Below are positions 1 to 64,000 of a stretch of DNA of 64,000 nt, one piece after another (position 1 is the stretch's first letter; each line of letters begins with the position of its first letter). Made by a program: the position numbers and the translations under genes. Origin of the DNA: Desulfobulbaceae bacterium (GTDB lineage: Bacteria > Desulfobacterota > Desulfobulbia > Desulfobulbales > SURF-16). The notes beneath the pieces are model-generated. The model saw nothing but the letters and a program-made list of their open reading frames with translations. It made no database searches and had not been told where the DNA came from. The DNA lies in assembly GCA_003249165.1 (NCBI GenBank), contig QKJV01000098.1, positions 19,793 to 83,792 on the forward strand. Reading direction: 5' to 3'.

Positions 1-1206
1 TTAAATCGCGCCAACGCCGCCGATGAGAGGGTTTTTGAATTACTATCTCAGAAGTTTAGGCTGTTTGATGGTGTGTTCGGTTCGTCGGATGAAGTGCTTG
101 GAGCCATTGAGGATGGCGTGGATTTTGAAAAGCGTATCCTTGATATTTACCAGTCTTGTCGTGAATCGGATGCAATCAGGGCGGCGTTTGATGCTCTGCA
201 GGAGGAGCTATCCGAACAGATAAGTGAAAACATTACTAAGGCGCGGCAGTCTATATTGGAAAATTTCGATGAGGATGTTTTCAAACATCTGAAAGACTGT
301 CACGAGGGGACAAAAGCAGAACTCGACAAGTTTTCCCGGTGGCTTTGTAACTTCTTTACTATGTGGGGAGCGGAACGGGTTGAGCCTCTCGACCAATGGC
401 GCTTTGCTTACATAGAAAATGGCGAGCGTAAGACTTATAACCTCCGTTGGAAAGACGCAGAAGCACTACATGATGAGTTTTTGCGCCGGGATGGTGAACT
501 TTGCACCAAGTGGATTGCTGAAGCAATGAATACAAATGCGCCTCCCGTTGCCATACGGTTTAATCATTCAGACTTGCCACAGAAAGACCATATCAGCTTT
601 TTGGACAGCCATCCTACTCTGAATAACGGCATCATCTCAATCGACAAGCTGACGCATAGGGGTATTGACAATGAGGAGCATCTGATTGTATCTGTTGTCA
701 CCAACGATGGTACACTCATTGATGGCGATGATGCAGGCAATATAATTGACCGTATTATGGAGCTACCGGCCGATATCGTCGGCGAGTGTTCGCCCGAATC
801 GGAAACTCTTATCAGGCGGCGGCAGGAAGGTATTCAACGGCAAAAGGATGATATCGCCGAACGCAACAAGATGTATTTCTTGGAGCAGGTCGAAAAACTG
901 GACGCTTTCAGTGAAGATTTAAAAGAAGGATTACAAAAGCAACTGAAAGCCCTGAAAAAGGAAATAGCAGAAAAACGTAAGGATTTTCGAACTTCAAAGG
1001 ATATCTGCTCTCTTGATGAAATGTTGGAGAAACGATCGGCGATTACCGCCTTAGAAGATAAGCGCAAAAAAATGGAGCGGGAAATAAGCCTCGAAGAAGA
1101 TAGGATTACCCTTGAGAATGAGGCTTTACAGGAAGATATCCGCACCCGTTTAAACGGCGAAATCGAAACCGAAACGATAATGACTTTCTCGTTCGAGATA
1201 GTATAG
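1..1206 (+). CDS. SNF2/RapA-like SF2 helicase, C-terminal part (5-prime end lies outside the window)
   Basis: Frame 1 is open from base 1 (LNRANAADERVFELLSQKFRLFDGVFGSSDEVLGAIEDGVDFEKRI). As I recall it, this is the conserved segment that follows motif VI in bacterial SNF2-type helicases. The rest is a K/E-rich coiled coil. The stop lies 13 nt before mod. Confidence 0.55.
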   Translation, partial: LNRANAADERVFELLSQKFRLFDGVFGSSDEVLGAIEDGVDFEKRILDIYQSCRESDAIRAAFDALQEELSEQISENITKARQSILENFDEDVFKHLKDCHEGTKAELDKFSRWLCNFFTMWGAERVEPLDQWRFAYIENGERKTYNLRWKDAEALHDEFLRRDGELCTKWIAEAMNTNAPPVAIRFNHSDLPQKDHISFLDSHPTLNNGIISIDKLTHRGIDNEEHLIVSVVTNDGTLIDGDDAGNIIDRIMELPADIVGECSPESETLIRRRQEGIQRQKDDIAERNKMYFLEQVEKLDAFSEDLKEGLQKQLKALKKEIAEKRKDFRTSKDICSLDEMLEKRSAITALEDKRKKMEREISLEEDRITLENEALQEDIRTRLNGEIETETIMTFSFEIV

Positions 1207-1219
1207 GAGGATTTTATAT

Positions 1220-2800
1220 ATGCAGAAACTTGAGCTCACGTGGATTGGTAAGGGCGATGAGCCCGCTGTCGAACCACGTATACTGCTTCACGATGCTTCA
1301 AAGGATTACGGCGACCCCGCCGCTGATAATATGCTGATCCACGGTGATAACCTGCTCGCGCTGAAAGCCTTGGAGCAGGAATTCGCCGGGCAGGTGAAGT
1401 GCATCTATATTGATCCTCCATATAACACGGGCAGCGCTTTTGAACATTACAACGACAACTTAGAACACTCCACCTGGCTATCGCTAATGGTTCCGCGCCT
1501 GCGTATCCTGCGTAATTTGTTGAGTGATGACGGTAGTATTTGGATTAGCATTGATGACGAAGAACGCGATTATCTCAAAGTGGTCTGCGATGAAATATTT
1601 GGCCGCAATTGCTTCGTGAGTGCAGTGTGTTGGCGCAATTCTGATAATAGTAACAATAATGCTTTAACATTTTCGATTGACCACAATTATATTTTAGTTT
1701 ATGGTCGGAATCCCGGATGGAGGCCGAAGTTTCTTAATGATCCGAGTAAACGAACGCACTTTAAGAATCCCAACAATGACCCGCGGGGCCCATGGTTTGA
1801 CGGAAATCCTGTTAATAATCCGGGATTGAGAGTAAATCTCCAGTACAACATCACCACTCCAAACGGGAAAATTATTAAGCACCCACCGAATGGCTGGCGT
1901 TGGTCATGGGAAACCATCCAAGAAAAGATGAAAACAGGTGAAATCCGATTTTCGGAGGATGAAACGCGACTAATAAGGCGAACTTATCTTAATGATATGG
2001 AAGGATTGCCACCGTCAACATTATGGACGGATTTGGATACGACAGGGCATACTCGTAAAGCAAAATATGAATTAAAAAACTTATTCCCTGAGGTTCCGGT
2101 AACCAGCCTGTTCAGTACCCCGAAGCCAGAACTGTTAATCAATTATGTTCTACAACTGGCAACTAATTCCGGCGACCTCGTTCTTGACTCGTTCCTCGGC
2201 TCAGGCACAACCGCCGCAGTTGCTCACAAGATGGGACGGCGATATATCGGTATCGAACTAGGCGAGCATTGTTATACTCACTGCCTGCCCCGCTTGCAAA
2301 AAGTAGTGGACGGCGAACAAGGCGGCATTTCTAAAGCCGTAGACTGGCAAGGCGGTGGCGGTTTCAAGTTATACGAACTTGCATCCACGCTGATTGTGAC
2401 GGACAAGCACGGCCAATCTGTCATTAACGACAAGTATAATGCGCAAATGCTCGTCGCCGCAATCGCCAAACTCAATGGCTACGATTATGCGCCTGATACC
2501 GATGTGTTCTGGAAACAGGGAAAAAGTCAGGCGGGCAGCTTCATCTTCGTCACAACCGAATACCTTACGGCGGCACAGCTTGACGATATCTCCCGCGACC
2601 TGCCGGAGTATGAACGTCTGCTTATTTGCGCCCCGGCATTTGATATTGGTCTTGGCAAACGCTACGAGAACATAAATGTCCGTAAAATTCCGCAGTCGGT
2701 TCTCGATAAGTGTGAGTATGGTGCGGACAACTACAACCTGAATATTGTAAATCCCCCCGAACTGGACGAAGACGAATGGGAGGACGGAGAAGATGCTTAG
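1220..2800 (+). CDS. mod: Type III-like DNA methyltransferase (Mod; beta-class N6A/N4C)
   Basis: Motif IV IYIDPPYNTG lies N-terminal to motif I VLDSFLGSGTTAAVA (beta-class order). C-terminal GGGGFKLYEL is typical of Mod. RBS aggagg is upstream. The gene overlaps res by 8 nt. Confidence 0.85.
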   Translation: MQKLELTWIGKGDEPAVEPRILLHDASKDYGDPAADNMLIHGDNLLALKALEQEFAGQVKCIYIDPPYNTGSAFEHYNDNLEHSTWLSLMVPRLRILRNLLSDDGSIWISIDDEERDYLKVVCDEIFGRNCFVSAVCWRNSDNSNNNALTFSIDHNYILVYGRNPGWRPKFLNDPSKRTHFKNPNNDPRGPWFDGNPVNNPGLRVNLQYNITTPNGKIIKHPPNGWRWSWETIQEKMKTGEIRFSEDETRLIRRTYLNDMEGLPPSTLWTDLDTTGHTRKAKYELKNLFPEVPVTSLFSTPKPELLINYVLQLATNSGDLVLDSFLGSGTTAAVAHKMGRRYIGIELGEHCYTHCLPRLQKVVDGEQGGISKAVDWQGGGGFKLYELASTLIVTDKHGQSVINDKYNAQMLVAAIAKLNGYDYAPDTDVFWKQGKSQAGSFIFVTTEYLTAAQLDDISRDLPEYERLLICAPAFDIGLGKRYENINVRKIPQSVLDKCEYGADNYNLNIVNPPELDEDEWEDGEDA

Positions 2801-5540
2801 AGAACCTTATTCGGCGAAATCATACTCCTATAACTCAAAATACATTGACAATCGCCTTGCCCTCCGTCCCCCTCAGAAGGAGAGCTTGGAGCGGTTCGCG
2901 CGGATTGTGGATATACTCTCCCTCTCAAAAACACCGAACTTGGATGAGGAACTCATAAAAATCCGTGAACTGTTCCCAACACTCACCAGTTTTGAGCGGG
3001 ACTTTCCGTCGGTATGCTTCGCCCTTGCCACGGGCATAGGCAAAACTCGATTGATGGGCGCAATGATTGCCTATCTGCACTACGAGAAAGGTGTCAATAA
3101 TTATTTTGTGATGGCCCCCAACCTCACGATTTATAAGAAGCTGAAAAACGACCTCGGTAACCCGAACAATGAAAAGTACGTGTTTCGAGGTTTAGATAAG
3201 TTCGTCAACGCGCCACGCATTATCGATGGCGACAATTACGAAGAATTCCGTCAGATGTCGCTGTTTGAAGGCGGCGTTACCATCAACGTCTTTAACATCA
3301 GCAAACTGAACTCAGAGAGCGGACGGATGCGCCGCTTGCAGGAGGTTCTTGGGCAGTCTTATTTTTCGTATTTACAATCCTTGCCCGACCTCTGCATCTT
3401 TATGGACGAAAGCCACCACTACCACGCCGACAGAGGGTTTGACACCATAAACGAGCTTCACCCAGTCCTTGGTGTGGAACTTACCGCAACACCACAAATT
3501 CAAAAAGGCGCACGGAAGATCGATTTCAATAACGTGGTGTATGAATACTCTCTTGCTCATGCGCTGAACGACGGGCTTTACGTCAAAGTCCCCGCCGTAT
3601 TCACTCGCCGGGATTTTCGCCATGAAGAATATACCCCGCAACAACTTGACCGCGAAAAACTCAACGACGGCATCCGTCTGCACGAAGAAACAAAAAGCAG
3701 ACTGGATGTGTACGCTCGTACCCACGGCAAGTCCATTGTTAAGCCGTTTGTGCTTGTTGTTGCCAAAGATACAACCCACTCTCGGGAAATACGCGAGTAT
3801 CTCACTTCGGATGCTTTCTTTCATGGATATTACAAAGATAAGGTATTGGAAATCAACTCGGCACAGCGCGGCTCGGAAAAGGACGAGAACATAGAGCTGC
3901 TACTCTCGCTTGAGTTGACCACCAATGTAATCGAAATCGTCATTCACGTCAATATGCTCAAGGAGGGCTGGGACGTGACGAACCTCTATACCATTATCCC
4001 TCTCCGCGCTTCGGCATCCGAAACACTCACGGAACAGACCATTGGGAGAGGTTTGCGTTTGCCTTATGGTCAGAGAGCAGGAGTGGATGAGGTTGACAGA
4101 CTCTCTATCGTCAGTCACGACCGTTATCAGGCGATTGTAGACCTTGCTAAAGACCCGAACTCACTTGTCCGTAAGATTTACTACATTGAGGAACAAGAAC
4201 TTCCCGAAAGCGAAGACGGGCGCGAAACCGTACCTCTTCCGACAGTTTATGACGCGTTGACCTCCGGCGAGAGCTTCACACAACAGTTGGCGTTTACCCT
4301 GCGTGAAACGGCGACGGACGAATACAAAGCTGAAAAAACGCCCGACCAGACGATGCTTATCGCAAGCATTGTCCAAAGTATAACCGCTAAAACGGTGGTC
4401 GAGGTTAACAGGCAGGTTCGGAATATTAATGCCATTAATGATGAACAAACGCGCAAATGGGTGCATGGCAGTATTGTTACGCAAGCCATACAGCAACTTC
4501 CCGAATTTGGGCTAAAAGAAGAGGACTTAACAGCAGTTGTCACGAAAGCAATCGAAACTTGTGCCCAAGCCCTCACAGAAAACGTCATTCCGATACCGCA
4601 GTCAGTCGTTCAGCCCCATACCGAAGTTAAGCGTGGATTTTATGACTTCACGCTTGATACGAGCCGTATGCGTTGGCATCCGTCCGACGACACACTCCTC
4701 GGCACGGAACTCATGGAGGGCGGCGAAACCTTTACGCTGGAAACAGGAACAGTTGCATTTGCAAAGATTGATACAGTGGAAAATGAGATTGTCCGACATA
4801 TTATCGTCCATGATAACGTGGACTACGCAACTTGTTCAGACCTCATCTATTCACTTATCACAGATGCCAAGCGGCACTTTTTGTCGTACTTGAATGATGA
4901 GGAAACGGAAAAAGTCATGCGCGATCGGCAGCGCACCATCGCTGAAATCATCTACGCGCAGATGAACGAGCATTTTTATAAAGAGGAAGTCAGCTATAGG
5001 GCAGCCAATATGCGCCCATTCACAAGGATTGAACCGAGTTTCGGCGGCAAGTTTAAATCGGATGAGATATATGACTTGCGGACGCCTATGGCGGCATCTG
5101 ATGTGAAGTCCAAGATATTCAGCGGATTTAAAAAAGCAGGTCATACGCTGTACAAATTCGACAGTGACACGGAGCGAACTTTTGCAGTCGTGCTGGAGAA
5201 CGATAATGCCGTTCTTCGTTGGTTGCGTCCCGCGCCGCGTCAGTTTAACATCTACTGGGGACAAGGCGGCGCGAGCCGTTATGAGCCAGATTTCATTGTT
5301 GAGACCGCCGAAACAATTTATATGTGCGAACCGAAAGCGAGCAACAAGATGCGAGATGCGGACGTGCTTGAAAAGCAGGAAGCCGCAGAAGAATACTGCC
5401 GCGCCGCCAGTGAATTCAACACCGAAAACGGCGGTAAACCGTGGAAGTATGTTCTTATTTCTCACGATGAAATCCGACCGCAGTCGAGTTTTACTTATCT
5501 CGCAAAACAAGCTTCGCACGAGCAGTTATCGATAGAGTAG
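2793..5540 (+). CDS. res: Type III restriction enzyme Res subunit (SF2 helicase + C-terminal PD-(D/E)xK nuclease)
   Basis: Motifs ATGIGKT (I), FMDESHHY (II), ELTATP (III), KEGWDVTNL (V), QTIGRGLRLP (VI). C-terminal YEPDF...MCEPK is a nuclease motif. Confidence 0.8.
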   Translation: MLREPYSAKSYSYNSKYIDNRLALRPPQKESLERFARIVDILSLSKTPNLDEELIKIRELFPTLTSFERDFPSVCFALATGIGKTRLMGAMIAYLHYEKGVNNYFVMAPNLTIYKKLKNDLGNPNNEKYVFRGLDKFVNAPRIIDGDNYEEFRQMSLFEGGVTINVFNISKLNSESGRMRRLQEVLGQSYFSYLQSLPDLCIFMDESHHYHADRGFDTINELHPVLGVELTATPQIQKGARKIDFNNVVYEYSLAHALNDGLYVKVPAVFTRRDFRHEEYTPQQLDREKLNDGIRLHEETKSRLDVYARTHGKSIVKPFVLVVAKDTTHSREIREYLTSDAFFHGYYKDKVLEINSAQRGSEKDENIELLLSLELTTNVIEIVIHVNMLKEGWDVTNLYTIIPLRASASETLTEQTIGRGLRLPYGQRAGVDEVDRLSIVSHDRYQAIVDLAKDPNSLVRKIYYIEEQELPESEDGRETVPLPTVYDALTSGESFTQQLAFTLRETATDEYKAEKTPDQTMLIASIVQSITAKTVVEVNRQVRNINAINDEQTRKWVHGSIVTQAIQQLPEFGLKEEDLTAVVTKAIETCAQALTENVIPIPQSVVQPHTEVKRGFYDFTLDTSRMRWHPSDDTLLGTELMEGGETFTLETGTVAFAKIDTVENEIVRHIIVHDNVDYATCSDLIYSLITDAKRHFLSYLNDEETEKVMRDRQRTIAEIIYAQMNEHFYKEEVSYRAANMRPFTRIEPSFGGKFKSDEIYDLRTPMAASDVKSKIFSGFKKAGHTLYKFDSDTERTFAVVLENDNAVLRWLRPAPRQFNIYWGQGGASRYEPDFIVETAETIYMCEPKASNKMRDADVLEKQEAAEEYCRAASEFNTENGGKPWKYVLISHDEIRPQSSFTYLAKQASHEQLSIE

Positions 5541-5565
5541 ACACTTCTAAGGAGGGAGTTGCCAC

Positions 5566-6708
5566 ATGAAATTTTTTCACTTATCCGACCTGCATCTCGG
5601 TAAGCGTGTCAACGAGTTTTCCATGCTGGAAGACCAGTGGGACATCCTGCAAAAAATTGTTGTGCTTGCCAAAGAGAATAAACCGCATGCCATCCTCATC
5701 GCAGGTGATGTCTACGATAAAGCTATGCCCATTGTAGAGGCCGTCCAACTATTGGATAGATTTCTTGTTTGGCTCAACGAACTGGGAATTGCGGTGTTTA
5801 TAGTTTCCGGCAACCACGACAATGCTGAGCGTGTGGCGTTCGGCGCGGAATTGTTGAAAAACAGTAACGTGCATATTGTGCAGTCGTATAATGGCAAAAT
5901 GAATCCTATAACTCTCTCCGACAGATATGGCGATATCAATATCTGGATGCTACCGTATCTCAAGCCGTCCCTGGTCCGCAAGCACTTTCCTGACAGGGAT
6001 ATAACTACATACTCGAACGCCGTATCCGCAGCTTTGAGCAATGCGAATCTTGACACTTCAGTAAGAAATGTGCTGATTGCCCACCAGTTTGTTACCGGGG
6101 CAGTTACAAGCGAATCTGAAGAAATCTCTGTCGGTGGTTCGGAGAATGTGGATGGCTCGGTTTTTGATGGGTTTGATTACGTTGCATTAGGGCATATTCA
6201 CCGTCCACAGCAGATCGGTCGAGAAACCCTTCGATACAGCGGAACCCCGCTCAAATATTCGTTTTCGGAAGCAAGCCATACAAAATCTGTGACAGTCGTT
6301 GATATGGATGTCAAGGGCAAGATAAAAATCACTGAATTGCCGCTTGTACCGCTCCGTGATATGCGTGAAGTTCGCGGCACATACAACGAGATTATGAACC
6401 GTAACAGCTACCGGGGTACGAACACGGAGGACTATATCCATATTGTGTTGACAGATGAGCACGATGAGCCGGATGCGATGTCAAAACTGCGAAACGTCTA
6501 CCCTAACCTGATGCGCTTGGAGTACGATAACAGACGAACACAGGCAGCGAGTTCTCTCGAAACGGTAGCGTCCACGGAAAAGAAAACGCCATCTCAGTTA
6601 TTCGGGGAACTGTTCGAAATGCAAAACGGACAGCCGATGAGTGAAGAGCAATCAAAATATGTAACAAGCCTATTCAACGAAATCTGGGAGGAGGTGTCGA
6701 ACTCATGA
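5566..6708 (+). CDS. sbcD: Exonuclease SbcD (Mre11-like phosphoesterase)
   Basis: MKFFHLSDLHLGK, AGDVYD, SGNHD and GHIHRPQ calcineurin-like motifs. RBS aaggaggga. 4-nt overlap with sbcC. Confidence 0.9.
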   Translation: MKFFHLSDLHLGKRVNEFSMLEDQWDILQKIVVLAKENKPHAILIAGDVYDKAMPIVEAVQLLDRFLVWLNELGIAVFIVSGNHDNAERVAFGAELLKNSNVHIVQSYNGKMNPITLSDRYGDINIWMLPYLKPSLVRKHFPDRDITTYSNAVSAALSNANLDTSVRNVLIAHQFVTGAVTSESEEISVGGSENVDGSVFDGFDYVALGHIHRPQQIGRETLRYSGTPLKYSFSEASHTKSVTVVDMDVKGKIKITELPLVPLRDMREVRGTYNEIMNRNSYRGTNTEDYIHIVLTDEHDEPDAMSKLRNVYPNLMRLEYDNRRTQAASSLETVASTEKKTPSQLFGELFEMQNGQPMSEEQSKYVTSLFNEIWEEVSNS

Positions 6709-9473
6709 GACCTCTCAAACTGACCATGTCTGCCTTTGGCTGTTATGCAGACAAACAGACCGTTGATTTTCAAACGCTTGGCAATGAAGGGCTATACCTC
6801 ATTACTGGTGATACTGGAGCGGGAAAAACAACCATATTCGATGCCATTACCTTCGCACTCTACGGGGAAACAAGCGGTGACAACAGGAAAGCAGAAATGC
6901 TGCGTAGCAAGTACGCACAAGAGAATGCAGAAACCTATGTTGAGCTTTCATTCCAATACCATGATAAGGTCTACCTTATCAAACGTAATCCGGCTTATGT
7001 GCGGGCAAAGCAACGTGGTGAAGGCACAACAGAGGAAAAGGCTGATGCCGAACTGCACCTACCAGACGACCGCATTGTGACGAAACTTAGAGAGGTCAAC
7101 ACCAAGGTCGAGGAAATACTCGGTATCAACCGTGAGCAGTTTGTCCAGATTGCGATGATAGCACAGGGTGAATTTCTGAAAGTCCTTCACGCCAGTACCG
7201 AAGACCGAATCGAGATATTCCGTAAGATTTTTTATACGGACGCCTACAAAACATTTCAAGACAGAGTTAAGAAGGACGCGAACGGACTCGTTGCAGAAAT
7301 CAAAGAGCAACGGCGCGGTTACGACTTTAGCCTCGGTAATGTTCAAGTAGATGCGAACGACGAAGAAAACACGCAAAAACTCTCCGATGCCAAGTCTGGG
7401 CTCTTATTGGCGGGTGATGTCATCGAATGGCTTACACTAATTATTTCTGCCGACGATGAAGCATTCTCCGCAAATGAGAAATTGTTGGAGAAAGTGGGCG
7501 TCAAACTGGCTGAAATAAACCAGAGGGTCGGGCAAGCCGAGCAGGATAAGAAAGCGCGTGACGCTTTAAAAGCTGCGGAAGACCGTCTCCCTTCTGAAAT
7601 GGCGGCTCAGAATGAAGCTGAATCCGTTTTAAACGCGGAAAAAGCTAAACAGCCTGAATACGAGTCCGTAAAAACTCAAATTTCTGAAATAGAGCGGTCG
7701 TTGACTAAATATCAGGAACTGCAAAATCTTATCGATTCGATAAAGTTAAACGAGGAAAAGTTATCTGTCGAAAAGCAAAATGCCGATAACTTACAAAAGA
7801 AACAAACCTCCGATACATCTGCGCTTAAGACCGCAAAAGAGGAACTCAAGTCTTTAGTGGATGCCGAAGTCATAGCCGAAACATTGCGTAGCCAACAAGG
7901 AAAGCTGACCACAAAGCAGAGCAGTATTGGTTCGTTAACCGCTTTGCTCGAAGGTTATAGCAGACTGCTTTCTGAACTCAAAGCGGCACAAGACGATTAC
8001 ACCGAAAAGTCTACAATTGCAAAGACTAAGCGGGATGGATATGAAACTCTTAACAAGGCGTATCTCGATGAGCAAGCGGGGATATTGGCAGTAGAACTGA
8101 AAGATGGACAACCCTGCCCAGTCTGCGGTTCTACCGAGCATCCTGATCCTGCGGTTTTATCTGTTAAGGCTCCTACAAAGGCGGAACTTGATAAGGCAAA
8201 GAAGGCCGCTGAGGCTGCAGAATCAGAAATGACTACTGCCAGTGGCTTGGCAAGCAACTTGAACGGGCAAAGCGGTACTAAGCGAGACGAAATCATAACC
8301 GCTGCAACGACGTTATTGGGAGAAATCTTGTTCGATAATATCCCGTCGGTTTTGGAGAGTGCGTTAACTGAGGTCAAAACAGGACTTGCGGAAGTCAATG
8401 AGAAACTCGCCGAGCAAGAGAAAAGAATAGCTCGAAAAAAGGAACTTGAAGAAGCGATACCTACTTCCGAGAGTAACCTTATTAAAGTCGGCGAGGCTCT
8501 TGGTAAGTCCAAAGAACAAGTCGCTGCACTGACCACGCAGATTGACGCCGACAGCAAAACAAGGGACAAGCAGGCAGCGGAACTCAAATTTAAGAATGAG
8601 GCAGATGCCAAAGCGGAAATCACCGCTCTCAGCACCAAAAAGAAAGGCTACGAAGATGCCCTCCAAACCGTCCAGACCGCATATGATACAGCAAAAACGA
8701 AAGTGAACGGCACAGCAACGGAGATACAAACATTGCAAGCACAGCTTGGTGATTCACAACCTTTGGATTTGGATGCACTAAAACAAGAAAAAGGCACTAT
8801 TGAAAGCACACAGCGTGGATTGGGCGAAATCAACCGTGTTGTCGGCACACGAAAGTCTGTCAACCAAACTGCGTTGAACGACATTAACAAAACGGCTAAA
8901 GCCATCATGGAGCTCGAAGTTCGTTACAAGTGGTTGAAAGAAATTTCCGACACAGCAAACGGAGATATTAGCGGCAAAGAAAAAATCAAACTGGAAACCT
9001 ATATCCAAGCAGCGTACTTCGACAGGATAATTGCGCGGGCAAATATTCGCCTTCTTCAGATGTCAAATAGCCAGTTCGAGTTAAAGCGGCGAGATGTAAG
9101 CGGCAAGCAGGGACAAAGCGGCTTAGACTTGAATGTCATTGACCACTACAATGGTACAGAACGCGATGCAAAAACGCTCTCAGGTGGTGAGTCGTTCATC
9201 GCCTCTCTGTCGCTTGCACTTGGTCTTTCGGATGAAATACAGAACAATGCTGGAGGCATACGTCTTGATTCGATGTTTGTTGATGAGGGCTTCGATTCAT
9301 TAGATGATACGAAACTGTCACAATCAATACAGGCGTTGATGAGTATATCGCAGACCAATCGCCTTGTTGGGATAATATCACATGTTACTGGGCTTGATGA
9401 AAAAATAGGTCGCAAAATCGTCGTGATCAAAGACCGTACGGGTGGTAGCAGAGCCGAAATACTGGTGGGATAA
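6705..9473 (+). CDS. sbcC: Exonuclease SbcC (Rad50-like ABC ATPase with zinc hook)
   Basis: Walker A GDTGAGKTT, long coiled coil, CPVCGSTEHP zinc hook, signature LSGGESF, Walker B MFVDEGFDSLD. Confidence 0.9.
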   Translation: MRPLKLTMSAFGCYADKQTVDFQTLGNEGLYLITGDTGAGKTTIFDAITFALYGETSGDNRKAEMLRSKYAQENAETYVELSFQYHDKVYLIKRNPAYVRAKQRGEGTTEEKADAELHLPDDRIVTKLREVNTKVEEILGINREQFVQIAMIAQGEFLKVLHASTEDRIEIFRKIFYTDAYKTFQDRVKKDANGLVAEIKEQRRGYDFSLGNVQVDANDEENTQKLSDAKSGLLLAGDVIEWLTLIISADDEAFSANEKLLEKVGVKLAEINQRVGQAEQDKKARDALKAAEDRLPSEMAAQNEAESVLNAEKAKQPEYESVKTQISEIERSLTKYQELQNLIDSIKLNEEKLSVEKQNADNLQKKQTSDTSALKTAKEELKSLVDAEVIAETLRSQQGKLTTKQSSIGSLTALLEGYSRLLSELKAAQDDYTEKSTIAKTKRDGYETLNKAYLDEQAGILAVELKDGQPCPVCGSTEHPDPAVLSVKAPTKAELDKAKKAAEAAESEMTTASGLASNLNGQSGTKRDEIITAATTLLGEILFDNIPSVLESALTEVKTGLAEVNEKLAEQEKRIARKKELEEAIPTSESNLIKVGEALGKSKEQVAALTTQIDADSKTRDKQAAELKFKNEADAKAEITALSTKKKGYEDALQTVQTAYDTAKTKVNGTATEIQTLQAQLGDSQPLDLDALKQEKGTIESTQRGLGEINRVVGTRKSVNQTALNDINKTAKAIMELEVRYKWLKEISDTANGDISGKEKIKLETYIQAAYFDRIIARANIRLLQMSNSQFELKRRDVSGKQGQSGLDLNVIDHYNGTERDAKTLSGGESFIASLSLALGLSDEIQNNAGGIRLDSMFVDEGFDSLDDTKLSQSIQALMSISQTNRLVGIISHVTGLDEKIGRKIVVIKDRTGGSRAEILVG

Positions 9474-9483
9474 GGAGATTTCT

Positions 9484-10809
9484 ATGTTTTACTGGAAAGG
9501 CAAGACTGAAAACAATCTGACATTGACTGAAGAACTGCTTTCATGTGGCTCAATTAAATCAATTCAAATAGCCACAGCTTTTATCTCCGCCGAAGGTGTT
9601 GCAATTGTGCGTCAACTCCTGGAGAAGTATCAGCTTTCAAAGGAACGCATCTTGCTCTATTTATCCGAGCAATTCTCGTCCGACAAACCGGGGGATTTGC
9701 TTGAACAGTTATTTGAAATTAGCACTGTAAAGGTTTTGTTTGACCAGAGCTTTCACGCCAAGGTGTTCTTGCTTTCCGGAGTAGAAACCAAACTTATTTA
9801 TGGCTCGTCGAATTTAACGGCGGGCGGTTTTACCCGAAACATGGAATTTGATTATATTGGAATACCCTCCAAAGAAGAATTAGAGAAAGTCCTTGAATTT
9901 TTCAGATATTGCGACAGGCTTTCAACTGCGGTCAGCAGTGAAGTGATAACTTACTATAAGGAACTGCAACCTGCACTTGATGAGTTAAATCAAACACAGT
10001 GGTTTCTAAAAAAACGTCTTACTGGTTTTTCTAAAAAAGAAGATCCATTTCGTGAAGATGATTATGATTTGTCAGACAGCTACTTTTCTTTTGAGGACTA
10101 CGAGACATTTTTTTCACGCAACGCTCAAAGTAACGATGCCCAAATCCGCCACCGTAGATTAAGCGTTCAACAAAAAATGCTTGCTGTCCACCAAATGATA
10201 TACCCTAAAATTAGAAGTCTTGGTATTGCACATCATAAACGAGAGAAAAATATCACTTCAACCGTCGAACCAAACATATATAACCACCATTCCGTGGGCT
10301 GGATTGGCGTTCGGTACGGGAAATTACCGCATGAGATTGACTGGCTTAACGCTGGACGCGAAAGTGATGACGATGCTTATGGCTTCCAAAAGCATGGTTG
10401 CTTACAATTCAGCATCAACAGTGGTGGGTTTGATATAAATCTGTTTTTAGCAGTTCGAAATGATGCGATAGACCGCATGAAACTCAGTGAGCATCAATTT
10501 AAAATGCTGTTTGAACAGCGCCCGCAGATTGAAACTGAAATGAGAAACCTTGTGGGACACGGCTTTGAATGGCGAATAGAAAATGGGGCAGAACCCTTTC
10601 GAGTTGATAACGACCCAGTCGAAAATTTCTGTGACTGGTTTAAGGTCAATGACTCGGATGGATACGAATCATATTTGATAAAATATTACGAGCCAGGCGA
10701 TCCGATATTAAAAAGCAAAGAGAGCATTTCCGCTGAGGTTATTCGTGTCATGACGATGCTCCAACCACTATATGACACTATGGTATGGCGGCCGCTGAAA
10801 AAGTCGTAG
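9484..10809 (+). CDS. PLD-family (single HKD) nuclease-like protein with an unknown ~270-aa C-terminal domain
   Basis: HAKVFLL...GSSNLTAGG is an HxK(x4)D...GSxN motif. I chose the internal ATG at 9484 (RBS ggaga, 10 nt after the sbcC stop) over the track start at 9442, which overlaps sbcC. Confidence 0.6.
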   Translation: MFYWKGKTENNLTLTEELLSCGSIKSIQIATAFISAEGVAIVRQLLEKYQLSKERILLYLSEQFSSDKPGDLLEQLFEISTVKVLFDQSFHAKVFLLSGVETKLIYGSSNLTAGGFTRNMEFDYIGIPSKEELEKVLEFFRYCDRLSTAVSSEVITYYKELQPALDELNQTQWFLKKRLTGFSKKEDPFREDDYDLSDSYFSFEDYETFFSRNAQSNDAQIRHRRLSVQQKMLAVHQMIYPKIRSLGIAHHKREKNITSTVEPNIYNHHSVGWIGVRYGKLPHEIDWLNAGRESDDDAYGFQKHGCLQFSINSGGFDINLFLAVRNDAIDRMKLSEHQFKMLFEQRPQIETEMRNLVGHGFEWRIENGAEPFRVDNDPVENFCDWFKVNDSDGYESYLIKYYEPGDPILKSKESISAEVIRVMTMLQPLYDTMVWRPLKKS

Positions 10810-11122
10810 GAGAAAGAATCAAATACCAACATGCGGTAAAAGTATCAACCTATTTTTGTTGGATGGAAAACCGATGGGGTGCATTGCATGCACTCTTGTC
10901 ATCTGGACTGGTGTAGTGTATTGAATTGCATAGGAAACTGACGGACACTGCAGGTTCGGTGTTTGAAGATAAGGAGCAAGGTCTCACTCGAAGTGCAAGA
11001 CGAAACCAATGACGGTTTCTCGCAGTAGGCTGTGCGGTCGGCGCCTGAAAACTGCCGGACGCTGCGGGTGCGTCAGAGCGGATTTGAGAAATTAAGCAAT
11101 TGCAGTACAGGAGGAAAGTTCA

Positions 11123-14098
11123 ATGGAATTCAAAAAGGAAGCCATAGGCAATAACTACTTAGCTTATTTTCCCGTAGTTGATGAGTTTCCAAGTGCAGAC
11201 GAAGTAGTCTGCACTTGGAAACAAAACGTCTTTGATTATGTTGTCGAAACAGAATCGACTAAAGGTTTTCGCGCCGCGCAGTTAGGCGCAATTTTTGCGG
11301 TAAAATCCCATTGGACTATTTCCGAAGCCCCTGTAACTGTTGTTATGCCGACCGGTACAGGAAAAACAGAAACTATGTTTGCAACAATTGTGTCTGAATG
11401 CCGTAAACGCACACTTATCGTTGTTCCCAGTAATTTACTTCGCCAACAGACTGTAGAGAGATGCTTAAAGTTAGAAAGGCTGCGTGAGTTCAACGCAATA
11501 AGTGATAAATGCCTTAACCCAGTTATCGCTTGTCTCAATTCATCTCCGACGAATAAGAATGAACTAAAAAACATTATCGAGAGAAGTAATGTTATTATTT
11601 CGACAGCTTCGCTTCTAAGCGGTTTTACTGACGAATATTTTAATGTCTTGTCTGAACTCTGCGATACATTGATTGTTGACGAAGCGCATCATACTCCTGC
11701 AAAATCGTGGCATAGAACAAAGCTGAAGTTTGCTGGTAGGCTTTGCATCCAGTTTACAGCTACACCATTTCGAGATGATGGGCAAAAAATTGACGGCAAG
11801 ATAATATATAACTTCCCATTGTCACTTGCCCAAAAACAAGGCTATTTCAAGCCAATTAACTTTTATCCGATTCTTGAGTTTGACTACGATAAAAAAGATT
11901 TAGCCATTGCTAATAAAGCTGTAGAAATTCTTGAAACTGATTTATCAAATGAATATCCCCATTTGCTCTTAGTTCGCGCGTCAACCAAAAAGCGAGCTGA
12001 AGAACTATATAATCTTTACTGTCAACATTTTGATAAGCACAGTCCAGTTCTTATCGTCAGTGGTCAAAAAGGAAATAAGCAGTCGATTGCCGATGCAAAA
12101 AGCGGAAAAGCAAAAATCATTGTTTGCGTAGATATGTTTGGAGAGGGCATAGACATTCCTCAATTGAAGATTTGCGCCATTCATGACAAGTATAAATCAA
12201 TTCCAATAACTATCCAGTTTATCGGGCGTTTTGCACGCTCGCAAGGCAATCTTGGTAATGCTTCGGTCGTAGCTAATATTGCAGATGATGATATCGAAGA
12301 TGCCTTGCAGGAATTGTATTCACAAGACGCGGATTGGAGCGAACTCCTAAAGAAAATTTCTGAAGATAAAATAAGCAAAGAGGAGCGGTTGCAAGAGTTA
12401 GTCAGAGACTTTACGGGAAAAGAAGAAATTCCTATTTCACAAATTCGACCCAAAGTCAGTATGTTTATGTATCATACTGACGACAAAAATTGGAATTGGG
12501 GGAACTGGGATTCAGTTTTCAATCCCGAACACAGTCATTGCTGTGTTAACCAAAAGGCTAAGATATTAATTATCACGGAACGCGATATAAGTTCTGTTGA
12601 CTGGACAACCAGTAAAGACATAGTTGACCTTACTTGGCAATTACACATTCTATACTGGAATGAAAAGAAGAAAGTCTTTTTCATCAACACTACCGACAAA
12701 GGATTAGCTGACCGTTTTGCCTCAGCAATATTTACTTCCAAGAAACGAAAAGCAGATGAAGATTTATTCAGATGCTTATCAGGTGTCAACCGACTAAAAC
12801 TTGCAACCGTAGGTCTGAAGCCTAAGAACGGAGGGCATATCAGGTATCAAATGTATGCCGGTATCGATGTAGAAGCTGGACTCACTGAAGCACAAAAAGT
12901 GAATGTGAGAAAGTCAAATCTATTCGGTGTAGGGTATGAAGACGGCAAAGATATTAGTATTGGGTGTTCTTATAAAGGTACTGTTTGGGCAAAGTGGGTA
13001 GAGACATTGGATTACTGGATTGAATGGTGTAATAAGGTGGCCGACAAAATTCTGGACAGCAGTATTAGCGTAGAGGAAATCTTAAAAGGCGCACTAATCC
13101 AAACCGTTGTCACGAGTCGACCTGACGCAGTACCATATGGAATTGACTTCCCTATCGAATTATATTTGAGCAGCTCATATTACTTAAAAGCTGGGGTCAT
13201 GGATGACTATCTGATAAACTTCGATATTGCATTAACAGTAGAAGATAACTCGTCACCACTAACCTTTTCGGTGTCAAATGGTCAAATGAGCGAGGAATTT
13301 ACTCTTGAAGTGTCAGATAAATATAGTGACGGTTTTATGGTGTCGCACAAAAGCGGGGATTTAATATTGGTAAGCGACAGGAAGAAGGAACGGTATTTAT
13401 CGGAATATTTCTGCGAAAACCCGCCTGAAATACGGTTTTGCGACCAGTCATCGCTTGATGGAAATCTATTAACGCGAGCAAAAATTCATGATACAAAATT
13501 TAGCAATGGCAACATCACTGTGCTTAACTGGGATGGGGTTGACATAAAGAAGGAATCACAATGGCAGACTGGCATAGGTGTAAAAGCAAATGATAGTATC
13601 CAATATAAAGTGATTTCTATGCTGAAATCAACGAATAAATATGCCGTTATATTTGATGATGATGACAAGGGCGAAATCGCCGATGTTGTTGCAATAATTG
13701 AAGAGCCAACAGCAATCAGGTTTGAATTGTACCATTGCAAGTTTTCTGGCGGAGGTGAAGCAGGCTTCCGAGTTAAGGATTTGTATGAGGTTTGCGGACA
13801 AGCGGAGAAGTGTGTGAACTGGTATCCTCGCATAGACAAACTTATAGACAGGTTGATTGAGAGAGAAAGCAAACGACTGTCAAAGCCGCAAGGTACTCGC
13901 TTCGAAGTAGGTGATGGCAAGACACTTCAATCGCTCAAAAAGAAACTTAAATTTTTTAGACCTGAATTTAGTGTATACATTGTACAGCCGGGTGTTGACA
14001 GCAAAAGAATAACACAACCTATGCACGATGTACTATGTAGTGCTTCATCTTATCTTAAAGAAACATATGCCATACAGTTGCAGCTGATTTGTTCTTGA
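11123..14098 (+). CDS. SF2 (DEAD/DEAH, ResIII-type) helicase fused to a C-terminal PD-(D/E)xK-like domain; single-protein helicase/nuclease architecture
   Basis: Motifs MPTGTGKTE (I), IVDEAHHTPA (II), FTATPFR (III), GEGIDIP (V), QFIGRFAR (VI). C-terminus has GEIADVVAI...FELYHCKFS. RBS aggagg. Confidence 0.6.
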   Translation: MEFKKEAIGNNYLAYFPVVDEFPSADEVVCTWKQNVFDYVVETESTKGFRAAQLGAIFAVKSHWTISEAPVTVVMPTGTGKTETMFATIVSECRKRTLIVVPSNLLRQQTVERCLKLERLREFNAISDKCLNPVIACLNSSPTNKNELKNIIERSNVIISTASLLSGFTDEYFNVLSELCDTLIVDEAHHTPAKSWHRTKLKFAGRLCIQFTATPFRDDGQKIDGKIIYNFPLSLAQKQGYFKPINFYPILEFDYDKKDLAIANKAVEILETDLSNEYPHLLLVRASTKKRAEELYNLYCQHFDKHSPVLIVSGQKGNKQSIADAKSGKAKIIVCVDMFGEGIDIPQLKICAIHDKYKSIPITIQFIGRFARSQGNLGNASVVANIADDDIEDALQELYSQDADWSELLKKISEDKISKEERLQELVRDFTGKEEIPISQIRPKVSMFMYHTDDKNWNWGNWDSVFNPEHSHCCVNQKAKILIITERDISSVDWTTSKDIVDLTWQLHILYWNEKKKVFFINTTDKGLADRFASAIFTSKKRKADEDLFRCLSGVNRLKLATVGLKPKNGGHIRYQMYAGIDVEAGLTEAQKVNVRKSNLFGVGYEDGKDISIGCSYKGTVWAKWVETLDYWIEWCNKVADKILDSSISVEEILKGALIQTVVTSRPDAVPYGIDFPIELYLSSSYYLKAGVMDDYLINFDIALTVEDNSSPLTFSVSNGQMSEEFTLEVSDKYSDGFMVSHKSGDLILVSDRKKERYLSEYFCENPPEIRFCDQSSLDGNLLTRAKIHDTKFSNGNITVLNWDGVDIKKESQWQTGIGVKANDSIQYKVISMLKSTNKYAVIFDDDDKGEIADVVAIIEEPTAIRFELYHCKFSGGGEAGFRVKDLYEVCGQAEKCVNWYPRIDKLIDRLIERESKRLSKPQGTRFEVGDGKTLQSLKKKLKFFRPEFSVYIVQPGVDSKRITQPMHDVLCSASSYLKETYAIQLQLICS

Positions 14099-14237
14099 TC
14101 GCTAAAATCAAAAGAACATCAGAATTTAGAAAATTCGCTGCGAAGGACAATCAGCGATAAGGGTGTCCAACTTTTAACGATTTGCATTCGGGTGGTGGAT
14201 TTTATCAATATGGTAGGACATGAACCTGTACGATATA

Positions 14238-14418
14238 ATTGACTTGTTTCCCAGAACGGATAAAAGCATAAAAGTTCAGTGGACATGTTTCCACGCACGG
14301 ATAATGCCCATAAAAACCACTATCGACATATTCCCACGAACAGAAAATCAGCAAAACACATACCAGACATCAATCTGATGCTATCGTTCCACGTTGAGAC
14401 GGTCGTATTGATAACAAG
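14238..14418. repeat. Copy 1 of a ~180-bp direct repeat (partner at 41702-41881)
   Basis: Hand alignment gives roughly 80 percent identity, higher in the 3-prime half. Contains three TTCC(N2-3)GAACGGA-like motifs (14246, 14287, 14330) and the palindrome CATCAATCTGATG (14368-14380). Confidence 0.85.
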
Positions 14419-14984
14419 GGTTAACAAGCAAGTGTAGTAAGAAGCCTGTAAACAAAGGCTTTCAAAGGTTTGAGAGTGAAAAATCGAAGTGATAAAAACG
14501 TGAAAATATCTGTTCGCGGGAACAAGTCCAAAGTCATGATTTTGAACGTGACAGAGCGATTTAGATGTCGGTGCTTAGTGAGTGGTTGGGAATGGTGTGC
14601 AGCGCTACGCTGATGTCCTCGGCAAGCTGCTTTCTCTGCTTGCCTGTGATGTTGTAGGGTATTGTCATTTTCATGTAAAAATCCTCCGTTCTTTTAATCT
14701 TCTTAAAAGGCTGTCGCGTTTTGCGACTCCCTTTGCTCGATGGGCTGTACCAATGGACGCTGAACACTTCGTTCACCGTTCCGGTCAGCCCGGTTCCTTC
14801 TTTTCGGTATGTGTATATTCGCTCTGAATGCACAGAATAGCAAGTCATTTTCGAGAGATGTATCAGAAAATTAAAAGTTTTCCGCAGGACATTTTCTTAT
14901 AATGTGCGAAACAGTATTGTATTTTGAGATATTTTGTGCTATTATATAGTTTAGATTATTGTGTATTAAGGCTGGAGGCGTAAT

Positions 14985-15197
14985 ATGGCTACCTCATATA
15001 ACAAGCTATGGAAACTGCTCGTAGACAAGAAAATGAGCAAGGCCGACTTGCGAAAAGCCTCCGGTGTGTCTCCTAACACGATGACAAAACTGCGCCGGGA
15101 CGAGCCGGTCATGCTGAGTGTGCTGGACAAGATATGTAAAACGTTGGATGCCAATTATGGGGACATCGTTGACTATGTGCCGGATGATACTTTTTAA
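14985..15197 (+). CDS. XRE/Cro-type helix-turn-helix regulator
   Basis: YNKLWKLLVDKKMSKADLRKASGVSPNTMTKLRRDEPVMLSVLDKICKTLD is a typical short HTH_26/XRE protein. RBS ggagg. Confidence 0.8.
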   Translation: MATSYNKLWKLLVDKKMSKADLRKASGVSPNTMTKLRRDEPVMLSVLDKICKTLDANYGDIVDYVPDDTF

Positions 15198-15280
15198 TGT
15201 TACTATGAGGAATGAAAATAAAACTTCTTACGTATCAAGCTTGTTCAAATATAAGAATTAATTGATGGGAGTGATAATTT

Positions 15281-16453
15281 ATGGCGCAACTTGCCGAAAT
15301 CATCAAGTATGAAGGAGATAATTCTACCTTCATATGGAAGCATCCTTGTGAGGACTTCAACACAACTACACAGTTGATTGTTCATGAGTCGCAGGAAGCG
15401 ATATTCTTTATGAACGGTCAGGCGTTAGATTTGTTTGGAGCGGGTCGGTACACGCTCGAAACCGAAAATATCCCGCTCATCAAGAAGTTTCTCAACAAAC
15501 CGACAGGCGACAAAACGCCGTTTCATTGCGAAGTCTATTTCATCAATAAGACCGAGCAGATGGCGATTCGCTGGGGAACCGACAGCAAGGTGCAGTATGT
15601 AGAACCTACATATAAATTCCCGCTTTCCATTGGTGCAAGCGGTGAAATGGCTCTTTCTGTTGACGATTCGCGAAAACTACTCGTCAGACTCGTTGGCACG
15701 GAGCGTGTTTTGGAACAACCAAAGCTGGTGGCTTTCTTCCGGGCTTTCCTGATGACGAAGGTAAAAACCTACATTGCACAAACAATGAAAGCCAGTGCTA
15801 TCAATATATTTGAGATTGACGAGCATCTAGAGAGCTTCTCCACGGAAATCAGGGAACGCCTGATTAAAGACTTCTCGGATTACGGTGTTGCACTGAAACG
15901 CTTCTTCGTCACCACGATTGTGAAGCCGGACGGTGACCCTACATATGAGAAGTTCAAGGATTTGCATTACAGGCAATACGCCGATGTTGCTGAAGCCCAA
16001 CTTCAACAGAGAGTAGGCATCATCGAACAGCAAACCGAAGCCCAGCGTATGGTGATTGAGGCTCAGGGAATCGCACAAAAGCGAACTACCGAAGGTTACT
16101 CCTACCAGCAAGAGCGTGGATTCGATGTTGCTGAAAAGGTTGCCGCAAACGAAGGTGCTGGGAACTTCAGCAGTGCAGGAATCGGATTAGGCATGATGGC
16201 TGGAATCGGTGGTGCGGTCGGCGGCGCAGTAAGTGGCACCTTCAATGAAGCATTCGCTTCGATTGGAACGCCGAACGCTTCCGCTCCTAATCGGTTCTGT
16301 GACGCTTGTGGTGAGGAAATCACCCCCGGCGCGGCATTCTGCGATAATTGCGGAACTCAGCTAAGTTTACCTGATGTGTGCAATAAATGCGGGTTCAAGT
16401 TCATCAAGCCCGGCAAATTCTGCCCTAAATGCGGCACAAAGAGGGAGGGATAA
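15281..16453 (+). CDS. SPFH/band-7 family protein with a C-terminal double zinc ribbon (COG4260/YdjI-like)
   Basis: N-terminal IIKYEGDNSTFIWKHPCEDFNTTTQLIVHESQEAIFF is SPFH-like. Gly-rich linker. C-terminus has CDACG...CDNCG...CNKCG...CPKCG. Confidence 0.75.
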   Translation: MAQLAEIIKYEGDNSTFIWKHPCEDFNTTTQLIVHESQEAIFFMNGQALDLFGAGRYTLETENIPLIKKFLNKPTGDKTPFHCEVYFINKTEQMAIRWGTDSKVQYVEPTYKFPLSIGASGEMALSVDDSRKLLVRLVGTERVLEQPKLVAFFRAFLMTKVKTYIAQTMKASAINIFEIDEHLESFSTEIRERLIKDFSDYGVALKRFFVTTIVKPDGDPTYEKFKDLHYRQYADVAEAQLQQRVGIIEQQTEAQRMVIEAQGIAQKRTTEGYSYQQERGFDVAEKVAANEGAGNFSSAGIGLGMMAGIGGAVGGAVSGTFNEAFASIGTPNASAPNRFCDACGEEITPGAAFCDNCGTQLSLPDVCNKCGFKFIKPGKFCPKCGTKREG

Positions 16454-16456
16454 AGA

Positions 16457-17131
16457 ATGTCGAAGAATAAAAAGTTAGGGTACATAGTATTAGCCATATC
16501 GTTTGTCCTTTTCAATGTTATCGCGTTCGCAGTTCCGACAGACAAGACTTCCGCATTTTGGATCGCGTATGCCTTTACAGTAATCGCTTTTTCGGCACAG
16601 ATATTTATATGGAATCTGGCATTCAGCAAGGCTGGAACACTCAAAAGTAAATTCTTAGGGTTACCAATAATCCATGTTGGTATTGTTTATCTGATAATCC
16701 AGCTAGTCGCATTCGGTGTATTCTTAGCTCTTCCGTGGATTGCAAACTGGATTTCGATAATCAGTTGTGCCGTTATTCTCGGAGGTTCTGGAATTTGCTT
16801 GATAACTTCAGAGGTTGGGAGAGAAGAAATTGCACGGGTAGAAGAAAAGGTTCAGCGCAAGATTTCAGCAATCAAGGGCTTGCAAGCTGATGTTGAATTG
16901 ATTGCCGAGACGCAATCAGATGCCGCCGCAAAAGAGGCTCTCGAAGCCCTCGCGGATAAACTTAAATACAGTGATCCGATGAGCGACGATTCACTGGTTC
17001 CTATTGAAGATAATATTAGCGCAAAAATAACCTCTCTGAAAACTCAGCCAACAGCCGACATTTTGAACTCGGTTAAGCAAATAGAAATGTTGCTGTTGGA
17101 ACGAAATAATAAATCAAAGCTATTGAAATAG
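16457..17131 (+). CDS. Four-TM membrane protein with a helical cytoplasmic tail
   Basis: Four hydrophobic segments in the first ~115 aa. Starts 3 nt after the SPFH gene stop. Confidence 0.6.
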   Translation: MSKNKKLGYIVLAISFVLFNVIAFAVPTDKTSAFWIAYAFTVIAFSAQIFIWNLAFSKAGTLKSKFLGLPIIHVGIVYLIIQLVAFGVFLALPWIANWISIISCAVILGGSGICLITSEVGREEIARVEEKVQRKISAIKGLQADVELIAETQSDAAAKEALEALADKLKYSDPMSDDSLVPIEDNISAKITSLKTQPTADILNSVKQIEMLLLERNNKSKLLK

Positions 17132-17143
17132 GAGGGAATAACT

Positions 17144-18436
17144 ATGGCGGCACTTGTTTGCGATATTTGTGGAGGCAAATTGACAATGGGTTCCGGCGGC
17201 ATCGCGGTTTGCGATAGCTGTGGGATGGAGCACACTAAAGAACGTATGCAGGAGAAAGTTCAAGAGATAAAAGGTACTGTCCGTATAGATAACTCTCATA
17301 TGACTGACAGCTGGATGAAAATGGGTCATGCTGCGGCATCTGCGGGCAACCATAAAGAAGCATATGAATATTTCACTAAGGTAATAGAAGTTGATTCGGA
17401 AAATTGGCGTGCTATATATGAGAAAGGTAAAGCGGGTGCTTGGCAGTCTACGCTCGGCAACTTGCGAACCTCTGAAATTTACCAAGGCATTACATTGGCT
17501 CTTGAAATTATAAATCGCTCCAATTTGACAGAAGCCGAAGTTGTTGACTTAAAGAATGAGTTTGCCGTTGCTCTATTTAATATTAACAACGCCATTACAG
17601 ATTTAATGGAACAAAATCTATCCGAGTTAAATGATAAATATTTTGATTCGCATTGGGATCAAATGTGGAATACAAGACAGCGTTACCTCACAAATGTAGA
17701 GCAGTTGGAAGATGCATTAAGTTTGATTAGTGACTTAGAAGATGATTTGTCAAAAGGGAATGTTATCGAATTTAAGAAGAGAATGTGTGCAGACTTAAAA
17801 AACGCCTGCGAATCAATTCAATATTGGACGGATTACTCAGAATCGTCGTTAGGCTACTTGGGCTTCTCAGCATCCGAAAAACAAATATATTTGGATAAAT
17901 TTTGGAGTCTGGCAGATGATATTCGGTTAGTTGAGCCAGATTATGCCACAACGAAATACAGTCAACCGGATCCGTTTAATGCGGGATATGAATCTAACCG
18001 TGCGGATAGAATTATGCAATATTGGCAGAAGCAAGATGATGAAAGGCGATTGAAGAAAAAGAGAGAAGCACAAGAAAAACGATTCACAGAATACTGGAAT
18101 GCACACCCAGAAGAAAAGGCAATGCTTGAAGCTGAAGCTCAAAGCCTTACCCAACAGATAGTCGTACTTAACACGGAAATCAACAACGTTCCCGGGAAAG
18201 CGGAAATTACGAATATACAGGGCAGAATAAGCAAACTAAAGACCGACAAGGACGCTCTGAGTATCTTCAAAGGCAAAGAGAAGAAAGCTATTCAGGAGCA
18301 AATCGATGCTGCTACTTCGGAACTTAATGGTGTGCAGTCACGCCGCAATGCCGCTATCGAGGATATAAATCGGAAAATTGCTCCTTTGGAAAAGCGCAAA
18401 GTGGCAATTGCGGAAGAGTTTACCAAAGATAGATGA
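17144..18436 (+). CDS. N-terminal zinc-ribbon protein with TPR-like and coiled-coil regions (YdjG-like role proposed)
   Basis: MAALVCDICGGKL...CDSCGMEH zinc ribbon. HKEAYEYFTKVIEVDSENWRAIYEKG is TPR-like. K/E-rich coiled-coil C-terminus. RBS ggaggg. Confidence 0.5.
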   Translation: MAALVCDICGGKLTMGSGGIAVCDSCGMEHTKERMQEKVQEIKGTVRIDNSHMTDSWMKMGHAAASAGNHKEAYEYFTKVIEVDSENWRAIYEKGKAGAWQSTLGNLRTSEIYQGITLALEIINRSNLTEAEVVDLKNEFAVALFNINNAITDLMEQNLSELNDKYFDSHWDQMWNTRQRYLTNVEQLEDALSLISDLEDDLSKGNVIEFKKRMCADLKNACESIQYWTDYSESSLGYLGFSASEKQIYLDKFWSLADDIRLVEPDYATTKYSQPDPFNAGYESNRADRIMQYWQKQDDERRLKKKREAQEKRFTEYWNAHPEEKAMLEAEAQSLTQQIVVLNTEINNVPGKAEITNIQGRISKLKTDKDALSIFKGKEKKAIQEQIDAATSELNGVQSRRNAAIEDINRKIAPLEKRKVAIAEEFTKDR

Positions 18437-18512
18437 ATATGAGACAGCGTGTATAGATTTATATAAAAACGTACTCCGCGCTGTACTGATTTTTTTGAAA
18501 GGAGAGGTGTTT

Positions 18513-20024
18513 ATGCAAAGGTCTCTGCTTGTCGGCAACGGACTCGACATTCAGCTTGGCGGGAATGATTTCTTGAACAAGTGGATTCTTGTTCGTCTAT
18601 TAGCTGACGTAAAATCAGGAAAATACGATGAACTGTTCAGAGACAAAGAAAGCACATCTCCTTCGATATCTGGCGACGAACTTGTGGCTCTTTTCATGGA
18701 AATGCCATCACTAGCAAATAAAGCCCGTAGGTGTGGCTTTGATTCTTTAATAGATGCTGCCAAAGAGTCAGAAATTGTGGCTGCTTTAGTAGATTTTAAA
18801 GCAAAGTACACATGGGATGTAACAAGTCCGGAACAAATCGGCTTAGAAGATTGGCTGCTTTTGTTGCGCCTATTCTTGCAGGAACAAGCTGATTTGTTAC
18901 CGCTATTTGGCTCTATGAAACAAGGGTTTGAACGAGTTATCCTTGATAGTATCTACTGTAATGGTATGATTCAGCAAATTCATAAAAATGCCTGTAAAAA
19001 AGCAAAAGAATTTTTTTGTGGATTCGATTCACTGTTTACACTGAACTATGATAACAATCTCGAAAAACTCTCTGGGAAGCCAGTTTATCATTTGCATGGT
19101 GATTTTGAAACGGTGGCTTTGAGCGAGAACCCTAATACTGCATATGGCTTTTTAAGAAAACAGAGGGGCGAAACCGTCTACTTCCCGCCAAATTTCCAGC
19201 ATTGTAATTGTAATACGATACTCGATTACAGCGGAGATAATAAGTATAAACTTGCTGCGGCTCTTTCTTCTGCGATACCAGAATTCGAAAAGCTGAAGTC
19301 GCTATATGATAACGACGGGGGCGAATTTAATAATTCCCTGTCAGAGTTTCCTCCTGAACAGCAGGAAATCATTATGGTTGGTATGGAGCAAAATTTACCG
19401 CTTGGCTACAACTATCATTTCAATGATTTGGAGATGCTTGCGGGTGAACTGACAATTATCGGCATAGCTCCCCAGAACGATCGACATCTGTTCGAGTTGA
19501 TAAATAGAAGCAATCTCAATAAGGTTTTGTTTTATCATTTATTCCCCCCGGATGACGAACCTGCTCCGGTATTGCCAATTTGCAAACCTTACGAAGTCAA
19601 GAATGTCAGTAATCTTTGGGCGGATATCAAATTGCAGAAACCGATGTATCTGAGTGCAACTGGTAAAGATTTCTACTTTAAATCAATAAATAATAGAGCG
19701 GAGACGCAAAAGTTCGTGGATGTTTTTAATGCGTTTGAGACGGCTGCAAACGCAATAAGCATTGCGGATCTCTTAGAACAGCTTAAATCCATACCTAAGG
19801 AAACAGAAAAATCGATTATTAACATGATGAAAGCTGAAATTCAAAAGGGTAAATACCACACATCACCAGAAACAGCAGAGGCACAATATAAACAGTTTCG
19901 AGGATTTGGAAGGACGCTTGTTACCTCTTCGTTAAGCCCGCAAACCCTGTATTTCTTATATATCTCTAATATTCGGAATAACAAGGCAAAAGCAACTATA
20001 AAGCGCAAAAAGAAAAAGAAATAA
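18513..20024 (+). CDS. AbiH/DUF4917-like (SIR2-fold-like) putative abortive-infection protein
   Basis: LLVGNGLDIQLGG, FTLNYDNNLE and YHLHGDF follow the GNGF / TxNYD / LHG pattern of AbiH, DUF4917 and SIR2_2 families. I preferred the internal ATG at 18513 with RBS aaaggagag over the track start at 18378. Confidence 0.5.
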   Translation: MQRSLLVGNGLDIQLGGNDFLNKWILVRLLADVKSGKYDELFRDKESTSPSISGDELVALFMEMPSLANKARRCGFDSLIDAAKESEIVAALVDFKAKYTWDVTSPEQIGLEDWLLLLRLFLQEQADLLPLFGSMKQGFERVILDSIYCNGMIQQIHKNACKKAKEFFCGFDSLFTLNYDNNLEKLSGKPVYHLHGDFETVALSENPNTAYGFLRKQRGETVYFPPNFQHCNCNTILDYSGDNKYKLAAALSSAIPEFEKLKSLYDNDGGEFNNSLSEFPPEQQEIIMVGMEQNLPLGYNYHFNDLEMLAGELTIIGIAPQNDRHLFELINRSNLNKVLFYHLFPPDDEPAPVLPICKPYEVKNVSNLWADIKLQKPMYLSATGKDFYFKSINNRAETQKFVDVFNAFETAANAISIADLLEQLKSIPKETEKSIINMMKAEIQKGKYHTSPETAEAQYKQFRGFGRTLVTSSLSPQTLYFLYISNIRNNKAKATIKRKKKKK

Positions 20025-20249
20025 TATTTTAGCTATTTGGGGCGGTTTTTGTACTTCCTCCGGCGAAGAGCCTGTACTGAACCATTTAAAGCAGAGTGTG
20101 GTTGTAGAAGGTATAGCAACCATAAAAAATATCCGGTAACAAAGTGAATCCTGCCAACAGCATTGCCAGAGTATTCTTGTAAATCTTTGTAGCGTGTAGT
20201 CGCATGACATCACATAAATTTAAACACCAACTAAACACCAAAGGCTTCG

Positions 20250-20702
20250 TTACAGTGCCGAAAAGTCCCGTAGTATGGGGATTTCTGCTGTATCGAAGTC
20301 TTTTTTCTCGTAGAAAACGGGTATGCTCTTTTCCTTAAGCTGCCGGATGTATTTCAGGCAATCCAGGGTATTGCGGGCAAACCTGCTGATGGATTTTGTA
20401 ATGACCATGTCGATGCTGCCCGCCATGCACTCATCGATCATTCGGTTGAATTCTTCACGCTTCTTTGTATTTGTACCTGAGATGCCGTCATCTGCATAAA
20501 TTCCTGCCAGTGTCCAATCCGGATGGCCGTTGATGTAAGCTGTGTAATGCTCAATCTGCGCATCGTAGCTGGTAGCTTGTTCATCACTGTCGGTTGAAAC
20601 CCTACAGTAGGCAGCAACACGGAGTTTTGGCTTTTCTTCATCACTATCTTTTCGGATATGCTTCCTTGCTGGAAGCACCGTAACAGTTCTATTTGTTGCC
20701 AA
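20250..20702 (-). pseudogene. Truncated large serine recombinase (catalytic resolvase domain only)
   Basis: [15 protein letters not shown]...SISRFARNT...[11 protein letters not shown] parallels the intact copies at 46808 and 50335. It then diverges ([10 protein letters not shown]-stop) with no recombinase or zinc-ribbon domains. Confidence 0.75.
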
Positions 20703-20916
20703 TTGTTTACACCTCGCTTTCTATTAGGCTATCATCTGCTGCGCAGCTCCGTGGACTTGTCTGTGCCTTATACATTCGTTTCACCTCCTTGGAAGGAGCG
20801 CTTGTCGTTTTGCTCTTTCCACTACCCAATGGAGGTGAAAATGCTGTTTGAACGAAAATCGAGAAAAGTTTTTCTCCGGCCCCCTAAAAAGGCAGCCGGA
20901 GAATGATGGTGCGGTA

Positions 20917-21438
20917 TCAGATGTAGTCGTGCAGGAGCTCTCGCAAAGTGTCAAATGCTTTTTTCTTTTTGTAGTTGATAGTGGATTGCTGAGAAATGCC
21001 CATGATGGCAGCTATCTCTCGTTCCGTCTTATCCTGAAGCAAAAGTTCACAGATGCGGCGACCATCAGGGTCGAGCTTGTCCAGCTTGCATAGAAGGGCG
21101 TCCAGTAGTTCGCGCTCTTCCAAAACTGACTGAGCGCTGGGAGAATCGTCTGGTAAGTCATCGAGCCAGCTTTTTTCGTTACCATCCTCGTCCGAAACGG
21201 TGTAGTCAAGGGAAAGCTCATCCCCACCTTTGCGAAAACGGCAGGTGCAGCAGTCCATGTCGCAGAGATAGCGCTTGCTTGCAGGGCAGACACAGCGGCC
21301 ATGTTCTTGTTGCCTACGACGATAGGCATTGATGTCACGGTAATAGTTGTCATAGTCGATTTTGCTGATAGACACCCATTGGTGCAGGTCTTTGAGGTAG
21401 ATTGCGCGTTCGGTGGGTTGATTGTCTTGGGTTTTCAT
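20917..21438 (-). CDS. Sigma-70 region-4-like HTH protein with a Cys-rich N-terminus (mobile-element type)
   Basis: C-terminal RRICELLLQDKTEREIAAIMGISQQSTINYKKKKAFDTLRE is a region 4.2-like HTH. Cys cluster CVCP...CDMDCCTC. Sits upstream of the recombinase remnant, as in the 44876/46808 arrangement. Confidence 0.6.
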   Translation of the reverse strand: MKTQDNQPTERAIYLKDLHQWVSISKIDYDNYYRDINAYRRRQQEHGRCVCPASKRYLCDMDCCTCRFRKGGDELSLDYTVSDEDGNEKSWLDDLPDDSPSAQSVLEERELLDALLCKLDKLDPDGRRICELLLQDKTEREIAAIMGISQQSTINYKKKKAFDTLRELLHDYI

Positions 21439-21522
21439 TTAGATTTCCTCCTGTGATTTGAATTGCGTGAGCAATCGCAGGGAGGAAACATGTTGAAAAA
21501 TGTAAAATTTACCATTATGTCA

Positions 21523-21551
21523 TTGAATTTCGGTTTACTACGTGATATAAT
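21523..21551 (+). promoter_or_regulatory. Putative sigma-A promoter (TTGAAT-17-TATAAT with extended -10 TG)
   Basis: TTGAAT at 21523-21528, 17-nt spacer, TGaTATAAT ending at 21551. About 190 nt upstream of the 21743 ORF. Confidence 0.45.
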
Positions 21552-21742
21552 GGTTTAGTTGGGTTTGGTGGGAGTTACGAAAGTAAGTAACCTGCACCGG
21601 CTTTGCTGTATCCAGAAGCAATAAAAAATGCCCCTGCGATTTCTCACAAGGACATGAAATTGTTCGCCGAGTTCGCCAGCCATACTTCGTTTGGTTGCTT
21701 GGAGTTCGCCGAGTTAGTTTTTTTGAAATATGGTGAAAATCT

Positions 21743-22675
21743 ATGACAAACACTTTAAAACAGCGCCTTTGCGGCGGTACTTTTTTCACATTATTTTTAC
21801 GCGCCAGAAAGCCCTTGCGTGGAGCAAATGAATATTATGCAGGGACTCCAGAGCCATATTCCGAACCCATAGCTCTGTTTGCCTTATCTAAGGTGATAGT
21901 TCCTGATTGGAAGAGCATATTTGTATACGCCGATAGCACAGTTAGTGGTAATACTTCGGAATATAAGACCTGTAACAATGAAGGCGGCTCAATATACCCT
22001 TTTGGTGATGGTGCAGCGCTGACTGCATTCAATGCACGAATCAAAGAAAACTATCCTTCTGTATTAGCCGAAATGTGCAAGGTTATAGGCTTGCTCGTTG
22101 ACACCGGCAGCATGAGAAAAGATGAGCGCTTTGTTAAAGAGCTTTTAGCCTTGATTGCAGTCGATGATTCCATCGGGGATAGTCAACCTTTCTTTGCTCT
22201 GGAAAGCGGCGATACTATAACAAAATCCGATCTCCTCAAAGCAACAGGTGTTTGCTTACAATCATTTTTATTAGGTGTTTGGCATTTCGCAGTAACCCGT
22301 TCGGAAAAGAACACTTTTGGTAAGGAAACAATCGATCTATGGTGTCCTTCAACCGGGGGTGGAAAGCGCGAATACAAAGGTAACCTTGCAAACCTCATAA
22401 CAAGGAATATCACGCTAACCTATCGTGAACCATTTGAGGAAAGTGCAGATTCCGAAATTGTTGATGAGCCCTTGGTGGATGAGCCTATGACAAGTGATGA
22501 ACCTCATAGCGAGGAACAATCGACAGAAAAAGAACCTGCCGCATCCAATTTGACGCAGCAGGTTATAAACAACAATCCGACATTCTTCAATTTCAACATA
22601 TCAGGCAATAACAACAGCTTCTATAACAGGGTAGATACAGTAAATATTAAGAACGGAGGGCAAAAAGATGAGTGA
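21743..22675 (+). CDS. Hypothetical protein (acidic DEP-repeat linker, Asn-rich C-terminus)
   Basis: Long ORF with no motif I recognise. Overlaps the next ORF by 8 nt. The start codon is uncertain. Confidence 0.4.
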   Translation: MTNTLKQRLCGGTFFTLFLRARKPLRGANEYYAGTPEPYSEPIALFALSKVIVPDWKSIFVYADSTVSGNTSEYKTCNNEGGSIYPFGDGAALTAFNARIKENYPSVLAEMCKVIGLLVDTGSMRKDERFVKELLALIAVDDSIGDSQPFFALESGDTITKSDLLKATGVCLQSFLLGVWHFAVTRSEKNTFGKETIDLWCPSTGGGKREYKGNLANLITRNITLTYREPFEESADSEIVDEPLVDEPMTSDEPHSEEQSTEKEPAASNLTQQVINNNPTFFNFNISGNNNSFYNRVDTVNIKNGGQKDE

Positions 22676-23294
22676 GAAACTTCAGCCGATCTCATCGGCC
22701 TTCCTTCCGTCGAACGGCGCATCGGCTAATATAACTCTACCCGGCGACGGGAACACATTGATTGCCCAGGCCAATGTGGTAAACATGAAAAGCGTGTACA
22801 TTCCTGTTGTTCAGGCAAACGGTGTAACACTTCCGACAAGACGGACTGTGAATGAGGATTATTATAATCTTTTCGTTATTGGCGATGAAACATTTACTGG
22901 AGGATATTTTATCGTACCGAAGAAGTGTGCATTAACTGAAAGCATAGCGCCAGAATTGAAAGCCTTGTATGCTAAGCTCGATATGAATGCCATTGCAGCA
23001 ATCAAAACTTTCCCAGCCATATTCGCAAGCAAAAATCATCAGTATTGTTGTGCGGGAGTGAATCAAGAGGCATACCTCGGATTTGTAAATGATATAAGCA
23101 TTCAGGACAACGGTATTAAGGTTTCTTTTCATCTACTGTATGCAATTCCCCAGAGAAGATTGAATGAACTTGCTTGTGAGATTTCTATTGACTGTGCTTC
23201 AGCGTTCAACGAATTCGACAATACGCATTGGACAATTAAGCGGATAAACATTATAGAAAAACTGCGTAAAGCAGGCATAGACACACTCCTTTAA
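22668..23294 (+). CDS. Hypothetical protein
   Basis: Long ORF translationally coupled to the preceding one. No recognisable motif. Confidence 0.4.
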   Translation: MSEKLQPISSAFLPSNGASANITLPGDGNTLIAQANVVNMKSVYIPVVQANGVTLPTRRTVNEDYYNLFVIGDETFTGGYFIVPKKCALTESIAPELKALYAKLDMNAIAAIKTFPAIFASKNHQYCCAGVNQEAYLGFVNDISIQDNGIKVSFHLLYAIPQRRLNELACEISIDCASAFNEFDNTHWTIKRINIIEKLRKAGIDTLL

Positions 23295-23342
23295 GATAAA
23301 TAGCCGCACAGAAACTCGATATACACATTATGGAGGTTCAAT

Positions 23343-23543
23343 ATGAGTAACGAGAAAGAAAACAGTGTTCCTGAAAAATGGGTAAACCTTGAGGATGTTG
23401 CAGAACATCTCAGCGTTAGCAAGGACACCGTCCGCACATGGATGCGGGAAGGTAAACTCCCCATTAACAAAGCTGGGAAGAGATACAAGTTCAAAATTTC
23501 CGAAGTTGATGAATGGGTACGAAAAGGAAAAATCAAAGATTAA
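23343..23543 (+). CDS. Excisionase/MerR-type small HTH DNA-binding protein
   Basis: WVNLEDVAEHLSVSKDTVRTWMREGKLPINKAGKRYKFKISEVDEWV matches the excisionase-family HTH pattern. Confidence 0.75.
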   Translation: MSNEKENSVPEKWVNLEDVAEHLSVSKDTVRTWMREGKLPINKAGKRYKFKISEVDEWVRKGKIKD

Positions 23544-23600
23544 TAGGCAATAAATGATATTTCGTAAATACCGACCAATCTCGGTGGAAGGAGAAAAATT

Positions 23601-25877
23601 ATGACGCCAAAAATGTCATCCGCAATCAAAAAAATAACGCTCAATACCCCCACCTTCAACGGAGACGTGGTTGAGCCGACATTTATTAATTTCTTTTACG
23701 GCAGAAACGGCGCTGGCAAATCCACGATAGCACAGGCTATCGGCGCAAATACCGGCCTACTTTGGCAGGACGGCAAGTCAGCGGCGGATTATGATATTTT
23801 GGTTTATGACCAAGACTTCATCAACAACAACCTGCAGAATTACGGGAACCTCGCAGGCGTGTTTACTGTATGTGATACAAATATCGAAATTCAAAAACAG
23901 GTGGAACAGAAAACGGCTGAAAGAGCCTCATTTGATGAGCAGTACCGTACTCTTACCACTGCAGCGGGAAGCAAACAGGATGCTATGACCGCCTCTTTGA
24001 GCACTTTTCAGAATGCTTGTTGGGAAAAGTCGAAGTCGATTCGGGACGCATTCGATGAGGCGATGAAGGGCAAAAAGCGAATTAACTTGTTCGCAGAATC
24101 TGTTTTATCCGTTCCGACACCCGCTGAGCATGACTTAGCCGCGCTGAAAAAAATGTACGATATTGCATTCGATACTTCAGCAACAGTATATAAGCTCTTT
24201 TCCAGAGCTGGCAGCTCCACCACATATGGAAAGTTACCCGGAAAAGACCTCATGGATAAAGCCATTGTAGGTAGTAGTGAGTCAACATTCACGGCATTTA
24301 TGAAGGCCCTTCATGCAACCGACTGGGTACGGCAAGGACACGATCACTATGTGGCTGGAGCCGACGGAAAATGTCCGTTCTGCCAGCAGAAACTACCGGC
24401 GGGTTTTGATGATGAAATTGCGGCTTGTTTTGATGCACAGTACCAGCAAGACATTGACGATATTACGGAATTTCAAGCTACATATTCACGTGAGACGGGT
24501 GCCATTTTAGACACGCTCCAAACAAACCTGCAGGATGTGCTTGCTACCGTAGATTTGGTGGAATACAAGGATAAAATTGCACTATTAAAAAGCAGTATCG
24601 AAATCAACAAGCAGCGCATCTCCGGTAAAGTTAAGGAACCCACCTCTATCGTGGCGCTTGAGGATACGGATTCACTGCTCATAGAAATAGGCACTCTCAT
24701 TGATGATATCAACCGCCAGATCAAGGCCAACAACGATGTCGTAAATGACAAGAAGGCGAAAAAGGCAGCTTGTGTCAATCAGGTGTGGGAGCATCTTGCT
24801 TTCATGTTGAGCCGTGATGTCGCTACTTATAAGGCTGAACAGGCAAAGCTAAAAAAAGAAGCTGATGACCTGACAGCCAAAGCGACTGCTGCACGTCGCG
24901 CTTTTAATGCCGCAACGGGCGATATTGCCGAACTTAACAAACAGGTAGTCAATACCCAAGCAGCTATTGCCAGCATAAACGCTTTACTAAAAGACTCCGG
25001 ATTTCAAGGCTTCAGCCTCCGTGAGAAGACGGGAGTTCCGAATGTGTATGAGGTTGTACGTGAAGACGGAAGCATTGCGGTAAAGTTGAGTGAAGGTGAG
25101 CGTAATTTTATTGCATTTTTGTACTTCTACAACCTTGTTCGTGGCAGCCATAGCAGCGAAGAAGTAAAGGACAAAATCGTGGTTATCGACGACCCGGTTT
25201 CCAGTATGGACAGCAACACACTGTTTATTGTTAGTGCTATCATTCGAGAAATGGTCGAAGTTTGCTATAACAACACCGACTATCGCGACAACACGGTTCA
25301 GGGCGACTACATCAAACAGATATTCATTCTGACGCACAATGTGTATTTTCATAGGGAGATTACCTATCGGCAGGTCAGTCGCTACAAGAGCGTGTCATTT
25401 TACATGATACATAAAACAGACAACGTGTCGACAGTCAAGCTCTGTGACAAAGAGAGTGAAGGATGTCCGACTGAAAAAGAAAATTACAACCCGGTTCAAA
25501 ACTCATATGCGGCTCTGTGGGATGAATTCAGAGTATTGAAGTCCACAATACCGCTGCTCAATGTAATACGGCGTATTTTGGAGTATTATTTTCTGCAGCT
25601 TTGCGGATACGAGGGAACGGACATCCGTAAGGTTGTTTTGGAAAAGAACAAAGATAAATTTGTCACCCCGGTGGAAGGCGGTCAGCCGGATTATGAGAAA
25701 TACCAGCTGGCTTCGTCGATGCTGACATATATCAATAACCCGCAGGGTATCAGCGATGGTTTGAACTATGTCGAAGATTGCGTCGATGCCGGGCAATACA
25801 AAACAGTTTTCAAGCTTATCTTTGATTCGCTTGGACAGATACAGCATTACAATATGATGATGGGGCAAGAGGCATAA
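23601..25877 (+). CDS. AAA_13-type ABC ATPase with a coiled-coil CxxC hook and a PrrC/RloC-like C-terminal domain (putative anticodon nuclease)
   Basis: Walker A GRNGAGKST, coiled-coil insert with KCPFCQQ, LSEGERNF signature, Walker B VVIDDPVSSMD, H-loop LTHN. C-terminal NVIRRILEYYF resembles the R-x3-E of PrrC-type ACNase. Sits directly upstream of hsdM. Confidence 0.55.
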   Translation: MTPKMSSAIKKITLNTPTFNGDVVEPTFINFFYGRNGAGKSTIAQAIGANTGLLWQDGKSAADYDILVYDQDFINNNLQNYGNLAGVFTVCDTNIEIQKQVEQKTAERASFDEQYRTLTTAAGSKQDAMTASLSTFQNACWEKSKSIRDAFDEAMKGKKRINLFAESVLSVPTPAEHDLAALKKMYDIAFDTSATVYKLFSRAGSSTTYGKLPGKDLMDKAIVGSSESTFTAFMKALHATDWVRQGHDHYVAGADGKCPFCQQKLPAGFDDEIAACFDAQYQQDIDDITEFQATYSRETGAILDTLQTNLQDVLATVDLVEYKDKIALLKSSIEINKQRISGKVKEPTSIVALEDTDSLLIEIGTLIDDINRQIKANNDVVNDKKAKKAACVNQVWEHLAFMLSRDVATYKAEQAKLKKEADDLTAKATAARRAFNAATGDIAELNKQVVNTQAAIASINALLKDSGFQGFSLREKTGVPNVYEVVREDGSIAVKLSEGERNFIAFLYFYNLVRGSHSSEEVKDKIVVIDDPVSSMDSNTLFIVSAIIREMVEVCYNNTDYRDNTVQGDYIKQIFILTHNVYFHREITYRQVSRYKSVSFYMIHKTDNVSTVKLCDKESEGCPTEKENYNPVQNSYAALWDEFRVLKSTIPLLNVIRRILEYYFLQLCGYEGTDIRKVVLEKNKDKFVTPVEGGQPDYEKYQLASSMLTYINNPQGISDGLNYVEDCVDAGQYKTVFKLIFDSLGQIQHYNMMMGQEA

Positions 25878-25945
25878 GCCCCTCTCATGGGACAGCCAAT
25901 GGCGTAGAATGATAACGGGCAAAAAGCCTGAGTGGAGGAAATTTT

Positions 25946-28051
25946 ATGGTTGATAAGCAAATAATAGATGCAATGTGGGATGATTCCCCCATTGATGTGT
26001 CTACAGAGGTAAACTTTATCTGGTCGATCGCAAACAAGCTGCGCGGTCCGTACCAGAGCGATAAATATAAGGATGTCATCATACCGATGACCGTCATCCG
26101 CCGTTTTGAGTGCGCTCTTGCACCTACCAAAAAGGCGGTCGTTGATCAGTTTAATGCCAATCCGAGCTATCCGCCGAAAGCGATGTATCGCATCTCCGGC
26201 TTTCAGTTCTACAATACCAGCGGTTATGATCTCGCTGAGCTGGTGAACGATGCCGACCACATTGCCGCCAATTTCAAAAGCTATATTCAGGGCTTTTCAC
26301 CTAATGTGCAGGAAATTCTGCTGTCAGCCGAAAAGGGTCTGGATTTCTATAAGCAAATCGACAAGATGGATAAAAACAATCGCTTGCTCAGTGTTGTCAA
26401 GGCGTTTTCAGAACTCGACTTGAACCCTCGTACCATCGACAACGTGAAAATGGGATACATATTCGAGGAGCTCATACGTAAATTCTCTGAAAATGCCGAG
26501 GCTGGCGACCACTACACGGGCAGAGATATCATTAAGACGATGGTCAATATTCTGCTGGCAGAGGGCTGCGACGACATTTTTGATGATGGCAAGGTTATCA
26601 CGATACTCGACCAAGCCTGCGGCACAGGCGGTATGCTTTCTACTGGCTATAACTTCATTAAACGTTATAACCCCTCTGCCGACGTCCGGCTTTTTGGGCA
26701 GGAAATCAACCCGGAATCTTATGCGATGTGCCTTTCCGAAATGCTCATTAAAGGTCAGAACTCCGAGAACATCTGTTATCAAGACACCATGAAAGCCGAC
26801 TGCTTCAAGGGAACAGCGATGCGTTTCGTGCTCGAAAATCCGCCGTTCGGTACTGCGTGGGGTGGCAAGGACGCTGCCGAGGGCGTTGAAACTGCAGTAA
26901 ATGATGAATTCAAGAAGGGCTATGACGGACGCTGGGGTGCGGGGCTTCCCGGTTCCGGTGATATGCAGATGCTGTTTTTACAGTCTGCAATTGACAAAAT
27001 GGACAAGCATAACGGACGCGCTGCCATCATTCAAAACGGCAGTCCTCTGTTTTCCGGTGGCACTGCTTCTGGCGAGAGCCAGATCCGCCGCTGGCTACTG
27101 CAAAGCGACCTGATTGAAGCAATAATTGCGCTGCCGACAGATCTTTTTTACAATACCGGCATCGCTACATATATTTGGGTGTTATCGAAAAATAAGCGCG
27201 CCGAGCGCAAGGGTAAAATTCAGCTCATTGACGCTTCCAGCATTTTTCATAAGCTCCGTAAAGCTCTGGGGAACAAGAAAAACGAGATTGCCCCGGAAGA
27301 CCGCTCCGACATTACACGGTTGTATGCGGACTTCAAAGAAAACGAGCTATGCAAAATCTATAACAACGAAGAATTCATTTATCGAGAGTATACCGTGATG
27401 CAACCGCTCCAACGTAGCTATGCCATCACTGAAGAACGCATCCAGCAGATGCTTTCAAAAGGCGCACTCAGTTCTTTATATGACGAGGGCAAAGTCAGCG
27501 AACTGGAAAATTCCGAAGAAGAGCTGTCCGGCAAGGACGTAAAGAAGTTGGAGAACTATCAGAACAACAAGCCTGTGTTTGATAGCATAGTTGCCGCACT
27601 GGAAGCCGCCGTTTCTGAGGAAGTCTACCTTTCCCCGGCTGCGTTTCTGCCTGAGGTAACAAAGGTACTGTCTTCCGCAACTGCAGACAAGAAGCTAATT
27701 GAGAAAATTGCGGACGGTCTTTCCGTCATGGATAAGAACGCTGAAATTCAGCGTGACAGGAAGGGCGAAATCATCTATGACAAGGAATCGAAGGATACCG
27801 AAATTGTAAAATATGAGGAGGACATTGACACCTATATGGCGCGTGAAGTCCTGCCGCACATCCCCGATGCGAAAGCATTCTTCGAGGAAGATTTGAGCAA
27901 GAAAAAGCCGGTCATCAAGACCGGTGCGGAGATTCCATTTACCCGCTATTTTTACAAATATCAGCAGCCTACCCCCAGTGAAGAGCTGGAGGAACGCTTT
28001 ACTACGCTTGAGCAATCAATCAATGAGCGCGTAGCAAAGCTGTTCGATTAA
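25946..28051 (+). CDS. hsdM: Type I R-M methyltransferase subunit (long form, ~200-aa C-terminal extension)
   Basis: HsdM_N-like IWSIANKLRGPYQ, motif I LDQACGTGGML, motif IV LENPPFG. Confidence 0.9.
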   Translation: MVDKQIIDAMWDDSPIDVSTEVNFIWSIANKLRGPYQSDKYKDVIIPMTVIRRFECALAPTKKAVVDQFNANPSYPPKAMYRISGFQFYNTSGYDLAELVNDADHIAANFKSYIQGFSPNVQEILLSAEKGLDFYKQIDKMDKNNRLLSVVKAFSELDLNPRTIDNVKMGYIFEELIRKFSENAEAGDHYTGRDIIKTMVNILLAEGCDDIFDDGKVITILDQACGTGGMLSTGYNFIKRYNPSADVRLFGQEINPESYAMCLSEMLIKGQNSENICYQDTMKADCFKGTAMRFVLENPPFGTAWGGKDAAEGVETAVNDEFKKGYDGRWGAGLPGSGDMQMLFLQSAIDKMDKHNGRAAIIQNGSPLFSGGTASGESQIRRWLLQSDLIEAIIALPTDLFYNTGIATYIWVLSKNKRAERKGKIQLIDASSIFHKLRKALGNKKNEIAPEDRSDITRLYADFKENELCKIYNNEEFIYREYTVMQPLQRSYAITEERIQQMLSKGALSSLYDEGKVSELENSEEELSGKDVKKLENYQNNKPVFDSIVAALEAAVSEEVYLSPAAFLPEVTKVLSSATADKKLIEKIADGLSVMDKNAEIQRDRKGEIIYDKESKDTEIVKYEEDIDTYMAREVLPHIPDAKAFFEEDLSKKKPVIKTGAEIPFTRYFYKYQQPTPSEELEERFTTLEQSINERVAKLFD

Positions 28052-28063
28052 GGCGGTGATTTT

Positions 28064-29362
28064 ATGAGAGAGATGAAAGACAGCGGCATACAATGGCTCA
28101 AAGAAATACCATCAAGCTGGAAACTTAAAAAAATTAAATACACATTGAAAGAGCGTATAGAAAAAAATAATCCTATAAGAACATCTGATATTTTGTCTCT
28201 TACTGCGAAGCAGGGTGTCATTCCTTATGACGAAAAAGAAGGTGGCGGTAATAAGCCAAAAGAGGATGTGAGCGCATATAGATTGGCATATCCTGGTGAT
28301 ATAGTGATGAACAGCATGAACATTCTTTCTGGTTCGGTGGGATTGTCGCGTTATTTCGGATGTGTAAGTCCGGTATACTATATGCTCAGACCGTATAGCA
28401 ATGAAGACGACGTACGCTATTTTAACTATATTTTTCAGACTACCGTTTTTCAAAAAAGTTTATTTGGTCTCGGCAACGGTATTCTCATAAAAGAGTCTGG
28501 CAACGGTAAGTTAAACACGATTCGTATGCGAATACCGATGGACAAGTTCGGCAATTTAGTTATTCCAATAGCAACAGCACAAGAACAACGAATTATTGCC
28601 GACATCCTCGATAACAAATGCTCCGAAATAGACAGCCTTGTCGCGGATATCCAATCACAGATTGACACCTTGGAACAATATAAGCGGTCGGTCATCACTG
28701 AGGCGGTCACAAAAGGCTTGAACCCGGATGCCGAGATGAAAGACAGTGGGATTGAATATGTAGGAACGATACCCGCACATTGGGATAAACATCCGCTATA
28801 TTGCTATTTTGTAGAGAGGAAAAACAAAAACAGTCTTGGCAAAGAAGAAAACCTGCTATCTTTGAGCTATGGTCGCGTTATACAAAAAGATATCAACTCA
28901 AATGGCGGTTTACTTCCGGAAAGTTTTAATACCTATAACATTGTTGAAACCAACGATATCATTATCCGCCCAACTGACCTGCAAAATGATAAACGCAGTC
29001 TGCGTACCGGACTGGTAAAGGAACACGGTATTATTACATCTGCATATATAGCTTTAAAAGCAAAGGCAAACCTGATTTCCGGGTATTACCACTACCTGCT
29101 TCATGCGTTCGATGTTATGAAAGTGTTTTATAACATGGGTAACGGTGTGCGTCAGGGATTGAATTTCTCTGAATTTTCTCGTTTGATGGTTTTTTACCCT
29201 CCGTATGAGGAGCAAAAAGCAATCACTTCATATCTTGACAAAAAGTGCTCTGATATAGATTCTGTGATTGCCGATAAGCAGTCACAACTTGCATCCATTG
29301 ATGAATACAAAAAATCTCTCATCTACGAGTATGTCACAGGTAAAAAGGAGGTCACCGCATGA
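28064..29362 (+). CDS. hsdS: Type I R-M specificity subunit
   Basis: Two TRDs separated by conserved helices (IADILDNKCSEIDSLVADIQSQIDTLEQYKRSVI and ITSYLDKKCSDIDSVIADKQSQLASIDEYKKSLI). Confidence 0.85.
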   Translation: MREMKDSGIQWLKEIPSSWKLKKIKYTLKERIEKNNPIRTSDILSLTAKQGVIPYDEKEGGGNKPKEDVSAYRLAYPGDIVMNSMNILSGSVGLSRYFGCVSPVYYMLRPYSNEDDVRYFNYIFQTTVFQKSLFGLGNGILIKESGNGKLNTIRMRIPMDKFGNLVIPIATAQEQRIIADILDNKCSEIDSLVADIQSQIDTLEQYKRSVITEAVTKGLNPDAEMKDSGIEYVGTIPAHWDKHPLYCYFVERKNKNSLGKEENLLSLSYGRVIQKDINSNGGLLPESFNTYNIVETNDIIIRPTDLQNDKRSLRTGLVKEHGIITSAYIALKAKANLISGYYHYLLHAFDVMKVFYNMGNGVRQGLNFSEFSRLMVFYPPYEEQKAITSYLDKKCSDIDSVIADKQSQLASIDEYKKSLIYEYVTGKKEVTA

Positions 29363-29760
29363 AAGTTGAATTTGCTGATTGTGAATTAGGGATTGGTGTT
29401 GCGTTATATGTCTCTGGTACCGAATTTTTGAAAGCCGATAAGTCAAAAGATGAATTTTGTAGTCTTGCTGCAGCAACAGATGCTTTTTATAATCAACAAG
29501 GACTTGACTACCATATTGGCTCAACAGACTATGATACGGTAAAACAATGGGTCAAAGCATCCGGCGCAGTAATATTCGCTATTGAATCAGACCGTTATGG
29601 ACACAGAAAGTGGTATGAAATTTATGTGTCTACAGATAATCGCTACACCAGAATTATCTGGTCTGATGATGGCAGAGAGTATTATTCAAAAGATAGCTCA
29701 GATTTGAAAAAGACTCCGACTAATACTACAACAAGGCAGAAAGGAGGTCGTGACGTATGA
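29359..29760 (+). CDS. Hypothetical 133-aa protein inserted between hsdS and hsdR
   Basis: ATGA overlaps at both ends (with the hsdS stop and the hsdR start). No recognisable motif. Confidence 0.45.
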   Translation: MKVEFADCELGIGVALYVSGTEFLKADKSKDEFCSLAAATDAFYNQQGLDYHIGSTDYDTVKQWVKASGAVIFAIESDRYGHRKWYEIYVSTDNRYTRIIWSDDGREYYSKDSSDLKKTPTNTTTRQKGGRDV

Positions 29761-32726
29761 ATAATATTCTTTCAGAAAAAGAATATCAGAAGTTTATAAT
29801 GGAGCGTTTGGAACAAGACAACGGATATGTCATCCGTAAGGCTACCAGTTACGACCGCTTGTTTTCCATCGACCGTGAGCTGCTGTTTAAATTTCTGAAC
29901 GATACGCAGGGCGCAACAATGGCGGCACTGCGAAAAATTTATAAAGACGATTTGGAAGAAACCATTGTCAGCTTCATTAACGCCGAGACAACAAAAACTC
30001 GCGGCAGTCTCTTGGACATACTGAAACATGGGATTGAAATCTCAAGCATGAAGCTGGAGCTGATGTATACCAAACCGGCTACCACCTTCAACAAGGAGCT
30101 TCTTGCAAACTATGAAAAAAACATCTTCTCAGTCATGGAGGAGGTCTGGGCAAGCGACAATGAACGGGTCGATTTGGTCATCTTCCTGAACGGTCTAACC
30201 ATCATGTCCTTTGAGCTGAAGTGCAATGTTGCCGGGCAGTCCTATCAGGATGCGATTTATCAGTACCGCTGTGAGCGCAATCCGAAGACGCGTCTGTTCC
30301 TGTTTAAGGCAGGATGCCTGGTCAACTTTGCGATGGATCTTGAAGAGGTCTATATGACCACGAAGCTGTCCGGTGACTCTACTTTCTTTCTGCCGTTCAA
30401 TATTGGCAACGGAGAAGGCGTCAACGCTGGAGCGGGCAATCCCACCTTTAAGGACAAGTACAGCGTGTCCTATATGTGGGAGGACATTCTCACAAAGGAT
30501 ACCGTGCTGGGCCTCATCAGCAAGTTCATTTTTGTTGAGACAAAGGAAATAGAGGACGAGTTTACAGGTAAGATCAAAAAGACCGAAAGCATAATTTTCC
30601 CACGTTACCACCAGTTGGACGTTATCCGCAAGTTATTGGGCGACGTCCGCGAAAATAGAACTGCTCAGAATTATCTGATTCAGCACAGCGCAGGTTCCGG
30701 TAAAACGAATTCTATCGCTTGGCTGGCCCACCGGCTCACGTCACTACATGACGAAGACGATAAAATCATCTTTGATAATGTGGTCATCATCACCGACCGC
30801 GTGGTTGTCGACCGTCAACTTCAGAAGGCCATCATGGGTATGGAGCACAAGACAGGACTTATCCGAGTGATGGACGACAAGTGCAACTCCGCCGACCTTG
30901 CAATCGCCCTCAAAGGCAACACAAAGATCATTGCAACCACGATTCAGAAATTTCCGTATATCGTGGACAGCGTCGTGGGTTTGAAAACGAAACGCTTCGC
31001 GGTCATTATCGATGAGGCGCATTCATCTACTGCCGGGAAGGACATGGCGGCGGTCACACAGTCTTTGGGTACCGGTGAGCAGGATTACACGGATGTGCAG
31101 GACATCATTGCCGACGAGATTGCCCGCAATGGCAAGCAGGTTAATGTGTCGATGTTTGCGTTTACTGCAACACCGAAGCCGACCACCCTTCAGCTTTTCG
31201 GGATGTTGAATACCAAGGGACAGCGCGAGGCGTTCCACGTTTACTCTATGAAGCAAGCCATTGAAGAGGGCTTCATTCTTGATGTGCTGCAAAACTACAC
31301 AACTTACGATACCTTCTATCAGATAAATAAAGAAATCGAGGACGACCCCCGCTGTAAGACTTCGGACGCCAAGCGGCAGATTGCCCGCTTCGTGGAACTG
31401 CACGAAACGAACATCTCGCAGCGTATTGAAGTCATCGTGGAGCATTTCCGAACTTCCGTTATGGCGGAGCTTGGCGGTATGGCAAAAGCAATGGTGATTA
31501 CAGCTTCCCGGCAGGGTGCTGTAAAATACCGTCAGGCTTTCGAGGACTTTATTACGAAAAAGGGCTACAAGGATATTCGCGCTTTGGTGGCCTTCTCTGG
31601 CAAGGTGAAACTGCCGGATAACGACACAGCCGAATATACCGAAGCCTCCATGAATGGTTTCTCTGAAGAGCAGCTCACGAAGGAATTTGAAAAGGACGAT
31701 TATCAAGTCCTGCTTGTGGCAAATAAATATCAGACGGGATTCGACCAGCCGAAGTTGTGCGCTATGTATGTTATGAAAAAGCTGAAAGGTGTTACAGCCG
31801 TGCAGACGCTGTCCCGTTTGAACCGGATATTCCCGCCGTTTGAAAAGCACACATTCGTGTTGGACTTTGTGAACGACTATGCGGATATTACTGCTGCCTT
31901 TGCGCCGTATTACACGACAACATTACTGTCGAATTCAGTTACACCCACGGCAATTTATGATCTTGAAGCTAATATCGACTCCTATACCGTTCTTGATCCG
32001 GATGATATTGAGAAGGCGAACGACCTGCTCTACAGCGACAACATTACGTCGAAGGACAAGCAGAAACTGACCTTCTATTTCAAAAAGGCGAAAAATCTGA
32101 TTGAAAATTACGATGTGACCAAGCAGCAGGAAATCGTAGCTCTCATGCGCCACTTCGTTCGTTTTTATGAGTTTCTGCTCCAAGTTTCCTGTTTTGAGGA
32201 TGTAGACCTACACAAGAAGTACAATTTCATTACTTACTTGCTTTCTTACATCAACATCAAGCATCCAGGCGGCGGCTATAACCTTGACGGAAAAATCAAG
32301 GCAACCAATTTCGTCCAGAAAAAGGACGAGGAGCATAATAAATCTGATCTTGTCGCTCAACCGGTTATGAAACTGCCGACGGCCGAGAGCTTTGGCTTGA
32401 CCGAAGCCAAGGAAGAAAAGCTTTCCCAAATTATCGCGGAAATCAATAGTCGCACAGGGAAAGCCTATGATAATGATGTTGCGGTAAAAGCAATGCTGCA
32501 AATCCGGGACCTATTGCTAAAATCGGACAAGCTGAAAACCAGCGCCCGGAACAACACCGTCAAAGATTTTGAGTTTTCCTATTTTGACGATATTGACGAT
32601 GCCCTGATTGAGGGACTTTCGCAGAATCAGGACTTTTTCTCGATGCTTTTGAGCAACGAGGAAATAAAGCGGCAGGTGCTTGGCATATTCACCGACGAAA
32701 TATACGCAAGCCTGCGTAAAGCATAA
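29757..32726 (+). CDS. hsdR: Type I restriction endonuclease subunit R
   Basis: N-terminal nuclease region, then HSAGSGKTN (I), IIDEAHSS (II), FTATP (III), YQTGFDQPKL (V), QTLSRLNR (VI). Confidence 0.9.
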   Translation: MNNILSEKEYQKFIMERLEQDNGYVIRKATSYDRLFSIDRELLFKFLNDTQGATMAALRKIYKDDLEETIVSFINAETTKTRGSLLDILKHGIEISSMKLELMYTKPATTFNKELLANYEKNIFSVMEEVWASDNERVDLVIFLNGLTIMSFELKCNVAGQSYQDAIYQYRCERNPKTRLFLFKAGCLVNFAMDLEEVYMTTKLSGDSTFFLPFNIGNGEGVNAGAGNPTFKDKYSVSYMWEDILTKDTVLGLISKFIFVETKEIEDEFTGKIKKTESIIFPRYHQLDVIRKLLGDVRENRTAQNYLIQHSAGSGKTNSIAWLAHRLTSLHDEDDKIIFDNVVIITDRVVVDRQLQKAIMGMEHKTGLIRVMDDKCNSADLAIALKGNTKIIATTIQKFPYIVDSVVGLKTKRFAVIIDEAHSSTAGKDMAAVTQSLGTGEQDYTDVQDIIADEIARNGKQVNVSMFAFTATPKPTTLQLFGMLNTKGQREAFHVYSMKQAIEEGFILDVLQNYTTYDTFYQINKEIEDDPRCKTSDAKRQIARFVELHETNISQRIEVIVEHFRTSVMAELGGMAKAMVITASRQGAVKYRQAFEDFITKKGYKDIRALVAFSGKVKLPDNDTAEYTEASMNGFSEEQLTKEFEKDDYQVLLVANKYQTGFDQPKLCAMYVMKKLKGVTAVQTLSRLNRIFPPFEKHTFVLDFVNDYADITAAFAPYYTTTLLSNSVTPTAIYDLEANIDSYTVLDPDDIEKANDLLYSDNITSKDKQKLTFYFKKAKNLIENYDVTKQQEIVALMRHFVRFYEFLLQVSCFEDVDLHKKYNFITYLLSYINIKHPGGGYNLDGKIKATNFVQKKDEEHNKSDLVAQPVMKLPTAESFGLTEAKEEKLSQIIAEINSRTGKAYDNDVAVKAMLQIRDLLLKSDKLKTSARNNTVKDFEFSYFDDIDDALIEGLSQNQDFFSMLLSNEEIKRQVLGIFTDEIYASLRKA

Positions 32727-32737
32727 GGAGGGGTATC

Positions 32738-35569
32738 ATGTTTGAAAAATTTCGTTTGCAGGACGCGCTTGTAAAATACAAGCAGAATTTCGTTTCTACC
32801 CAATGGGGAAACGAGAAATACAAGTGGGAAGCAGTTAAGTTCTTTCAGGACAATTGGGATGTCAATGCAGCGAATTTTGCCTCAATGCTGACTCTCTCCC
32901 TCTCGAAAACATATAATCTGCTCGCGTCTATGAACAACTTTCCAGCGCGAATGATTGAGAAATTTGCGGAAACGGCTCCCGAAGAAGTGCGGGCGATGTT
33001 CATTGCCCTGTTCGATGAAAGCAAGGATGTCGTTACCAGAATTACAGATTTTAAAGACCAGTCATCCATTCTCCTCGAAAAGTATGGCAACGGAGCGGGA
33101 CAGCATTATCAGTACGAAAATGCCGTCAGCACCTACTTATGGCTGCGTTATCCCGACAAATATTACATTTATAAATACGGCGAGATAAAAACCGCCGCAG
33201 ATGAACTCGGCAGTGATTATCGATTCAAGAAAGGCGCATATGCGGACAATCTGCGCAATTTCTATAGCTTTTATGATGAGCTGTGTGCGGAAATCAAGAA
33301 GGATGAAGAACTCGTAAGTCTGCTCAAATCCCAGCTTACGGACGATTGCTATCCAGACCCGGAATACAGAACGCTTACAATCGATGTCGGCTTTTACATC
33401 AGCCGCTACTTTTCGCAGAAGGAATCCGTAGCCACTGACGACTGGTTTCCGACAGATTACACGCCTAACATTTCTGTCGATGAGTGGGTAGAACTTCTTA
33501 ATGATCCCGATGTATTTACGACTGGAAGCCTTGAAATCATGAAGCGCATGAAGGACTACGGCGGGCAGGCTACTTGTACTCAGCTCTCCATCAAATACGG
33601 TGAAACGAAGAATTTCTACAATAGTGGTTCTTCTGCTTTGGCGCGTCGTATTGCTGAAAAAACCGGCTGCCCTGTAATGGATAGAGATGAAGAAAACTCC
33701 CGCTGGTGGCCGATTCTGTATTTTGGACGCAATGCGGGTAAAGATGACTCTGGCAGCTATACATGGAAACTACGAGATGAGTTATCGGCCGCAATTGATA
33801 AAGTCGATATGTCTGAGGTTTCGCTTTATGCTGATGCGACTCCTTCAATTTGGAAAATAAGCCATGGAACCGAAAGCACCGGCATTTCAGATGAAAACAA
33901 GCAGATATTTATGGATCGCGGCGTTATTGTGGTACATAGTACAACCAAGGCAAAAGCCACGTCAAAAGTGTCCCAGGGTGAGTCATTTACCTATTCCATG
34001 AAAATGGGCGATTATTTTTACTTGTGCTATGGCAGCAGAATTCAACTTTTAGGGCAAATCACAAGCAACGATGCTGTGGAAAATCCAGAAATGAAGGATG
34101 GCTGGTATGAACGTCCATACCGAGTTGTCGCCATGCCGAAAATCAATGATTCCTATGATGGTGTAAAAAAGTGGTGGACGCCTAATGATAACTCCACTTG
34201 CATAAAGGTTGATGACAAGCCATTGTTTGAGGAATTAATTCTCAAACCGTATTTTGGCTTGACGGTTGTACAGCTTCTTGGCGATACCAATGAGCAGCAC
34301 GGCTATTGGTGGTTAAATGCAAATCCGAAAATTTGGAGTTTTTCGGACATTGCTGTCGGAGAAGTTCAGTCATATACACTTTATAATGATAATGGCAACA
34401 AACGCCGCATTTTTCAAAATTTCTTAGATGCAAAAGCCGGTGATATGATAATCGGCTATGAATCGAACCCTGTTAAACAGATTGTTGCGATTGGCAAGGT
34501 CAGTGCGGAACAAGATGGTGAAAAAATTTATTTTGAAAAAATCGAGGGGCTTTCCTCGCCGATTGATTATCAAACGCTGAAAAGCTGTTCCGAGCTGGAA
34601 AGAATGGAATATTTCAGCAATCCGCAAGGCAGCTTATTTAAGCTGACAAAGGGCGAGTACGATTTTATCGTCGATATGATTCGAGATGAAAACCCACTTG
34701 CTCAAGAAGAAAAAGCAGAAGAGTACGACAAGGCGGACTTTCTTAATGAGGTTTACATGACAGAGAGCCGCTACGATATGCTTCTTTCTGTCCTGAAAAA
34801 CAAAAAGAACATCATTCTGCAGGGCGCACCCGGTGTCGGGAAAACTTTTGCAGCAAAGCGCCTTGCATACTCGATGATCGGAGAAATGGACGAAAACCGA
34901 ATTGAATTCGTTCAGTTCCACCAGAATTACTCTTACGAAGATTTCATGATGGGCTATAAACCTGTGAATGATGGTTTTGAGTTGAAATACGGTATCTTTT
35001 ATCGTTTTTGCCAAAAAGCTGCAAACCAGCCGGACAAAGATTTCTTCTTTATCATTGATGAAATCAATCGGGGTAATATGAGTAAAATCTTCGGTGAGCT
35101 ACTCATGTTGATTGAGCGCGATTACCGTGGTACGAAGACAACACTCGCCTATAACGGCTTGGCATTCACGGTACCCAAGAACATATATATCATCGGTATG
35201 ATGAATACCGCCGACCGCAGTCTTGCCATGATTGATTATGCGCTTCGCCGCCGCTTCAGCTTCTTTGAGATCGAACCGGGCTTTGATTCCGATGGCTTTG
35301 TAAAATATCAAAACGCCTTGAACAATGAAACATTTAATGAGCTTATTAATAAGGTACAAGAACTTAACAAGGAAATCTCACTTGATAAATCTTTAGGAAA
35401 AGGGTTCTGTATTGGACACAGTTATTTCTGCGGACAAGTTACCTGCTCGGACGAATGGATGCATTCCATTGTTGACTATGATATTCTGCCGATGCTGAGT
35501 GAGTATTGGTTTGACGATAGCGGAAAGCTACAGCGTTGGGAGAACATTTTGCGTGGTGTATTCCAATGA
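32738..35569 (+). CDS. mcrB: McrB-like AAA+ GTPase with a ~650-aa N-terminal extension that includes an EVE/PUA-like reader domain
   Basis: LQGAPGVGKTF, FIIDEINRGN and MMNTADRSLAMIDYALRRRFSF are McrB hallmarks. YWWLNANPKIWSF...AKAGDMIIGYESNPVKQIVAIGKV is EVE-like. Confidence 0.8.
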   Translation: MFEKFRLQDALVKYKQNFVSTQWGNEKYKWEAVKFFQDNWDVNAANFASMLTLSLSKTYNLLASMNNFPARMIEKFAETAPEEVRAMFIALFDESKDVVTRITDFKDQSSILLEKYGNGAGQHYQYENAVSTYLWLRYPDKYYIYKYGEIKTAADELGSDYRFKKGAYADNLRNFYSFYDELCAEIKKDEELVSLLKSQLTDDCYPDPEYRTLTIDVGFYISRYFSQKESVATDDWFPTDYTPNISVDEWVELLNDPDVFTTGSLEIMKRMKDYGGQATCTQLSIKYGETKNFYNSGSSALARRIAEKTGCPVMDRDEENSRWWPILYFGRNAGKDDSGSYTWKLRDELSAAIDKVDMSEVSLYADATPSIWKISHGTESTGISDENKQIFMDRGVIVVHSTTKAKATSKVSQGESFTYSMKMGDYFYLCYGSRIQLLGQITSNDAVENPEMKDGWYERPYRVVAMPKINDSYDGVKKWWTPNDNSTCIKVDDKPLFEELILKPYFGLTVVQLLGDTNEQHGYWWLNANPKIWSFSDIAVGEVQSYTLYNDNGNKRRIFQNFLDAKAGDMIIGYESNPVKQIVAIGKVSAEQDGEKIYFEKIEGLSSPIDYQTLKSCSELERMEYFSNPQGSLFKLTKGEYDFIVDMIRDENPLAQEEKAEEYDKADFLNEVYMTESRYDMLLSVLKNKKNIILQGAPGVGKTFAAKRLAYSMIGEMDENRIEFVQFHQNYSYEDFMMGYKPVNDGFELKYGIFYRFCQKAANQPDKDFFFIIDEINRGNMSKIFGELLMLIERDYRGTKTTLAYNGLAFTVPKNIYIIGMMNTADRSLAMIDYALRRRFSFFEIEPGFDSDGFVKYQNALNNETFNELINKVQELNKEISLDKSLGKGFCIGHSYFCGQVTCSDEWMHSIVDYDILPMLSEYWFDDSGKLQRWENILRGVFQ

Positions 35570-36630
35570 TTAAGAACAAGAGCATTTTCATAAAAAACAT
35601 ATATTATATGCTTTCCTATGCCTTTACGACATTGAATCAATCTAATTTTGAAGATGTGGCGACTGAGGAATTTGAGAATATGCATAACCTCTTTGCCGCA
35701 ATTCTCGCAAAAGGCATCGGCCAACAGTTGAAGCAGGGTTTGTATCGCGAGTATTTGAACAAAAGAGAAAATATGGCGGTCATGCGTGGAAAAATCGATA
35801 TGTCTGGAACTATCAAAAACAAGATTGCACGGCAGCAAATTCTTTCTTGCGATTATGATGATCTGTCGGAAAACAATCTCCTAAATCAAATCCTGAAGAC
35901 CACAGTTATGATTTTGCTCCGTCTGTCAAAAGTCAATACCGAGTATAAAGACGCGCTCAAAAAAGAAATGCTATTTTTCTCAAATGTTGATACCATCGAA
36001 CCGGCATCAATCCGATGGTCGTCAATTCGTTTCCAGCGAAATAATCAGACTTATCGTATGCTCGTCAGTATCTGCCAGCTTATTCTGGAAGGAATGCTTT
36101 TGACAACGGAACAAGGCGAATACAAGCTGGCTTCTTTTGTTGACGAGCAGAGAATGTGCCGTTTATATGAGAAGTTTATATTGGAATACTACAGCAAGAA
36201 GTTTCCTGCATTGAGTGTGAGTGCATCGCAGATTCCGTGGGCCTTGGATGACGGCATTGGAACGATGCTCCCCACAATGCAGAGTGATATTACACTTTCT
36301 CACGGAAACGAAGTGCTTATTATTGATGCAAAGTATTATTCTCATACCACGCAGGCGCAATATGATGTACATACGCTTCATTCCGGCAACCTGTATCAGA
36401 TATTTACCTATGTAAAGAACAGAGACTCCGAATTTGGAGAGAAACCACATAAGGTATCAGGAATGCTTCTGTATGCCAAAACCGATGAAACAATACAGCC
36501 AGACAATGAATATCGGATGAGTGGTAACAAAATCAGCGTAAGGACACTCGACTTGAATTGCGAGTTTCCTGTAATCGCTGCACAGCTAAATAGCATCGCT
36601 AAGAGTCATTTTGGTGAGATCATTGCGTAA
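35566..36630 (+). CDS. mcrC: McrC-like nuclease subunit
   Basis: ATGA overlap with the mcrB stop. LIIDAKYY PD-(D/E)xK motif. I preferred the start at 35566 over 35536. Confidence 0.8.
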   Translation: MIKNKSIFIKNIYYMLSYAFTTLNQSNFEDVATEEFENMHNLFAAILAKGIGQQLKQGLYREYLNKRENMAVMRGKIDMSGTIKNKIARQQILSCDYDDLSENNLLNQILKTTVMILLRLSKVNTEYKDALKKEMLFFSNVDTIEPASIRWSSIRFQRNNQTYRMLVSICQLILEGMLLTTEQGEYKLASFVDEQRMCRLYEKFILEYYSKKFPALSVSASQIPWALDDGIGTMLPTMQSDITLSHGNEVLIIDAKYYSHTTQAQYDVHTLHSGNLYQIFTYVKNRDSEFGEKPHKVSGMLLYAKTDETIQPDNEYRMSGNKISVRTLDLNCEFPVIAAQLNSIAKSHFGEIIA

Positions 36631-36655
36631 TCTTTAACCCGGGAGGAGGTGCATT

Positions 36656-37690
36656 ATGCCCTTTACTATCGTCCGGCAGGACATCACAAAAATGAAAGTT
36701 GACGCCATTGTCAATGCCGCCAACACCGATCTGCAAATGGGCGGTGGGGTTTGCGGAGCTATATTCAAAGCTGCGGGAGTACTTGAACTCCAAGCCGCCT
36801 GTGATAAACTCGCTCCGATAAAGACGGGCGAGGCAATTATTACTCCAGGCTTCAATCTCTCAGCTAAGTTTGTTATCCATGCGGTGGGTCCGGTTTATCG
36901 GCATTGGAGCAAAGAGCAGAACGAGCAGCACCTTCACGCTGCCTATACGAACTCGCTGAAAAGAGCTGTTGAAAACAAGTGTGAAAGCATAGCATTTCCT
37001 TTGATTTCAAGTGGTATCTATGGCTATCCAAAAGACGAGGCACTTAAAGTGGCTACCTCAGCGATTCAAGATTTCCTCAAAGATTACGATCTTGAGGTGA
37101 CCATTGTGGTGTTTGACAAGTCAGCATTCACCATCAGCCGCGAACTACTCGGAGAAGTCGAAAGCTACATTGATGAGCATTATATCGAAACACACCAAAT
37201 AAAGCGGCGACAACTGCTTGATATAGAGCGGGAAGCCTTTTACGAAGCTGACAAAGATGTTAGTAAATATAACAAGCCTCTTTTTGAAGAAATGCTCGCT
37301 CCGTCTGTTGGTGCGCCCGCTCCACTTGATGATTTGGTCGGCAATCTGGACGAGCCGTTCTCCGCGACACTCCTGCGGCTGATTGACGCCAAGGAAAAGA
37401 CGGATGTGGAAGTTTACAAACGTGCAAATCTTGACCGAAAGCTGTTCTCCAAGATACGGAGCAACAAAGGCTATACGCCGAGTAAGCGCACTGCCCTTGC
37501 TCTTGCCGTGGCGCTGGAATTGTCACTCAGCGAAACTGATGACCTCTTGGAGCGGGCAGGATATGCACTTTCCCATGCAGCCAAGTTCGATGTAATCGTG
37601 GAATATTTCATCACTAACGGTAAATATGACGTTTTCGAGATAAATGAAGTGCTGTTTGAGTACGACCAGCCGCTGTTGGGAGGGTGTTGA
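36656..37690 (+). CDS. Macro domain (ADP-ribose binding/hydrolase) protein with a C-terminal HTH-like domain
   Basis: VDAIVNAANTDLQMGGGVCGAIFKAAG plus ISSGIYGYP are macro motifs. C-terminal LRLIDAKEKTDVEVYKRANLDRKLFSKIRS...TALALAVALELS is XRE-like. RBS gggaggagg. Confidence 0.8.
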   Translation: MPFTIVRQDITKMKVDAIVNAANTDLQMGGGVCGAIFKAAGVLELQAACDKLAPIKTGEAIITPGFNLSAKFVIHAVGPVYRHWSKEQNEQHLHAAYTNSLKRAVENKCESIAFPLISSGIYGYPKDEALKVATSAIQDFLKDYDLEVTIVVFDKSAFTISRELLGEVESYIDEHYIETHQIKRRQLLDIEREAFYEADKDVSKYNKPLFEEMLAPSVGAPAPLDDLVGNLDEPFSATLLRLIDAKEKTDVEVYKRANLDRKLFSKIRSNKGYTPSKRTALALAVALELSLSETDDLLERAGYALSHAAKFDVIVEYFITNGKYDVFEINEVLFEYDQPLLGGC

Positions 37691-39000
37691 TTGTGGATTA
37701 TTTTCTGATTATAGCATTGCCAATAATAGCACTCGCTCAAATTGCCGGAGGGGTAGTTTTTTTGTGTAAAAAAACAAATTCCAACGATAACAACGCCATA
37801 AGCACAGAACAGTCCGATTCAACTAACTCGGAGGTACTTATGCCAGTAGGATGTGTTAAGGGCTACGAAATAACTATACCAATTGAACTTCTGCCTGCGA
37901 CAACCCAGATTGAGGATAAGAGCCTGTTTGAAATTACTGACCACACGGTCATTTCTCGAATTTCTGGACTAATACCTTTTACATTGCAAAATGGGACAAG
38001 GATAATGGCAAACAATGCTCTCAACCCACTAAAAGGTACAGAGTTAGTAAAAATGGATATTCCATTTTCACAACTCACGAAGTCGAAAGACATGGCAGGT
38101 GCTGCAAGAGGTTATGTTCACGGAGGTAAGGGCGTAGCGGCACAAGCAAATTTAACTAAAGTTGACATGACCAAAGTCACAAAAGCGACTGCTGTCGCTA
38201 ACGGAGTGGCGAATGTGATGAATGTTGGCTCTTTAGTCGTCGGACAGTATTATATGTCCGAGATAAGTTCCAAGTTAGAAACTATGACAAAGAGCATAGA
38301 TAAAATCAGCGATTTTCAAGACAGGGAGTTTAAGAGTCGGATATTATCGGTGATTACTCTTGTTGGAGAAATTTCTCAATTCAGCTCTGAAATAATGGAA
38401 GACGATGAGCAGCGAACACTTAAACTTTCAGCTTTAGAAAACTTAAAAGCTACTGCTACCGAACTGCTGGGGCAAGTAAACATTACAATATCTGGAATCA
38501 CTCAGAAAAGCCCTAATCCTAATTATGAAGATTATCAGTACAAAGTTGGAGATCTCAAAGTTTTAGTTGAGTATCAAAACATATTAGTTGCTGTTCTCGC
38601 GGAAATTAGCAAGTTGACGTATTTGTTAGGTAAAGGGGCAATTTCGACTGAACGCAGCTATGCCATATACAGTAAGTATTTGGAACAAGCCAAACAAACT
38701 CGAACCCTTCTTGGACAATGGCACGATAAGCAAGTTACGGCACTGCATATTGATTTAAACAAAGAGCGCATTTCCAAAGCGGGGTTTGAAGCTATTATTT
38801 CGGCTCCACTGGGCTTGATAGATGATAAATTTAAGTTTAAGGCCTTAAAACAAAGCCTTGTTTACGAGATAAGCACCCAAGCTAACCAAAGTCTCGAAAG
38901 TCCAGATGAACCAAAACGTATCTACGATGAAGATGTAGAAATCATCATAAAGGACGGCAAATATTATTATCTACACGAATCACTGGAAACGGATGAATAA
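37684..39000 (+). CDS. N-terminally membrane-anchored protein, unknown function
   Basis: GTG start overlaps the macro gene stop (GTGTTGA). TM helix IIALPIIALAQIAGGVVFL. Internal Gly/Ala/Val-rich segment ATAVANGVANVMNVGSLVVG. Helical C-terminal half. Confidence 0.45.
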   Translation: MLIVDYFLIIALPIIALAQIAGGVVFLCKKTNSNDNNAISTEQSDSTNSEVLMPVGCVKGYEITIPIELLPATTQIEDKSLFEITDHTVISRISGLIPFTLQNGTRIMANNALNPLKGTELVKMDIPFSQLTKSKDMAGAARGYVHGGKGVAAQANLTKVDMTKVTKATAVANGVANVMNVGSLVVGQYYMSEISSKLETMTKSIDKISDFQDREFKSRILSVITLVGEISQFSSEIMEDDEQRTLKLSALENLKATATELLGQVNITISGITQKSPNPNYEDYQYKVGDLKVLVEYQNILVAVLAEISKLTYLLGKGAISTERSYAIYSKYLEQAKQTRTLLGQWHDKQVTALHIDLNKERISKAGFEAIISAPLGLIDDKFKFKALKQSLVYEISTQANQSLESPDEPKRIYDEDVEIIIKDGKYYYLHESLETDE

Positions 39001-39098
39001 CAATTTCGTAAGCTGTTAATGTCGTTTCGGAAGCGACCTCTCGCCCCTCGCCAAGTAGTATTCTAAGGTTACAATAAAAATCTTAGGAGGCTACGGAA

Positions 39099-39752
39099 AT
39101 GAAAAAAGGATTAACGGAATTAGTATTTATACTCGACAAAAGCGGATCGATGGGTGGATTAGAAACCGATACTATAGGTGGCTACAATACTATGCTTAAG
39201 AAGCAGCAGACGGTCGATGGCGAATGCCATATCACAACGGTGCTTTTTGATAACAACTACGAGCTACTCCACGACCGTATAGATATCAAGGCGGTCAGCC
39301 CAATCACCGAAAAGGAGTACCAAGTCGGCGGATCAACTGCGCTTCTTGACGCAATTGGGAGGACGATACACAAAATCGGCAATGCCCAGCAGCACACCGC
39401 CGACGATTACCGTGCAGAAAAGGTCATGTTCGTCATCATCACCGACGGCGAGGAGAACAGCAGCCGCGAGTACAGCTCGGACAAAGTCAAGGCGCAGATT
39501 GAGCGGCAGAAGGCAAAATACGGTTGGGAGTTTATCTTCCTTGGCGCGAATATTGACGCTGTGCAGACAGCTTCGCGCTTCGGCATAGCACCCGACCGCG
39601 CTCAGAATTATCACGCTGACAGCGAGGGCGTGGAACTCAACTTCCGTGTAATGAGCGAGGCTGTCGCCACCTTCCGAGAATGCGCCGCCATGCCGGAGGG
39701 TTGGAATGACGAGATACAGAAGGACTATAAACGACGCGGCAGCAAGCGTTAA
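39099..39752 (+). CDS. von Willebrand factor A (vWA) domain protein
   Basis: MIDAS DKSGSM, GGSTALLDAIG, IITDGEEN. RBS aggagg. Confidence 0.8.
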   Translation: MKKGLTELVFILDKSGSMGGLETDTIGGYNTMLKKQQTVDGECHITTVLFDNNYELLHDRIDIKAVSPITEKEYQVGGSTALLDAIGRTIHKIGNAQQHTADDYRAEKVMFVIITDGEENSSREYSSDKVKAQIERQKAKYGWEFIFLGANIDAVQTASRFGIAPDRAQNYHADSEGVELNFRVMSEAVATFRECAAMPEGWNDEIQKDYKRRGSKR

Positions 39753-39789
39753 TAAGAGATGATCGTAGCCTACTGCGTAAGGAGAAAAT

Positions 39790-41550
39790 ATGAGTATTAT
39801 AAAACATAATTTATTGCCCAAGCAAAAGTCGCGTAAAAACCATCTTGAAGTTGAGGTAGATTTATATCCTTACGCATCAGAGCTATATGACGAATTGAAT
39901 TCTTTGGGAATAATTCAAAGAATGAAAGAAATACCCCAGTTGGGAGTTATCAAGGTTCCGAAAAAGCTTGAAAAAAGCAGATACGATTATGTAATGCTGC
40001 AATTGTACTTGCATCAGCTTATTAAAAATAAATTACAGAGTCAGTTAAGACTGACATATAACAATCCGGTAAAATCTTATGAATTCAGGCCTGATTACCA
40101 TTACAATACAAAAGAAGACAAGCCAACTATCGGTGATGTCCTTCAGCTACTTACAATCGTGTATAACATCGGCCATTTTTATAATACATTTACATCCTCA
40201 CGAGCAGTCACAATGATGGCCACCGAAGATGATACATTTAAGAAAATGATTGTATCTGCTTCGACTGACAATAAATATGCACCTGTTGTAAATAAGCTAC
40301 TTACAGACAATGATTATCAACACTTTCACCTGATAAATTCTATTTTGATTTTGGAGCATTGCGACCAAGCTAAACAATCAGTAATACTGGCAAAGGAAAT
40401 ATTATATGCATACATAAACGAGAAGAGTTTACCCACTGAGAGTAAACTCGCATATGCATTTTCAGTTTTTAGAAATGTCCGCACCGTATCCTATATGGCG
40501 TATGATTTACAAATTGCCAACACACCGCTTACTATAGATTTGTGTAATCAAGACGCCGTTCTGGTTTTGCTCAGGGAATTATTGTCAGAATATAACAATA
40601 GCAGGTCTTCATCCAGACTTATCGAATCAGTTAGCAAATTGCTGGATGATACGGTGTATAACGAAAACTCAAATGCTATCTGCTATTATAAAATATCAAG
40701 GAAAATCGTTTCATTCCTTCAAAGGAAAGAGTACTTCGAGGAAAGAAAATATTTCGATGATTTTTTTCTCAATAGAACGAGTTTATTAAATTGTTCCTAT
40801 TCACACAATAGAGATTACGTACAAGAGGCAATATTAAAGATTACTTTTCAACGAAGTGAAAGACATATATCTGAGGATACTTTTTTCACACTTGAACGCA
40901 TTAATAATACTCGTGTTGGGTATTATGATCGACATACTGGTGAGCAAACGATACTGGTTTCTCTTAAAAAACATTGCGCTTCAAAGACTGCTGCTGCTCT
41001 TCATGTATTAAGAACCGTAGTAGGTGCTCTGAGAAAAATTGAAGGTATCGCGCCAAATGATATCCGTTTTTTGCTATGCGTTAAATTCTTCTTGTTCTAT
41101 TTATTTAACGAAAATCCTGTTTTGATTAAGCCAACAATCGATGAACACACCTGCGTTATATGTACAAGAGGAAAAAACAGTCGAATAACTGAAGTCAAAA
41201 AACTTCTCAATGATGGGTGTGGAAATCCAGATCAAAATCATGAAGCGGCATTTATGGTTAATTGCTTAGAAGAAGATAAGCTGAATGATACTACAATATG
41301 TGTCCCCGCAAGTATAGTAGTTTATCAAAAAGATGCCGTTGGCCGAAAACTCTGTGAATTTGATGGAATCGTTATACGTCCTATGCGAAAGCAGAAACAA
41401 GTATTATTTCTTGAAGCTAAAAACACTACAGATAAGCCTTCACTTGCAAAAAATTGCTTAATCGAAAAATTAGATAAATTGTCATTTTCATATTCAGCAA
41501 CTGATATCCAGACAGTTAATTATGATGCAGAATTAGAAGTTACAATCTAA
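39790..41550 (+). CDS. Hypothetical 586-aa protein: degenerate HD-like N-terminus plus C-terminal PD-(D/E)xK-like motif
   Basis: RMKEIPQLGVIKVPKKLEKSRYDYVMLQ and VYNIGHF mimic the layout of SAMHD1/dGTPase-type HD domains but lack the His/Asp residues. C-terminal EFDGIVI...LFLEAKN. The sequence looks very AT-rich in hand-counted stretches. Confidence 0.4.
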   Translation: MSIIKHNLLPKQKSRKNHLEVEVDLYPYASELYDELNSLGIIQRMKEIPQLGVIKVPKKLEKSRYDYVMLQLYLHQLIKNKLQSQLRLTYNNPVKSYEFRPDYHYNTKEDKPTIGDVLQLLTIVYNIGHFYNTFTSSRAVTMMATEDDTFKKMIVSASTDNKYAPVVNKLLTDNDYQHFHLINSILILEHCDQAKQSVILAKEILYAYINEKSLPTESKLAYAFSVFRNVRTVSYMAYDLQIANTPLTIDLCNQDAVLVLLRELLSEYNNSRSSSRLIESVSKLLDDTVYNENSNAICYYKISRKIVSFLQRKEYFEERKYFDDFFLNRTSLLNCSYSHNRDYVQEAILKITFQRSERHISEDTFFTLERINNTRVGYYDRHTGEQTILVSLKKHCASKTAAALHVLRTVVGALRKIEGIAPNDIRFLLCVKFFLFYLFNENPVLIKPTIDEHTCVICTRGKNSRITEVKKLLNDGCGNPDQNHEAAFMVNCLEEDKLNDTTICVPASIVVYQKDAVGRKLCEFDGIVIRPMRKQKQVLFLEAKNTTDKPSLAKNCLIEKLDKLSFSYSATDIQTVNYDAELEVTI

Positions 41551-41578
41551 AAATATGCTTTATTATATTGAGAACCCT

Positions 41579-41627
41579 CGCTAACGATTTATACTTGCGC
41601 TAACGAAACCTAAACCTGCGCTAACGA
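41579..41627. repeat. Three phased direct repeats of CGCTAACGA (~20-bp spacing)
   Basis: CGCTAACGA at 41579, 41598 and 41619. Located 30 nt after the stop of the 586-aa ORF and upstream of repeat copy 2. Confidence 0.7.
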
Positions 41628-41701
41628 TTTATCCGGCAAATGAACACTGTATCAAAATTATCAGCCTTTGCCAACGGAGGCGGCGAGACTCTAACCCTAT
41701 T

Positions 41702-41881
41702 ATTGACTTGTTTCCGAGAACGGATTAAAACAAAATAAAAGTGTGGATATATTTCCACGAACGGAGATTATCCCAAAAACCATCATCGACCTATTCCCGA
41801 GAACGATAAATCAGCAAACCACATACCAGACATCAATATGATGCTATCGTTCCATGTGGAGAGTGTTGTATTGATAACAAG
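41702..41881. repeat. Copy 2 of the ~180-bp direct repeat (partner at 14238-14418)
   Basis: Same order of three TTCC(N2-3)GAACGGA-like motifs (41710, 41751, 41793) and the palindrome CATCAATATGATG (41831-41843). Confidence 0.85.
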
Positions 41882-42118
41882 AAAAGATAGGTAAATGTTT
41901 AGAAAGCCTTGAAATAAAGGGGTTTCGAGGATAGGGTAGAAACTCTGGCTCTCGGATTTTTTTGCTGCCACCTCCTCCATCTCACCAAGCCATAGGAAAG
42001 TTAAGTAGCAAATATAATATATATTTATATAGCAAAGAGAAAAATATATATTATACATTGAAATGTTTATACAAATTTGATATACTTAATTCAAACCAAT
42101 AACAGGGGAGTAAGGACG

Positions 42119-43087
42119 ATGGAAAAGAACAGCAGGCTTTTATGCCTTCTGCAGTTATTGCAAAGAGAAACTGATGAGGAGCATATGCTGACAACTTCGC
42201 AGCTCATAGCAAAACTTGCTGAGCTTGATATTTCATCCCATCGTGAAACAATAGCCTCGGATATTAAGCTGCTCCAAAATGCCGGTTATGATATTATCTG
42301 TAATAAAAGCACACAAAATAAATACTTTCTTGCAAGCCGTGAATTTGAACCAGTGGAACTTAAAATGCTTGCCGATGCGGTTAATGCGGCACAGTTTATT
42401 TCAGCAGATAAATCTAAACAGCTCATAGATAAGCTTTTTTCATCTGTAAGTAAATATCTAGAGGAACAGCTTAAATGTTCTGTAAATTCTGCGAACCTCA
42501 ACAAGCATAACGGAAATTCATGCATATATTGTGCAGACCTAATAAACACCGCAATTGCTCAGGGTGTTAAGATAAAATTTCAATATTATGAGTATACGGC
42601 AAAAAAAGAAAAAGTGCTGAAGCATAATGGCTTCACATATACAGTTAGTCCATATGCGACAGTATGGAATGATGACCGCTATTATCTTGTCGGATATTGT
42701 GAAAAGCATAAAGATATTACTGTTTTCAGAATTGACAGAATAACGAATATAGCGCTCACTAAGAATATCTCAAAGCCTTGTCCAGAAGATTTCTGCCTCA
42801 AGGCTTTCCTTTCACAGACATTTAAAATGTTTCATGGTGAGCTTTCTGAAGTGAATCTTAAATGTCATAGTAAGCATATGAAGGCAATTGTAGATAAGTT
42901 CGGGGATAATGTTAAAACAGAAATAATTGATAAAAACTATTTTTCTGCAAAGGTTAACGTTGAACTCAGTCCAACGTTTTATAGCTGGATTTTTCAGTTC
43001 AAGGGAGAACTTGGCATACAATCACCACAAAAAGCAATTGACGAATTTGTGCAAATGATAGAAAGCGTTAAACAGGTGTCGGAATAA
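42119..43087 (+). CDS. HTH + WYL domain transcriptional regulator (BrxR/CapW-like class)
   Basis: N-terminal wHTH RLLCLLQLLQRETDEEHMLTTSQLIAKL, central WYL-like VSPYATVWNDDRYYLVGY. I preferred the ATG at 42119 over the track start at 42077. Confidence 0.75.
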   Translation: MEKNSRLLCLLQLLQRETDEEHMLTTSQLIAKLAELDISSHRETIASDIKLLQNAGYDIICNKSTQNKYFLASREFEPVELKMLADAVNAAQFISADKSKQLIDKLFSSVSKYLEEQLKCSVNSANLNKHNGNSCIYCADLINTAIAQGVKIKFQYYEYTAKKEKVLKHNGFTYTVSPYATVWNDDRYYLVGYCEKHKDITVFRIDRITNIALTKNISKPCPEDFCLKAFLSQTFKMFHGELSEVNLKCHSKHMKAIVDKFGDNVKTEIIDKNYFSAKVNVELSPTFYSWIFQFKGELGIQSPQKAIDEFVQMIESVKQVSE

Positions 43088-43105
43088 TCCGTCACCTGAT
43101 TTTTT
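43073..43105 (+). terminator. Rho-independent terminator
   Basis: Stem caggtgtcgg / ccgtcacctg (1 mismatch) followed by tttttt. Confidence 0.6.
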
Positions 43106-43193
43106 GTCTATTGACGTAGGAACGTTTGTTTGATAATATATAAGCAGACGTTCACAGTAATGAGAACATAGCTCAAAGAAAGGGGTTAGCTAA

Positions 43194-43568
43194 ATGACTT
43201 TCGGCGAATACATAAAAGAAAAACGTCTGGAAAAAGGCATTACACTGCGAGGTTTTGCAGAAATGATCGACATATCTCCAGTGTATATGTGCAACCTTGA
43301 AAAAGGCAGACGTGCGGCACCTAGTGAAGTTGTGCTGGAAAGCATATCATCAAAACTTATGCTCAGCAAAGAAGAAAAAGATATGCTTTATGATCTTGCA
43401 TCAAAGGAACAAACTGCTAAAAATCCTGTTCCGAAAGACCTTAATGGATTTCTTAAGGACAATAGAGTTATCGTTTCAGCACTCAGAACTGCAAAAGATC
43501 TTGACGCAACAGACGAGGAGTGGCAAGAGTTTATTGACAAACTTAAAAACAGTCGTGAAAATCAATAG
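43194..43568 (+). CDS. XRE-family HTH regulator (ImmR-like)
   Basis: FGEYIKEKRLEKGITLRGFAEMIDISPVYMCNLEKGRR. Confidence 0.85.
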   Translation: MTFGEYIKEKRLEKGITLRGFAEMIDISPVYMCNLEKGRRAAPSEVVLESISSKLMLSKEEKDMLYDLASKEQTAKNPVPKDLNGFLKDNRVIVSALRTAKDLDATDEEWQEFIDKLKNSRENQ

Positions 43569-43586
43569 AAAGGACAAGCAAAATAT

Positions 43587-44189
43587 ATGGGAGATATCTG
43601 TTATAGAAAAAGCACATTGGATTTAATAGCAAATAAATTACTAAAGAATTATCAGCATGGTAAATTTCTATATGGTGATCCACAGTCTGTTCCGATAGAA
43701 CAGATAATAGAGCTTGAATACGGACTTAATATTGAATATGTCTGCCTTAGAAAAAATGGAACTGTTCTCGGACAAACTGTGTTTGAAAACTGCTTTGTGC
43801 CTTTTTATGATAGTGACAATGAGCAGTACAGTATTATGGAAGTTCAGTCAGGAACGATACTCGTTGATATTTCTCTACTTGAGGACGAAAACAGCGGTAG
43901 GCTGAGATATACTCTTGCACATGAACTCGCACATTGGCTTATTCATCAGAAAATATATGAAAATTCACAGCAGTCAGCGGCTAAAGTTGATGGAAATATT
44001 GACTGTCAAACCGAATGGCAGGCTGATACTCTCGCTGCTTCAATTCTTATGCCGAGAATGCAGATTAAAAAAGCCTTCTACAAGACTTTAAATTTATCTG
44101 CAAAAGGAAAAATATCATATATGGCAGAGCTTTTCGATGTTTCAAAGCAAGCAATGTCAATTTGCCTTAAAACACACAACATGATATAG
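43587..44189 (+). CDS. ImmA/IrrE-family zinc metallopeptidase
   Basis: HELAHWLIH HExxH motif. Immediately downstream of the XRE gene, as in ImmR/ImmA pairs. Confidence 0.85.
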   Translation: MGDICYRKSTLDLIANKLLKNYQHGKFLYGDPQSVPIEQIIELEYGLNIEYVCLRKNGTVLGQTVFENCFVPFYDSDNEQYSIMEVQSGTILVDISLLEDENSGRLRYTLAHELAHWLIHQKIYENSQQSAAKVDGNIDCQTEWQADTLAASILMPRMQIKKAFYKTLNLSAKGKISYMAELFDVSKQAMSICLKTHNMI

Positions 44190-44358
44190 CTGTAAACAAA
44201 TACTAATTTTCTTTTAAAGTATAGACAAAAAAACTTGCACAGATCCATTAAGCAAAGGCTTTACACAGATTTCTTATATACTTTATTGGCGGAAATTAGT
44301 ATCGGCTATTTTTTAACCGTGGTGTTCCCTAAATTGAGAACAGAAAGGACAAAACATA

Positions 44359-44562
44359 ATGGTGAATACGAATTCTCAAAGGTACGAGATGGAAAAACAT
44401 AAAATTATACAACAACTTAGATGTCCTATATGCCATGCACGGCTGGCAGATCAGAAAAAATGGTGCAGTCACAGAATAATTGCTACTGACGCCGACAAAG
44501 GTGATTTCGTTACCAAATGTCCAAAGTGCAAAAATGTAATTGGATTATCTGCGGAACATTAA
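44359..44562 (+). CDS. Small zinc-ribbon protein
   Basis: CPICH...CPKCK pairs. RBS aaaggac. Confidence 0.4.
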   Translation: MVNTNSQRYEMEKHKIIQQLRCPICHARLADQKKWCSHRIIATDADKGDFVTKCPKCKNVIGLSAEH

Positions 44563-44875
44563 AATTTAATATGTAATTCAGTTTACTAGTACAGAGCATC
44601 ATCCACCCATCAGTGAATATGGGTTTTGGATTGCAACAGCGTTTTGCAGTCTTAATATTGGGAACAGTATGAATGAGGTAGAAGCCTGACAGTAGCTTTT
44701 AAAGCTATGTCGGATTTCTGCCTCTTTTTATGTCCTTACGGCTTTAGAAGCATAATTTTCTAAAGAAATAAGGACTTTTTTATGCTTAATTTTAAATGGC
44801 TGTGCTTTCTAGCCAAGTATCCATAGCCTTTGTTTTGATTTTACCACAAACAAAAATCAAAACGGAGGAAAGAAA

Positions 44876-45382
44876 ATGGATAAAAAATATGAGAGGTTTG
44901 ACCTCAGAATTGAATACAAAAGCTTTGTCGGTGATAAGCCGATTGTTATAATTTCAAATTTACCGCTTTCTCAGCTAATTGCCGAGTATCCCGAATTAAA
45001 TGCAAGTCAATTTCAGCTTTACACACCTGCAGAGTGGAATGAAGTAAAGTCGGTTTTCACTGCATCTTGGAATAACAATATGAAATACAAAATGCGTGAT
45101 ATTCGCCATGCTGATATGGACGGATATCTTGAAGGCGATACCGAGCAGATAATTAAAAATATTGAAACCTCTACCGTGGAGGATAAGGCACTTGCAAATT
45201 TTGATAAAGAATCACTTTTGTCAGCTTTGGAATGTCTTAACGAAAATCAGAAAAGACGTATCACTCTGTATTATTTTCATGATCTTACATATCGGCAGAT
45301 AGCTGAAATTGATAGTGTTTCAGACAAGTCAGTTCGGGAATCAATTTCTGGTGCAATAAAAAAATTGAAAAAACTTTTATAA
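44876..45382 (+). CDS. Sigma-70 region-4-like HTH protein
   Basis: C-terminal RITLYYFHDLTYRQIAEIDSVSDKSVRESISGAIKKLKKLL. RBS ggagga. Confidence 0.6.
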   Translation: MDKKYERFDLRIEYKSFVGDKPIVIISNLPLSQLIAEYPELNASQFQLYTPAEWNEVKSVFTASWNNNMKYKMRDIRHADMDGYLEGDTEQIIKNIETSTVEDKALANFDKESLLSALECLNENQKRRITLYYFHDLTYRQIAEIDSVSDKSVRESISGAIKKLKKLL

Positions 45383-45780
45383 ATACCCCTCTCAAACAGC
45401 CTCTCTCTGTTAGTAAAAGTGAAAGGGTAAAAAAGAACCCTTTCAAAAGTCCCACGAAGTGAGACTATGGTAACTTTAAAACTGAATAACAGCATCAGAA
45501 ATACGTTAATCTCACAGCCGGTATAAAATCTCGGCAGCCACCGAAGAATTACGCTTGCGATAAATTTTTCTTCAGCCTTTGAATAGCTTTCAAAGTCGGC
45601 GATGAAATGTGAGAGGATAATGATACTTCCGCCCAGCCACAGAATCAACCAATGGGGGCGGCTCTGGGAGAACCTCAGAGAGATGAGAAGTCTATGAGAT
45701 AAAAAAGCTATTTATCGTTTCTGATGTTCCGCCGTAACGGATGTTGAGGACAAATATTACGGTGGCAAAACGAAATTATC

Positions 45781-45806
45781 AGGCAGGCTCTGTCCTGCCT
45801 GTTTTT
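45781..45806 (+). terminator. Rho-independent terminator
   Basis: aggcagg-ctctgt-cctgcct followed by gttttt. Confidence 0.6.
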
Positions 45807-45832
45807 ACATAAAAACAGAAAGAGGAAGATAA

Positions 45833-46006
45833 ATGGGTAATAAAAATACAAATTTAAATCACAACGGCATCACTGTTAATGCTGAGTCAGTAAAAATTCC
45901 TACAAATCATAAGTGCTATAAATGCATCTGGGCAAACACAGAATCCGGGCGGATATTTTGTTTCAGAAAACCATGCGTGAGGGAGGCAAAGAAAAATGGT
46001 AATTAA
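45833..46006 (+). CDS. 57-aa Cys-rich small ORF overlapping the mazF start (candidate non-canonical antitoxin)
   Basis: Hand-translated: MGNKNTNLNHNGITVNAESVKIPTNHKCYKCIWANTESGRIFCFRKPCVREAKKNGN. RBS agaggaag. 11-nt overlap with the MazF ORF. Too short for the ORF track. Confidence 0.35.
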   Translation: MGNKNTNLNHNGITVNAESVKIPTNHKCYKCIWANTESGRIFCFRKPCVREAKKNGN

Positions 46007-46337
46007 ACGCGGAGATATATTTTATGCAGATCTAAACCCTGTTTTCGGTTCAGAGCAAGGCGGATATCGTCCTGTTCTTGTAATTCAAAATGACATAGGC
46101 AATCAGCACAGTCCTACAGTTATTGTTGTTCCGATTTCATCAGTCGGCAAGAAAGCCTATCTGCCTGTGCATATAAATATTTCAGATACCAAACTTTTGC
46201 CGAAGGACTCAGTTATTCTTCTGGAACAGATACGAACACTGGATAAAAAGAGGCTAAGTGAATATGTTGGTTCATTTGAATGCGAAATGATGCAGAGGAT
46301 TGATAGGGCTATAAAAATAAGTGTGGGGGTAACGTGA
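45996..46337 (+). CDS. mazF: MazF/PemK-family endoribonuclease toxin
   Basis: IKRGDIFYADLNPVFGSEQGGYRPVLVIQNDIGNQHSPTVIVVPISS. Confidence 0.9.
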   Translation: MVIKRGDIFYADLNPVFGSEQGGYRPVLVIQNDIGNQHSPTVIVVPISSVGKKAYLPVHINISDTKLLPKDSVILLEQIRTLDKKRLSEYVGSFECEMMQRIDRAIKISVGVT

Positions 46338-46680
46338 ACTGCTTTCACGTATAAAAATTGATTTTTTGTACTTAAGTACAAAATTTTGCTTACACAAAAT
46401 CATCAATTTTTCAATAGGCAAGAATTCATAAAATGAAGGGAGATATTTATGATTAGATATGGACAGGCGGAATATGCAATATTTATCATGAAACAGGTTA
46501 CCGAAAAGCTGAGAAATCAGAATATTATCACAGAAGAGCAGTACAGACAACTTACAGCTAAAAATCAGGATGATTGTTATAATCAGTTCTGCACAGCGAA
46601 TGCCGCTTAATTTTGTTGGCTTTGGTGATAGCTATTCAATAAAAACTATGGTAATGTATGTAGTAAAAAAAGTGGGGTGA

Positions 46681-46816
46681 AAGTTTGAAAGATAAATCTT
46701 CCAAACCACGAGTTTTGTGCCTTTGAAGAATTAATTCTTCAATTTCCAATGCACCCTTCGGGTTCATCGGAAACCGTCACAAAACATCGCAAATAGTTAG
46801 AAAGGGAATGGTTATA
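46681..46816 (+). repeat. Recombinase leader repeat, copy A (partner at 50218-50343)
   Basis: ~125-nt near-identical segment ending in the recombinase start region. Hairpins at 46683-46706, 46723-46742 and 46753-46763. Confidence 0.85.
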
Positions 46817-48355
46817 AACATGAGCAATGTTACAGTTATTCAGCCAACAATATCAGATGAAAAAACAAAGATCCGCGTTGCTGCATATTGTCGCGTAAGT
46901 TCTGATTCAGCTGACCAGATAAATTCATTTATGGCACAGGTCACATTCTATGAAAATTTTCTTTCAGACAGCACAACACAACAATTTGTCGGAATTTATG
47001 CTGATGAGGGTATTACCGGCACAAGAATTGACAAGCGTGATGAATTTAAAAGGCTTATGCATGACTGCCGCAGAGGAAAAATCGATAGGATTATTACAAA
47101 ATCCATATCCCGTTTTTCAAGAAATACAAAAGATTGCCTGACTTCAGTGCGAGAGCTCAAGGAGTTGGGTATTTCAGTTTTGTTCGAAAAAGAAGACATT
47201 GATACAGCAAATATGACAGATGAAATGATGATAACTCTTATGGGCGGTCTTGCACAGGAAGAATCGGTGTCAATTTCTAATAATGTTCGGTGGGGAATAC
47301 GTAAACAAATGCAGAATGGAACATTTATAGCGTCCTCTGTTCCATATGGGTATAGACTCATTGATAAAAAGCTTATTGTTGTAAAATCAGAGGCGGAAGT
47401 TGTTAGAAAGATATTTCAGATGTACCTTGAAGGCAATGGCATAAATACAATTGCAGCTGAGTTACGCTCATTAGGCTTGGAAAGAGAAAATTCTGAATGG
47501 GGTAAAAATGCGGTAAGATATATTCTTTCAAATGAAAAATATATCGGTGAATCAACATTTCAGAAATGGTATATGACATCAACCTTGCCTTATAGGTGCA
47601 AAGAAAACAAGGGCGAACTCGACAAATATAACGTAACGGATCACCATGAGCGGATTATTTCAAAAGAAGTTTTTCAATCGGTGCAAAAACTTATTAAAAA
47701 GAGGGGAGAAGTAAAAGTCGGAAATACATATTCTCAGTGCCCACTTTCGGGTAAAATATATTGCGGAGAATGTGGTACATTGTTTAAATTCAAGCAACGC
47801 AGAACCTATGGATGCTGGGTGTGCAGACGACATGATGAAAGTGCAGAGAACTGCTCTGCAAAACAAATTTCGGAATTGGATGTTTATAACACTTTCGTAT
47901 GCCTTTACAATAAGCTGAAACAGAATTACAAGCAAATTCTTCTGCCACTGCGGTCACAGCTACAGGAGCTTAACCTGAAGAAATTCAGCGGAAACAATAA
48001 TGTGCTTGATATTCATAAGGAAATCGCTCAGTTTAAAGAACAGACTCATGTGCTTGCAAGGCTTAAAACAAAAGGATTTCTTGATGATGTAAAATATTAC
48101 GAACAGACAAATGAGATTACTTCAAAGATAAATAAGCTTCAGCAAAAACTTCGTCAGCTGACTCAAAGCGATGATGAGGACGATATTATTGAACAGATTT
48201 CATTGCTGATATCAATTCTTGAAAAAGATAATAATATGCTTACGGAATTTGATGATAATATCTTTGAAAGCGTGGTTGAGAAAATTATTGTCAAATCGCA
48301 GACAGAACTTGAATTTCAGCTTATCGGCGGAATGAAATTTAAAGAAAAATGTTGA
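46808..48355 (+). CDS. Large serine recombinase
   Basis: [15 protein letters not shown] (catalytic Ser), SISRFSRNT, recombinase domain PYGYRL, zinc ribbon CGECG...CWVC, coiled-coil C-terminus. The true start may be the second ATG at 46820. Confidence 0.9.
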   Translation: MVINMSNVTVIQPTISDEKTKIRVAAYCRVSSDSADQINSFMAQVTFYENFLSDSTTQQFVGIYADEGITGTRIDKRDEFKRLMHDCRRGKIDRIITKSISRFSRNTKDCLTSVRELKELGISVLFEKEDIDTANMTDEMMITLMGGLAQEESVSISNNVRWGIRKQMQNGTFIASSVPYGYRLIDKKLIVVKSEAEVVRKIFQMYLEGNGINTIAAELRSLGLERENSEWGKNAVRYILSNEKYIGESTFQKWYMTSTLPYRCKENKGELDKYNVTDHHERIISKEVFQSVQKLIKKRGEVKVGNTYSQCPLSGKIYCGECGTLFKFKQRRTYGCWVCRRHDESAENCSAKQISELDVYNTFVCLYNKLKQNYKQILLPLRSQLQELNLKKFSGNNNVLDIHKEIAQFKEQTHVLARLKTKGFLDDVKYYEQTNEITSKINKLQQKLRQLTQSDDEDDIIEQISLLISILEKDNNMLTEFDDNIFESVVEKIIVKSQTELEFQLIGGMKFKEKC

Positions 48356-48400
48356 GAAATCGTGTTGATTGTGGTATAATAAATGAAAGGTGGTGCTGAT

Positions 48401-49234
48401 ATGGCAAAGTTTAAAGACACAATTTCTGCAAATGGTAATGAAATAGCTATTATTTCAGATGGAATTGATAATGACTATATCTCTCTTACGGATATAGCAA
48501 GATATAAAAGTGCTGAACCAAAGGATGTAATAAAAAATTGGATGCGTTCAAAATCCACAATTGAATTTTTGGGGTTATGGGAAAAACTCAATAATCCTAA
48601 TTTTAAAGGGGTCGAATTCGACTCCTTTAAAAATGAAGCAGGTGCAAATGCTTTTACTATGTCTCCACAGAAATGGATCGAAAGCACAGATGCTATTGGG
48701 GTAATTTCCAAGTCTGGCAGAAATGGCGGAACTTTTGCTCATAAAGATATCGCATTTGAATTTGCTTCATGGGTATCAGCTGAATTTAAGCTGTATATTA
48801 TCAAGGACTATCAAAGGCTGAAAGCTGATGAAAGCAACCGTTTGTCTTTGGATTGGAATGTTAAGCGAACGCTTGCCAAAATAAATTATAAAATACATAC
48901 AGATGCAATTAAAGAGAACATTATTCCAAAGTGTGTTACTGAACAGCAGAAAAAATATTCATATGCATCGGAAGCGGATATATTGAATGTCGCATTGTTT
49001 GGCATGACAGCGACAGAATGGAAAAAGTCAAATAGTGAACTAAAGGGTAATATCCGTGATTATGCAACTGTTCAGCAACTTGTAGTGCTGACTAATCTGG
49101 AAAGCTTGAATGCTGAATACATACGTCAATGTTTATCGCCAAATGAAAGACTTATGAAACTCAATGAAGCGGCAATTAATCAAATGAAGTCGCTGTCGGG
49201 TAATTTTAGCGTAAACAGACTTGAGAGTAAATAG
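48401..49234 (+). CDS. KilA-N domain protein
   Basis: NDYISLTDIARYKSAEPKDVIKNWMRSKSTIEFLGLWEKLNNPNF...GGTFAHKDIAFEFASWVS. Own extended -10 (tgtggtataat). ATG at 48401 with RBS aaaggtgg. Confidence 0.8.
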   Translation: MAKFKDTISANGNEIAIISDGIDNDYISLTDIARYKSAEPKDVIKNWMRSKSTIEFLGLWEKLNNPNFKGVEFDSFKNEAGANAFTMSPQKWIESTDAIGVISKSGRNGGTFAHKDIAFEFASWVSAEFKLYIIKDYQRLKADESNRLSLDWNVKRTLAKINYKIHTDAIKENIIPKCVTEQQKKYSYASEADILNVALFGMTATEWKKSNSELKGNIRDYATVQQLVVLTNLESLNAEYIRQCLSPNERLMKLNEAAINQMKSLSGNFSVNRLESK

Positions 49235-49242
49235 AGAAAAAT

Positions 49243-49277
49243 GTGCTTTGTGAACAATTCACAAGGCGCATTTTTTG
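49243..49277 (+). terminator. Rho-independent terminator
   Basis: ctttgtgaa-caa-ttcacaagg stem followed by attttttg. Confidence 0.65.
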
Positions 49278-49344
49278 TGACTTTAGTAATAGATATTCCG
49301 TACGGAATGTGGTATTGTTGTAATGAAAATTAGGAGGCGATAAA

Positions 49345-50232
49345 ATGAAGAAAAACAGAATCCTTCCCTTCGGCTACTGCATGCAAAACGGGGAAATCAT
49401 TCCACAGCCTAAAGAAAGTGAAGCTGTCAAGCAGATTTTTATTTCTTACATAAACGGCGAATCTTTAAGCAATATCGCAGATATGATGACAGCTAATAAT
49501 ATTTCTTATCATGAATGCTCTGAAAAGTGGAACAAGAATATGATTAATCGTATACTTGAAAATGAAAAATATCTCGGTAATGATGAATACTTACCGATTA
49601 TCTCACAGGAAGACTTTACACTTGCCAATGCCAAAAAACAAAAAAAATCCACTAAAGTATGTGTTATTTCTGATGAACTGAATATAATCCGTGAAAGAAC
49701 TTTTTGCAAGGAATGCGGAAAACGCTTAATTCGTATTGGAGGTAATAACCGTTCTGAAAAATGGGACTGCAGAAATGCAGAATGTTCAAGGCTGGGATTT
49801 CGATTAACTGACAATATACTTATTGGATCAGTGCTTAATGTACTAAATGCTGTAATTGCAAATCCAAAGCTACTAATTGCTCCACAGACTGAAAATACAT
49901 ATCAGCCGGATATGACGATAACACGTCAGATAAATGAAATAGACAGGCTAATGGAAAATCCGGGTGTAAATTATGAAAGTGCAAAAGCTGAAATTGTAAA
50001 GCTTGCAGAGTTAAAATATAACTGCTGTAATTATGATGACAGTCCACAGAAAACAGAACAGTTACTGTCTTTGATTTCTGAAAGAGAACAACTTAATACG
50101 CTTGATATTGACTTATATAAATCCACAGTTTCACGGATTTATATAAGTCATTTTAATTTTATAGAGGTTGAATTTATAAACGGAAAAGTAATAAAAACTA
50201 TTTTTGAAAGTGGTAATAAGTTTGAAAGATAA
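49345..50232 (+). CDS. Serine-recombinase-family protein lacking the catalytic resolvase domain (recombinase + zinc-ribbon domains only)
   Basis: Starts at LPFGYCMQNGEIIPQPKESEAVKQIF, which aligns with PYGYRLIDKKLIVVKSEAEVVRKIF of the 46808 protein. CKECG...CRNAEC zinc ribbon. Own RBS aggagg. Confidence 0.75.
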   Translation: MKKNRILPFGYCMQNGEIIPQPKESEAVKQIFISYINGESLSNIADMMTANNISYHECSEKWNKNMINRILENEKYLGNDEYLPIISQEDFTLANAKKQKKSTKVCVISDELNIIRERTFCKECGKRLIRIGGNNRSEKWDCRNAECSRLGFRLTDNILIGSVLNVLNAVIANPKLLIAPQTENTYQPDMTITRQINEIDRLMENPGVNYESAKAEIVKLAELKYNCCNYDDSPQKTEQLLSLISEREQLNTLDIDLYKSTVSRIYISHFNFIEVEFINGKVIKTIFESGNKFER

Positions 50233-50343
50233 ATCTTTCAAACTACGAGTTTTATGCCTTTGAGGAATTAATTCCTCAATTTCCGATGTACCCTTTGGGT
50301 TCATCAGAAACCGTCACAAAACATCGAGAAAGGAATGGTTATA
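50218..50343 (+). repeat. Recombinase leader repeat, copy B
   Basis: See copy A. Hairpins at 50220-50243, 50260-50279 and 50290-50300. Confidence 0.85.
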
Positions 50344-51960
50344 TTAATGACAGCTCAGAATGTTAAAATAATTCCCGCAACAACGAAAACAGCAGAAGGC
50401 AGAAATAAGTACCATCAGCTTAGTGTTGCTGCTTACTGCCGAGTTTCTACCGAACAGGAAGAACAGCAAAACAGCTACCAAGTTCAGATTGCATATTACA
50501 CTGATAAAATCAATTCAAATAAGGAATGGTCACTTGCCGGAATTTTTGCTGATGAGGGCATTTCGGGAACACAGGCAAAGAAACGTCCAGAATTTCTTCG
50601 AATGATTAGGCTGTGTGAAAAAGGGAAAATTGACCTTGTGCTTTCAAAATCAATTTCAAGATTTGCACGAAATACTGTTGACTGTCTTGAATATGTAAGA
50701 AGGCTCAAAGAAAAAGGTATTGGGGTTATTTTTGAAAAGGAAAATATCAATACTCTCACTATGACCAGTGAATTTATGATTGCTTTATACGGAAGCTTTG
50801 CACAGGCAGAAAGCGAATCAATCAGCAAAAATGTTACCTGGGGCAAGCAAAAAGCTTATGCTGATGGGAAAGTTGCTTTTCAGTATAAACATTTACTGGG
50901 TTATAAAAAAGGCTCTGACGGAAATCCGGAAATTGTTCCCGAAGAAGCTGAAACTGTTAAAATGATATTTGAAATGTTCCTTGACGGATTGAGCTATGTG
51001 GATATTTGTGACAGGCTGAATGCTCTTGAAAGAAAAACTGCCCATGGCAATACTGAATGGCACAGGGACTGTATCGGTAATATTCTAAAAAATGAAAAGT
51101 ACGTTGGCGATGCGTTATTGCAAAAAACTTTCACAGTTGATTGCATAACAAAAAAGGTACAGAAAAATAACGGGGAACGTCCTATGTACCTAGTTTCAAA
51201 TCATCATGAGGCAATAATTGACCGAGATATGTTCAATCGTGTTCAGCAAGAGCTTGCAAGGCGAGTTTCTAAGCGTAAAACTTCTGATAAAACTATAACC
51301 CAGCAAGGCAAATATTCAAGCAAATACGCACTTTCCGAACTTCTTATATGTGGTAACTGCGGTTCACCATATCGCAGAGCAGTATGGACTTCAAGAGGGA
51401 AACGGCAAGTTGTATGGCGGTGCATAAGCCGACTTGAACACGGGAAAAAATACTGTACTCTATCACCGACAATGCACGAGGAAAAGCTTCAGACTGCGAT
51501 TTTACAAGCGGTAAATGAATACCTTGGCTGTCGTGATGAAATTGCTAAAATACTGAAAGCCAATATTGGTACTGTACTTGAATGTCAGGGGCAAGAGAAA
51601 ATATTGTTTCTTGAAAAACGGCTTGGTGAACTTGATAATGCAAGAAATGATATAATTGCACTGATTGCATCTGGTGGCTGTGATGAAGAAAAAATGGACA
51701 CGGAATTTGCAAAACTTTATACAGAGGAACATGCTATAAATGAGCAGTTATTAGAACTGAAGGGAAAAATCAAATTATCGGCAGATACTAAAAATAAGAT
51801 AGATACTGCAATGAATATGATTGAGAATGAAAAATTCGAACTTGAGTTTTTCGATAATGTCATTATCCGCAAGCTGATTGAATGTATAAAAGTCCTTAAC
51901 AAAACGGAGATCCTTATAATCTTCAAGGGCGGAGTTGAGGTTAAGGCAGAGATTGAATAA
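50335..51960 (+). CDS. Large serine recombinase
   Basis: [24 protein letters not shown], recombinase domain, CGNCGSPY...VWRC zinc ribbon, coiled-coil C-terminus. Confidence 0.9.
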   Translation: MVILMTAQNVKIIPATTKTAEGRNKYHQLSVAAYCRVSTEQEEQQNSYQVQIAYYTDKINSNKEWSLAGIFADEGISGTQAKKRPEFLRMIRLCEKGKIDLVLSKSISRFARNTVDCLEYVRRLKEKGIGVIFEKENINTLTMTSEFMIALYGSFAQAESESISKNVTWGKQKAYADGKVAFQYKHLLGYKKGSDGNPEIVPEEAETVKMIFEMFLDGLSYVDICDRLNALERKTAHGNTEWHRDCIGNILKNEKYVGDALLQKTFTVDCITKKVQKNNGERPMYLVSNHHEAIIDRDMFNRVQQELARRVSKRKTSDKTITQQGKYSSKYALSELLICGNCGSPYRRAVWTSRGKRQVVWRCISRLEHGKKYCTLSPTMHEEKLQTAILQAVNEYLGCRDEIAKILKANIGTVLECQGQEKILFLEKRLGELDNARNDIIALIASGGCDEEKMDTEFAKLYTEEHAINEQLLELKGKIKLSADTKNKIDTAMNMIENEKFELEFFDNVIIRKLIECIKVLNKTEILIIFKGGVEVKAEIE

Positions 51961-51974
51961 TAATAAATAGCTTT

Positions 51975-52006
51975 ACGGTCTGCAGAAAGTGCAGATCGTT
52001 TTTTAT
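51975..52006 (+). terminator. Rho-independent terminator
   Basis: acggtctgca-gaaag-tgcagatcgt followed by ttttttatt. Confidence 0.65.
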
Positions 52007-52027
52007 TGCAGGAGGTGATGAATTTAT

Positions 52028-53101
52028 ATGCCAAATAATTATGACGGTATCAAAACACAGAAGTTCGGTATTGAGGTTGAAATGACAGGTATAACCCGTG
52101 GAAAAGCTGCAAAGGTTGTTGCACAATTTTTTAATACCGAGGCTGAGCATTTCGGTGGGAGCTATGATATGTACAGAATTACAGACTCACAGGGCAGAAC
52201 ATGGAAAATCATGTCCGATGCAAGTATTCGCTGTACGAAAAAAGACGGCACTTCCGCAACAAAAATGTATTCGGTAGAATTCGTAACTCCTGTATGCCAA
52301 TATGATGATATTGAGGATATTCAGCAGATTATTCGTGATTTGCGTACAGCCGGCGGTATCTGCAACGACTCAACAGGTATTCATATCCACATAAATGCTG
52401 AGCCTTATGATGCGAAAACACTCCGAAATCTTGTTAACATTATTTCAAGCAAGGAAAATATGATTTACCGAGCCTTACAAGTTGATTATGGTCGGCAAAA
52501 CTACTGCAAAAAGGTGGACAGGGATTTTCTTGAAAGGATTAATAAAGAAAAGCCCTCCACTATGGAGAAACTGAAAAATTTGTGGTATAACGGTCATGAT
52601 GGTTCGGGTGTTCATTACCACAATTCAAGGTATCATCTGCTAAATTTGCATTCTGTCTTTTCAAAAGGAACAGTTGAAATTCGTGCATTCAACAGCACTC
52701 TTCATGCCGGAGTTTTACGCTCATACTTAATTCTCTGTCTTGCGATAAGCAATCAGGCTTTACAGCAAAAATCTGCTCAGTGTCGGGAAACACTGAGCAG
52801 TAATGAAAAATACACGTTTCGAACATGGCTTTTGCGACTTGGATTGATTGGTGATGAGTTCAAGAACTGCAGAAGTCATTTACTTTCCCATCTTGACGGC
52901 TGTATTGCATGGAAAAATCCAGAGGATGCTATTGCTCAGCGTGAAAGGTTAAAACAAGAGCGTATTACCCAGCAGGGGCAAAATGTCGAGCCTGTGTCGG
53001 CTTCTCAGGAAGAATCCGTGATAACACCCGATGAAAATGAAACTGCCGTTGTAAGCGGATTTGAGGAAGAAAATGAAGAAAGCTTTGAAATGAGTATGTA
53101 A
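52028..53101 (+). CDS. Amidoligase-family protein (Amidoligase_2-like)
   Basis: KFGIEVEMTGITRGKAAKVV...WKIMSDASI...TGIHIHI pattern of mobile-element amidoligases. Confidence 0.75.
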   Translation: MPNNYDGIKTQKFGIEVEMTGITRGKAAKVVAQFFNTEAEHFGGSYDMYRITDSQGRTWKIMSDASIRCTKKDGTSATKMYSVEFVTPVCQYDDIEDIQQIIRDLRTAGGICNDSTGIHIHINAEPYDAKTLRNLVNIISSKENMIYRALQVDYGRQNYCKKVDRDFLERINKEKPSTMEKLKNLWYNGHDGSGVHYHNSRYHLLNLHSVFSKGTVEIRAFNSTLHAGVLRSYLILCLAISNQALQQKSAQCRETLSSNEKYTFRTWLLRLGLIGDEFKNCRSHLLSHLDGCIAWKNPEDAIAQRERLKQERITQQGQNVEPVSASQEESVITPDENETAVVSGFEEENEESFEMSM

Positions 53102-53146
53102 AGTATGAAAAACAAAAACTTCGAATATAGGAAGGACGATTACAAA

Positions 53147-53620
53147 ATGAAAAATAAAACGCTATATATTGCCTATGGCAGTAACATCAATCTTGAACAA
53201 ATGGCATGCCGATGTCCCACAGCCACAAAGTTCGGATCTGGGACAATTTCAGATTATGAGTTGCAGTTCCGTCGGGTTGCTACAATTGAACCAAAGGTGA
53301 ATTCAGAAGTTCCAGTTTTGTTGTGGGAGCTTGAACCAAGCGATGAAAAAAGCCTTGACAGATACGAGGGATATCCTAATTTTTATCGCAAAGAATATTT
53401 TGAGCTGGAGATTGATGGCGAAACCCGTGAGGCAATGGCTTACGTTATGAATGGCGGACAAATTAATGTTCCTTCAGAAGCTTACTACAATGGTATTGAA
53501 AAAGGATATATTGATAATGGGCTTGACATCGCTTATCTTGAAAAAGCTTTGGAACAGGCATATCAGACGGTTCAGGAATTTCAAAATTGTGAAGAAGGTT
53601 TTCAATTTGAGTTTGAGTAA
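53147..53620 (+). CDS. Gamma-glutamylcyclotransferase/AIG2-like protein
   Basis: LYIAYGSNINLEQMACRCP...LDRYEGYPNFY. ATG at 53147 with RBS aggaagga. Confidence 0.75.
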   Translation: MKNKTLYIAYGSNINLEQMACRCPTATKFGSGTISDYELQFRRVATIEPKVNSEVPVLLWELEPSDEKSLDRYEGYPNFYRKEYFELEIDGETREAMAYVMNGGQINVPSEAYYNGIEKGYIDNGLDIAYLEKALEQAYQTVQEFQNCEEGFQFEFE

Positions 53621-53666
53621 TTAGTGTAATGATTTTTCAAGTTGGAAACTAATTTTTAAAATCACT

Positions 53667-54389
53667 TTATTTTTTGTTAAATCGAATGGCTTTAACAGGA
53701 CAATTATCAATTGCTTTATTAAGTTTTTCATCATCAAGGATCAAATCGTATTTTTTAACTTGTGCCTTTTTGCTGCTTATTTCAAAAAGTTCAGGATAAT
53801 TCTTTACGCACAACGAACAACCCATGCAGGCATTTCGATTTATTATTACACCTTCTGGTTCAGATGTGGGTTCACTTGGTAAATCTTCATCTTTGACAAT
53901 CTTTGAAGCTATCCACGAAAAAACAACAATAGCAATAACAGTGAGGAGCCAACGAACTGCCATGAATTTCATACCCAGAAATTTTACTTCATTCAGAAGC
54001 ATCGGAAATTTAATAACTGCCCAGGAGCTGAGTATTATAACAATATTTTTTATTGACGCTCCTTTTTTGTGCAGCATAATGCAGAATGGAAAAGCAGCAT
54101 AAATAGGTCCGGCAGATATTCCTCCAAGAAGGAATGATAAAATAACGCCTTTTGATTTTGATTGTTTTCCAAGATACTTCATTATAGTTTCTTTTGGCAC
54201 CCATACATCAAGTAAAGCTGTCAGAACAAAAATGACGGGCATAATCATAAGCATTTCTTTTAAATAGTACCCACTGTTGCCTACCGCAGTTATACCAGTT
54301 TCGGGTTTAAGAATAAATATTAATGCATAAGCAATAATGATTATTGCTGTAAATAAATTTTCTTTAAGTATTTTTGTAATCTTTGTCAT
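53667..54389 (-). CDS. Permease subunit with a C-terminal ferredoxin-like 4Fe-4S domain
   Basis: Multiple TM helices. C-terminus has CMGCSLCVKNYP...CPVKAI. 4-nt overlap with the upstream permease gene. Confidence 0.65.
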   Translation of the reverse strand: MTKITKILKENLFTAIIIIAYALIFILKPETGITAVGNSGYYLKEMLMIMPVIFVLTALLDVWVPKETIMKYLGKQSKSKGVILSFLLGGISAGPIYAAFPFCIMLHKKGASIKNIVIILSSWAVIKFPMLLNEVKFLGMKFMAVRWLLTVIAIVVFSWIASKIVKDEDLPSEPTSEPEGVIINRNACMGCSLCVKNYPELFEISSKKAQVKKYDLILDDEKLNKAIDNCPVKAIRFNKK

Positions 54390-54868
54390 ATTATCACCCC
54401 CATAACAAGTGCTATAGCAATAGCAAATACGAAGCTAAGTCCATTTCTTACAATTGTAAATTTTGTCCCGAATTCTTTCTTTTCAAGTGGAAATGTAACA
54501 ATTCCAACCATAGTTAGCGTTGTTAAAAAAGCGACAGAAGGGACAATTCCAACACCTGCATCAACAAGTGTTCCGACAAGAGGAAATGCTATAAACGCCG
54601 GAATGAGAGTGATTGTTCCAAATATTGCTGATGCAATAGTGGCAACTAGAACATTTTGTTTTTCAACAAACACAGCAATTTGATTAGGCGGGAGCAATGC
54701 TAAAATAATGCCTATGAGTAAAATAATTGATAATATACTGAGAATCATATTTTTGCCCATACCAAATGCCATTTTTAGTGCCGTTTTTGTTTTTTCTTTG
54801 TTTTTTGCCAAAGAAAAAGCAAGGAATATAATCGTTCCTACCCAAATTGATATAGTAAATATATCCAT
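54386..54868 (-). CDS. Permease subunit (partner of 53667-54389)
   Basis: All-TM 160-aa protein. Start MDIFTISIW at 54868 with RBS aaaggagga. The track start at 55048 would overlap the divergent crp/fnr gene. Confidence 0.65.
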   Translation of the reverse strand: MDIFTISIWVGTIIFLAFSLAKNKEKTKTALKMAFGMGKNMILSILSIILLIGIILALLPPNQIAVFVEKQNVLVATIASAIFGTITLIPAFIAFPLVGTLVDAGVGIVPSVAFLTTLTMVGIVTFPLEKKEFGTKFTIVRNGLSFVFAIAIALVMGVII

Positions 54869-54973
54869 TGAAAATCCTCCTTTATTATTTGATAATCCAA
54901 TTATAATTGGTATATACATATTATTATAGACACCAATGTTTCTTTTTGATATAATATAAAAAAGGGGGATATT

Positions 54974-55615
54974 ATGAACGAACTTGAATTTATAAAATCT
55001 GTTCCAATTATTAAATCCGTTAATGGTATCGAGTCGCTGGTTTCTCAAGGTAAAATCATAATTAAAAAGTATTCAAAAGGTGAAACATTATATAATCAAG
55101 GCAGTTTGTGTAGTTCTCTCGATATTGTTGTTACGGGTAGTCTTACAGCTTATTCTCTTACCGAAAGTGGTTCATCAACAATAATGTTTGAATTTAAAAA
55201 AGATAGTATTATTGGTGCAAATCTGTTATTTGCCGTCAATAATATCTACCCTCTTAACATATATTGTTCATCCGAATGTAGGCTTATCCATATAGAGAAA
55301 ACAGCTGTAGAAATATTACTTCACGATTACGATTTTGTAATGTTATACATTAAGTCCTTGTCTCAAAATTCTCTTGGACTTAATCATAAAATTGCCATGT
55401 TTTCACGAAAAACACTTCGTCAGAATATTATTGAGTATTTAATACAGCAGTCAATTGCTCAGCATTCGCAGACAGTGTATTTGCCTTTCAGCAAAAAAGA
55501 ATTTGCCGATTATCTTGGAGTTCAGCGCCCTTCACTTTTCAGAGAAATGAAAAAAATGCAGCTTGACGGCATTATCATCATAAATAACCGAAATATAACA
55601 ATTATAAAGACTTGA
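54974..55615 (+). CDS. Crp/Fnr-family transcriptional regulator
   Basis: N-terminal cNMP-binding-like beta-barrel region. C-terminal HTH FSKKEFADYLGVQRPSLFREMKKMQLDG. Confidence 0.8.
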   Translation: MNELEFIKSVPIIKSVNGIESLVSQGKIIIKKYSKGETLYNQGSLCSSLDIVVTGSLTAYSLTESGSSTIMFEFKKDSIIGANLLFAVNNIYPLNIYCSSECRLIHIEKTAVEILLHDYDFVMLYIKSLSQNSLGLNHKIAMFSRKTLRQNIIEYLIQQSIAQHSQTVYLPFSKKEFADYLGVQRPSLFREMKKMQLDGIIIINNRNITIIKT

Positions 55616-55678
55616 ATTAGTGAGTAGGAATTAGCACGCTTCAATTATGCAAATAGTTAAAACTTGGCTATGTCTTTC

Positions 55679-55707
55679 TTGACATAAGCTCATAATCAAG
55701 TTATAAT
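55679..55707 (+). promoter_or_regulatory. Consensus sigma-A promoter TTGACA-17-TATAAT
   Basis: TTGACA at 55679-55684, 17-nt spacer, TATAAT at 55702-55707. 30 nt upstream of the DUF134 gene start. Confidence 0.65.
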
Positions 55708-55736
55708 AAAAATACGATAGAAAACGGAGGTACACT

Positions 55737-56210
55737 ATGGCACGACCAGTGAAATGGAGAAAAATCGAAAATATACCGACGGTACCGTATTTTGTGCCGT
55801 CTGAAAAAGATATTGATGAGATACCGGGGAATGTTTTAAAGCTTGAAGAGCTTGAAGCGGTTAGACTGAAAGACCTTGAGGGACTTGAACAGGAAGAATG
55901 TGCACAGAAAATGCAAGTATCAAGACCAACCTTTCAGCGTATTCTTATTTCTGCAAGAGAAAAGATTACAGACAGCCTTGTTAATGGAAAAACACTCAAA
56001 ATTGAAGGCGGTAATTTTACAAGAAATATATGTCCTGTGAAATGTGCAGATTGCGGTAAGGAATGGTCAGAAAGCTTTGAGAAGCTGGAGATAATAAAAA
56101 ACGGTGAATATACCTGTCCGTCTTGTGGTTCAAGTCATGTTGAATGCATTAAAAAATGTGGTGGAAAGTTTTGTGATAAAAATTGCCGACGTCATTGCGG
56201 TGAAATATAA
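55737..56210 (+). CDS. DUF134 (UPF0251) DNA-binding protein with a Cys-rich C-terminal extension
   Basis: MARPVKWRKIENIPTVPYFVP...LEELEAVRLKDLEGLEQEECAQKMQVSRPTFQRIL. C-terminus has CADCG...CPSCG... Confidence 0.8.
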   Translation: MARPVKWRKIENIPTVPYFVPSEKDIDEIPGNVLKLEELEAVRLKDLEGLEQEECAQKMQVSRPTFQRILISAREKITDSLVNGKTLKIEGGNFTRNICPVKCADCGKEWSESFEKLEIIKNGEYTCPSCGSSHVECIKKCGGKFCDKNCRRHCGEI

Positions 56211-56382
56211 GAACCCGTTCTCATAGGCATCTATGAACATCTTTTAGGCAAATTTTTTTGATTAGTGCGTTAAAAATTCTTGTCATACGTAAGTATGCCT
56301 GCGAATTTTTGCCTTGTACTCAATAAAATTAAGCGCTAAAATCTGCACACATTTCCTATGAGAACTGGTTCTAAATATACTT

Positions 56383-56414
56383 CCGGTTGTTTTTTAAGAC
56401 AGCCGGTTTTTTTT
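56383..56414 (+). terminator. Rho-independent terminator
   Basis: ccggttgt / acagccgg stem followed by an 8-T run. Confidence 0.65.
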
Positions 56415-56425
56415 ATAATTAGTTA

Positions 56426-56454
56426 TTGACATATGACCAAAACTATGATATTAT
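56426..56454 (+). promoter_or_regulatory. Promoter TTGACA-17-TATTAT (extended -10) with an embedded ATATGACCAAAA box
   Basis: ATTGACATATGACCAAAA is identical to the 56769-56786 copy. Drives the DUF5320 gene. Confidence 0.65.
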
Positions 56455-56497
56455 ATTTATGGACATATGTTCATAAATATTTTGAGGAGGTGATTTT

Positions 56498-56719
56498 ATG
56501 CCAGGAATGGACGGTACAGGGCCAATGGGTTTTGGAGCACAATCTGGAAGAGGCAGCGGCTTATGCAGAAATACTTCAGGAAATGCAATGTTCGGGTGCG
56601 GACAAGGTTTTAGAAGAAACTGTTGTAATTTTCCTTCAGGAAATGCAGAAAGCCTAAAGCAGTACGAAAAGCAACTTGAAAAAAGACTCAGTGAAGTAAG
56701 AAGACAGATTGAAAAATAA
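56498..56719 (+). CDS. DUF5320-like Gly/Cys-rich small protein with a coiled-coil tail
   Basis: MPGMDGTGPMGFGAQSGRGSGLC... RBS gaggagg. Confidence 0.7.
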   Translation: MPGMDGTGPMGFGAQSGRGSGLCRNTSGNAMFGCGQGFRRNCCNFPSGNAESLKQYEKQLEKRLSEVRRQIEK

Positions 56720-56769
56720 CAGTCATTATCGAAAGAGGGCAGAAAATACTGCTCTCTTTCATTTATATA

Positions 56770-56798
56770 TTGACATATGACCAAAATAGTGATAAAAT
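56770..56798 (+). promoter_or_regulatory. Promoter TTGACA-17-TAAAAT (extended -10), duplicate of the 56426 promoter
   Basis: Same 18-nt ATTGACATATGACCAAAA. A further GACCAAAAC box lies at 56810-56818. Confidence 0.65.
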
Positions 56799-56832
56799 AT
56801 TGAGCATAAGACCAAAACATAAAAGAGGGTTT

Positions 56833-57648
56833 ATGATGAAAATAAGTATTTTAACTGAAAACAGAACAAGCAAAGGAAAGTTTCTTGCAGAGCATGGTTT
56901 ATCTGTATTCATTGAATTTAATGATATGAATATTCTGTTTGATACAGGACAAACAGATGTGTATTGTCATAATGCAAGCTTTATGGGTGTTGATTTAAGC
57001 AAAACAGATTGCATTATTTTGAGTCACGGACATTATGACCATTGCGGTGGCTATGTGCATTTTCCAGTGAAAGAAAAATACCCTGTTACTTATCTTCGGG
57101 AAATGGCTTTTGAAAGAAAGCTTACAAAAGATAAAAATGGTTACAGAGAAATAGGAATACCATGGAAGTACGAAAATTACAAAGATAAAATAGTTTTTAC
57201 TGACGAAAAAATGCATATAGCAGAAAATATTTATCTTTGTTCAGATATACCTTTTACTGTGCCGTTTGAAGAGCCGTTTAAAGGTTTGTTTGTTCTGAAT
57301 GGTGAAGAGAAAATAACGGACAGAATGCAGGATGAGCAGATGCTTGTTATTGACACTGAAAAAGGACTTGTTATTTTTATCGGATGCAGTCATCCTGGAA
57401 TTGCAAACTGCCTAAGCTATGCTAAAAAGCTTTTCCCTGACAAGAAAATAAATACGGTTTTTGCTGGAATGCATCTTGAGGTCGTAAGTGATGAAAGATT
57501 TGAAAAGACCGTTGATTTCCTTAAAAAACTTGATATTCAAAGAATTATACCCGTTCATTGCACTGGAGTTATCAAAGCATGTGAAATGAAGCGCATTTTG
57601 GGAGAACATTGCAGTATTTATGGTGCTGGTGATAGTTTTGAAATATAA
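56833..57648 (+). CDS. MBL-fold metallo-hydrolase
   Basis: ILSHGHYDHCGG motif. ATG at 56833 with RBS agaggg. Confidence 0.8.
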   Translation: MMKISILTENRTSKGKFLAEHGLSVFIEFNDMNILFDTGQTDVYCHNASFMGVDLSKTDCIILSHGHYDHCGGYVHFPVKEKYPVTYLREMAFERKLTKDKNGYREIGIPWKYENYKDKIVFTDEKMHIAENIYLCSDIPFTVPFEEPFKGLFVLNGEEKITDRMQDEQMLVIDTEKGLVIFIGCSHPGIANCLSYAKKLFPDKKINTVFAGMHLEVVSDERFEKTVDFLKKLDIQRIIPVHCTGVIKACEMKRILGEHCSIYGAGDSFEI

Positions 57649-57668
57649 CATAAAAGGAAGAAAATACA

Positions 57669-59060
57669 TTGGTTCATACTTATAAATTAAACGATTGCTT
57701 TATAGCGATTGACGGAAACAGCGGAAGCATTCATCTTCTGGATGAAATAACTTATGATATACTGAAAGACTCAGAGGAATTGTCTGAGCTGTCAGAAATA
57801 ATACAAAGATTAAATAAAAAGTATCCTTTGAATGAAATTCAAGATGCTTACAATGAAATAATTGAGCTTAAAAATGATGATGTTCTTTTTACGGAAAATC
57901 AAGATTTAGAAAAGCTGGCACATTCAAAAAATATTGATACAAGTGTTAAGGCAATGTGCCTTCATGTATCACATGACTGTAATTTAAGATGCGAGTATTG
58001 TTTTGCATCTGAGGGAGATTATAACTGCGGACGAAAACTGATGAGTATAGAAACAGCGAAAAAAGCTGTGGATTATCTTATTGAAAATTCAAGTGGCAGA
58101 TCAAACATTGAAATAGATTTTTTCGGAGGAGAACCGATGATGAATTTTGATGTTGTAAAAGAAACGGTTGCATATGGAAGAAGTCTTGAAAAAAGTACCG
58201 GTAAGCATTTTTGGTTTACGACAACCACTAATGGTACTTTGATGAATAAGGAACGAATTGACTTTATAAACGAGAATATGGACAATGTCGTTATCAGCGT
58301 TGACGGACGAAAAGAAGTACATGATAAAATACGACATGACTGTGCAGGAAACGGCAGCTATGATAGAATAATACCCAATGCTAAAGAACTTGTTGAAGGA
58401 AGAAACGGTAAAAGCTATTTTATAAGAGGTACTTTTACTGCTAAAAACAAAGACTTTTCTAATGATGTTATGCACCTTGCAGATTTAGGCTTTAAGGAAA
58501 TATCTGTTGAGCCTGTTGTAGGTTCGGGAGGTGATTTGTATTTTACAGAAGCAGATGTTCCAGAATTATTAGCTGAATATGAAAATCTTGCATTTAAATA
58601 TCTAGACAGATTAAATAAAGGCGATGATTTCCGCTTTTATCATTTCAATATTAATCTTTATGACGGACCTTGTCTGTTTAAAAGAATAACTGCTTGTGGT
58701 GCAGGATATGAATATGTTGCGGTCGACCCTGACGGAAAGATTTTTCCATGCCATCAATTTGTAGGTCATGATGAATTTTCAATAGGTGATATAAATAATG
58801 GCATAACAAAACCTGAACTCAGTAAAGAATTTCAGCAGAATAATATTTTCAAAAAGCCAAAATGCTGTGAATGTTGGGCAAAGCTCTTCTGCTCTGGCGG
58901 ATGTCATGCAAATGCATTTTTTACAAACGGCAGTATTTATGAGCCTAATGAATTAAGCTGTACTTTGCAGAAAAAGAGAATAGAATGTGCTGTAATGATT
59001 CAAATTAAGCTTGAATCTGAAAAAGCAGAAAAAGAGGAGAAAAATTATGTTTTGCTGTAA
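57669..59060 (+). CDS. Radical SAM enzyme with a SPASM domain (anSME/peptide-maturase class)
   Basis: CNLRCEYCF CxxxCxxC motif. C-terminal CGAG...CHQF...CCECWAKLFCSGGCHAN auxiliary clusters. TTG start. Confidence 0.85.
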   Translation: MVHTYKLNDCFIAIDGNSGSIHLLDEITYDILKDSEELSELSEIIQRLNKKYPLNEIQDAYNEIIELKNDDVLFTENQDLEKLAHSKNIDTSVKAMCLHVSHDCNLRCEYCFASEGDYNCGRKLMSIETAKKAVDYLIENSSGRSNIEIDFFGGEPMMNFDVVKETVAYGRSLEKSTGKHFWFTTTTNGTLMNKERIDFINENMDNVVISVDGRKEVHDKIRHDCAGNGSYDRIIPNAKELVEGRNGKSYFIRGTFTAKNKDFSNDVMHLADLGFKEISVEPVVGSGGDLYFTEADVPELLAEYENLAFKYLDRLNKGDDFRFYHFNINLYDGPCLFKRITACGAGYEYVAVDPDGKIFPCHQFVGHDEFSIGDINNGITKPELSKEFQQNNIFKKPKCCECWAKLFCSGGCHANAFFTNGSIYEPNELSCTLQKKRIECAVMIQIKLESEKAEKEEKNYVLL

Positions 59061-59433
59061 TTTTTCAGACAAGGTGTTAGAACATTTTATGACTCCGAGA
59101 AATTCAGGGAGTATGGTTGACGCTGACAGTATCGGTACAGCAGGAGATCCGGCATGCGGTGATAGTTTGATTTTATATATCAAAGTTAAAGACAATATCA
59201 TTGAAGATATAAGCTTTATGGTTTTTGGATGTGTAGCTGCAATTGCAACAAGCAGTATGTCAACAGAACTGGCTAAAGGAAAATCGTTGGACGAAGCTTA
59301 TAAAATTACTGATAAAGATATTGCAGATGCTCTTGATGGTTTGCCTGAACAAAAAATGCACTGCTCAGTACTTGGAGCAACTGCACTAAAAAATGCCATA
59401 GATAATTATTATTCAAAAATAAACGGAAAGTGA
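59047..59433 (+). CDS. IscU/NifU N-terminal-type Fe-S scaffold protein
   Basis: GDPACGD, FGCVAAIATSS, HCSVLG cluster ligands. ATG at 59047 with RBS gaggag. Confidence 0.85.
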   Translation: MFCCNFSDKVLEHFMTPRNSGSMVDADSIGTAGDPACGDSLILYIKVKDNIIEDISFMVFGCVAAIATSSMSTELAKGKSLDEAYKITDKDIADALDGLPEQKMHCSVLGATALKNAIDNYYSKINGK

Positions 59434-59442
59434 GATTTTGAT

Positions 59443-59937
59443 ATGGAAAAGAAAAGTGCCAATATGAAAACATGTTTACAGCCTGCACCAAAGGTTTTAG
59501 TATCATGCAGAGGACTTGATGGTGAGGATAACGTTCTTGCTGTGGGATACTGTGGAAATTGCAGCTATGCACCGCCAATGGTTATGGTGGGAATTGTTCC
59601 GTCAAGGTATTCCTATAAAATGATTAAGGAATCAGGCTGTTTTGTAGTAAATCTTGTTGATGCAAGTTATCAGAAAGAATTCGATTATCTTGGTAAAAAC
59701 AGCAAGCGTGATGGCGATAAGCTTAAGGAAATGAATATTAAGCTTGAAAATGCCAAAATTGTTAATGCACCGATAATGTCAGATTGTCCTGTTAATATTG
59801 AATGTACGGTTGTGGATTCTATTGTTACAGGTTCTCATGAAATGTTTATTGGCAAAGTTGAATATGTTCATGCGGATAAATCAATAGTTGATAATGAAGG
59901 CAATTTAGATTTTTCTAAAATTAATTTTATAAAATAG
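59443..59937 (+). CDS. Flavin reductase-like (flavoredoxin) protein
   Basis: PKVLVSCRG...NVLAVGYCG...MVMVGIVPSRYSYKMIKESGCFVVNL pattern. Confidence 0.7.
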   Translation: MEKKSANMKTCLQPAPKVLVSCRGLDGEDNVLAVGYCGNCSYAPPMVMVGIVPSRYSYKMIKESGCFVVNLVDASYQKEFDYLGKNSKRDGDKLKEMNIKLENAKIVNAPIMSDCPVNIECTVVDSIVTGSHEMFIGKVEYVHADKSIVDNEGNLDFSKINFIK

Positions 59938-59952
59938 TTAGGAGAATTTAAT

Positions 59953-60801
59953 ATGTCAGAAAATAACAAGTCTTGTTCGGAGGAATGTTCAAAGGAATCA
60001 TGCGAGGAATGTAGTAAAAGTCCTGAAAGCTTGATTGAGAAAACGCATGAGTTTAACTCTATAAAAAAAGTAATTGGTGTTGTCAGTGGCAAAGGCGGTG
60101 TTGGCAAATCAATCGTTACTTCAATGCTAGCGGTTCTCATGAACAGAAAAGGCTATAAAAGTGCTGTTCTTGATGCTGATGTAACAGGGCCATCAATTCC
60201 AAAAATATTTGGTATTAAAGAAAAAGCACAAAGCAATGAATTAGGTTTATTCCCAGCAAAAAGCAAAACAGATATAGGAATTATGTCTGTAAACCTTTTG
60301 CTTGAAAATGACACAGATCCAGTAGTATGGAGAGGGCCTATAATTGCAGGAACTGTAAAGCAGTTCTGGACAGACGTGCTTTGGGGTGATGTGGACTATA
60401 TGTTTATAGATATGCCGCCGGGAACCGGTGATGTTCCTCTTACTGTATTTCAGTCAATTCCTGTTGACGGTATAATTATTGTAACATCACCACAGGAGCT
60501 AGTTTCTATGATTGTAGAAAAGGCTGTAAAAATGGCTCAAATGATGGATATCCCAATATTGGGACTTGTAGAAAATATGAGCTATTTCAAATGTCCTGAC
60601 TGCGGAAAAGAAATAAGTATATTTGGAGAAAGTCATATTGAGAGGATAGCCACAGATAATAATATTACAAATATAGCAAAGCTTCCTATAAATCCGAAAA
60701 TTGCAGCGGCATGCGATAAGGGAGTAATTGAACTTTTTGATGGAAATTGGCTTGATAATATTGCGGACAATTTTGAAAAAATGATTGATTCGGAGAAATA
60801 A
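59953..60801 (+). CDS. Mrp/NBP35-family Fe-S cluster carrier ATPase
   Basis: VVSGKGGVGKS deviant Walker A, DMPPGTGD, CPDCG. Confidence 0.85.
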   Translation: MSENNKSCSEECSKESCEECSKSPESLIEKTHEFNSIKKVIGVVSGKGGVGKSIVTSMLAVLMNRKGYKSAVLDADVTGPSIPKIFGIKEKAQSNELGLFPAKSKTDIGIMSVNLLLENDTDPVVWRGPIIAGTVKQFWTDVLWGDVDYMFIDMPPGTGDVPLTVFQSIPVDGIIIVTSPQELVSMIVEKAVKMAQMMDIPILGLVENMSYFKCPDCGKEISIFGESHIERIATDNNITNIAKLPINPKIAAACDKGVIELFDGNWLDNIADNFEKMIDSEK

Positions 60802-60802
60802 C

Positions 60803-61276
60803 ATGGCAGATTACTCAAAAAAGGCAATGGACTTATTTAAACAGGGATATAACTGCTCGCAGGCGGTATTTATTGCATTTTGCGATAAAACAGGGCTTGA
60901 TGAAGAAACTGCTTTAAAAATTTCGTCTTCCTTCGGTGGAGGAATGGGCAGACTTCGTGAAGTGTGCGGAGCAGTAACAGGTATGTTTATGGTTGCAGGA
61001 ATGATGTACGGTTATTCTGACCCAAAGGATAATAAAGCCAAAACCGAACATTATAAACTTATTCAAAAGCTTGCAAATAAATTTAAAGACGAAAACGGAT
61101 CTATAATATGCCGTGAACTATTGGGACTTGGTGCAGGCGCAGATAAACCTGTTCCGGAACTTCGAACACAGGAATATTACAAAAAGCGTCCATGTGCAGA
61201 GCTTGTGGGCTGTGCGGCAGGAATTATGGAAGAATATATTAAGGAGAGAGAAAATGAAAATTGCATTACCTGTTGA
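60803..61276 (+). CDS. C_GCAxxG_C_C family redox-active protein
   Basis: GYNCSQAV, EVCGAVTG, RPCAELVGCAAG. Confidence 0.8.
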   Translation: MADYSKKAMDLFKQGYNCSQAVFIAFCDKTGLDEETALKISSSFGGGMGRLREVCGAVTGMFMVAGMMYGYSDPKDNKAKTEHYKLIQKLANKFKDENGSIICRELLGLGAGADKPVPELRTQEYYKKRPCAELVGCAAGIMEEYIKERENENCITC

Positions 61277-61625
61277 AGAAAAGATACTGAATACACCAGT
61301 GTGTGTTTCATTTGGAAGAACCCCACTATTCGTGATATTTGATACCGAAAATGGTGAGTTTGAATTTATTGATAACAGTGCTGCTGCAAGTCAGGGCGGT
61401 GCAGGGATAAAAGCTGCACAGCTTCTTGCAGATAAAGGAGCTAAAGCAGTTATTACATTCCGATGCGGTGAAAATGCAGCAGCGGTATTAAAACCGGCAG
61501 AAATTACGCTGTACAAGGCTGTTGATGGAACTGCCTTTGATAATATTGAAAAGTTCAGGTTAGGAGAATTATCGCATTTGAATGATATTCATCCGGGCTT
61601 TCATAATCACGGAGGCAAAGAATAA
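61254..61625 (+). CDS. NifB/NifX-like (dinitrogenase FeMo-cofactor-binding domain) protein
   Basis: MKIALPVEE...FGRTPLFVIFD...GAGIKAAQLLADKGAKAVI. I preferred the internal start over the track start at 61113. Confidence 0.7.
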   Translation: MKIALPVEEKILNTPVCVSFGRTPLFVIFDTENGEFEFIDNSAAASQGGAGIKAAQLLADKGAKAVITFRCGENAAAVLKPAEITLYKAVDGTAFDNIEKFRLGELSHLNDIHPGFHNHGGKE

Positions 61626-62458
61626 TGCAGATTGCTGTTCTCAGCGGTAAAGGTGGTACAGGTAAAACTTTTATTTCTGTCAATCTCGCATGTGTTACTG
61701 AAAATGCGGTATATGTTGATTGTGATGTAGAAGAACCGAACGGACATCTTTTCTTCAAGCCTGAAATTACAGCAAAACAGCCTGTTTCTGTGAGCGTTCC
61801 GGAATGGGATGAAAGCAAATGTACATTTTGCCGTAGGTGTGTGGATTTCTGCCGATACAATGCACTTGCCATGATAAAAGACAACCTTTATGTTTTCAAT
61901 GAAGTATGTCATTCCTGCGGCGGCTGTATGATACTTTGCCCTCAAAAAGCAATAACTGAAAAGCCACGTGAGATAGGCATTGTAGAAACAGGAAAATCAG
62001 GTGAAGTTACCGTTCTGACAGGCTGTCTTAACACGGGTGAGGTTTCTGGTGTGCCTGTAATAAAAGCACTGCTTGAAAAGCTTGACGGAATCAGTGACAC
62101 AATTATTGACTGTCCTCCGGGAAGTGCTTGTGTTGTCATGGAGAGCATAAAAAAAGCTGATTATTGTATTCTTGTTGCAGAGCCAACATTGTTCGGAGTG
62201 CATAATTTTCAGATGGTATATGAGCTTGTAAAGCAGTTTAAAAAGCCGTTTGGAGCAGTTCTGAACAAATGCATTGACGGTGAAAATCCTGCTGAAAATT
62301 TCTGTATAGAAAATAGCATTCCCATACTCTCAAAGTTTCCTTATAATGATGAGCTGGCAAAAATCAATTCATCAGGTCTTATTGCAGCGCGTGAAAATGT
62401 GGAATTTGCAGAGCAGTTTAGACAGCTTTTATCGGCAGTAAAGGAGGCGGTTTTGTGA
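61625..62458 (+). CDS. MinD/ParA-type P-loop ATPase with an inserted 2x[4Fe-4S] ferredoxin domain
   Basis: LSGKGGTGKT, CTFCRRCVDFC, CHSCGGCMILCP. Confidence 0.8.
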   Translation: MQIAVLSGKGGTGKTFISVNLACVTENAVYVDCDVEEPNGHLFFKPEITAKQPVSVSVPEWDESKCTFCRRCVDFCRYNALAMIKDNLYVFNEVCHSCGGCMILCPQKAITEKPREIGIVETGKSGEVTVLTGCLNTGEVSGVPVIKALLEKLDGISDTIIDCPPGSACVVMESIKKADYCILVAEPTLFGVHNFQMVYELVKQFKKPFGAVLNKCIDGENPAENFCIENSIPILSKFPYNDELAKINSSGLIAARENVEFAEQFRQLLSAVKEAVL

Positions 62459-63309
62459 AACAGCTTCTTGTATTAAGCGGAAAGGGCGGAACAGGTAAAA
62501 CAACGGTTTCGTCAGCTTTAATTGCACTAAGCGGAGCAAAAGCCTTTGCTGACTGTGATGTTGATGCACCTAATCTTCATCTTGTAACAGCACAGGATAT
62601 CAAGCCGCAGACAAGTGATTATTATGGATTTCAAAAAGCCTATATAGATTCTGAAAAATGCATAAAATGCGGATTGTGCGAAGAAACCTGCCGATTTAAT
62701 GCGATACATGATTTTGCTGTGAATGTTTCGGAATGTGAGGGCTGTGCAGTTTGCTCAGAAATATGTCCTGTTAATGCAATTAAAATGCTGGACTTTTCAT
62801 CTGGCGAGATGATGTTATATAAAGATGAAGTCAGAGCATTTTCAACTGCAAAGCTTAAAACTGGAAGCGGAGCGTCGGGTAAGCTTGTGACAGCGGTAAA
62901 AAAACAGCTTAAAGACAATTCGCACAATTCTGAATTTGCAATAATAGATGGTTCACCCGGAATAGGTTGTCCTGTTATTGCATCAATTAGCGGTGTCAAT
63001 ATGGTTATGATTGTTGCGGAGCCTACTGTTTCGGGAATTCATGACATGAAAAGAATTATTGAAACAGCAAAGAAATTCGGCACAAAATGCGCTGTATGTA
63101 TCAATAAATATGATGTTAATGAGAGCAAGTCCGATGAAATTGAGGAATACTGCAATTCAATAGACATAAAAGTTTTTGGCAGAATACCGTATGATAAAAC
63201 TGTTTCACATGCAGTAAATAATTGCAGAAGTATAGCTGAATATCCCGAAAGTCAAGCTGCGAAAGCGATTTCAGAAATATGGGATAAAATAAAAAATATA
63301 TTATTTTAA
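62455..63309 (+). CDS. MinD/ParA-type P-loop ATPase with an inserted 2x[4Fe-4S] ferredoxin domain (paralogue)
   Basis: LSGKGGTGKT, CIKCGLCEETC, CEGCAVCSEICP. 4-nt overlap with the previous gene. Confidence 0.8.
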   Translation: MKQLLVLSGKGGTGKTTVSSALIALSGAKAFADCDVDAPNLHLVTAQDIKPQTSDYYGFQKAYIDSEKCIKCGLCEETCRFNAIHDFAVNVSECEGCAVCSEICPVNAIKMLDFSSGEMMLYKDEVRAFSTAKLKTGSGASGKLVTAVKKQLKDNSHNSEFAIIDGSPGIGCPVIASISGVNMVMIVAEPTVSGIHDMKRIIETAKKFGTKCAVCINKYDVNESKSDEIEEYCNSIDIKVFGRIPYDKTVSHAVNNCRSIAEYPESQAAKAISEIWDKIKNILF

Positions 63310-63321
63310 GGAGAGATTATT

Positions 63322-63678
63322 ATGAAAATAGCAACAGCAAGCGAAGGTAAAATGGTAACGGAGCATTTTGGACATTGTGAGGGTTTCAACATTTTTGATG
63401 CCAATAGCGGAAAAATAACAGGAAGTGAATTTGTACCTAATCCAGGACACAGACCAGGTTTTCTCCCAGTTTTTCTTGCTGAAAAAGGTGTTAAGGTGAT
63501 TATCTCAGGTGGAATGGGACAGGGCGCAATCGACATATTCAACGAAAAAGGCATTGAAGTTATAACTGGTGCGTCAGGCGTTGCTGAAGATGTGGTTAAT
63601 AGTTACTTACAGGGCAAGCTTAAATCAACAGGCTCAGTTTGCCATGAACATCAGCACCATGATGAGTGCGGAGAATAA
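63322..63678 (+). CDS. NifB/NifX-like domain protein
   Basis: MKIATASEGKMVTEHFGHCEGFNIFD...GGMGQGAIDIFNEKGIEV. Confidence 0.7.
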   Translation: MKIATASEGKMVTEHFGHCEGFNIFDANSGKITGSEFVPNPGHRPGFLPVFLAEKGVKVIISGGMGQGAIDIFNEKGIEVITGASGVAEDVVNSYLQGKLKSTGSVCHEHQHHDECGE

Positions 63679-63697
63679 CTTAAAAAATAAAAAAAAG

Positions 63698-63737
63698 AAA
63701 GAGATATGCCATTAGTGAGCATATCTCTTTTATTTTT
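63698..63737. terminator. Bidirectional rho-independent terminator
   Basis: aaagagatatgc-cattagtga-gcatatctcttt flanked by A-run and T-run. Sits between convergent genes. Confidence 0.7.
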
Positions 63738-64000
63738 ATAATCCTAATCCGTATTGAACGGCAAGCGAAACAATTGAAATTGCTGTCCAACACAAAAACC
63801 CCAGAAGAATCGGCTTTAATCCGTTTTTTATTAGCTTAATAATATTTGTATTAAGTCCGATTGCTGTCATTGCCATTACAATTATAAATTTGCCTGTCTG
63901 AGAAAGAAAATGCGTTATCTCTGTCGGAATAGGCAGAAAGGTTCTTATTACCGAAGCCGCTATAAATCCTAAAACAAACCAAGGAAAGATTTTTATAAAG
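63736..64000 (-). CDS. Integral membrane protein, C-terminal part (5-prime end outside the window)
   Basis: Hand translation of the minus strand ends ...GLKPILLGFLCWTAISIVSLAVQYGLGL-stop. Hydrophobic throughout. Absent from the ORF track because no start codon lies in the window. Confidence 0.4.
   Translation of the reverse strand, partial: FIKIFPWFVLGFIAASVIRTFLPIPTEITHFLSQTGKFIIVMAMTAIGLNTNIIKLIKNGLKPILLGFLCWTAISIVSLAVQYGLGL

Follow-up and report, generated by a model that had tools for sequence, protein, structure and literature searches.

Bases 1-10809 of the window, a stretch of 64,000 nucleotides from a Desulfobulbaceae bacterium, represent the right-hand portion of a defence cassette that moves horizontally, and in which genes for an SNF2-family ATPase and a type III restriction-modification (R-M) pair are followed by a complete sbcD-sbcC operon. 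The five-gene arrangement is more than a chance neighbourhood, and identical gene order and spacing were found in ∼16 further loci, belonging to two cultured Bacillota and to assemblies labelled Chloroflexota, Synergistota and Caldisericota. The proteins encoded in these recurring loci are 70-97% identical, with their catalytic motifs intact.

Organization of the block

Five genes, in the order SNF2, mod, res, sbcD and sbcC, lie on the same strand (Table 1). A preliminary description of the sequence had given the gaps between them as 13, -8, 25 and -4 nt, which the ORF calls matched exactly, and the domain identities proposed there were called again by Pfam, PADLOC and NCBIfam profiles. The start of res overlaps the stop of mod by 8 nt (2793-2800), an overlap that is kept in relatives, and the start of sbcC overlaps the stop of sbcD by 4 nt (ATGA). 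Strong Shine-Dalgarno sequences precede the start codons of the block (AGGAGG, GGGAGGA, AAGGAGGGAG and GGGAGGAGG). A consensus scan of every junction found no plus-strand terminator between the genes, as had been claimed earlier, and promoter-like sites were not enriched (29, versus 25.6 ± 4.5 expected from shuffled sequence). Judged from their spacing only, the five genes are probably co-transcribed.

Packing and domain content agreed with the earlier view of the block as a unit, but its limits did not: the SNF2 gene is truncated at the start of the window, and one more gene, the sixth, encoding a PLD-family protein, starts 10 nt past the sbcC stop with AAGGAG ahead of it. The unit is also larger in relatives, where it extends upstream to include a small HTH_26 gene together with a divergent HTH_3/M78-peptidase pair.

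Table 1. Genes of the cassette within the window.
Gene product	Position	Strand	Profile matches and remarks
SNF2-family ATPase, 3' part of gene	1..1206	+	Frame open to window edge; 5' part outside window
Type III Mod (beta-class N6-adenine/N4-cytosine DNA methyltransferase, hypervariable target-recognition domain, TRD)	1220..2800	+	N6_N4_Mtase, PADLOC MTase_III
Type III Res (SF2 helicase-like ATPase and C-terminal PD-(D/E)xK endonuclease)	2793..5540	+	ResIII, PADLOC REase_III
SbcD (Mre11-type Mn-phosphoesterase nuclease subunit)	5566..6708	+	Metallophos and SbcD_C, TIGR00619
SbcC (Rad50-type ABC ATPase, coiled coil, zinc hook)	6705..9473	+	AAA_23 and SbcC_Walker_B
PLD-family (single HxK) protein, putative nuclease	9484..10809	+	PLDc_2 26.9 bits, HAK and GSSN

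The PLD protein fell marginally under the Pfam cut-off of 27 bits for PLDc_2. Its HAK motif lies at residue 91, with GSSN further on, and weak PADLOC matches were obtained to PDC-M27B, ZacB and DrmC, the last with an E-value of 9e-5 over 50 residues only. Homologues 3' of sbcC were found only in loci L001 and L005 (located with a mis-framed query) and in L031 (67%). The PLD gene is therefore an accessory that is missing from most cassettes, and the genes downstream of sbcC vary among them (PLD, DUF4357, AAA_13 or DUF1016).

The GC content falls from 0.45-0.49 at 1-9 kb to 0.40-0.425 at 9-15 kb, and the right third of the window has 0.33-0.39, in agreement with the earlier impression that the block exceeds both the PLD/helicase genes and the right-hand third. 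The difference between the cassette and the right third was also counted as evidence of mobility.

Proteins encoded by the cassette

The part of the SNF2 gene that lies in the window encodes just the last 401 aa of a ∼953-aa protein, and its product shares 82% identity with residues 557-953 of the L001 orthologue, which is full-length. This part comprises the end of the ATPase core, a helical spacer, an alpha/beta domain and a long coiled-coil hairpin, and the top PDB fold matches of its AF2 model (pLDDT 84) were the RapA structures 8spg and 8t0l, with E-values of 9e-6 and 4e-5. The full-length orthologue contains the GLGKT, DEAH and QRIGRCHR motifs and matches RapA and ISWI structures. It scored 688 bits against DISARM_DrmD_b (NF038318), under the curated cut-off of 950, with a match spanning only positions 23-657 of the 868 in the model, that is, the ATPase core; PADLOC DrmD gave 681 bits. 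By these matches, the ATPase is classed as DrmD_b/RapA-like.

Mod scored 162 bits with Pfam N6_N4_Mtase (cut-off 26.7) and 552 bits with PADLOC MTase_III. DPPY is found at residue 65 and FLGSG at residue 325, with a variable region between them, and the order of elements is therefore motif IV, TRD, motif I. In an alignment of 13 cassettes, the central columns (121-400) were 5-38% identical, as against ∼70-90% in the flanks, and this hypervariable TRD between conserved flanks makes the R-M part look active.

Res matched ResIII (72 bits), PADLOC REase_III (561 bits) and, around motif VI, the Res subunit of EcoP15I (4zcf). Six orthologues, down to 20% identity, share as invariant the motifs TGxGKT (80-85), DE (205-206) and QxIGRGLRLP (415-424), and the nuclease residues E794, D833, E846 and K848. 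The architectures of Mod and Res, and the position of mod directly upstream of res, are those of a type III R-M system. Such systems hemimethylate a short asymmetric site, and their ATP-dependent cleavage needs two inversely oriented unmethylated sites. The block resembles EcoP15I and EcoP1I in that mod precedes and overlaps res, in the beta-class Mod with a central TRD, and in a Res made up of SF2 and PD-(D/E)xK domains, although the similarity to EcoP15I Res is restricted to the helicase motifs. Classical type III systems, however, consist of two genes, while here SNF2 lies upstream and SbcD-SbcC downstream, with the PLD gene in addition, in one packed block.

SbcD contains the Pfam domains Metallophos and SbcD_C, and scored 165 bits with TIGR00619 (cut-off 77.65). 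It aligns over its full length with E. coli SbcD (6s6v), and with 7dog at an E-value of 1e-56. The Mre11 motif set is complete (D8/H10, D48, GNHD at 82-85, H210/H212) and is followed by the C-terminal domain. SbcC has the split head, coiled coil and hook of its family, with AAA_23 and SbcC_Walker_B above the Pfam cut-offs, Walker A (GDTGAGKT) at 35, the CPVC hook at 471, LSGGE at 825 and Walker B (MFVDE) at 857. Its top NCBIfam matches were SbcC models, all under their curated equivalog or subfamily cut-offs (TIGR00618: 252 versus 478.5). Selection on the cassette proteins is strongly purifying (dN/dS 0.03-0.10) and, with a dN/dS of 0.034 for Res, 0.070 for SbcD and 0.098 for SbcC and with all of these motifs intact, the enzymes look active.

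The pair is thus like housekeeping SbcCD in gene order, in the overlapping stop and start, in its full nuclease, ABC and hook motifs and in the lengths of the proteins, but it is embedded in a mobile R-M cassette, co-inherited with it and spread across phyla. A zinc-hook ABC ATPase of the Rad50/SbcC type in a defence setting is also found in Lamassu (LmuA-LmuB-LmuC), which is reported to have evolved from SbcCD (PMC12663957). SbcC of the block matched LmuB models with an E-value of 1e-18, but the LmuB score of 65 bits compares with 315 and 252 bits for SbcC models and its partner is a full SbcD, which together place the pair outside Lamassu. Whereas Lamassu is a stand-alone abortive-infection operon with a split SbcD remnant (LmuC) and a swapped effector (LmuA), the block retains a complete, unmodified SbcCD that is tied to an R-M system.

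Recurrence of the cassette and acquisition of SbcCD

A search of genomes for the order SNF2-mod-res-sbcD-sbcC had been proposed in the preliminary description. In a genome scan, all 10 distinct loci whose SbcD was at least 69% identical kept this order, with the distance between the res start and sbcD constant to within 8 nt. In one of these, L010, SNF2 is mostly deleted. More metagenome and look-up loci showed the same order and spacing. SbcD proteins of ∼90% identity occur in two isolates, Anaerotaenia torta and Gudongella oleilytica, as well as in assemblies labelled Dehalococcoides, Synergistaceae and Caldisericia, and integrases or serine recombinases lie near cassettes. What had been noted as an unusual composite is therefore real and conserved, and its recurrence across different phyla shows that it is horizontally mobile.

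The presence of SNF2 had been regarded as an extra oddity of this locus. This did not hold, since (HTH)-SNF2-Mod-Res forms a three-gene family that is widespread and apparently has no name: the SNF2 gene was present in 40 of the 44 metagenome loci of the Res family with enough upstream flank, and members are found on plasmids of Ketogulonicigenium, Klebsiella, Blastomonas, Salmonella, Aeromonas and Planctomycetes. They have the same gene order and are similar to the block proteins over their full length (41-47% identity for SNF2 and ∼40% for Res), and a small HTH or WYL gene often lies upstream. PGAP labels the three products 'SNF2-related protein', 'site-specific DNA-methyltransferase' and 'DEAD/DEAH box helicase family protein', and no name for the family was found in the literature searched.

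SbcCD is limited to one sub-clade of this family, while the other SNF2-Mod-Res cassettes are bare or otherwise loaded. The SbcCD-bearing cassettes formed one clade in a neighbour-joining tree of Res, and SbcD was encoded behind res in five of six loci with Res at least 78% identical but in none of 48 with lower identity. By this pattern, SbcCD was gained once, directly behind res, by one sub-lineage circulating among anaerobes. The closest SbcD and SbcC outside the cassettes, at 53-64% identity, are encoded by stand-alone pairs with ordinary surroundings on the chromosomes of Clostridia, and what was captured was a complete, clostridial-type sbcD-sbcC operon from a stand-alone source.

Since its capture, sbcDC has been retained in the same tightly packed block. 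Pairwise identities of Res correlated with those of SbcD (r = 0.955) and SbcC (r = 0.965). Three loci are decayed derivatives, namely L109 (SNF2-SbcDC without mod and res, SbcDC intact), L010 (Mod-Res-SbcDC) and L032 (SNF2-Mod-Res without SbcDC), and because they cover all combinations, no two parts are strictly interdependent.

Possible roles of SbcCD in the cassette

The reading that we favour, at about even odds, is that SbcCD works with the restriction enzyme, processing cut or protein-blocked ends. Mod would methylate host copies of a short recognition sequence, the variable TRD giving a different specificity to each cassette; Mod-Res would detect unmethylated sites on incoming DNA, where the PD-(D/E)xK nuclease of Res would cut, and the SNF2 motor would assist on the DNA. 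SbcCD would not be required for cleavage, because Res carries an intact nuclease of its own. Made alongside the restriction enzyme, it would instead attack the resulting ends, which could include hairpins, protein caps and ends blocked by a restriction complex, as type III restriction enzymes do not turn over after cleavage. SbcCD acts ATP-dependently on hairpins and protein-blocked ends, an activity inferred here from family membership only. It would turn a break into irreversible degradation, independent of the host RecBCD or AddAB, which phages often inhibit, and the PLD protein would be a further, dispensable nuclease added 3'. The literature searched contained no experiment on an SNF2-Mod-Res-SbcCD cassette.

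A serious rival is that SbcCD is an autonomous passenger, riding the cassette promoter in a cargo slot without a mechanistic link to SNF2-Mod-Res, because in sister cassettes this slot carries unrelated defence modules. QatABC, PDC-M46A/B (LmuB-like) and PDC-S14/DUF4357 occupy exactly the same place behind res, likewise tightly packed, and distant members of the family hold SIR2-HerA, HEC-05, AbiD or AAA+DUF4276 between SNF2 and Mod or Res. The modules in the slot of sister cassettes are known or candidate autonomous systems, and tight co-directional packing there implies no shared mechanism. BREX, type I R-M and other defence operons are similar as scaffolds that host inserted, co-oriented defence genes, but the scaffold here is SNF2 with a type III system, and what has been inserted is a canonical DNA-repair complex. 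The variable content 3' of sbcC and the intact SbcDC of L109 are in keeping with a passenger, as are stand-alone sbcDC pairs, which are common plasmid cargo, some beside defence genes under WYL regulators. Such a passenger may act alone against foreign DNA whose ends are hairpin, palindromic or protein-capped. Alternatively, it may provide portable repair for the element or its host, for example of the breaks that the R-M system itself would make on entering a genome that is not methylated. However, SbcDC has been kept over deeper divergence (Res to 78%, SbcC to 58%) and through phylum-level transfers, whereas other slot modules change between sub-clades; SbcD and SbcC identities co-vary tightly with Res; and no locus with SbcD of this clade (at least 69%) was found without at least the cassette SNF2 gene. 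We regard an unlinked passenger as somewhat less likely than a partnership with Res.

It is very improbable that the block is a variant of DISARM, with SNF2 as DrmD, Mod as its methylase and the PLD protein as DrmC, and with Res and SbcCD replacing DrmA and DrmB. DISARM class 1 consists of DrmD, DrmMI, DrmA, DrmB and DrmC. The SNF2 ATPase is indeed closest to DrmD_b models, a methylase adjoins it, the PLD protein has its faint match to DrmC, and Salinibacter plasmid pSR116 has a DrmD-like helicase and a DrmMI-like methylase directly upstream of sbcDC. That arrangement is, however, not kept in relatives of the pSR116 SbcD; SNF2 falls short of the DrmD_b cut-off, its ATPase core alone matching; and most cassettes have no PLD gene. 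Mod belongs to the type III beta class and not to DrmMI or DrmMII, its top matches being type III methyltransferase models and its best 25 PADLOC matches all R-M or orphan methyltransferase models with no DrmMI among them. Above all, the reading is contradicted by the absence of the defining genes. No protein of 1-18436 matched DUF1998/DrmB, and DrmA gave only marginal local matches there, to the helicase at 11123-14098 (E-value 1.8e-5); both are also missing from the cassettes of relatives, including their upstream regions. The earlier statement that this is not DISARM was therefore correct.

That sbcDC is the housekeeping copy of the host, beside which an R-M island inserted by chance, is scarcely credible, for although SbcD and SbcC show nothing unusual in their length, domains or motifs and are closest to clostridial stand-alone copies, this is contradicted by a res-sbcD junction (25-nt spacer), gene order and flanks shared across orders and phyla at ∼70-93% protein identity, by a GC content like that of the cassette and unlike the low-GC part of the window, and by neighbours that are defence and mobility genes rather than core genes.

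A mobile restriction cassette has thus picked up an intact SbcCD and kept it in many unrelated anaerobes, which suggests that this repair enzyme may have been co-opted to defend the cell from foreign DNA.

Gene content and packing of the block

Annotation with Pfam, PADLOC and NCBIfam models concurred with the preliminary description on the identities of mod, res, sbcD and sbcC, Mod and Res being the type III restriction-modification (R-M) subunits. The order and coordinates of the reported five-gene block also stood, but the first gene comprises the last 401 of ∼953 SNF2 codons, and a sixth gene, encoding a PLD-family protein, is packed behind sbcC. ORF coordinates reproduced the reported spacing of 13 nt, an 8-nt overlap, 25 nt and a 4-nt overlap, all on the + strand, and a strong Shine-Dalgarno sequence was found before each start codon. 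In agreement with the earlier reading, a consensus scan detected no terminator on the + strand at any junction, and promoter-like matches were not commoner than in shuffled sequence. The GC content was 0.45-0.49 across the five genes, fell to 0.40-0.425 over the 6 kb that follow and was 0.33-0.39 in the right third of the window, so that the higher GC previously ascribed to the block was borne out on both sides of the comparison. We infer that the genes of the block are co-transcribed. The observation of the block is real, and its structural interpretation holds.

A separate helicase gene starts only after a 313-nt gap behind the PLD gene, and this gap showed an unremarkable folding z-score (-1.5) and no canonical terminator. 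The PLD gene was seen again behind sbcC only in L001/L005 and L031 (L numbers denote homologous loci from genome, plasmid, metagenome and look-up searches), and the helicase did not recur behind sbcC in the related cassettes examined. An Rfam scan of window 1-16000 gave no match, and repeats across the same region were short matches only, as chance predicts. Within the 5' end of the helicase gene, a perfect inverted repeat (GTTTCCAAGTGCAGAC / GTCTGCACTTGGAAAC, window 11185-11222) has 16-nt arms separated by 6 nt.

Features of the window and of three decayed cassette derivatives
Locus	Feature	Position	Strand	Details
Window	SNF2 gene, 3' part	1-1206	+	ORF open at window edge
Window	Type III Mod	1220-2800	+	N6_N4_Mtase (Pfam); MTase_III 552 bits (PADLOC)
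Window	Type III Res	2793-5540	+	ResIII (Pfam); REase_III 561 bits (PADLOC)
Window	SbcD	5566-6708	+	Metallophos + SbcD_C; TIGR00619 above its cut-off (NCBIfam)
Window	SbcC	6705-9473	+	AAA_23 + SbcC_Walker_B
Window	PLD-family protein, single HxK	9484-10809	+	ATG 10 nt past sbcC stop, behind AAGGAG
Window	SF2 helicase, 991 aa	11123-14098		ResIII/DEAD/Helicase_C; ∼600 C-terminal residues without assigned domain
Window	SPFH/Band7 + zinc-ribbon protein	15281-16453
Window	AAA_13 ATPase	23601-25877
Window	HsdM	25946-28051		Type I R-M
Window	HsdS	28064-29362		Type I R-M
Window	HsdR	29757-32726		Type I R-M
Window	EVE-domain McrB	32738-35569
Window	McrC	35536-36630
Window	Macro-domain protein	36656-37690
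Window	VWA protein	39099-39752
Window	WYL regulator	42077-43087
Window	Second HTH_3 + M78-peptidase pair	43200-44189
Window	Large serine recombinase	46808-48355
Window	KilA-N protein	48383-49234
Window	Large serine recombinase	50335-51960
L109	mod remnant, ∼80 codons	9717-10001		res gone; SNF2 and SbcDC intact
L010	Serine-recombinase genes	2796-5464		SNF2 mostly replaced; Mod-Res-SbcDC kept
L032	Integrase in sbcDC position	10718-12382		SNF2-Mod-Res trio

As judged from conserved motifs, Mod, Res, SbcD and SbcC all look active. Res keeps its helicase motifs, and the PD-(D/E)xK set (E794, D833, E846, K848) is invariant. SbcD retains the Mre11 motif set and can be aligned end to end with solved SbcD structures. 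Walker A and B, the signature motif and the CPVC zinc hook are all present in SbcC. In Mod, the region between DPPY and FxGxG is hypervariable among otherwise similar cassettes (5-38% identity, compared with ∼70-90% in its flanks), as would be expected if an R-M system were diversifying its specificity. Median pairwise dN/dS was 0.034 for Res, 0.070 for SbcD and 0.098 for SbcC.

Conservation and mobility of the cassette

Exact-sequence look-ups for the SbcC and SbcD of the window returned no record, and genomic context was therefore taken from relatives. The top database matches to SbcD were 71-93% identical. The named sources among them are very diverse: Anaerotaenia torta and Gudongella oleilytica, both cultured isolates, together with assemblies labelled Dehalococcoides, Synergistaceae and even Micrarchaeota, labels that are taken as given and may be wrong for metagenome-assembled genomes. 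In all, 18 loci were obtained from context look-ups and from scanning one genome per species. The order SNF2-mod-res-sbcD-sbcC, which had been singled out from the window, recurred in 10 of 10 distinct loci with SbcD at least 69% identical, with SNF2 mostly deleted in one of them (L010), and the start of res lay within 8 nt of a constant distance to sbcD in all ten. Pairwise identities of Res, SbcD and SbcC co-varied (r = 0.955-0.971). The block is tightly packed, conserved and mobile.

Relatives reveal the part of the cassette that falls to the left of the window: a 68-aa HTH_26 gene immediately precedes SNF2, and an HTH_3 + Peptidase_M78 pair is transcribed divergently. By resemblance only, this pair recalls CapH/CapP, a DNA-damage-responsive regulator type known from other defence operons (10.1101/2022.04.27.489752). 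A viral-contig scan produced one match, the same cassette as that of the homologous locus L108, with no clear phage genes in the inspected flank, and gives no support to phage carriage. In a comparison of the window with L001, dS was 1.11 for res, 0.61 for sbcD and 0.32 for sbcC; this roughly three-fold spread among neighbouring genes hints at recombination between cassette variants.

The remaining left two-thirds of the window (15281-41550) forms a dense defence island. Just before the SPFH/Band7 gene lies another small HTH_26-type gene (14985-15185), 45% identical to the upstream HTH_26 regulator of the cassette, and a regulator of this type may mark the start of several island modules. The GC content drops from ∼0.43-0.45 to ∼0.355 near 40-41 kb, and the WYL regulator, the second HTH_3 + M78-peptidase pair, the two serine recombinases and the KilA-N protein follow shortly after this drop. 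The region at ∼40000-52000 resembles the border of an integrated element or the meeting point of two.

Acquisition of SbcCD by the SNF2-Mod-Res family

SNF2-Mod-Res is a large family in its own right, for which the literature searched holds no name. The full-length SNF2 orthologue, taken from L001, contains SNF2 motifs and matches the RapA and ISWI structures; its best match among models was DISARM DrmD_b, over the ATPase core only and at 688 bits against a curated cut-off of 950. A model of the C-terminal 401 SNF2 residues, built from a 46-sequence alignment (pLDDT 84), predicts a helical spacer, an alpha/beta domain and a long coiled-coil hairpin, and its significant PDB fold matches were to RapA only (E 9e-6 and 4e-5). 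Full-length SNF2 homologues with 41-47% identity are found on many plasmids, where each lies upstream of genes for a type III-like methylase and for Res, the latter annotated as 'DEAD/DEAH box helicase family protein'. The trio is without cargo in Ketogulonicigenium, Klebsiella and Blastomonas; it is joined by AbiD in Salmonella, by SIR2-HerA and HEC-05 on a Planctomycetes plasmid, and by AAA+DUF4276 in Aeromonas. A metagenome scan with Res revealed at least 589 relatives; 80 loci were kept, 44 of them with an upstream flank long enough to judge, and 40 of these 44 carried the SNF2 gene. SNF2-Mod-Res differs in architecture both from MANTIS/Gao_RL and from the BREX-related 'BR' systems.

SbcD was found behind res in 5 of 6 metagenome loci with Res at least 78% identical, in none of 10 at 55-77% and in none of 38 below 55%. 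In a neighbour-joining tree of Res, every SbcCD-bearing cassette fell within one clade, while the sister lineage L045 carries PDC-S14 behind res. L032, the one clade member without SbcCD, has an integrase gene behind res and branches within the clade; its lack of SbcCD is a secondary loss. A corresponding tree of SbcD placed the cassette copies among clostridial stand-alone copies, with Gracilibacteraceae nearest. Where SbcD identity drops to 53-64%, sbcD and sbcC form stand-alone pairs, and the flanks checked contain ordinary genes (oxaloacetate decarboxylase, TyrRS, LRR surface proteins and a metallo-beta-lactamase-fold protein); the stand-alone pair in L014 adjoins a Wadjet-like JetC/JetD pair. 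These neighbour-joining trees of modest samples show a single gain of SbcCD and long retention afterwards, and are most simply read as one event, in which a clostridial sbcDC operon was captured behind res and then passed on vertically within the spreading cassette. The window cassette belongs to a widespread family of SNF2-assisted type III R-M systems and has itself stably taken up a canonical SbcCD.

Proposed role of SbcCD in restriction

SbcCD/Mre11-Rad50 is usually regarded as a core genome-maintenance enzyme. We hold, with middling confidence, that the probably co-transcribed block makes restriction irreversible through processing of ends by SbcCD after cleavage by Res. Res would cleave first, and SbcCD would then act on the resulting ends, including those blocked by a non-turnover restriction complex, thereby removing dependence on host RecBCD/AddAB.

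The main rival, a serious but less probable reading, is that SbcCD is an autonomous passenger of the cassette. The position directly behind res is a slot that in sister cassettes is filled, with equally tight packing, by QatABC (L036), PDC-M46A/B (L038, L048) or PDC-S14 (L033, L045), and distant family members carry cargo between SNF2 and Mod too, in gaps of 1.8-3.6 kb. Decayed derivatives of the cassette exist in every combination (L109, L010, L032), and plasmids commonly carry sbcDC pairs of the stand-alone kind, in some cases under divergent WYL regulators. However, SbcDC has been retained across far deeper divergence than the other slot modules, and the cassette-type SbcD clade was never seen without at least the SNF2 gene of the cassette. 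We consider it unlikely that SbcCD is the integral effector of a new multi-component restriction system of SNF2, Mod/Res and an Mre11/Rad50-type nuclease, in which the restriction complex would mark or nick foreign DNA and the co-expressed SbcCD would be recruited to destroy it, perhaps via the SNF2 protein. A housekeeping sbcDC that merely neighbours an R-M island is contradicted by the data, and a nuclease-dead Res, with SbcCD as sole effector, is ruled out by the invariance of D833, E846 and K848.

An association of SbcCD with type III R-M, SNF2 or DrmD is undescribed in the literature searched. Membership of the block in DISARM, already doubted in the preliminary description, is rejected on defining genes, as is membership in Lamassu. 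Plasmid pSR116 of Salinibacter ruber (L113/L114, NZ_CP030365.1 24487-38907) carries, in one co-directional run, genes for a DrmD-like SNF2 helicase (1896 aa), a DrmMI-like methylase (1469 aa, PADLOC 321 bits), SbcD, SbcC and an integrase, adjoining an anti-phage dGTPase. Three relatives of its SbcD (59-79% identical) occur without those neighbours and in ordinary surroundings, chromosomal or plasmid-borne: next to AddAB/MutL, or behind an IS element on a plasmid; the run is therefore a single adjacency, and we rejected it as an independent, convergent SNF2, methylase and SbcCD system.

Portable SbcCD may be a more general phenomenon. Phaeobacter inhibens pP66_d (L112) and a Pseudohalocynthiibacter plasmid (L117, match at 9001-13214) carry sbcD-sbcC with a divergent WYL + WGR pair directly upstream and with SIR2/ATPase, AbiEii and helicase genes as neighbours, and stand-alone sbcDC is also present on plasmids of Deinococcus (L115), Sphingopyxis (L116) and Sinorhizobium (L118), among IS, TA and McrC genes. 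In L109, a giant DUF4011/AAA_11/AAA_12/MTES_1575/DUF3320 helicase (523-6330) lies directly upstream of the cassette, and a protein of the same architecture in L120 (5133-9956) lies 44 nt upstream of a chromosomal Salinibacter-type sbcD; this recurrence may be a coincidence.

The presence of the cassette in cultured Anaerotaenia torta DSM 100431 and Gudongella oleilytica makes experiments feasible. Even if SbcCD only rides along, a family routinely filed as plain type III R-M is documented as a scaffold with defined cargo slots for defence modules, and a complete, active-looking SbcCD is fixed in an R-M cassette that jumps between phyla. If SbcCD cooperates with the restriction enzyme, the cassette would be a concrete case of a repair nuclease serving as the second stage of restriction, and would bear on the proposal that Lamassu immunity derives from SbcCD (PMC12663957). 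Were SbcCD an integral effector, the cassette would be a living example of the SbcCD repair machine drafted into immunity, as proposed for the origin of Lamassu.

Follow-up and report, generated by a model that had tools for sequence, protein, structure and literature searches.

The window, by which we mean the whole 64-kb stretch of DNA analysed here, contains two direct repeats, each intergenic. To the left of the first repeat (1-14.1 kb) are a type III R-M system, an SbcCD-like pair, a PLD protein and a helicase. Between the two lie HTH, SPFH-zinc ribbon, TPR and sigma-like genes, a recombinase fragment, and a defence cargo comprising a PDC-S06/AAA_13 ATPase, type I R-M, McrBC, and Macro and vWA genes; neither an intact integrase nor recognisable conjugation genes were found in this segment. 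To the right (42-53.6 kb), a WYL gene and three serine recombinase genes form a candidate third island. Copy 1 stands upstream of the HTH gene and copy 2 upstream of the WYL regulator gene. The cargo listed in an earlier note on this DNA was recovered for the ATPase, type I R-M, McrBC and Macro/vWA genes, whereas its 'AbiH-like' label for 21743-22675 is unsupported by Pfam or PADLOC. The same note took the repeats as the limits of the defence cargo, but defence genes continue to the left of copy 1.

Globally aligned, 14238-14418 and 41702-41881 agree at 153 of 185 columns (82.7%, with 9 gap columns), in line with the roughly 80 percent, in the same orientation, estimated before. The near-identical core quoted previously is present in both copies, the similarity reported for about 50 nt further corresponds to a rightward extension to 14463/41926 at 69%, and the reported switch in composition at copy 2 is borne out by a GC content of 0.40-0.49 to its left and 0.33-0.39 to its right. 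Leftward similarity is weak (51%) and reaches about 14165/41620. The start-to-start distance is 27,463-27,464 nt. When a profile built from 21 family members was searched across the window, it detected only these two full copies (E = 5.5e-51 and 3e-48), besides one isolated inverted box at 14507-14544. The parts of the two copies and of the segment between them are:

14165..14389, plus strand: copy 1 right-end arm, of the island at 1-14.4 kb
14165-14237: copy 1 TAACGATTT motif and AT-rich block
14238-14258: copy 1 box 1, IDLFPRT
14279-14299: copy 1 box 2, VDMFPRT
14322-14342: copy 1 box 3, IDIFPRT
14366-14389: copy 1 right-arm half-site, 24 nt, GACATCAATCTGATGCTATCGTTC
14390..14391, plus strand: copy 1 putative crossover dinucleotide CA, from homology breakpoints
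14392..14586, plus strand: copy 1 left-end arm, belonging to the 27.46-kb island
14392-14415: copy 1 mirror half-site, ending ATTGATAAC
14390-14437: copy 1 replacement RumA tail, HVETVVLITRVNKQV-stop
about 14441-14460: copy 1 hairpin
14511-14531, minus strand: copy 1 inverted box, LDLFPRT
14392..41852, plus strand: island 2, crossover to crossover, 27,463 bp from CA to CA
20250..20702, minus strand: partial large serine recombinase gene, 150 aa, retaining just the Resolvase N-terminal domain
from 41581: copy 2 GCTAACGA repeats
41620..41852, plus strand: copy 2 right-end arm, of island 2
41702-41722: copy 2 box 1, IDLFPRT
41743-41763: copy 2 box 2, VDIFPRT
41785-41805: copy 2 box 3, IDLFPRT
41829-41852: copy 2 right-arm half-site, 24 nt
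41853..41854, plus strand: copy 2 putative crossover dinucleotide CA, from the end of right-arm-only homology
41855..41936, plus strand: copy 2 short left-arm-like segment with mirror half-site, tail and hairpin
41853-41894: copy 2 tail, HVESVVLITRKDR-stop

The right arm, of about 225 nt, carries three phased boxes. They reproduce the RumA codons xD(L/M/I)FPRT, a motif encoded by 7/7 boxes in the window, and are followed by a 24-nt half-site that starts GACATCAAT. Box spacing is 41-43 nt in the window, and boxes 1 and 2 are 31 nt apart in most loci. The left arm opens with a 24-nt mirror half-site ending ATTGAT(G/A)(T/A)C, followed by a hairpin, to which long arms add an inverted box. Together the half-sites form a symmetric site of 24 + CA + 24 nt with outer ends GACATCAAT/ATTGATGTC. 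The mirror half-site also codes for HVETVVL (HVETVVLITR...stop), a replacement RumA C-terminus, and the His codon of this RumA-type tail begins with the CA dinucleotide. In copy 2, likeness to other left arms ends at about 41926-41936, and the left-arm-like segment may belong either to the native rumA tail or to a third island, as its left end.

Using a 21-nt core pattern, we searched GTDB genomes and metagenomes and found 20 real loci in the former (Clostridia/Bacillota) and 29 in the latter, all of them intergenic and sharing the box-core-tail architecture. The unit is not a generic repeat: across these roughly 50 loci it is always co-oriented, with variable cargo to either side, and at the 20 genome loci the flanking genes that share its orientation are unrelated. 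Arms from different loci are just 70-80% identical, with short identical runs. Several loci contain arrays: L026 and L052 have three copies each, 1.7-2 kb apart, L030 and L033 have tandem 157-nt units without cargo, and adjacent copies occur in L013, L029, L031 and L048. The Macro/vWA right-end module is followed by different genes downstream of the junction from locus to locus. In the window the repeats delimit a discrete 27.46-kb unit, and related loci join different cargo at exactly this sequence. No related locus showed a precise loss of the 27.46-kb segment, and no circular form or empty site was observed. Separately, in 'Class B' junctions the right half is an inverted box in place of the rumA tail, an arrangement that the joint model set out below leaves unexplained.

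The coding potential of the unit links it to rumA. In about 50 copies the segment after the core reads MLS(F/C)HVE(T/C/S)VVL(M/I)(S/T)R.. despite many synonymous changes, and the intact TRAM + tRNA_U5-meth_tr proteins of L014, L005 and L045 end in this tail (...PVDMFPRCGHVETVVLMSRVQD). Furthermore, variability in box 3 is codon-periodic, with means of about 0.24, 0.09 and 0.34 at codon positions 1, 2 and 3 across 44 distinct copies. In related loci the left arm directly follows rumA and the right arm adjoins a native rumA tail; the copy 1 left arm itself is 72-79% identical over about 200 nt to the post-rumA sequence in L014 and to L053. In L039 the order is the rumA 3' end with a left arm, 4.2 kb, a right arm with a different tail, and chromosome-like genes; in L014 it is rumA with a left arm, 1.9 kb, and a half-site with a tail; and in L042 the rumA 3' end is followed by homologues of window positions 1-5540 and then by the junction. 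Judged by their sequences, these three loci would present attL and attR in simple islands. rumA itself is absent from the window; synteny with L042 and L049, the only evidence bearing on its position, suggests that it may lie about 2.6 kb beyond the left edge.

The ends of homology fall at a single dinucleotide. Loci with a right arm only match copy 1 as far as 14391 and copy 2 as far as 41854-41855, rumA-linked left arms (L014 and L053) match from 14390, and the attL of L042 is identical to its junction exactly from CA onward.

We consider it likely that islands have been stacked head to tail at the 3' end of the 23S rRNA m5U methyltransferase gene, rumA/rlmD, and that each of the two repeats is a recombination joint, attP-like in form, between neighbouring islands. 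This bears out, and gives a site to, the tandem accretion of related islands that the earlier note had offered as an alternative. Each joint would consist of the right arm of one island linked through the CA crossover to the left arm of the following one; contrary to what had been supposed, the repeats are not a pair of ends flanking a single cassette. In the proposed mechanism, a large serine recombinase would integrate an island circle into the His codon some 13 to 16 codons before the rumA stop, and the incoming left arm would restore the RumA tail. Because of this restoration, the new rumA-island joint would again resemble the target and could accept the next island; islands would therefore pile up, the newest presumably adjoining rumA, and internal joints would always be a right arm fused to a left arm, as in copies 1 and 2.

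Catalysis by a serine recombinase is suggested by the 2-bp overlap, which fits such an enzyme. Over 138 aa, the 20250-20702 product shares 80% identity with the N-terminal part of an intact 522-aa recombinase in L032, which has the same orientation as the window fragment and lies 2.1 kb downstream of the L032 junction. Homologues of this one large serine recombinase occur near junctions in L004, L018, L031 and L032, with the gene on the minus strand 1.5-3.7 kb downstream of the junction in L004, L031 and L032; among related loci with enough flank, it is present in only about five. At 46.8-52 kb, three serine recombinase genes are intact; each ends in a stop codon of its own, with no rumA fusion, and their products share only 31-53% identity with the family recombinase. 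Since only a 150-aa recombinase fragment remains in it, the 27,463-bp unit looks like a decayed, CIME-like, cis-mobilizable defence island, which could move solely in trans or with the whole array. Site-specific excision of the unit alone, which had been thought possible, is not expected under canonical large-serine-recombinase rules, because both joints look attP-like and its own recombinase is fragmentary. Homologous deletion of the segment, proposed as well, is unlikely because the longest perfect run common to the copies, at about 80% identity, is 18 nt.

The strongest competing explanation, though we regard it as unlikely, is that the arms provide portable homology, with RecA-dependent exchange of islands through rumA and the arms after conjugation or transformation, the arms being fossils of old integrations. 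L042 carries a 445-nt stretch twice, directly after CA at rumA and again after the junction; the two are 98.7% identical and diverge beyond it, as a single homologous crossover would leave them, and this duplication looks more like a Campbell-type homologous insertion. In addition, the recombinase is missing from most islands, and the authors of PMC4120198 detected no circular forms and weighed within-species homologous recombination. Such exchange, however, fits poorly with similarity that breaks at one dinucleotide across many unrelated loci, or with arms that are 70-80% identical between loci and share runs of at most 18 nt in the window. Neutral fossils would also lose the codon periodicity and fixed phasing of the boxes, which may have some function.

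It is rather improbable that another class of recombinase is responsible, for example a tyrosine integrase for which the three direct boxes would be arm-type sites and the shared rumA tail the core. The layout does resemble lambda-type attP/attB, with about 420 nt in total, one arm holding several direct repeats, and attL and attR sharing a long segment (tail plus flank). Islands also target the 3' ends of tRNA genes using an identical core. Nevertheless, no tyrosine integrase was found among the families matched by at least two of 150 flanking proteins, whereas Resolvase, Recombinase and Zn_ribbon_recom recur among them. Moreover, the boxes resemble the target half-site itself instead of a separate arm-type motif, the palindrome-like 24 + 2 + 24 core has a size typical of serine integrases, and published rumA elements carry serine recombinases (PMC4701971, PMC4120198).

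We give little credence to the unit as a cis-regulatory leader, promoter/operator or structured ncRNA carried with cargo modules, in which the boxes (GTTC-N4-GAAC) would be operators for an island HTH or WYL regulator. It is always intergenic and co-oriented with downstream genes, its boxes have partial dyad symmetry, an HTH gene lies downstream of copy 1 and a WYL regulator gene downstream of copy 2, and copy 2 folds with z = -3.3. Yet the folding of copy 1 is no stronger than that of shuffled sequences (z = -1.05) and gives another structure, the unit contains no sigma-70-like promoter, and Rfam gave no match even at E = 10. Box variation tracks codon positions and breaks the dyad (e.g. GTTTCCCAGAAC), the downstream genes are unrelated between loci, and the rumA homology and breakpoints would be left unexplained. 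Finally, a small dispersed MITE-like repeat with no tie to island borders can virtually be dismissed, despite the cargo-free short tandem and adjacent units described above, as there are just two copies in 64 kb, both at module borders, without terminal inverted repeats or target duplications, in fixed orientation relative to flanking genes and, in L014, L039 and L042, directly linked to rumA.

Read as joints of stacked islands, the repeats can be compared with three known systems. Like integron cassette arrays, they separate co-oriented cargo modules by a repeated recombination site, including 1.7-2 kb single-gene units in L026 and L052; unlike in integrons, there is no IntI, no attI and no folded single-strand site of the attC type, and the site is a double-strand, palindrome-like 50-bp core with long arms between units of 0.16 to 27 kb. 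Accretion and CIMEs have been described (PMC5704250). As far as CIMEs of the ICESt1/ICESt3 type are treated in that source (Pavlovic 2004, Bellanger 2011), they share with island 2 a decayed state with att sites kept and integrase lost, tandem placement at one target, and an internal att in which the right end of one element meets the left end of the following one. In the same account, those systems use tyrosine integrases and target the 3' end of fda or tRNA genes, unlike here, and their cis-mobilization was shown experimentally, whereas that of island 2 is putative.

The closest parallels are the rumA-targeting serine-recombinase elements of Firmicutes, namely the vanG elements, ICE-r, ICESp2905, IME_SpnAP200_rumA and CTn5 in C. 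difficile 630 delta-erm (PMC4120198, PMC4701971, PMC5704250). In Gram-positive bacteria the site is a known insertion hot spot, with serine-recombinase elements in streptococci, enterococci, C. difficile and Roseburia. Codon 443 of rumA is a cross-species hot spot for such elements (PMC4120198), and ICEs with a single serine integrase target the gene, as does CTn5 in C. difficile (PMC4701971). In these elements as in the present islands, the target is the last rumA codons, the element is co-oriented with the gene and mimics the RumA C-terminus in frame at its left end (PMC4120198), unrelated elements stand in tandem at one site, as in vanG + ICE-r arrays (PMC4120198), a large serine recombinase is associated, and the host range takes in Clostridia (Roseburia, C. 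difficile). The crossover of the described elements is at GA of a GAG (Glu) codon, whereas here it would be at CA of a His codon 6 nt upstream. At their right end stands the recombinase gene, which carries the rumA tail as a fusion and exchanges 3' ends with rumA; in the present islands, by contrast, that end is formed by a non-coding arm, conserved and about 225 nt long, with three boxes mimicking rumA, and where the family recombinase is present its gene mostly lies on the opposite strand, 1.5-3.7 kb in from the left end. This box-bearing non-coding arm and the position of the recombinase gene set the present family apart from the described elements. The cargo of the latter consists of conjugation and resistance genes, whereas here the rumA insertion hot spot is filled with anti-phage defence genes; many of the present islands also lack a recombinase.

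We aligned the two ~180-bp direct repeats that an earlier note had placed at 14238-14418 (copy 1) and 41702-41881 (copy 2), at roughly 80 percent identity by hand. The alignment bears this out, with 153 of 185 columns identical (82.7%) in the same orientation, and the weaker similarity noted for some 50 nt further does continue rightward, to 14463/41926 at 69%; leftward, weak similarity between the copies reaches about 14165/41620. The pair is spaced by 27,463-27,464 nt according to a repeat finder, and a profile of the repeat family detects only these two full copies in the 64-kb window (E = 5.5e-51 and 3e-48). Each occupies a long gap separating two plus-strand genes (14099-14975 and 41551-42118), the upstream neighbour being a helicase gene for copy 1 (stop at 14098) and a gene for an unknown 586-aa protein for copy 2 (stop at 41550). 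The reported compositional switch at copy 2 is also real, with GC content changing from 0.40-0.49 to 0.33-0.39. Defence genes occupy 1-14.1 kb (type III R-M, an SbcCD-like pair, a PLD protein and a helicase). Between the copies, Pfam and defence-system annotation of the ORFs agrees with the gene content first listed (AbiH-like and RloC-like genes, type I R-M, McrBC and a macro/vWA block) apart from the AbiH-like label of 21743-22675, which neither Pfam nor PADLOC reproduced, and the cargo comprises:

Between the copies: SPFH/zinc-ribbon and TPR genes
Between the copies, minus strand: recombinase fragment and sigma-like gene
Between the copies: AAA_13/PDC-S06 ATPase, type I R-M, McrBC, Macro and vWA genes

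We then searched GTDB at one genome per species, metagenomes and IMG/VR with a pattern of 21 nt from the invariant core of the repeat. The pattern occurs at 22 places in GTDB genomes, 20 of them real and nearly all in Clostridia/Bacillota, including Acetanaerobacterium elongatum and Caproiciproducens faecalis; metagenomes supplied 29 further loci, and the scan of IMG/VR with this pattern gave no match. All real loci share one order, namely a left block with TAACGATTT motifs and GTGCATTTTATCAATAGATAGT, three boxes and the core CCAGACATCAATCTGATGCTATCGTTCCA, followed in most loci by YGTTGAGACGGTGGTATTGATGTCAAGG and another conserved stretch. Relative to the core, the boxes keep constant positions (-41, -83/84, and -114/115 or -124/125). 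The unit is intergenic in every real locus and co-oriented with its neighbours in the 20 genome loci, and the neighbouring genes are unrelated between loci: 150 non-redundant flanking proteins match 163 Pfam families, among them Macro, reverse transcriptases, Fic, SMODS/AGS_C, Abi_C, PLD and methylases. Alternative cargo, as envisaged earlier, is seen in related loci as different genes at the same junction sequence. Some modules recur, with Macro and vWA genes upstream of the unit in seven loci and a type III R-M module also repeated. Tandem copies occur as well, three of them in L026/L052 (L-numbers denote the related loci fetched) and adjacent copies in several other loci.

Cargo-free tandem mini-units, each consisting of an inverted box-like half-site, a direct box, a 24-nt half-site and CA, were seen in L030 at 11897-12203 (= L033 4052-4358; 157 nt in L030) and also in L013, L029/L034, L031 and L048. 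Furthermore, a 'Ca. Heliusvirales' phage record (PV036457.1; L055/L057) has one junction at 12416-12734, between a Macro/vWA/HD module and type I R-M, inside a block of 24 kb on the minus strand, next to the structural and replication genes of the phage. The first 26 kb of this record hold no rumA or serine recombinase, and the block may be an adjacent island taken into a predicted prophage.

Several readings of the repeat were tried and rejected. An att site linked to a tRNA, or a tRNA remnant, finds no tRNA or tmRNA in the window to which it could belong (ARAGORN). There is no relevant Rfam 15 match at gathering score in the window, and 14100-15000 yields nothing up to E = 10 in Rfam except two chance-level matches. 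A sigma-70 promoter is absent from copy 1, and copy 2 offers only a 9/12 match between boxes 1 and 2, within chance expectation. As for a structured RNA, single-sequence folds gave z-scores of -1.05 for copy 1 and -3.3 for copy 2, with structures that differ. In addition, the box-bearing arm was considered as the decayed 3' end of a recombinase gene and discarded, the arms having no similarity to recombinases by tblastn.

Read from the ATG within CTGATGCTATCG, the segment 3' of the core encodes MLS(F/C)HVE(T/C/S)VVL(M/I)(S/T)R.. and then a stop in ~50 copies, whose differences are in many cases synonymous or conservative. L019, for example, has the codons GTA GAA ACA GTT GTT TTA where GTT GAG ACG GTG GTA TTG is found elsewhere, and the tails of L035 and L053 read HIETVVQLIR and HIETIALLQR. 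The replacement tails in the window are HVETVVLITRVNKQV-stop (14390-14437) and HVESVVLITRKDR-stop (41853-41894). A leader peptide (MLSFHVE...) was dropped as an explanation because it lacks a ribosome-binding site and equals the C-terminus of RumA, the 23S rRNA m5U methyltransferase. The RumA proteins of intact genes end in ...PVDMFPRCGHVETVVLMSRVQD (L014, with TRAM and tRNA_U5-meth_tr domains), ...DMFPWTGHVECVILMQR.. (L005) and ...DMFPQTYHVETIV.. (L045); judged by sequence, the tail peptide is the C-terminus of RumA/RlmD-type methyltransferases.

The boxes are matched by a RumA query at residues 431-446 (tblastn), and all seven boxes in the window translate to xD(L/M/I)FPRT despite differing nucleotides. 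In a set of 44 distinct copies, variation in box 3 peaks at third codon positions and is lowest at second ones, and first-position changes occur only where Ile/Val/Leu or CGA/AGA permit. An operator palindrome of the form GTTC-N4-GAAC was dropped in view of this codon-periodic variation and of the match between the boxes and the RumA DMFPRT motif. Going by predicted translation, each box is a copy of the RumA motif that adjoins the tail. A RumA-like tail together with RumA-motif boxes indicates that the repeat is made of rumA 3'-end sequence plus element-specific DNA. The spacing of the boxes is 41-43 or 31 nt, that is, four or three helical turns, and a mirror-image box lies ~138 nt beyond the CA on the other side, the outermost pair being symmetric about the crossover. 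The window also has an isolated inverted box:

14511-14531 (profile match 14507-14544), minus strand: isolated inverted box in the left arm of copy 1

Fixed positions, helical-turn spacing and the mirror-image box argue that the boxes are retained for a putative function. Were the integrase to recognise the conserved DMFPRT codons by their non-wobble bases, it could find rumA in many hosts, and an element keeping extra copies of this half-site would show the codon-like variation seen in the boxes. We found no description of them in the literature searched.

The crossover was placed using loci that share a single arm with the window, the right arm being the three boxes and 24-nt half-site 5' of the CA and the left arm the mirror half-site and replacement tail 3' of it. 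Loci sharing only the right arm match as far as 14391 and 41854-41855, and those sharing only the left arm match from 14390; in L042, the post-rumA and post-junction sequences differ before CA and are identical from CA. These breakpoints point to the CA at 14390-14391 and 41853-41854, the start of a His codon, as the crossover. The site is symmetric, with GACATCAAT and 15 nt, CA, then 15 nt and ATTGATGTC (24 + 2 + 24 nt); large serine recombinases use a 2-bp overlap in a 50-bp site with partial dyad symmetry. A crossover of streptococcal type at GA, 6 nt downstream of CA, is also compatible with the breakpoints, since both partners share sequence from CA onward. We set GA aside and kept CA because class B junctions have no common GA at a fixed position. 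In these junctions, a box-like half-site in reverse complement, 21 nt from CA, takes the place of the rumA tail, and chromosome-like genes or, immediately, another right arm come next.

A variant on Enterococcus plasmids keeps GACATCAAT, CA and the tail and has a different inner 15 nt, suggesting that constraint acts on the outer motif and the crossover. It was seen at 7001-7086 of the E. faecalis plasmid LR962847.1 (L056), and also in LR962441.1 and NZ_CP042290.1; the L056 junction, whose RumA-type tail is followed by the left arm, lies beside spw in a multiresistance cluster and shows that such sites travel on enterococcal plasmids too.

The window itself contains no rumA, and linkage to this gene is read from L014, L039 and L042. 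L039 starts in the rumA 3' end and at the His codon passes into HVECVVLMSRVEK-stop and the conserved flank; 4.2 kb on, a full right arm with boxes and core is followed by a different tail (HVESVILMTYCGDK-stop) and then by oppositely oriented, chromosome-like genes. L014 has an intact-looking rumA; from its final codons through the following 200 nt, identity to window 14390-14586 is 72%, and ~1.9 kb further a core half-site without boxes is fused to another tail. In L042, the rumA 3' end at the start of the locus is followed by homologues of window 1-5540 (L042 position 2660 matches window position 1) and, 10.1 kb later, by a junction. From these three layouts it follows that the segment right of the core corresponds to the left end of an island, as at an attL fused to rumA, and the box-bearing segment left of the core to the right end, as at an attR beside the native tail. 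So far as these arrangements tell, a full copy is the right end of one island joined to the left end of another.

The left arm of copy 1 is long, with homology to L004, L014, L032, L048 and L053 up to about 14586, the inverted box included; copy 2 has no more than the initial 75-80 nt of such an arm. Near its left end, beyond the inverted box, island 2 (27,463 bp, from one CA dinucleotide to the other) has a minus-strand ORF of 95 aa without family match (14561-14848) and a 73-aa HTH_26 gene (14976-15197). Mid-array in L053, at 5540-5640, a rumA 3' end that has decayed and lost its His codon (it reads LDMFPSTS followed by VDMFPITTGVETAVLIA) immediately precedes a good tail and left arm and is the fossil of an older joint. 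In L042, the 445 nt after CA at rumA (123-567) and at the junction (10288-10732) are 98.7% identical and then diverge; this duplication looks like a homologous insertion, and it contains the beginning of an ORF that may, going by the family's N-terminal motif, resemble an IS256-family transposase.

Homologues of one large serine recombinase lie near junctions in L004, L018, L031 and L032; the genes of L004, L031 and L032 are 1.5-3.7 kb downstream of the junction on the minus strand, and the L032 protein has 522 aa with Resolvase, Recombinase and Zn_ribbon_recom domains. Most related islands are without a large serine recombinase. The window contains:

20250-20702, minus strand: recombinase fragment of 150 aa, 5.8 kb downstream of copy 1
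46808-48355 and 50335-51960: first and third large serine recombinase genes

Over 138 residues from the start of the L032 recombinase the fragment is 80% identical, and then it stops; it is therefore regarded as a pseudogene. The three recombinase genes in 46808-51960 are 31-53% identical to the L032-type family over aligned regions, with stop codons of their own and no rumA tail. No tyrosine integrase was found in the scanned window ORFs, and none is recurrent among the 150 flanking proteins. Between the first and third genes are a KilA-N gene and a recombinase without catalytic domain (49345-50232). Directly upstream of the first gene and of the third is a copy of a 109-nt direct repeat, 92% identical (46681-46789 and 50218-50326), which looks like a duplicated 5' region within the recombinase triplet.

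The earlier note had offered, as its alternative, two related islands accreted in tandem at one site, and both the anatomy of the joints and the rumA-linked loci support this reading. An island circle with right arm, CA and left arm would recombine with rumA at the His codon; the left arm would restore the RumA tail, so that rumA would stay intact, and the new rumA-island joint would again be a target-like site for the next island. Successive arrivals would give the order rumA, island n, ..., island 1, native tail, with a full copy at each internal joint. Copy 1 would then be the joint between island 1 (1-14.4 kb) and island 2, and copy 2 that between island 2 and either island 3 or the native flank. 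The order of arrival, the catalysing enzyme and an upstream rumA are all points that we infer.

Neither the family profile nor box translation detected a third junction or a rumA tail closing the array at 42-64 kb, and 42-53.6 kb may be a third island, or host DNA with another element. Directly 3' of copy 2 (42119-44189) are genes for a WYL-domain regulator, an XRE-type HTH protein and an M78 (ImmA/IrrE-like) peptidase; an identical WYL protein, with a junction tail upstream, is present on three 1.4-kb metagenome contigs (L023-L025). The interval from a sigma-like gene (44876-45382) to the serine recombinase genes has a pemK RNA motif (RF02913, 60 bits, 45617-45697) and, downstream of it, a small ORF and a gene for a PemK/MazF toxin (45996-46337). 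Amidoligase_2 and gamma-glutamyl cyclotransferase-like (GGACT/AIG2) genes occupy 52028-53620, between the recombinase triplet and chromosome-like genes, and no island border was recognised there.

Loss or exchange of the cassette had also been proposed. Homologous deletion of the 27.5 kb is improbable, given ~80% identity and a longest identical run of 18 nt. To our knowledge, a canonical serine integrase does not act on a pair of attP-like sites, and the recombinase that island 2 itself carries is defective; the whole array may be excised, or island 2 may be acted on in trans. Exchange is upheld: the same Macro/vWA right-end module is followed by different genes across loci, and the island adjoining rumA differs among L042, L049, L036 and the window, making exchange at the site evident over evolutionary time. 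Precise loss of island 2 was found in none of the related loci.

It is conceivable, though we think it rather unlikely, that the joint is a complex attP, in which a 24 + CA + 24 core is accompanied by accessory half-sites that imitate the DMFPRT codons of rumA and serve a higher-order integrase complex. The accessory half-sites comprise three direct on one arm and one inverted on the other. Large serine recombinases are thought to need an attP of only ~50 bp, and we know of no complex attP of this kind described for them. If the idea were true, the integrase complex might let recombinase-less islands be inserted, excised or exchanged in trans, cassette-like, at rumA. The boxes, phased and imitating the target, are candidates for a part in the site choice or directionality of serine integrases.

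The accretion model explains how a defence block of >40 kb could be assembled, islands being added singly at the rumA 3' end and each re-creating the target. In practice, the ~420-nt conserved joint is a border marker for defence islands in Clostridia: one short pattern retrieved ~50 island borders from Clostridia genomes and digester or gut metagenomes, permitting base-level mapping of borders, cargo modules and exchange events.

Among known systems, integron cassettes end in attC and are moved by the tyrosine recombinase IntI with attI, whereas the present repeat has no attC-like imperfect hairpin and no tyrosine integrase is encoded in the window ORFs scanned. In res sites of the Tn3, gamma-delta or Sin type, a crossover site and accessory dimer-binding inverted-repeat subsites lie beside a resolvase gene of ~180-200 aa, and two such sites in direct repeat resolve a cointegrate. 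Our boxes, in contrast, are single, direct half-site-like units with codon periodicity rather than dimer sites; the associated enzymes are 520-aa large serine recombinases, and no transposase is associated.

The closest likeness is to the serine-recombinase elements of rumA, whose 3' end is a documented cross-species hot spot [PMC4120198]. S. agalactiae, S. anginosus, E. faecalis and Roseburia intestinalis have vanG elements and ICE-r inserted, often in tandem, at rumA codon 443, which is the 11th from the end; their left ends encode residues like the RumA terminus, and on the right they carry a serine recombinase gene, which comes to be fused with the 3' codons of rumA [PMC4120198]. Streptococcal ICEs with a single serine integrase also target rumA, as does CTn5 in C. 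difficile [PMC4701971], and ICEs and IMEs are known to accrete in tandem and to decay to cis-mobilizable elements [PMC5704250]. The window resembles the rumA elements in tail mimicry and tandem arrangement (two full joints 27,463 nt apart), and probably also in target and enzyme class. Island 2 is CIME-like in lying between two joints with a fragment as its only recombinase sequence, and its large ORFs match no relaxase, coupling protein or T4SS family in Pfam. The differences concern the ends. In the published rumA elements the recombinase gene forms the right end, has no stop of its own and places attR inside the integrase, whereas the joints in the window have a conserved non-coding arm with three rumA-mimic boxes; the family recombinase, where present, is mostly inside the left end on the opposite strand, and the published GA lies 6 nt downstream of the breakpoints. 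So far, the hot spot at rumA has been known chiefly from resistance ICEs of streptococci; the present loci extend it to defence islands with different ends: the rumA target, tail mimicry and tandem arrays were known, and what is new is the end architecture of these defence islands.

Follow-up and report, generated by a model that had tools for sequence, protein, structure and literature searches.

The gene at 39790..41550 raises the question of what is encoded by an open reading frame of 586 amino acids that closes a block of restriction and defence-type genes and whose product matches no named family. A dead nucleotide-binding sensor fused to a nuclease effector, with a role in defence, was proposed for it in the first-pass annotation of the window, by which we mean the whole 64,000-nt stretch of DNA analysed here. 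We recover the pseudo-HD domain and the D...ExK motif of this proposal and find the gene in restriction and defence contexts, whereas Foldseek recognises no nuclease. The two-module architecture of the protein is well supported; its function we infer. The gene and the elements of the window that bear on it are:

39790..41550, + strand: open reading frame of 586 amino acids, ATG start, open and intact
39780..39784, + strand: Shine-Dalgarno sequence AGGAG, 5 nt ahead of the ATG, read from the sequence
41579..41627, + strand: three CGCTAACGA iterons 3' of the stop codon, starting at 41579, 41598 and 41619
41698..41926, + strand: repeat copy 2, 76% identical to copy 1 (14234-14463), with three internal TTTCC...ACGGA boxes
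23601-25877: separate AAA_13 gene

The open reading frame is real and, as had been noted, very AT-rich (34.4% GC, GC3 30%) compared with the vWA gene located 37 nt upstream (51.5% GC, GC3 63%). Between these two genes, neither a convincing sigma-70 promoter nor a + strand terminator was found. In the window, the gene ends a block of PrrC-type AAA_13, type I restriction-modification, EVE-McrBC and macro/vWA genes, with the restriction genes lying upstream, beyond a three-gene macro/membrane/vWA module. Membership of this module was considered and rejected given the sharp GC break in the 37-nt spacer; the fact that no vWA or macro gene adjoins any homologue also argues against it. On the other side, the gene is indeed the final open reading frame ahead of repeat copy 2, and the iterons said to follow it are present after the stop codon. 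The CGCTAACGA sequence has three matches in the window against 0.34 expected, a number reached in 0 of 100 shuffles, and is absent from the rest of the window. Iterons and repeat copy 2 are reported here solely as context of the gene.

Judged by sequence, the protein is a member of a large unnamed family of about 580 residues. Its homologues form at least 419 clusters, with 339 representatives at 50% identity, and nearly all have a length of about 580 amino acids. The main alignment comprises 67 full-length homologues, down to 18% identity, and contains nine invariant columns (G52, G128, T133, R231, D239, E485, D525, E542 and K544); columns conserved in at least 90% of the sequences include L51, R64, Y67, Q71, Q119, N126, H129, F134, E523, G526 and P531. 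The AlphaFold2 model of the protein is very confident (pLDDT 94.9, pTM 0.91). No significant match was obtained in Pfam, NCBIfam, PHROGs, PADLOC or the PDB sequences with the protein, the 67-member profile or the C-terminal profile as query, and the PADLOC-DB 2.0.0 system models gave isolated, non-recurrent matches among the 67 members, with E-values of 8e-4 or above. Precomputed Pfam domains are absent from all homologues, and a second homologue search, seeded with a distant branch of the family, yielded no annotated relative. Literature searches on nuclease fusions of inactive HD domains, and on SAMHD1 combined with PDDEXK, yielded no description.

The N-terminal module corresponds to a mostly helical domain with the following elements:

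39865..40779, + strand: pseudo-HD domain, residues ~26-330, homologous to SAMHD1-type dNTPases by hhalign and Foldseek
39937..39945, + strand: Q50-L51-G52, counterpart of the SAMHD1-type KQLG substrate-pocket motif (Q 56/67, L 63/67, G 67/67)
39979..39990, + strand: R64-Y-D-Y67, counterpart of R-F-E-H (R 62/67, Y67 66/67)
40162..40176, + strand: Y125-N126-I-G128-H129, counterpart of H-D-x-G-H (N 61/67, G 67/67, H 65/67)
40480..40506, + strand: R231-x3-Y235-x3-D239, counterpart of D311-x3-Y315-x3-D319 (R 67/67, Y or F 62/67, D 67/67)

The first-pass annotation stated that the N-terminus copies the spacing of SAMHD1/dGTPase-type HD domains with the metal-binding His and Asp residues replaced, and the motifs quoted for it (R44-M-K46-E-I48-P-Q50-L51-G52, R64-Y-D-Y67 and N126-I-G-H129) are all present. 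Profile comparison confirms the relationship: the N-terminus of the whole family aligns by hhalign with four bacterial SAMHD1-like (HD_assoc_2) proteins at P 6.5e-5, and the distant branch, which reads QLG..GAHHTRYEY and NxGHLPxTF, does so at P 5.9e-7 with 92% probability over 282 columns, while reversed and unrelated controls remain at P 0.12-0.9. The signal arose only with SAMHD1-like (HD_assoc_2) proteins as the comparison set. These were drawn from a phylum-wide sample, HD_assoc_2 being absent from the 61 genomes of the class sample; Dgt-type dGTPases from relatives of the host gave no signal in hhalign. Neither Pfam nor NCBIfam reports an HD or HD_assoc match for the protein or for any of its 67 homologues. 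In the structural search for an HD-like fold, SAMHD1 is the outstanding match (9ec2_B, E 6.9e-3, target-normalised TM 0.49); it is the sole match at probability 1.00, and one SAMHD1 chain only was recovered.

The pattern of losses is consistent across the family. In SAMHD1, the metal ligands are H167, H206, D207 and D311, and R164 binds phosphate (PMC4592219). All four ligands of this H...HD...D tetrad are replaced in the 67 sequences: H167 by Y67, H206 and D207 by Y125 and N126 (the Y125 position being variable), and D311 by the invariant R231, for which the register is taken from the hhalign alignment of the distant branch. The pocket, in contrast, is kept. Q50-L51-G52 aligns to QLG or QTG of the SAMHD1-like proteins, R64 is the counterpart of R164, H129 in the conserved GH is that of H210, and the counterparts of Y315 and D319 are retained as well. 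We therefore regard the N-terminus as very likely to be a pseudo-HD domain. The loss of the metal ligands together with the conservation of the pocket suggests that a nucleotide-like ligand or a nucleic-acid end is most likely bound and not hydrolysed; since all four ligands are replaced, dNTP hydrolysis is not expected. One could argue that the domain is still an enzyme, with a non-canonical Tyr/Asn/Arg/His site performing a metal-independent or differently metallated nucleotide reaction, because H129, H180, N126, Y67 and R231 are conserved beyond what maintenance of a scaffold would need. Yet every member has lost all four metal-site residues of the HD superfamily, and alanine at the corresponding residues abolishes the restriction activity of SAMHD1 (PMC4592219), which makes this reading highly improbable.

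The remainder of the protein comprises a middle region and a C-terminal domain:

40807..41214, + strand: middle alpha/beta region, residues ~340-475, secondary structure from the models
41215..41547, + strand: putative PD-(D/E)xK nuclease domain, residues 476-586, based on invariant residues, layout, sub-threshold Pfam matches and hhalign
41242..41244, + strand: E485, invariant Glu on helix alpha-1, aligning with the Glu of the Mrr FE-L helix
41356..41364, + strand: E523-F-D525, the D motif (D 67/67, E 64/67), aligning with the Asp of NERD IDH and Mrr GiDG
41413..41421, + strand: E542-A-K544, the ExK motif (E and K 67/67), aligning with NERD ETK and Mrr QxK

For the middle region, Foldseek returned just weak matches to ferredoxin-like sub-domains; C455, C458 and G461 are conserved here in the closer homologues. 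The C-terminal domain has a helix (480-495), four strands (501-505, 508-512, 520-529 and 538-542), a second helix (552-563) and final strands (574-584). As judged by the order of secondary structure in the models (pLDDT 94.9 and 97.5), this gives an alpha-beta-beta-beta-alpha-beta layout in which helix 1 carries a Glu, strand 2 the Asp and strand 3 the ExK, as expected for a PD-(D/E)xK core. The motif had been quoted as EFDGIVI and LFLEAKN separated by 13 residues; both halves are present (E523-F-D525-G-I-V-I and L-F-L-E542-A-K544-N), whereas the spacer counts 9 residues, with D525 and E542 being 16 residues apart. Conservation among homologues supports the assignment of D525, E542 and K544 and adds E485 on the upstream helix: none of the four varies among the 67 full-length sequences or among 40 C-terminal fragments.

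Sequence similarity may point in the same direction, albeit below threshold. The most recurrent Pfam matches among the C-terminal fragments are HamA (0.0016), Card1_endonuc (0.0035) and NERD (0.012), all of them PD-(D/E)xK families. In hhalign, the C-terminus aligns with NERD at P 6.6e-4 and 27% HH probability with D and ExK in register (reversed control P 0.013), and with Mrr_cat, also in register, at P 0.019; for calibration, NERD against Mrr_cat, both accepted PD-(D/E)xK members, reaches just P 0.02. The structural search for this fold had a mixed outcome, as the core layout matches in the models, while Foldseek searches of PDB and BFVD with residues 340-586 reached E-values of 0.044 and 0.027 at best and placed no nuclease in the top 50. 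We consider it likely that the C-terminus is a nuclease domain. The lack of a PD-(D/E)xK structure in Foldseek despite a model with a pLDDT of 97.5, in combination with HMM matches to nuclease families that are all sub-threshold, could also mean that E, D and ExK do not form a nuclease site and that another alpha/beta module, binding a ligand or protein, makes the protein a non-catalytic regulator or adaptor of the neighbouring restriction enzymes. Against this reading stand the four invariant charged residues with their canonical spacing and placement on the secondary structure, the restriction of the recurrent weak matches to a single clan and the in-register alignments with both NERD and Mrr. 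The genomic neighbourhood adds one point to each side of this question.

Related loci were searched with 16 closer sequences. A restriction gene of type I, ISP/IIG, III or IV lies immediately upstream and co-oriented in 11 of 16 distinct context types (21 of the 35 loci examined), and the following co-oriented upstream neighbours were recorded:

Loci L001-4, L015, L017, L019 and L022: type ISP
Loci L005-9: type III Res
Loci L012, L025 and L037: type I HsdR
Locus L011: GmrSD
Locus L029: Eco57I-type methylase
Locus L039: ResIII helicase

The loci of the homologues are restriction and defence islands. The gap between the restriction-type neighbour and the family gene is 17-120 nt, and the gene travels as the last member of restriction cassettes, probably co-transcribed with them. 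About a quarter of the loci have no restriction gene adjoining the family gene; on the downstream side, the usual neighbours are housekeeping genes or an integrase. Copies that are 88-93% identical follow different partners (type III, type ISP or no restriction gene), one such pair being split between different phyla, and a role as dedicated partner of one restriction type was rejected on this ground. The very frequent spacing of 17-31 nt behind a restriction subunit gene would suit an adaptor, yet near-identical copies behind unrelated restriction types, or behind none, argue against a specific protein partner. Taken with the C-terminal evidence, the adaptor reading appears rather improbable.

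As judged from its distribution, the gene is horizontally mobile and patchy and crosses phyla. None of the genomes of 200 other species from the host's order contains it, and it has no match among PLSDB plasmids and INPHARED phages; in IMG/VR, 3 of 2.9 million viral contigs carry it, each near a contig end. Integrases, serine recombinases and primase-polymerases are found at the loci. These genes, the extremely patchy occurrence across phyla and the position at the edges of inserts, beside repeats and iterons in the window, would also fit a function that serves integrative elements themselves, selfishly or for their maintenance; the gene might then encode an addiction toxin or a recombination/processing nuclease, for instance, and simply hitch-hike beside restriction cassettes. 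However, restriction and defence genes are the constant partners, in place of any single recombinase or replication module, no antitoxin-like small gene is conserved alongside, and the family is essentially missing from plasmid and phage collections. Such a function is accordingly improbable, even more so than that of an adaptor, and a defence role is reasonably likely.

Within defence, the protein may be a restriction endonuclease that depends on modification (type IV-like) or is directed to DNA in another way, in which the pseudo-HD domain reads DNA or modified bases or acts as an oligomerisation scaffold and does not sense a small molecule. Like type IV enzymes, it would be an orphan nuclease without a dedicated methyltransferase; it is found alongside McrBC, GmrSD and other restriction genes, and its nuclease core resembles Mrr and NERD. 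Moreover, SAMHD1 itself binds single-stranded nucleic acids (PMC4513882). We nevertheless regard this alternative as unlikely, albeit the strongest of those weighed here: the retained pocket residues hold the base, sugar and phosphates of a mononucleotide in SAMHD1, the invariant Arg in place of a metal ligand is more in keeping with a closed pocket that binds phosphate than with the reading of a duplex, and no known reader fold or domain (SRA, EVE, YTH and the like) was detected in the protein.

The overall best explanation, which we give an even chance of being right, is a self-contained, restriction-linked nuclease of an undescribed family that is controlled by a dead nucleotide pocket. According to this explanation, the N-terminal module of ~330 residues would descend from SAMHD1-type HD dNTP triphosphohydrolases, with the pocket residues for base and sugar (QLG) and for phosphates (R64, Y235, D239 and H129) being kept. 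The C-terminal module of ~110 residues would be a minimal Mrr/NERD-like PD-(D/E)xK nuclease with E485, D525, E542 and K544 as putative catalytic residues. Occupation of the dead HD pocket, or pocket-driven oligomerisation as in SAMHD1, may license the nuclease; nucleotide gating of this kind is possible, if doubtful. The protein would most likely add a further layer of defence against phages or plasmids, with a logic resembling that of PrrC, a latent nuclease linked to restriction-modification and responsive to dTTP and GTP.

A more specific and more speculative form, which we hold to be rather unlikely as it stands, is that a SAMHD1-derived pseudo-enzyme serves as an intracellular nucleotide sensor that switches on the fused nuclease by ligand-driven oligomerisation. 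The invariant Arg at the former catalytic-metal site might then hold a (d)NTP uncleaved, and the ligand could be a non-canonical dNTP made by the phage or a surge or collapse of dNTPs during infection. One-protein genes combining a sensor and a nuclease are a recurring design in bacterial immunity, and the sensed signal is usually obscure; SAMHD1-type dNTPases are immune effectors from bacteria to humans. Here, the known ancestry of the putative sensor and its clear pattern of inactivation (ligands lost, pocket kept, Arg for Asp) provide a concrete, testable idea of the ligand. If true, phages able to escape or block restriction would still meet a back-up built into the restriction cassette, and this protein would be the first SAMHD1 scaffold serving as an immune sensor instead of an effector. 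The compact, mobile gene, which repeatedly closes type I, ISP, III and IV cassettes, is thus a practical candidate for studies of defence and of restriction back-up, and a promising candidate for a new defence against phages that consists of a single gene. The family is tractable, consisting of one gene of ~1.8 kb with a very confident structure prediction. Even if its function turned out to be ordinary, the assignment would supply an annotation for several hundred clusters of gut and environmental bacteria that now read 'hypothetical protein'.

Compared with known systems, the C-terminal module is closest to NERD, HamA of Hachiman, the Card1-type endonuclease and Mrr. It shares with them the E...D...ExK signature on an alpha-beta-beta-beta-alpha-beta unit, a weak but exclusive sequence and profile similarity, and the fusion to or pairing with a sensor module (putative here). 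It differs in remaining below every gathering threshold and in having no structural match in Foldseek; to our knowledge, a pseudo-HD sensor partner has not been described for any of these families. An analogy in gene organization is offered by the PrrC/RloC anticodon nucleases, which are likewise physically linked to restriction genes and combine in one polypeptide an N-terminal nucleotide-binding regulatory module (putative in the 586-residue protein) with a C-terminal nuclease. PrrC is latent and becomes active upon inhibition of the type Ic enzyme to which it is linked, a step that needs GTP hydrolysis and dTTP (PMC1484252). The folds are nevertheless unrelated, since PrrC consists of an ABC-ATPase domain and an RNase domain, whereas the domain search gave no AAA_13 or ABC match for our protein; in addition, members of our family are found behind many restriction types, and on their own as well. 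The SAMHD1-like and dGTPase-type HD dNTP triphosphohydrolases, which include the dGTPase genes of anti-phage defence reportedly presented by Tal et al. in 2022, are the nearest relatives of the N-terminal module, although the Dgt subfamily profile gives no match to the family. Unlike the SAMHD1-like dNTPases, the protein lacks metal ligands and a Pfam HD or HD_assoc match, and it adds an alpha/beta region and a nuclease-like C-terminus. With SAMHD1 and its bacterial relatives it nonetheless shares a homologous helical domain, in which RL-x-I-x-QLG, R-[FY]-[ED]-x, x-x-G-H and x3-Y-x3-D follow each other in the same order and spacing; SAMHD1 is its best structural match, and an immune context is common to both.

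We propose the 586-aa protein encoded at window 39790-41550 (+) as a candidate single-gene sensor-nuclease defence protein, whose sensor would be a pseudo-enzyme derived from SAMHD1-type dNTPases. The open frame of 586 codons is preceded by an AGGAG box 5 nt 5' of its ATG, and the N- and C-terminal motifs quoted in the first-pass annotation are all present in the product: RMKEIPQLG (44-52), RYDY (64-67), NIGH (126-129), EFDGIVI (523-529) and LFLEAKN (539-545). The spacer between the last two, given there as 13 residues, is 9 residues long. The protein has no significant match in Pfam, NCBIfam, PHROGs or PADLOC, nor among PDB sequences. Its relatives form at least 419 clusters at 90% identity among the candidates scored and, at the 50% identity level, are covered by 339 representatives, of which 94 have an E-value below 1e-30; nearly all are 570-620 aa long, and those that are named are labelled 'hypothetical protein'. 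In an alignment of 67 full-length members, with identity down to 18%, nine columns are invariant (G52, G128, T133, R231, D239, E485, D525, E542 and K544) and some 20 more are conserved at 90% or above. These 67 members have no recurrent match to Pfam or PADLOC models, and no description of this architecture was found in curated families, defence-system models or the literature searched.

The AlphaFold2 model built from the 67-sequence alignment (mean pLDDT 94.9, pTM 0.91) has a lone outstanding Foldseek match in the PDB, human SAMHD1 (9ec2_B; E 6.9e-3, probability 1.00, alignment over 501 columns, target-normalised TM 0.49); the other PDB matches among the best twenty have a probability of at most 0.11. 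The N-terminus had initially been likened to HD domains of the SAMHD1/dGTPase type, and profile comparison bears this out for SAMHD1. The first 340 residues of the family match an alignment of four bacterial SAMHD1-like proteins carrying Pfam HD_assoc_2 (hhalign P 6.5e-5, 221 columns), as does the N-terminus of a distant branch from Priestia and similar hosts (P 5.9e-7, probability 92%, 282 columns), with reversed templates and unrelated profiles giving P 0.12-0.9. The family gives no match to a profile built from the Dgt-type dGTPases of related genomes. The distant-branch motifs '...RL....QLG.LR.V..GAHHTRYEYV' and 'N.GHLP.TF' correspond to 'RLR.IKQLG......P....H.RFEHSLG' and 'HD.GH.PF.H' in the SAMHD1-like proteins. 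The metal ligands of SAMHD1 are H167, H206, D207 and D311 (PMC4592219).

SAMHD1 residues, their counterparts in the 586-aa protein and conservation among the 67 members
H167, metal ligand: Y67, 66/67
H206, metal ligand: Y125, variable
D207, metal ligand: N126, 61/67
D311, metal ligand: R231, 67/67
R164, phosphate binding: R64, 62/67
H210, active site: H129, 65/67
Y315, phosphate binding: Y235, Y or F in 62/67
D319, counterpart kept: D239, 67/67

All four metal-binding positions are thus replaced, as had been read from the single sequence. The QLG motif is retained (Q50, L51, G52); its Leu corresponds to SAMHD1 L150, which discriminates between sugars (PMC5207538). Based on the profile matches, the motifs and the residue mapping, the N-terminal domain is genuinely related to SAMHD1-type HD enzymes; the defining metal site is gone in every member and much of the ligand pocket is kept. 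The invariant R231 at the position of a metal-binding Asp would fit a side chain that stands in for the metal and holds a phosphate. An unlikely rival reading is that of a non-canonical enzyme that is still active; the four replaced ligands speak against it. A 776-aa protein of a Bacillota genome (locus L095, 1045-3375, minus strand) has a SAMHD1-like HD domain with the first His and the HD dyad visibly intact, and an N-terminal half that is kinase-like by eye.

The full model and a second one, of residues 340-586 alone (pLDDT 97.5), give residues 476-586 an identical layout of elements.

Elements of the C-terminal domain in the models
480-495: helix, carries H484-E485
501-505 and 508-512: hairpin
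520-529: long kinked strand, carries E523-x-D525
538-542: strand, then E542-A-K544
552-563: helix, then two further strands

In the models this is the alpha-beta-beta-beta-alpha-beta order of the PD-(D/E)xK core, with E, D and ExK predicted at their proper places. E485 is invariant, and the D...E-x-K pattern noted at the outset is backed by the invariance of D525, E542 and K544. In a permissive-threshold Pfam scan of 40 C-terminal fragments, the best E-values among families matched by more than one fragment were those of HamA (0.0016), Card1-like endonuclease (0.0035) and NERD (0.012), all three PD-(D/E)xK families. The C-terminus aligns with NERD proteins from related genomes at P 6.6e-4 (reversed control 0.013), placing 'EFDGlI' on 'qIDHivI' and 'flEAK' on 'viETK', and with 29 Mrr catalytic domains at P 0.019 with the three motif elements again in register; NERD and Mrr, two accepted superfamily members, match each other at just P 0.02. 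Against the proposed PD-(D/E)xK fold, Foldseek of the C-terminal model returned no nuclease from the PDB (best E 0.044) or BFVD (best E 0.027). A minimal Mrr/NERD-like nuclease with predicted activity is the probable identity of this domain. Rivals of the sensor-nuclease reading are a non-catalytic adaptor, which would sit with the Foldseek result and leave the invariant catalytic-type residues to be accounted for, and a type IV-like DNA endonuclease, which would share the nuclease domain and employ the pseudo-HD domain as a DNA reader.

In the window, the gene ends a long run of defence genes.

Defence genes of the window
6705-14098: SbcC/Rad50-like AAA_23 ATPase (922 aa), PLD-domain protein (455 aa) and ResIII/DEAD helicase (991 aa), consecutive
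15281-18436: SPFH/Band-7 protein with a C-terminal double zinc ribbon, then a 224-aa protein, then a TPR protein
23601-25877: AAA_13 (PF13166) protein, 758 aa, E 2e-123, immediately before hsdM
Within the run: type I HsdM/S/R
Within the run: EVE-McrB and McrC
Within the run, 5' of the 586-aa gene: macro-HTH gene, membrane gene and vWA gene

The first row, 5' of repeat copy 1 (14234-14463), is a candidate for another multi-gene defence system; the block at 15281-18436 sits right after that repeat, and its 224-aa protein has no Pfam match. Because the Pfam family AAA_13 includes the PrrC/RloC-type proteins, the AAA_13-hsdM arrangement resembles a PrrC-like linkage to a restriction-modification (R-M) locus. 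The 586-aa gene is indeed AT-rich (34.4% GC, GC3 30%), compared to 51.5% GC and GC3 63% for the vWA gene, whose end lies 37 nt before it; the DNA 3' of it has 36% GC. The composition breaks abruptly within the 37-nt spacer (39753-39789), and this sharp break suggests that two separately acquired pieces were joined there. Both this change in GC and the neighbours of homologues place the 586-aa gene outside a macro/membrane/vWA module. Also as first described, the gene is the final ORF ahead of repeat copy 2 (41698-41926) and is followed by iterons: three CGCTAACGA boxes at 41579-41627, spaced 19 and 21 nt, which are absent elsewhere in the window and reached three matches in 0/100 shuffles. The two repeat copies (~230 nt, 76% identical) each contain three TTTCC..ACGGA-like boxes and each trail the last gene of a separate defence block: copy 1 follows the ResIII helicase, which ends at 14098, and copy 2 the 586-aa gene. 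It is possible that the repeat marks cassette boundaries, as a site of recombination or regulation. Further downstream, an Rfam pemK RNA motif (60 bits, 45617-45697) lies 5' of a MazF/PemK-type gene in a mobile element.

In other genomes, family members lie behind diverse restriction genes.

Co-oriented genes upstream of family members, by locus
Type ISP enzyme of ~1,570 aa (ResIII + Eco57I), gap 18-120 nt: L001-4, L015, L017, L019, L022
Type III Res, gap 17 nt: L005-9
Type I HsdR, directly upstream: L012, L025, L037
GmrSD, directly upstream: L011
Eco57I-type methylase, directly upstream: L029
ResIII/DEAD helicase, directly upstream: L039

The distant branch neighbours integrases, Mrr, AbiTii, an ABC-type AAA_15/21 gene and T5orf172. 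Since family members are mostly followed by housekeeping genes, frequently on the opposite strand, or by an integrase, the family gene, that of the 586-aa protein included, typically closes an inserted cassette. In the type III R-M loci L005-L009, a 325-aa T1RH-like_C (PF11867) protein (~9833-10810) is encoded 66 nt 3' of the family member, possibly as an additional accessory. The copy behind type III Res in L005 is 88% identical to that behind the type ISP enzyme in L001. The L021 copy (8001-9755, Succinivibrio MAG, Gammaproteobacteria), without a restriction neighbour, is 93% identical at the protein level to the L015 copy (8001-9755) behind a type ISP enzyme in an Erysipelotrichales-like MAG (Candidatus Fimiplasma), an identity that indicates a recent transfer between phyla. 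Because such similar copies have differing or no restriction neighbours, the family gene is an independent module moving among restriction cassettes and among phyla. Hosts comprise Bacillota of many classes, Succinivibrio, Bacteroides, Raoultibacter and Leptolinea; the gene is found in none of the genomes of 200 further species from the order of the host, in none of the PLSDB plasmids or INPHARED phages, and in 3 of 2.9 million IMG/VR contigs. A rival reading gives the gene a role in mobile elements outside defence; the integrases at the loci would fit it, and the restriction neighbours speak against it.

The protein combines two modules, a SAMHD1-derived domain without a metal site and an invariant nuclease-type catalytic signature, and its gene is horizontally mobile and takes the 3'-terminal position in restriction cassettes. 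In the sensor-nuclease reading that we prefer, the dead pocket would bind the end of a nucleic acid or a ligand resembling a nucleotide, binding would control the nuclease either directly or via oligomerisation as in SAMHD1, and the protein would add a layer of immunity to the accompanying restriction system. The closest functional analogy is PrrC, a latent nuclease encoded within a type Ic R-M locus, switched on by a phage peptide that inhibits the restriction enzyme and requiring GTP hydrolysis and dTTP (PMC1484252). Since both proteins have unrelated folds, the 586-aa protein would work like PrrC rather than be a member of its family.
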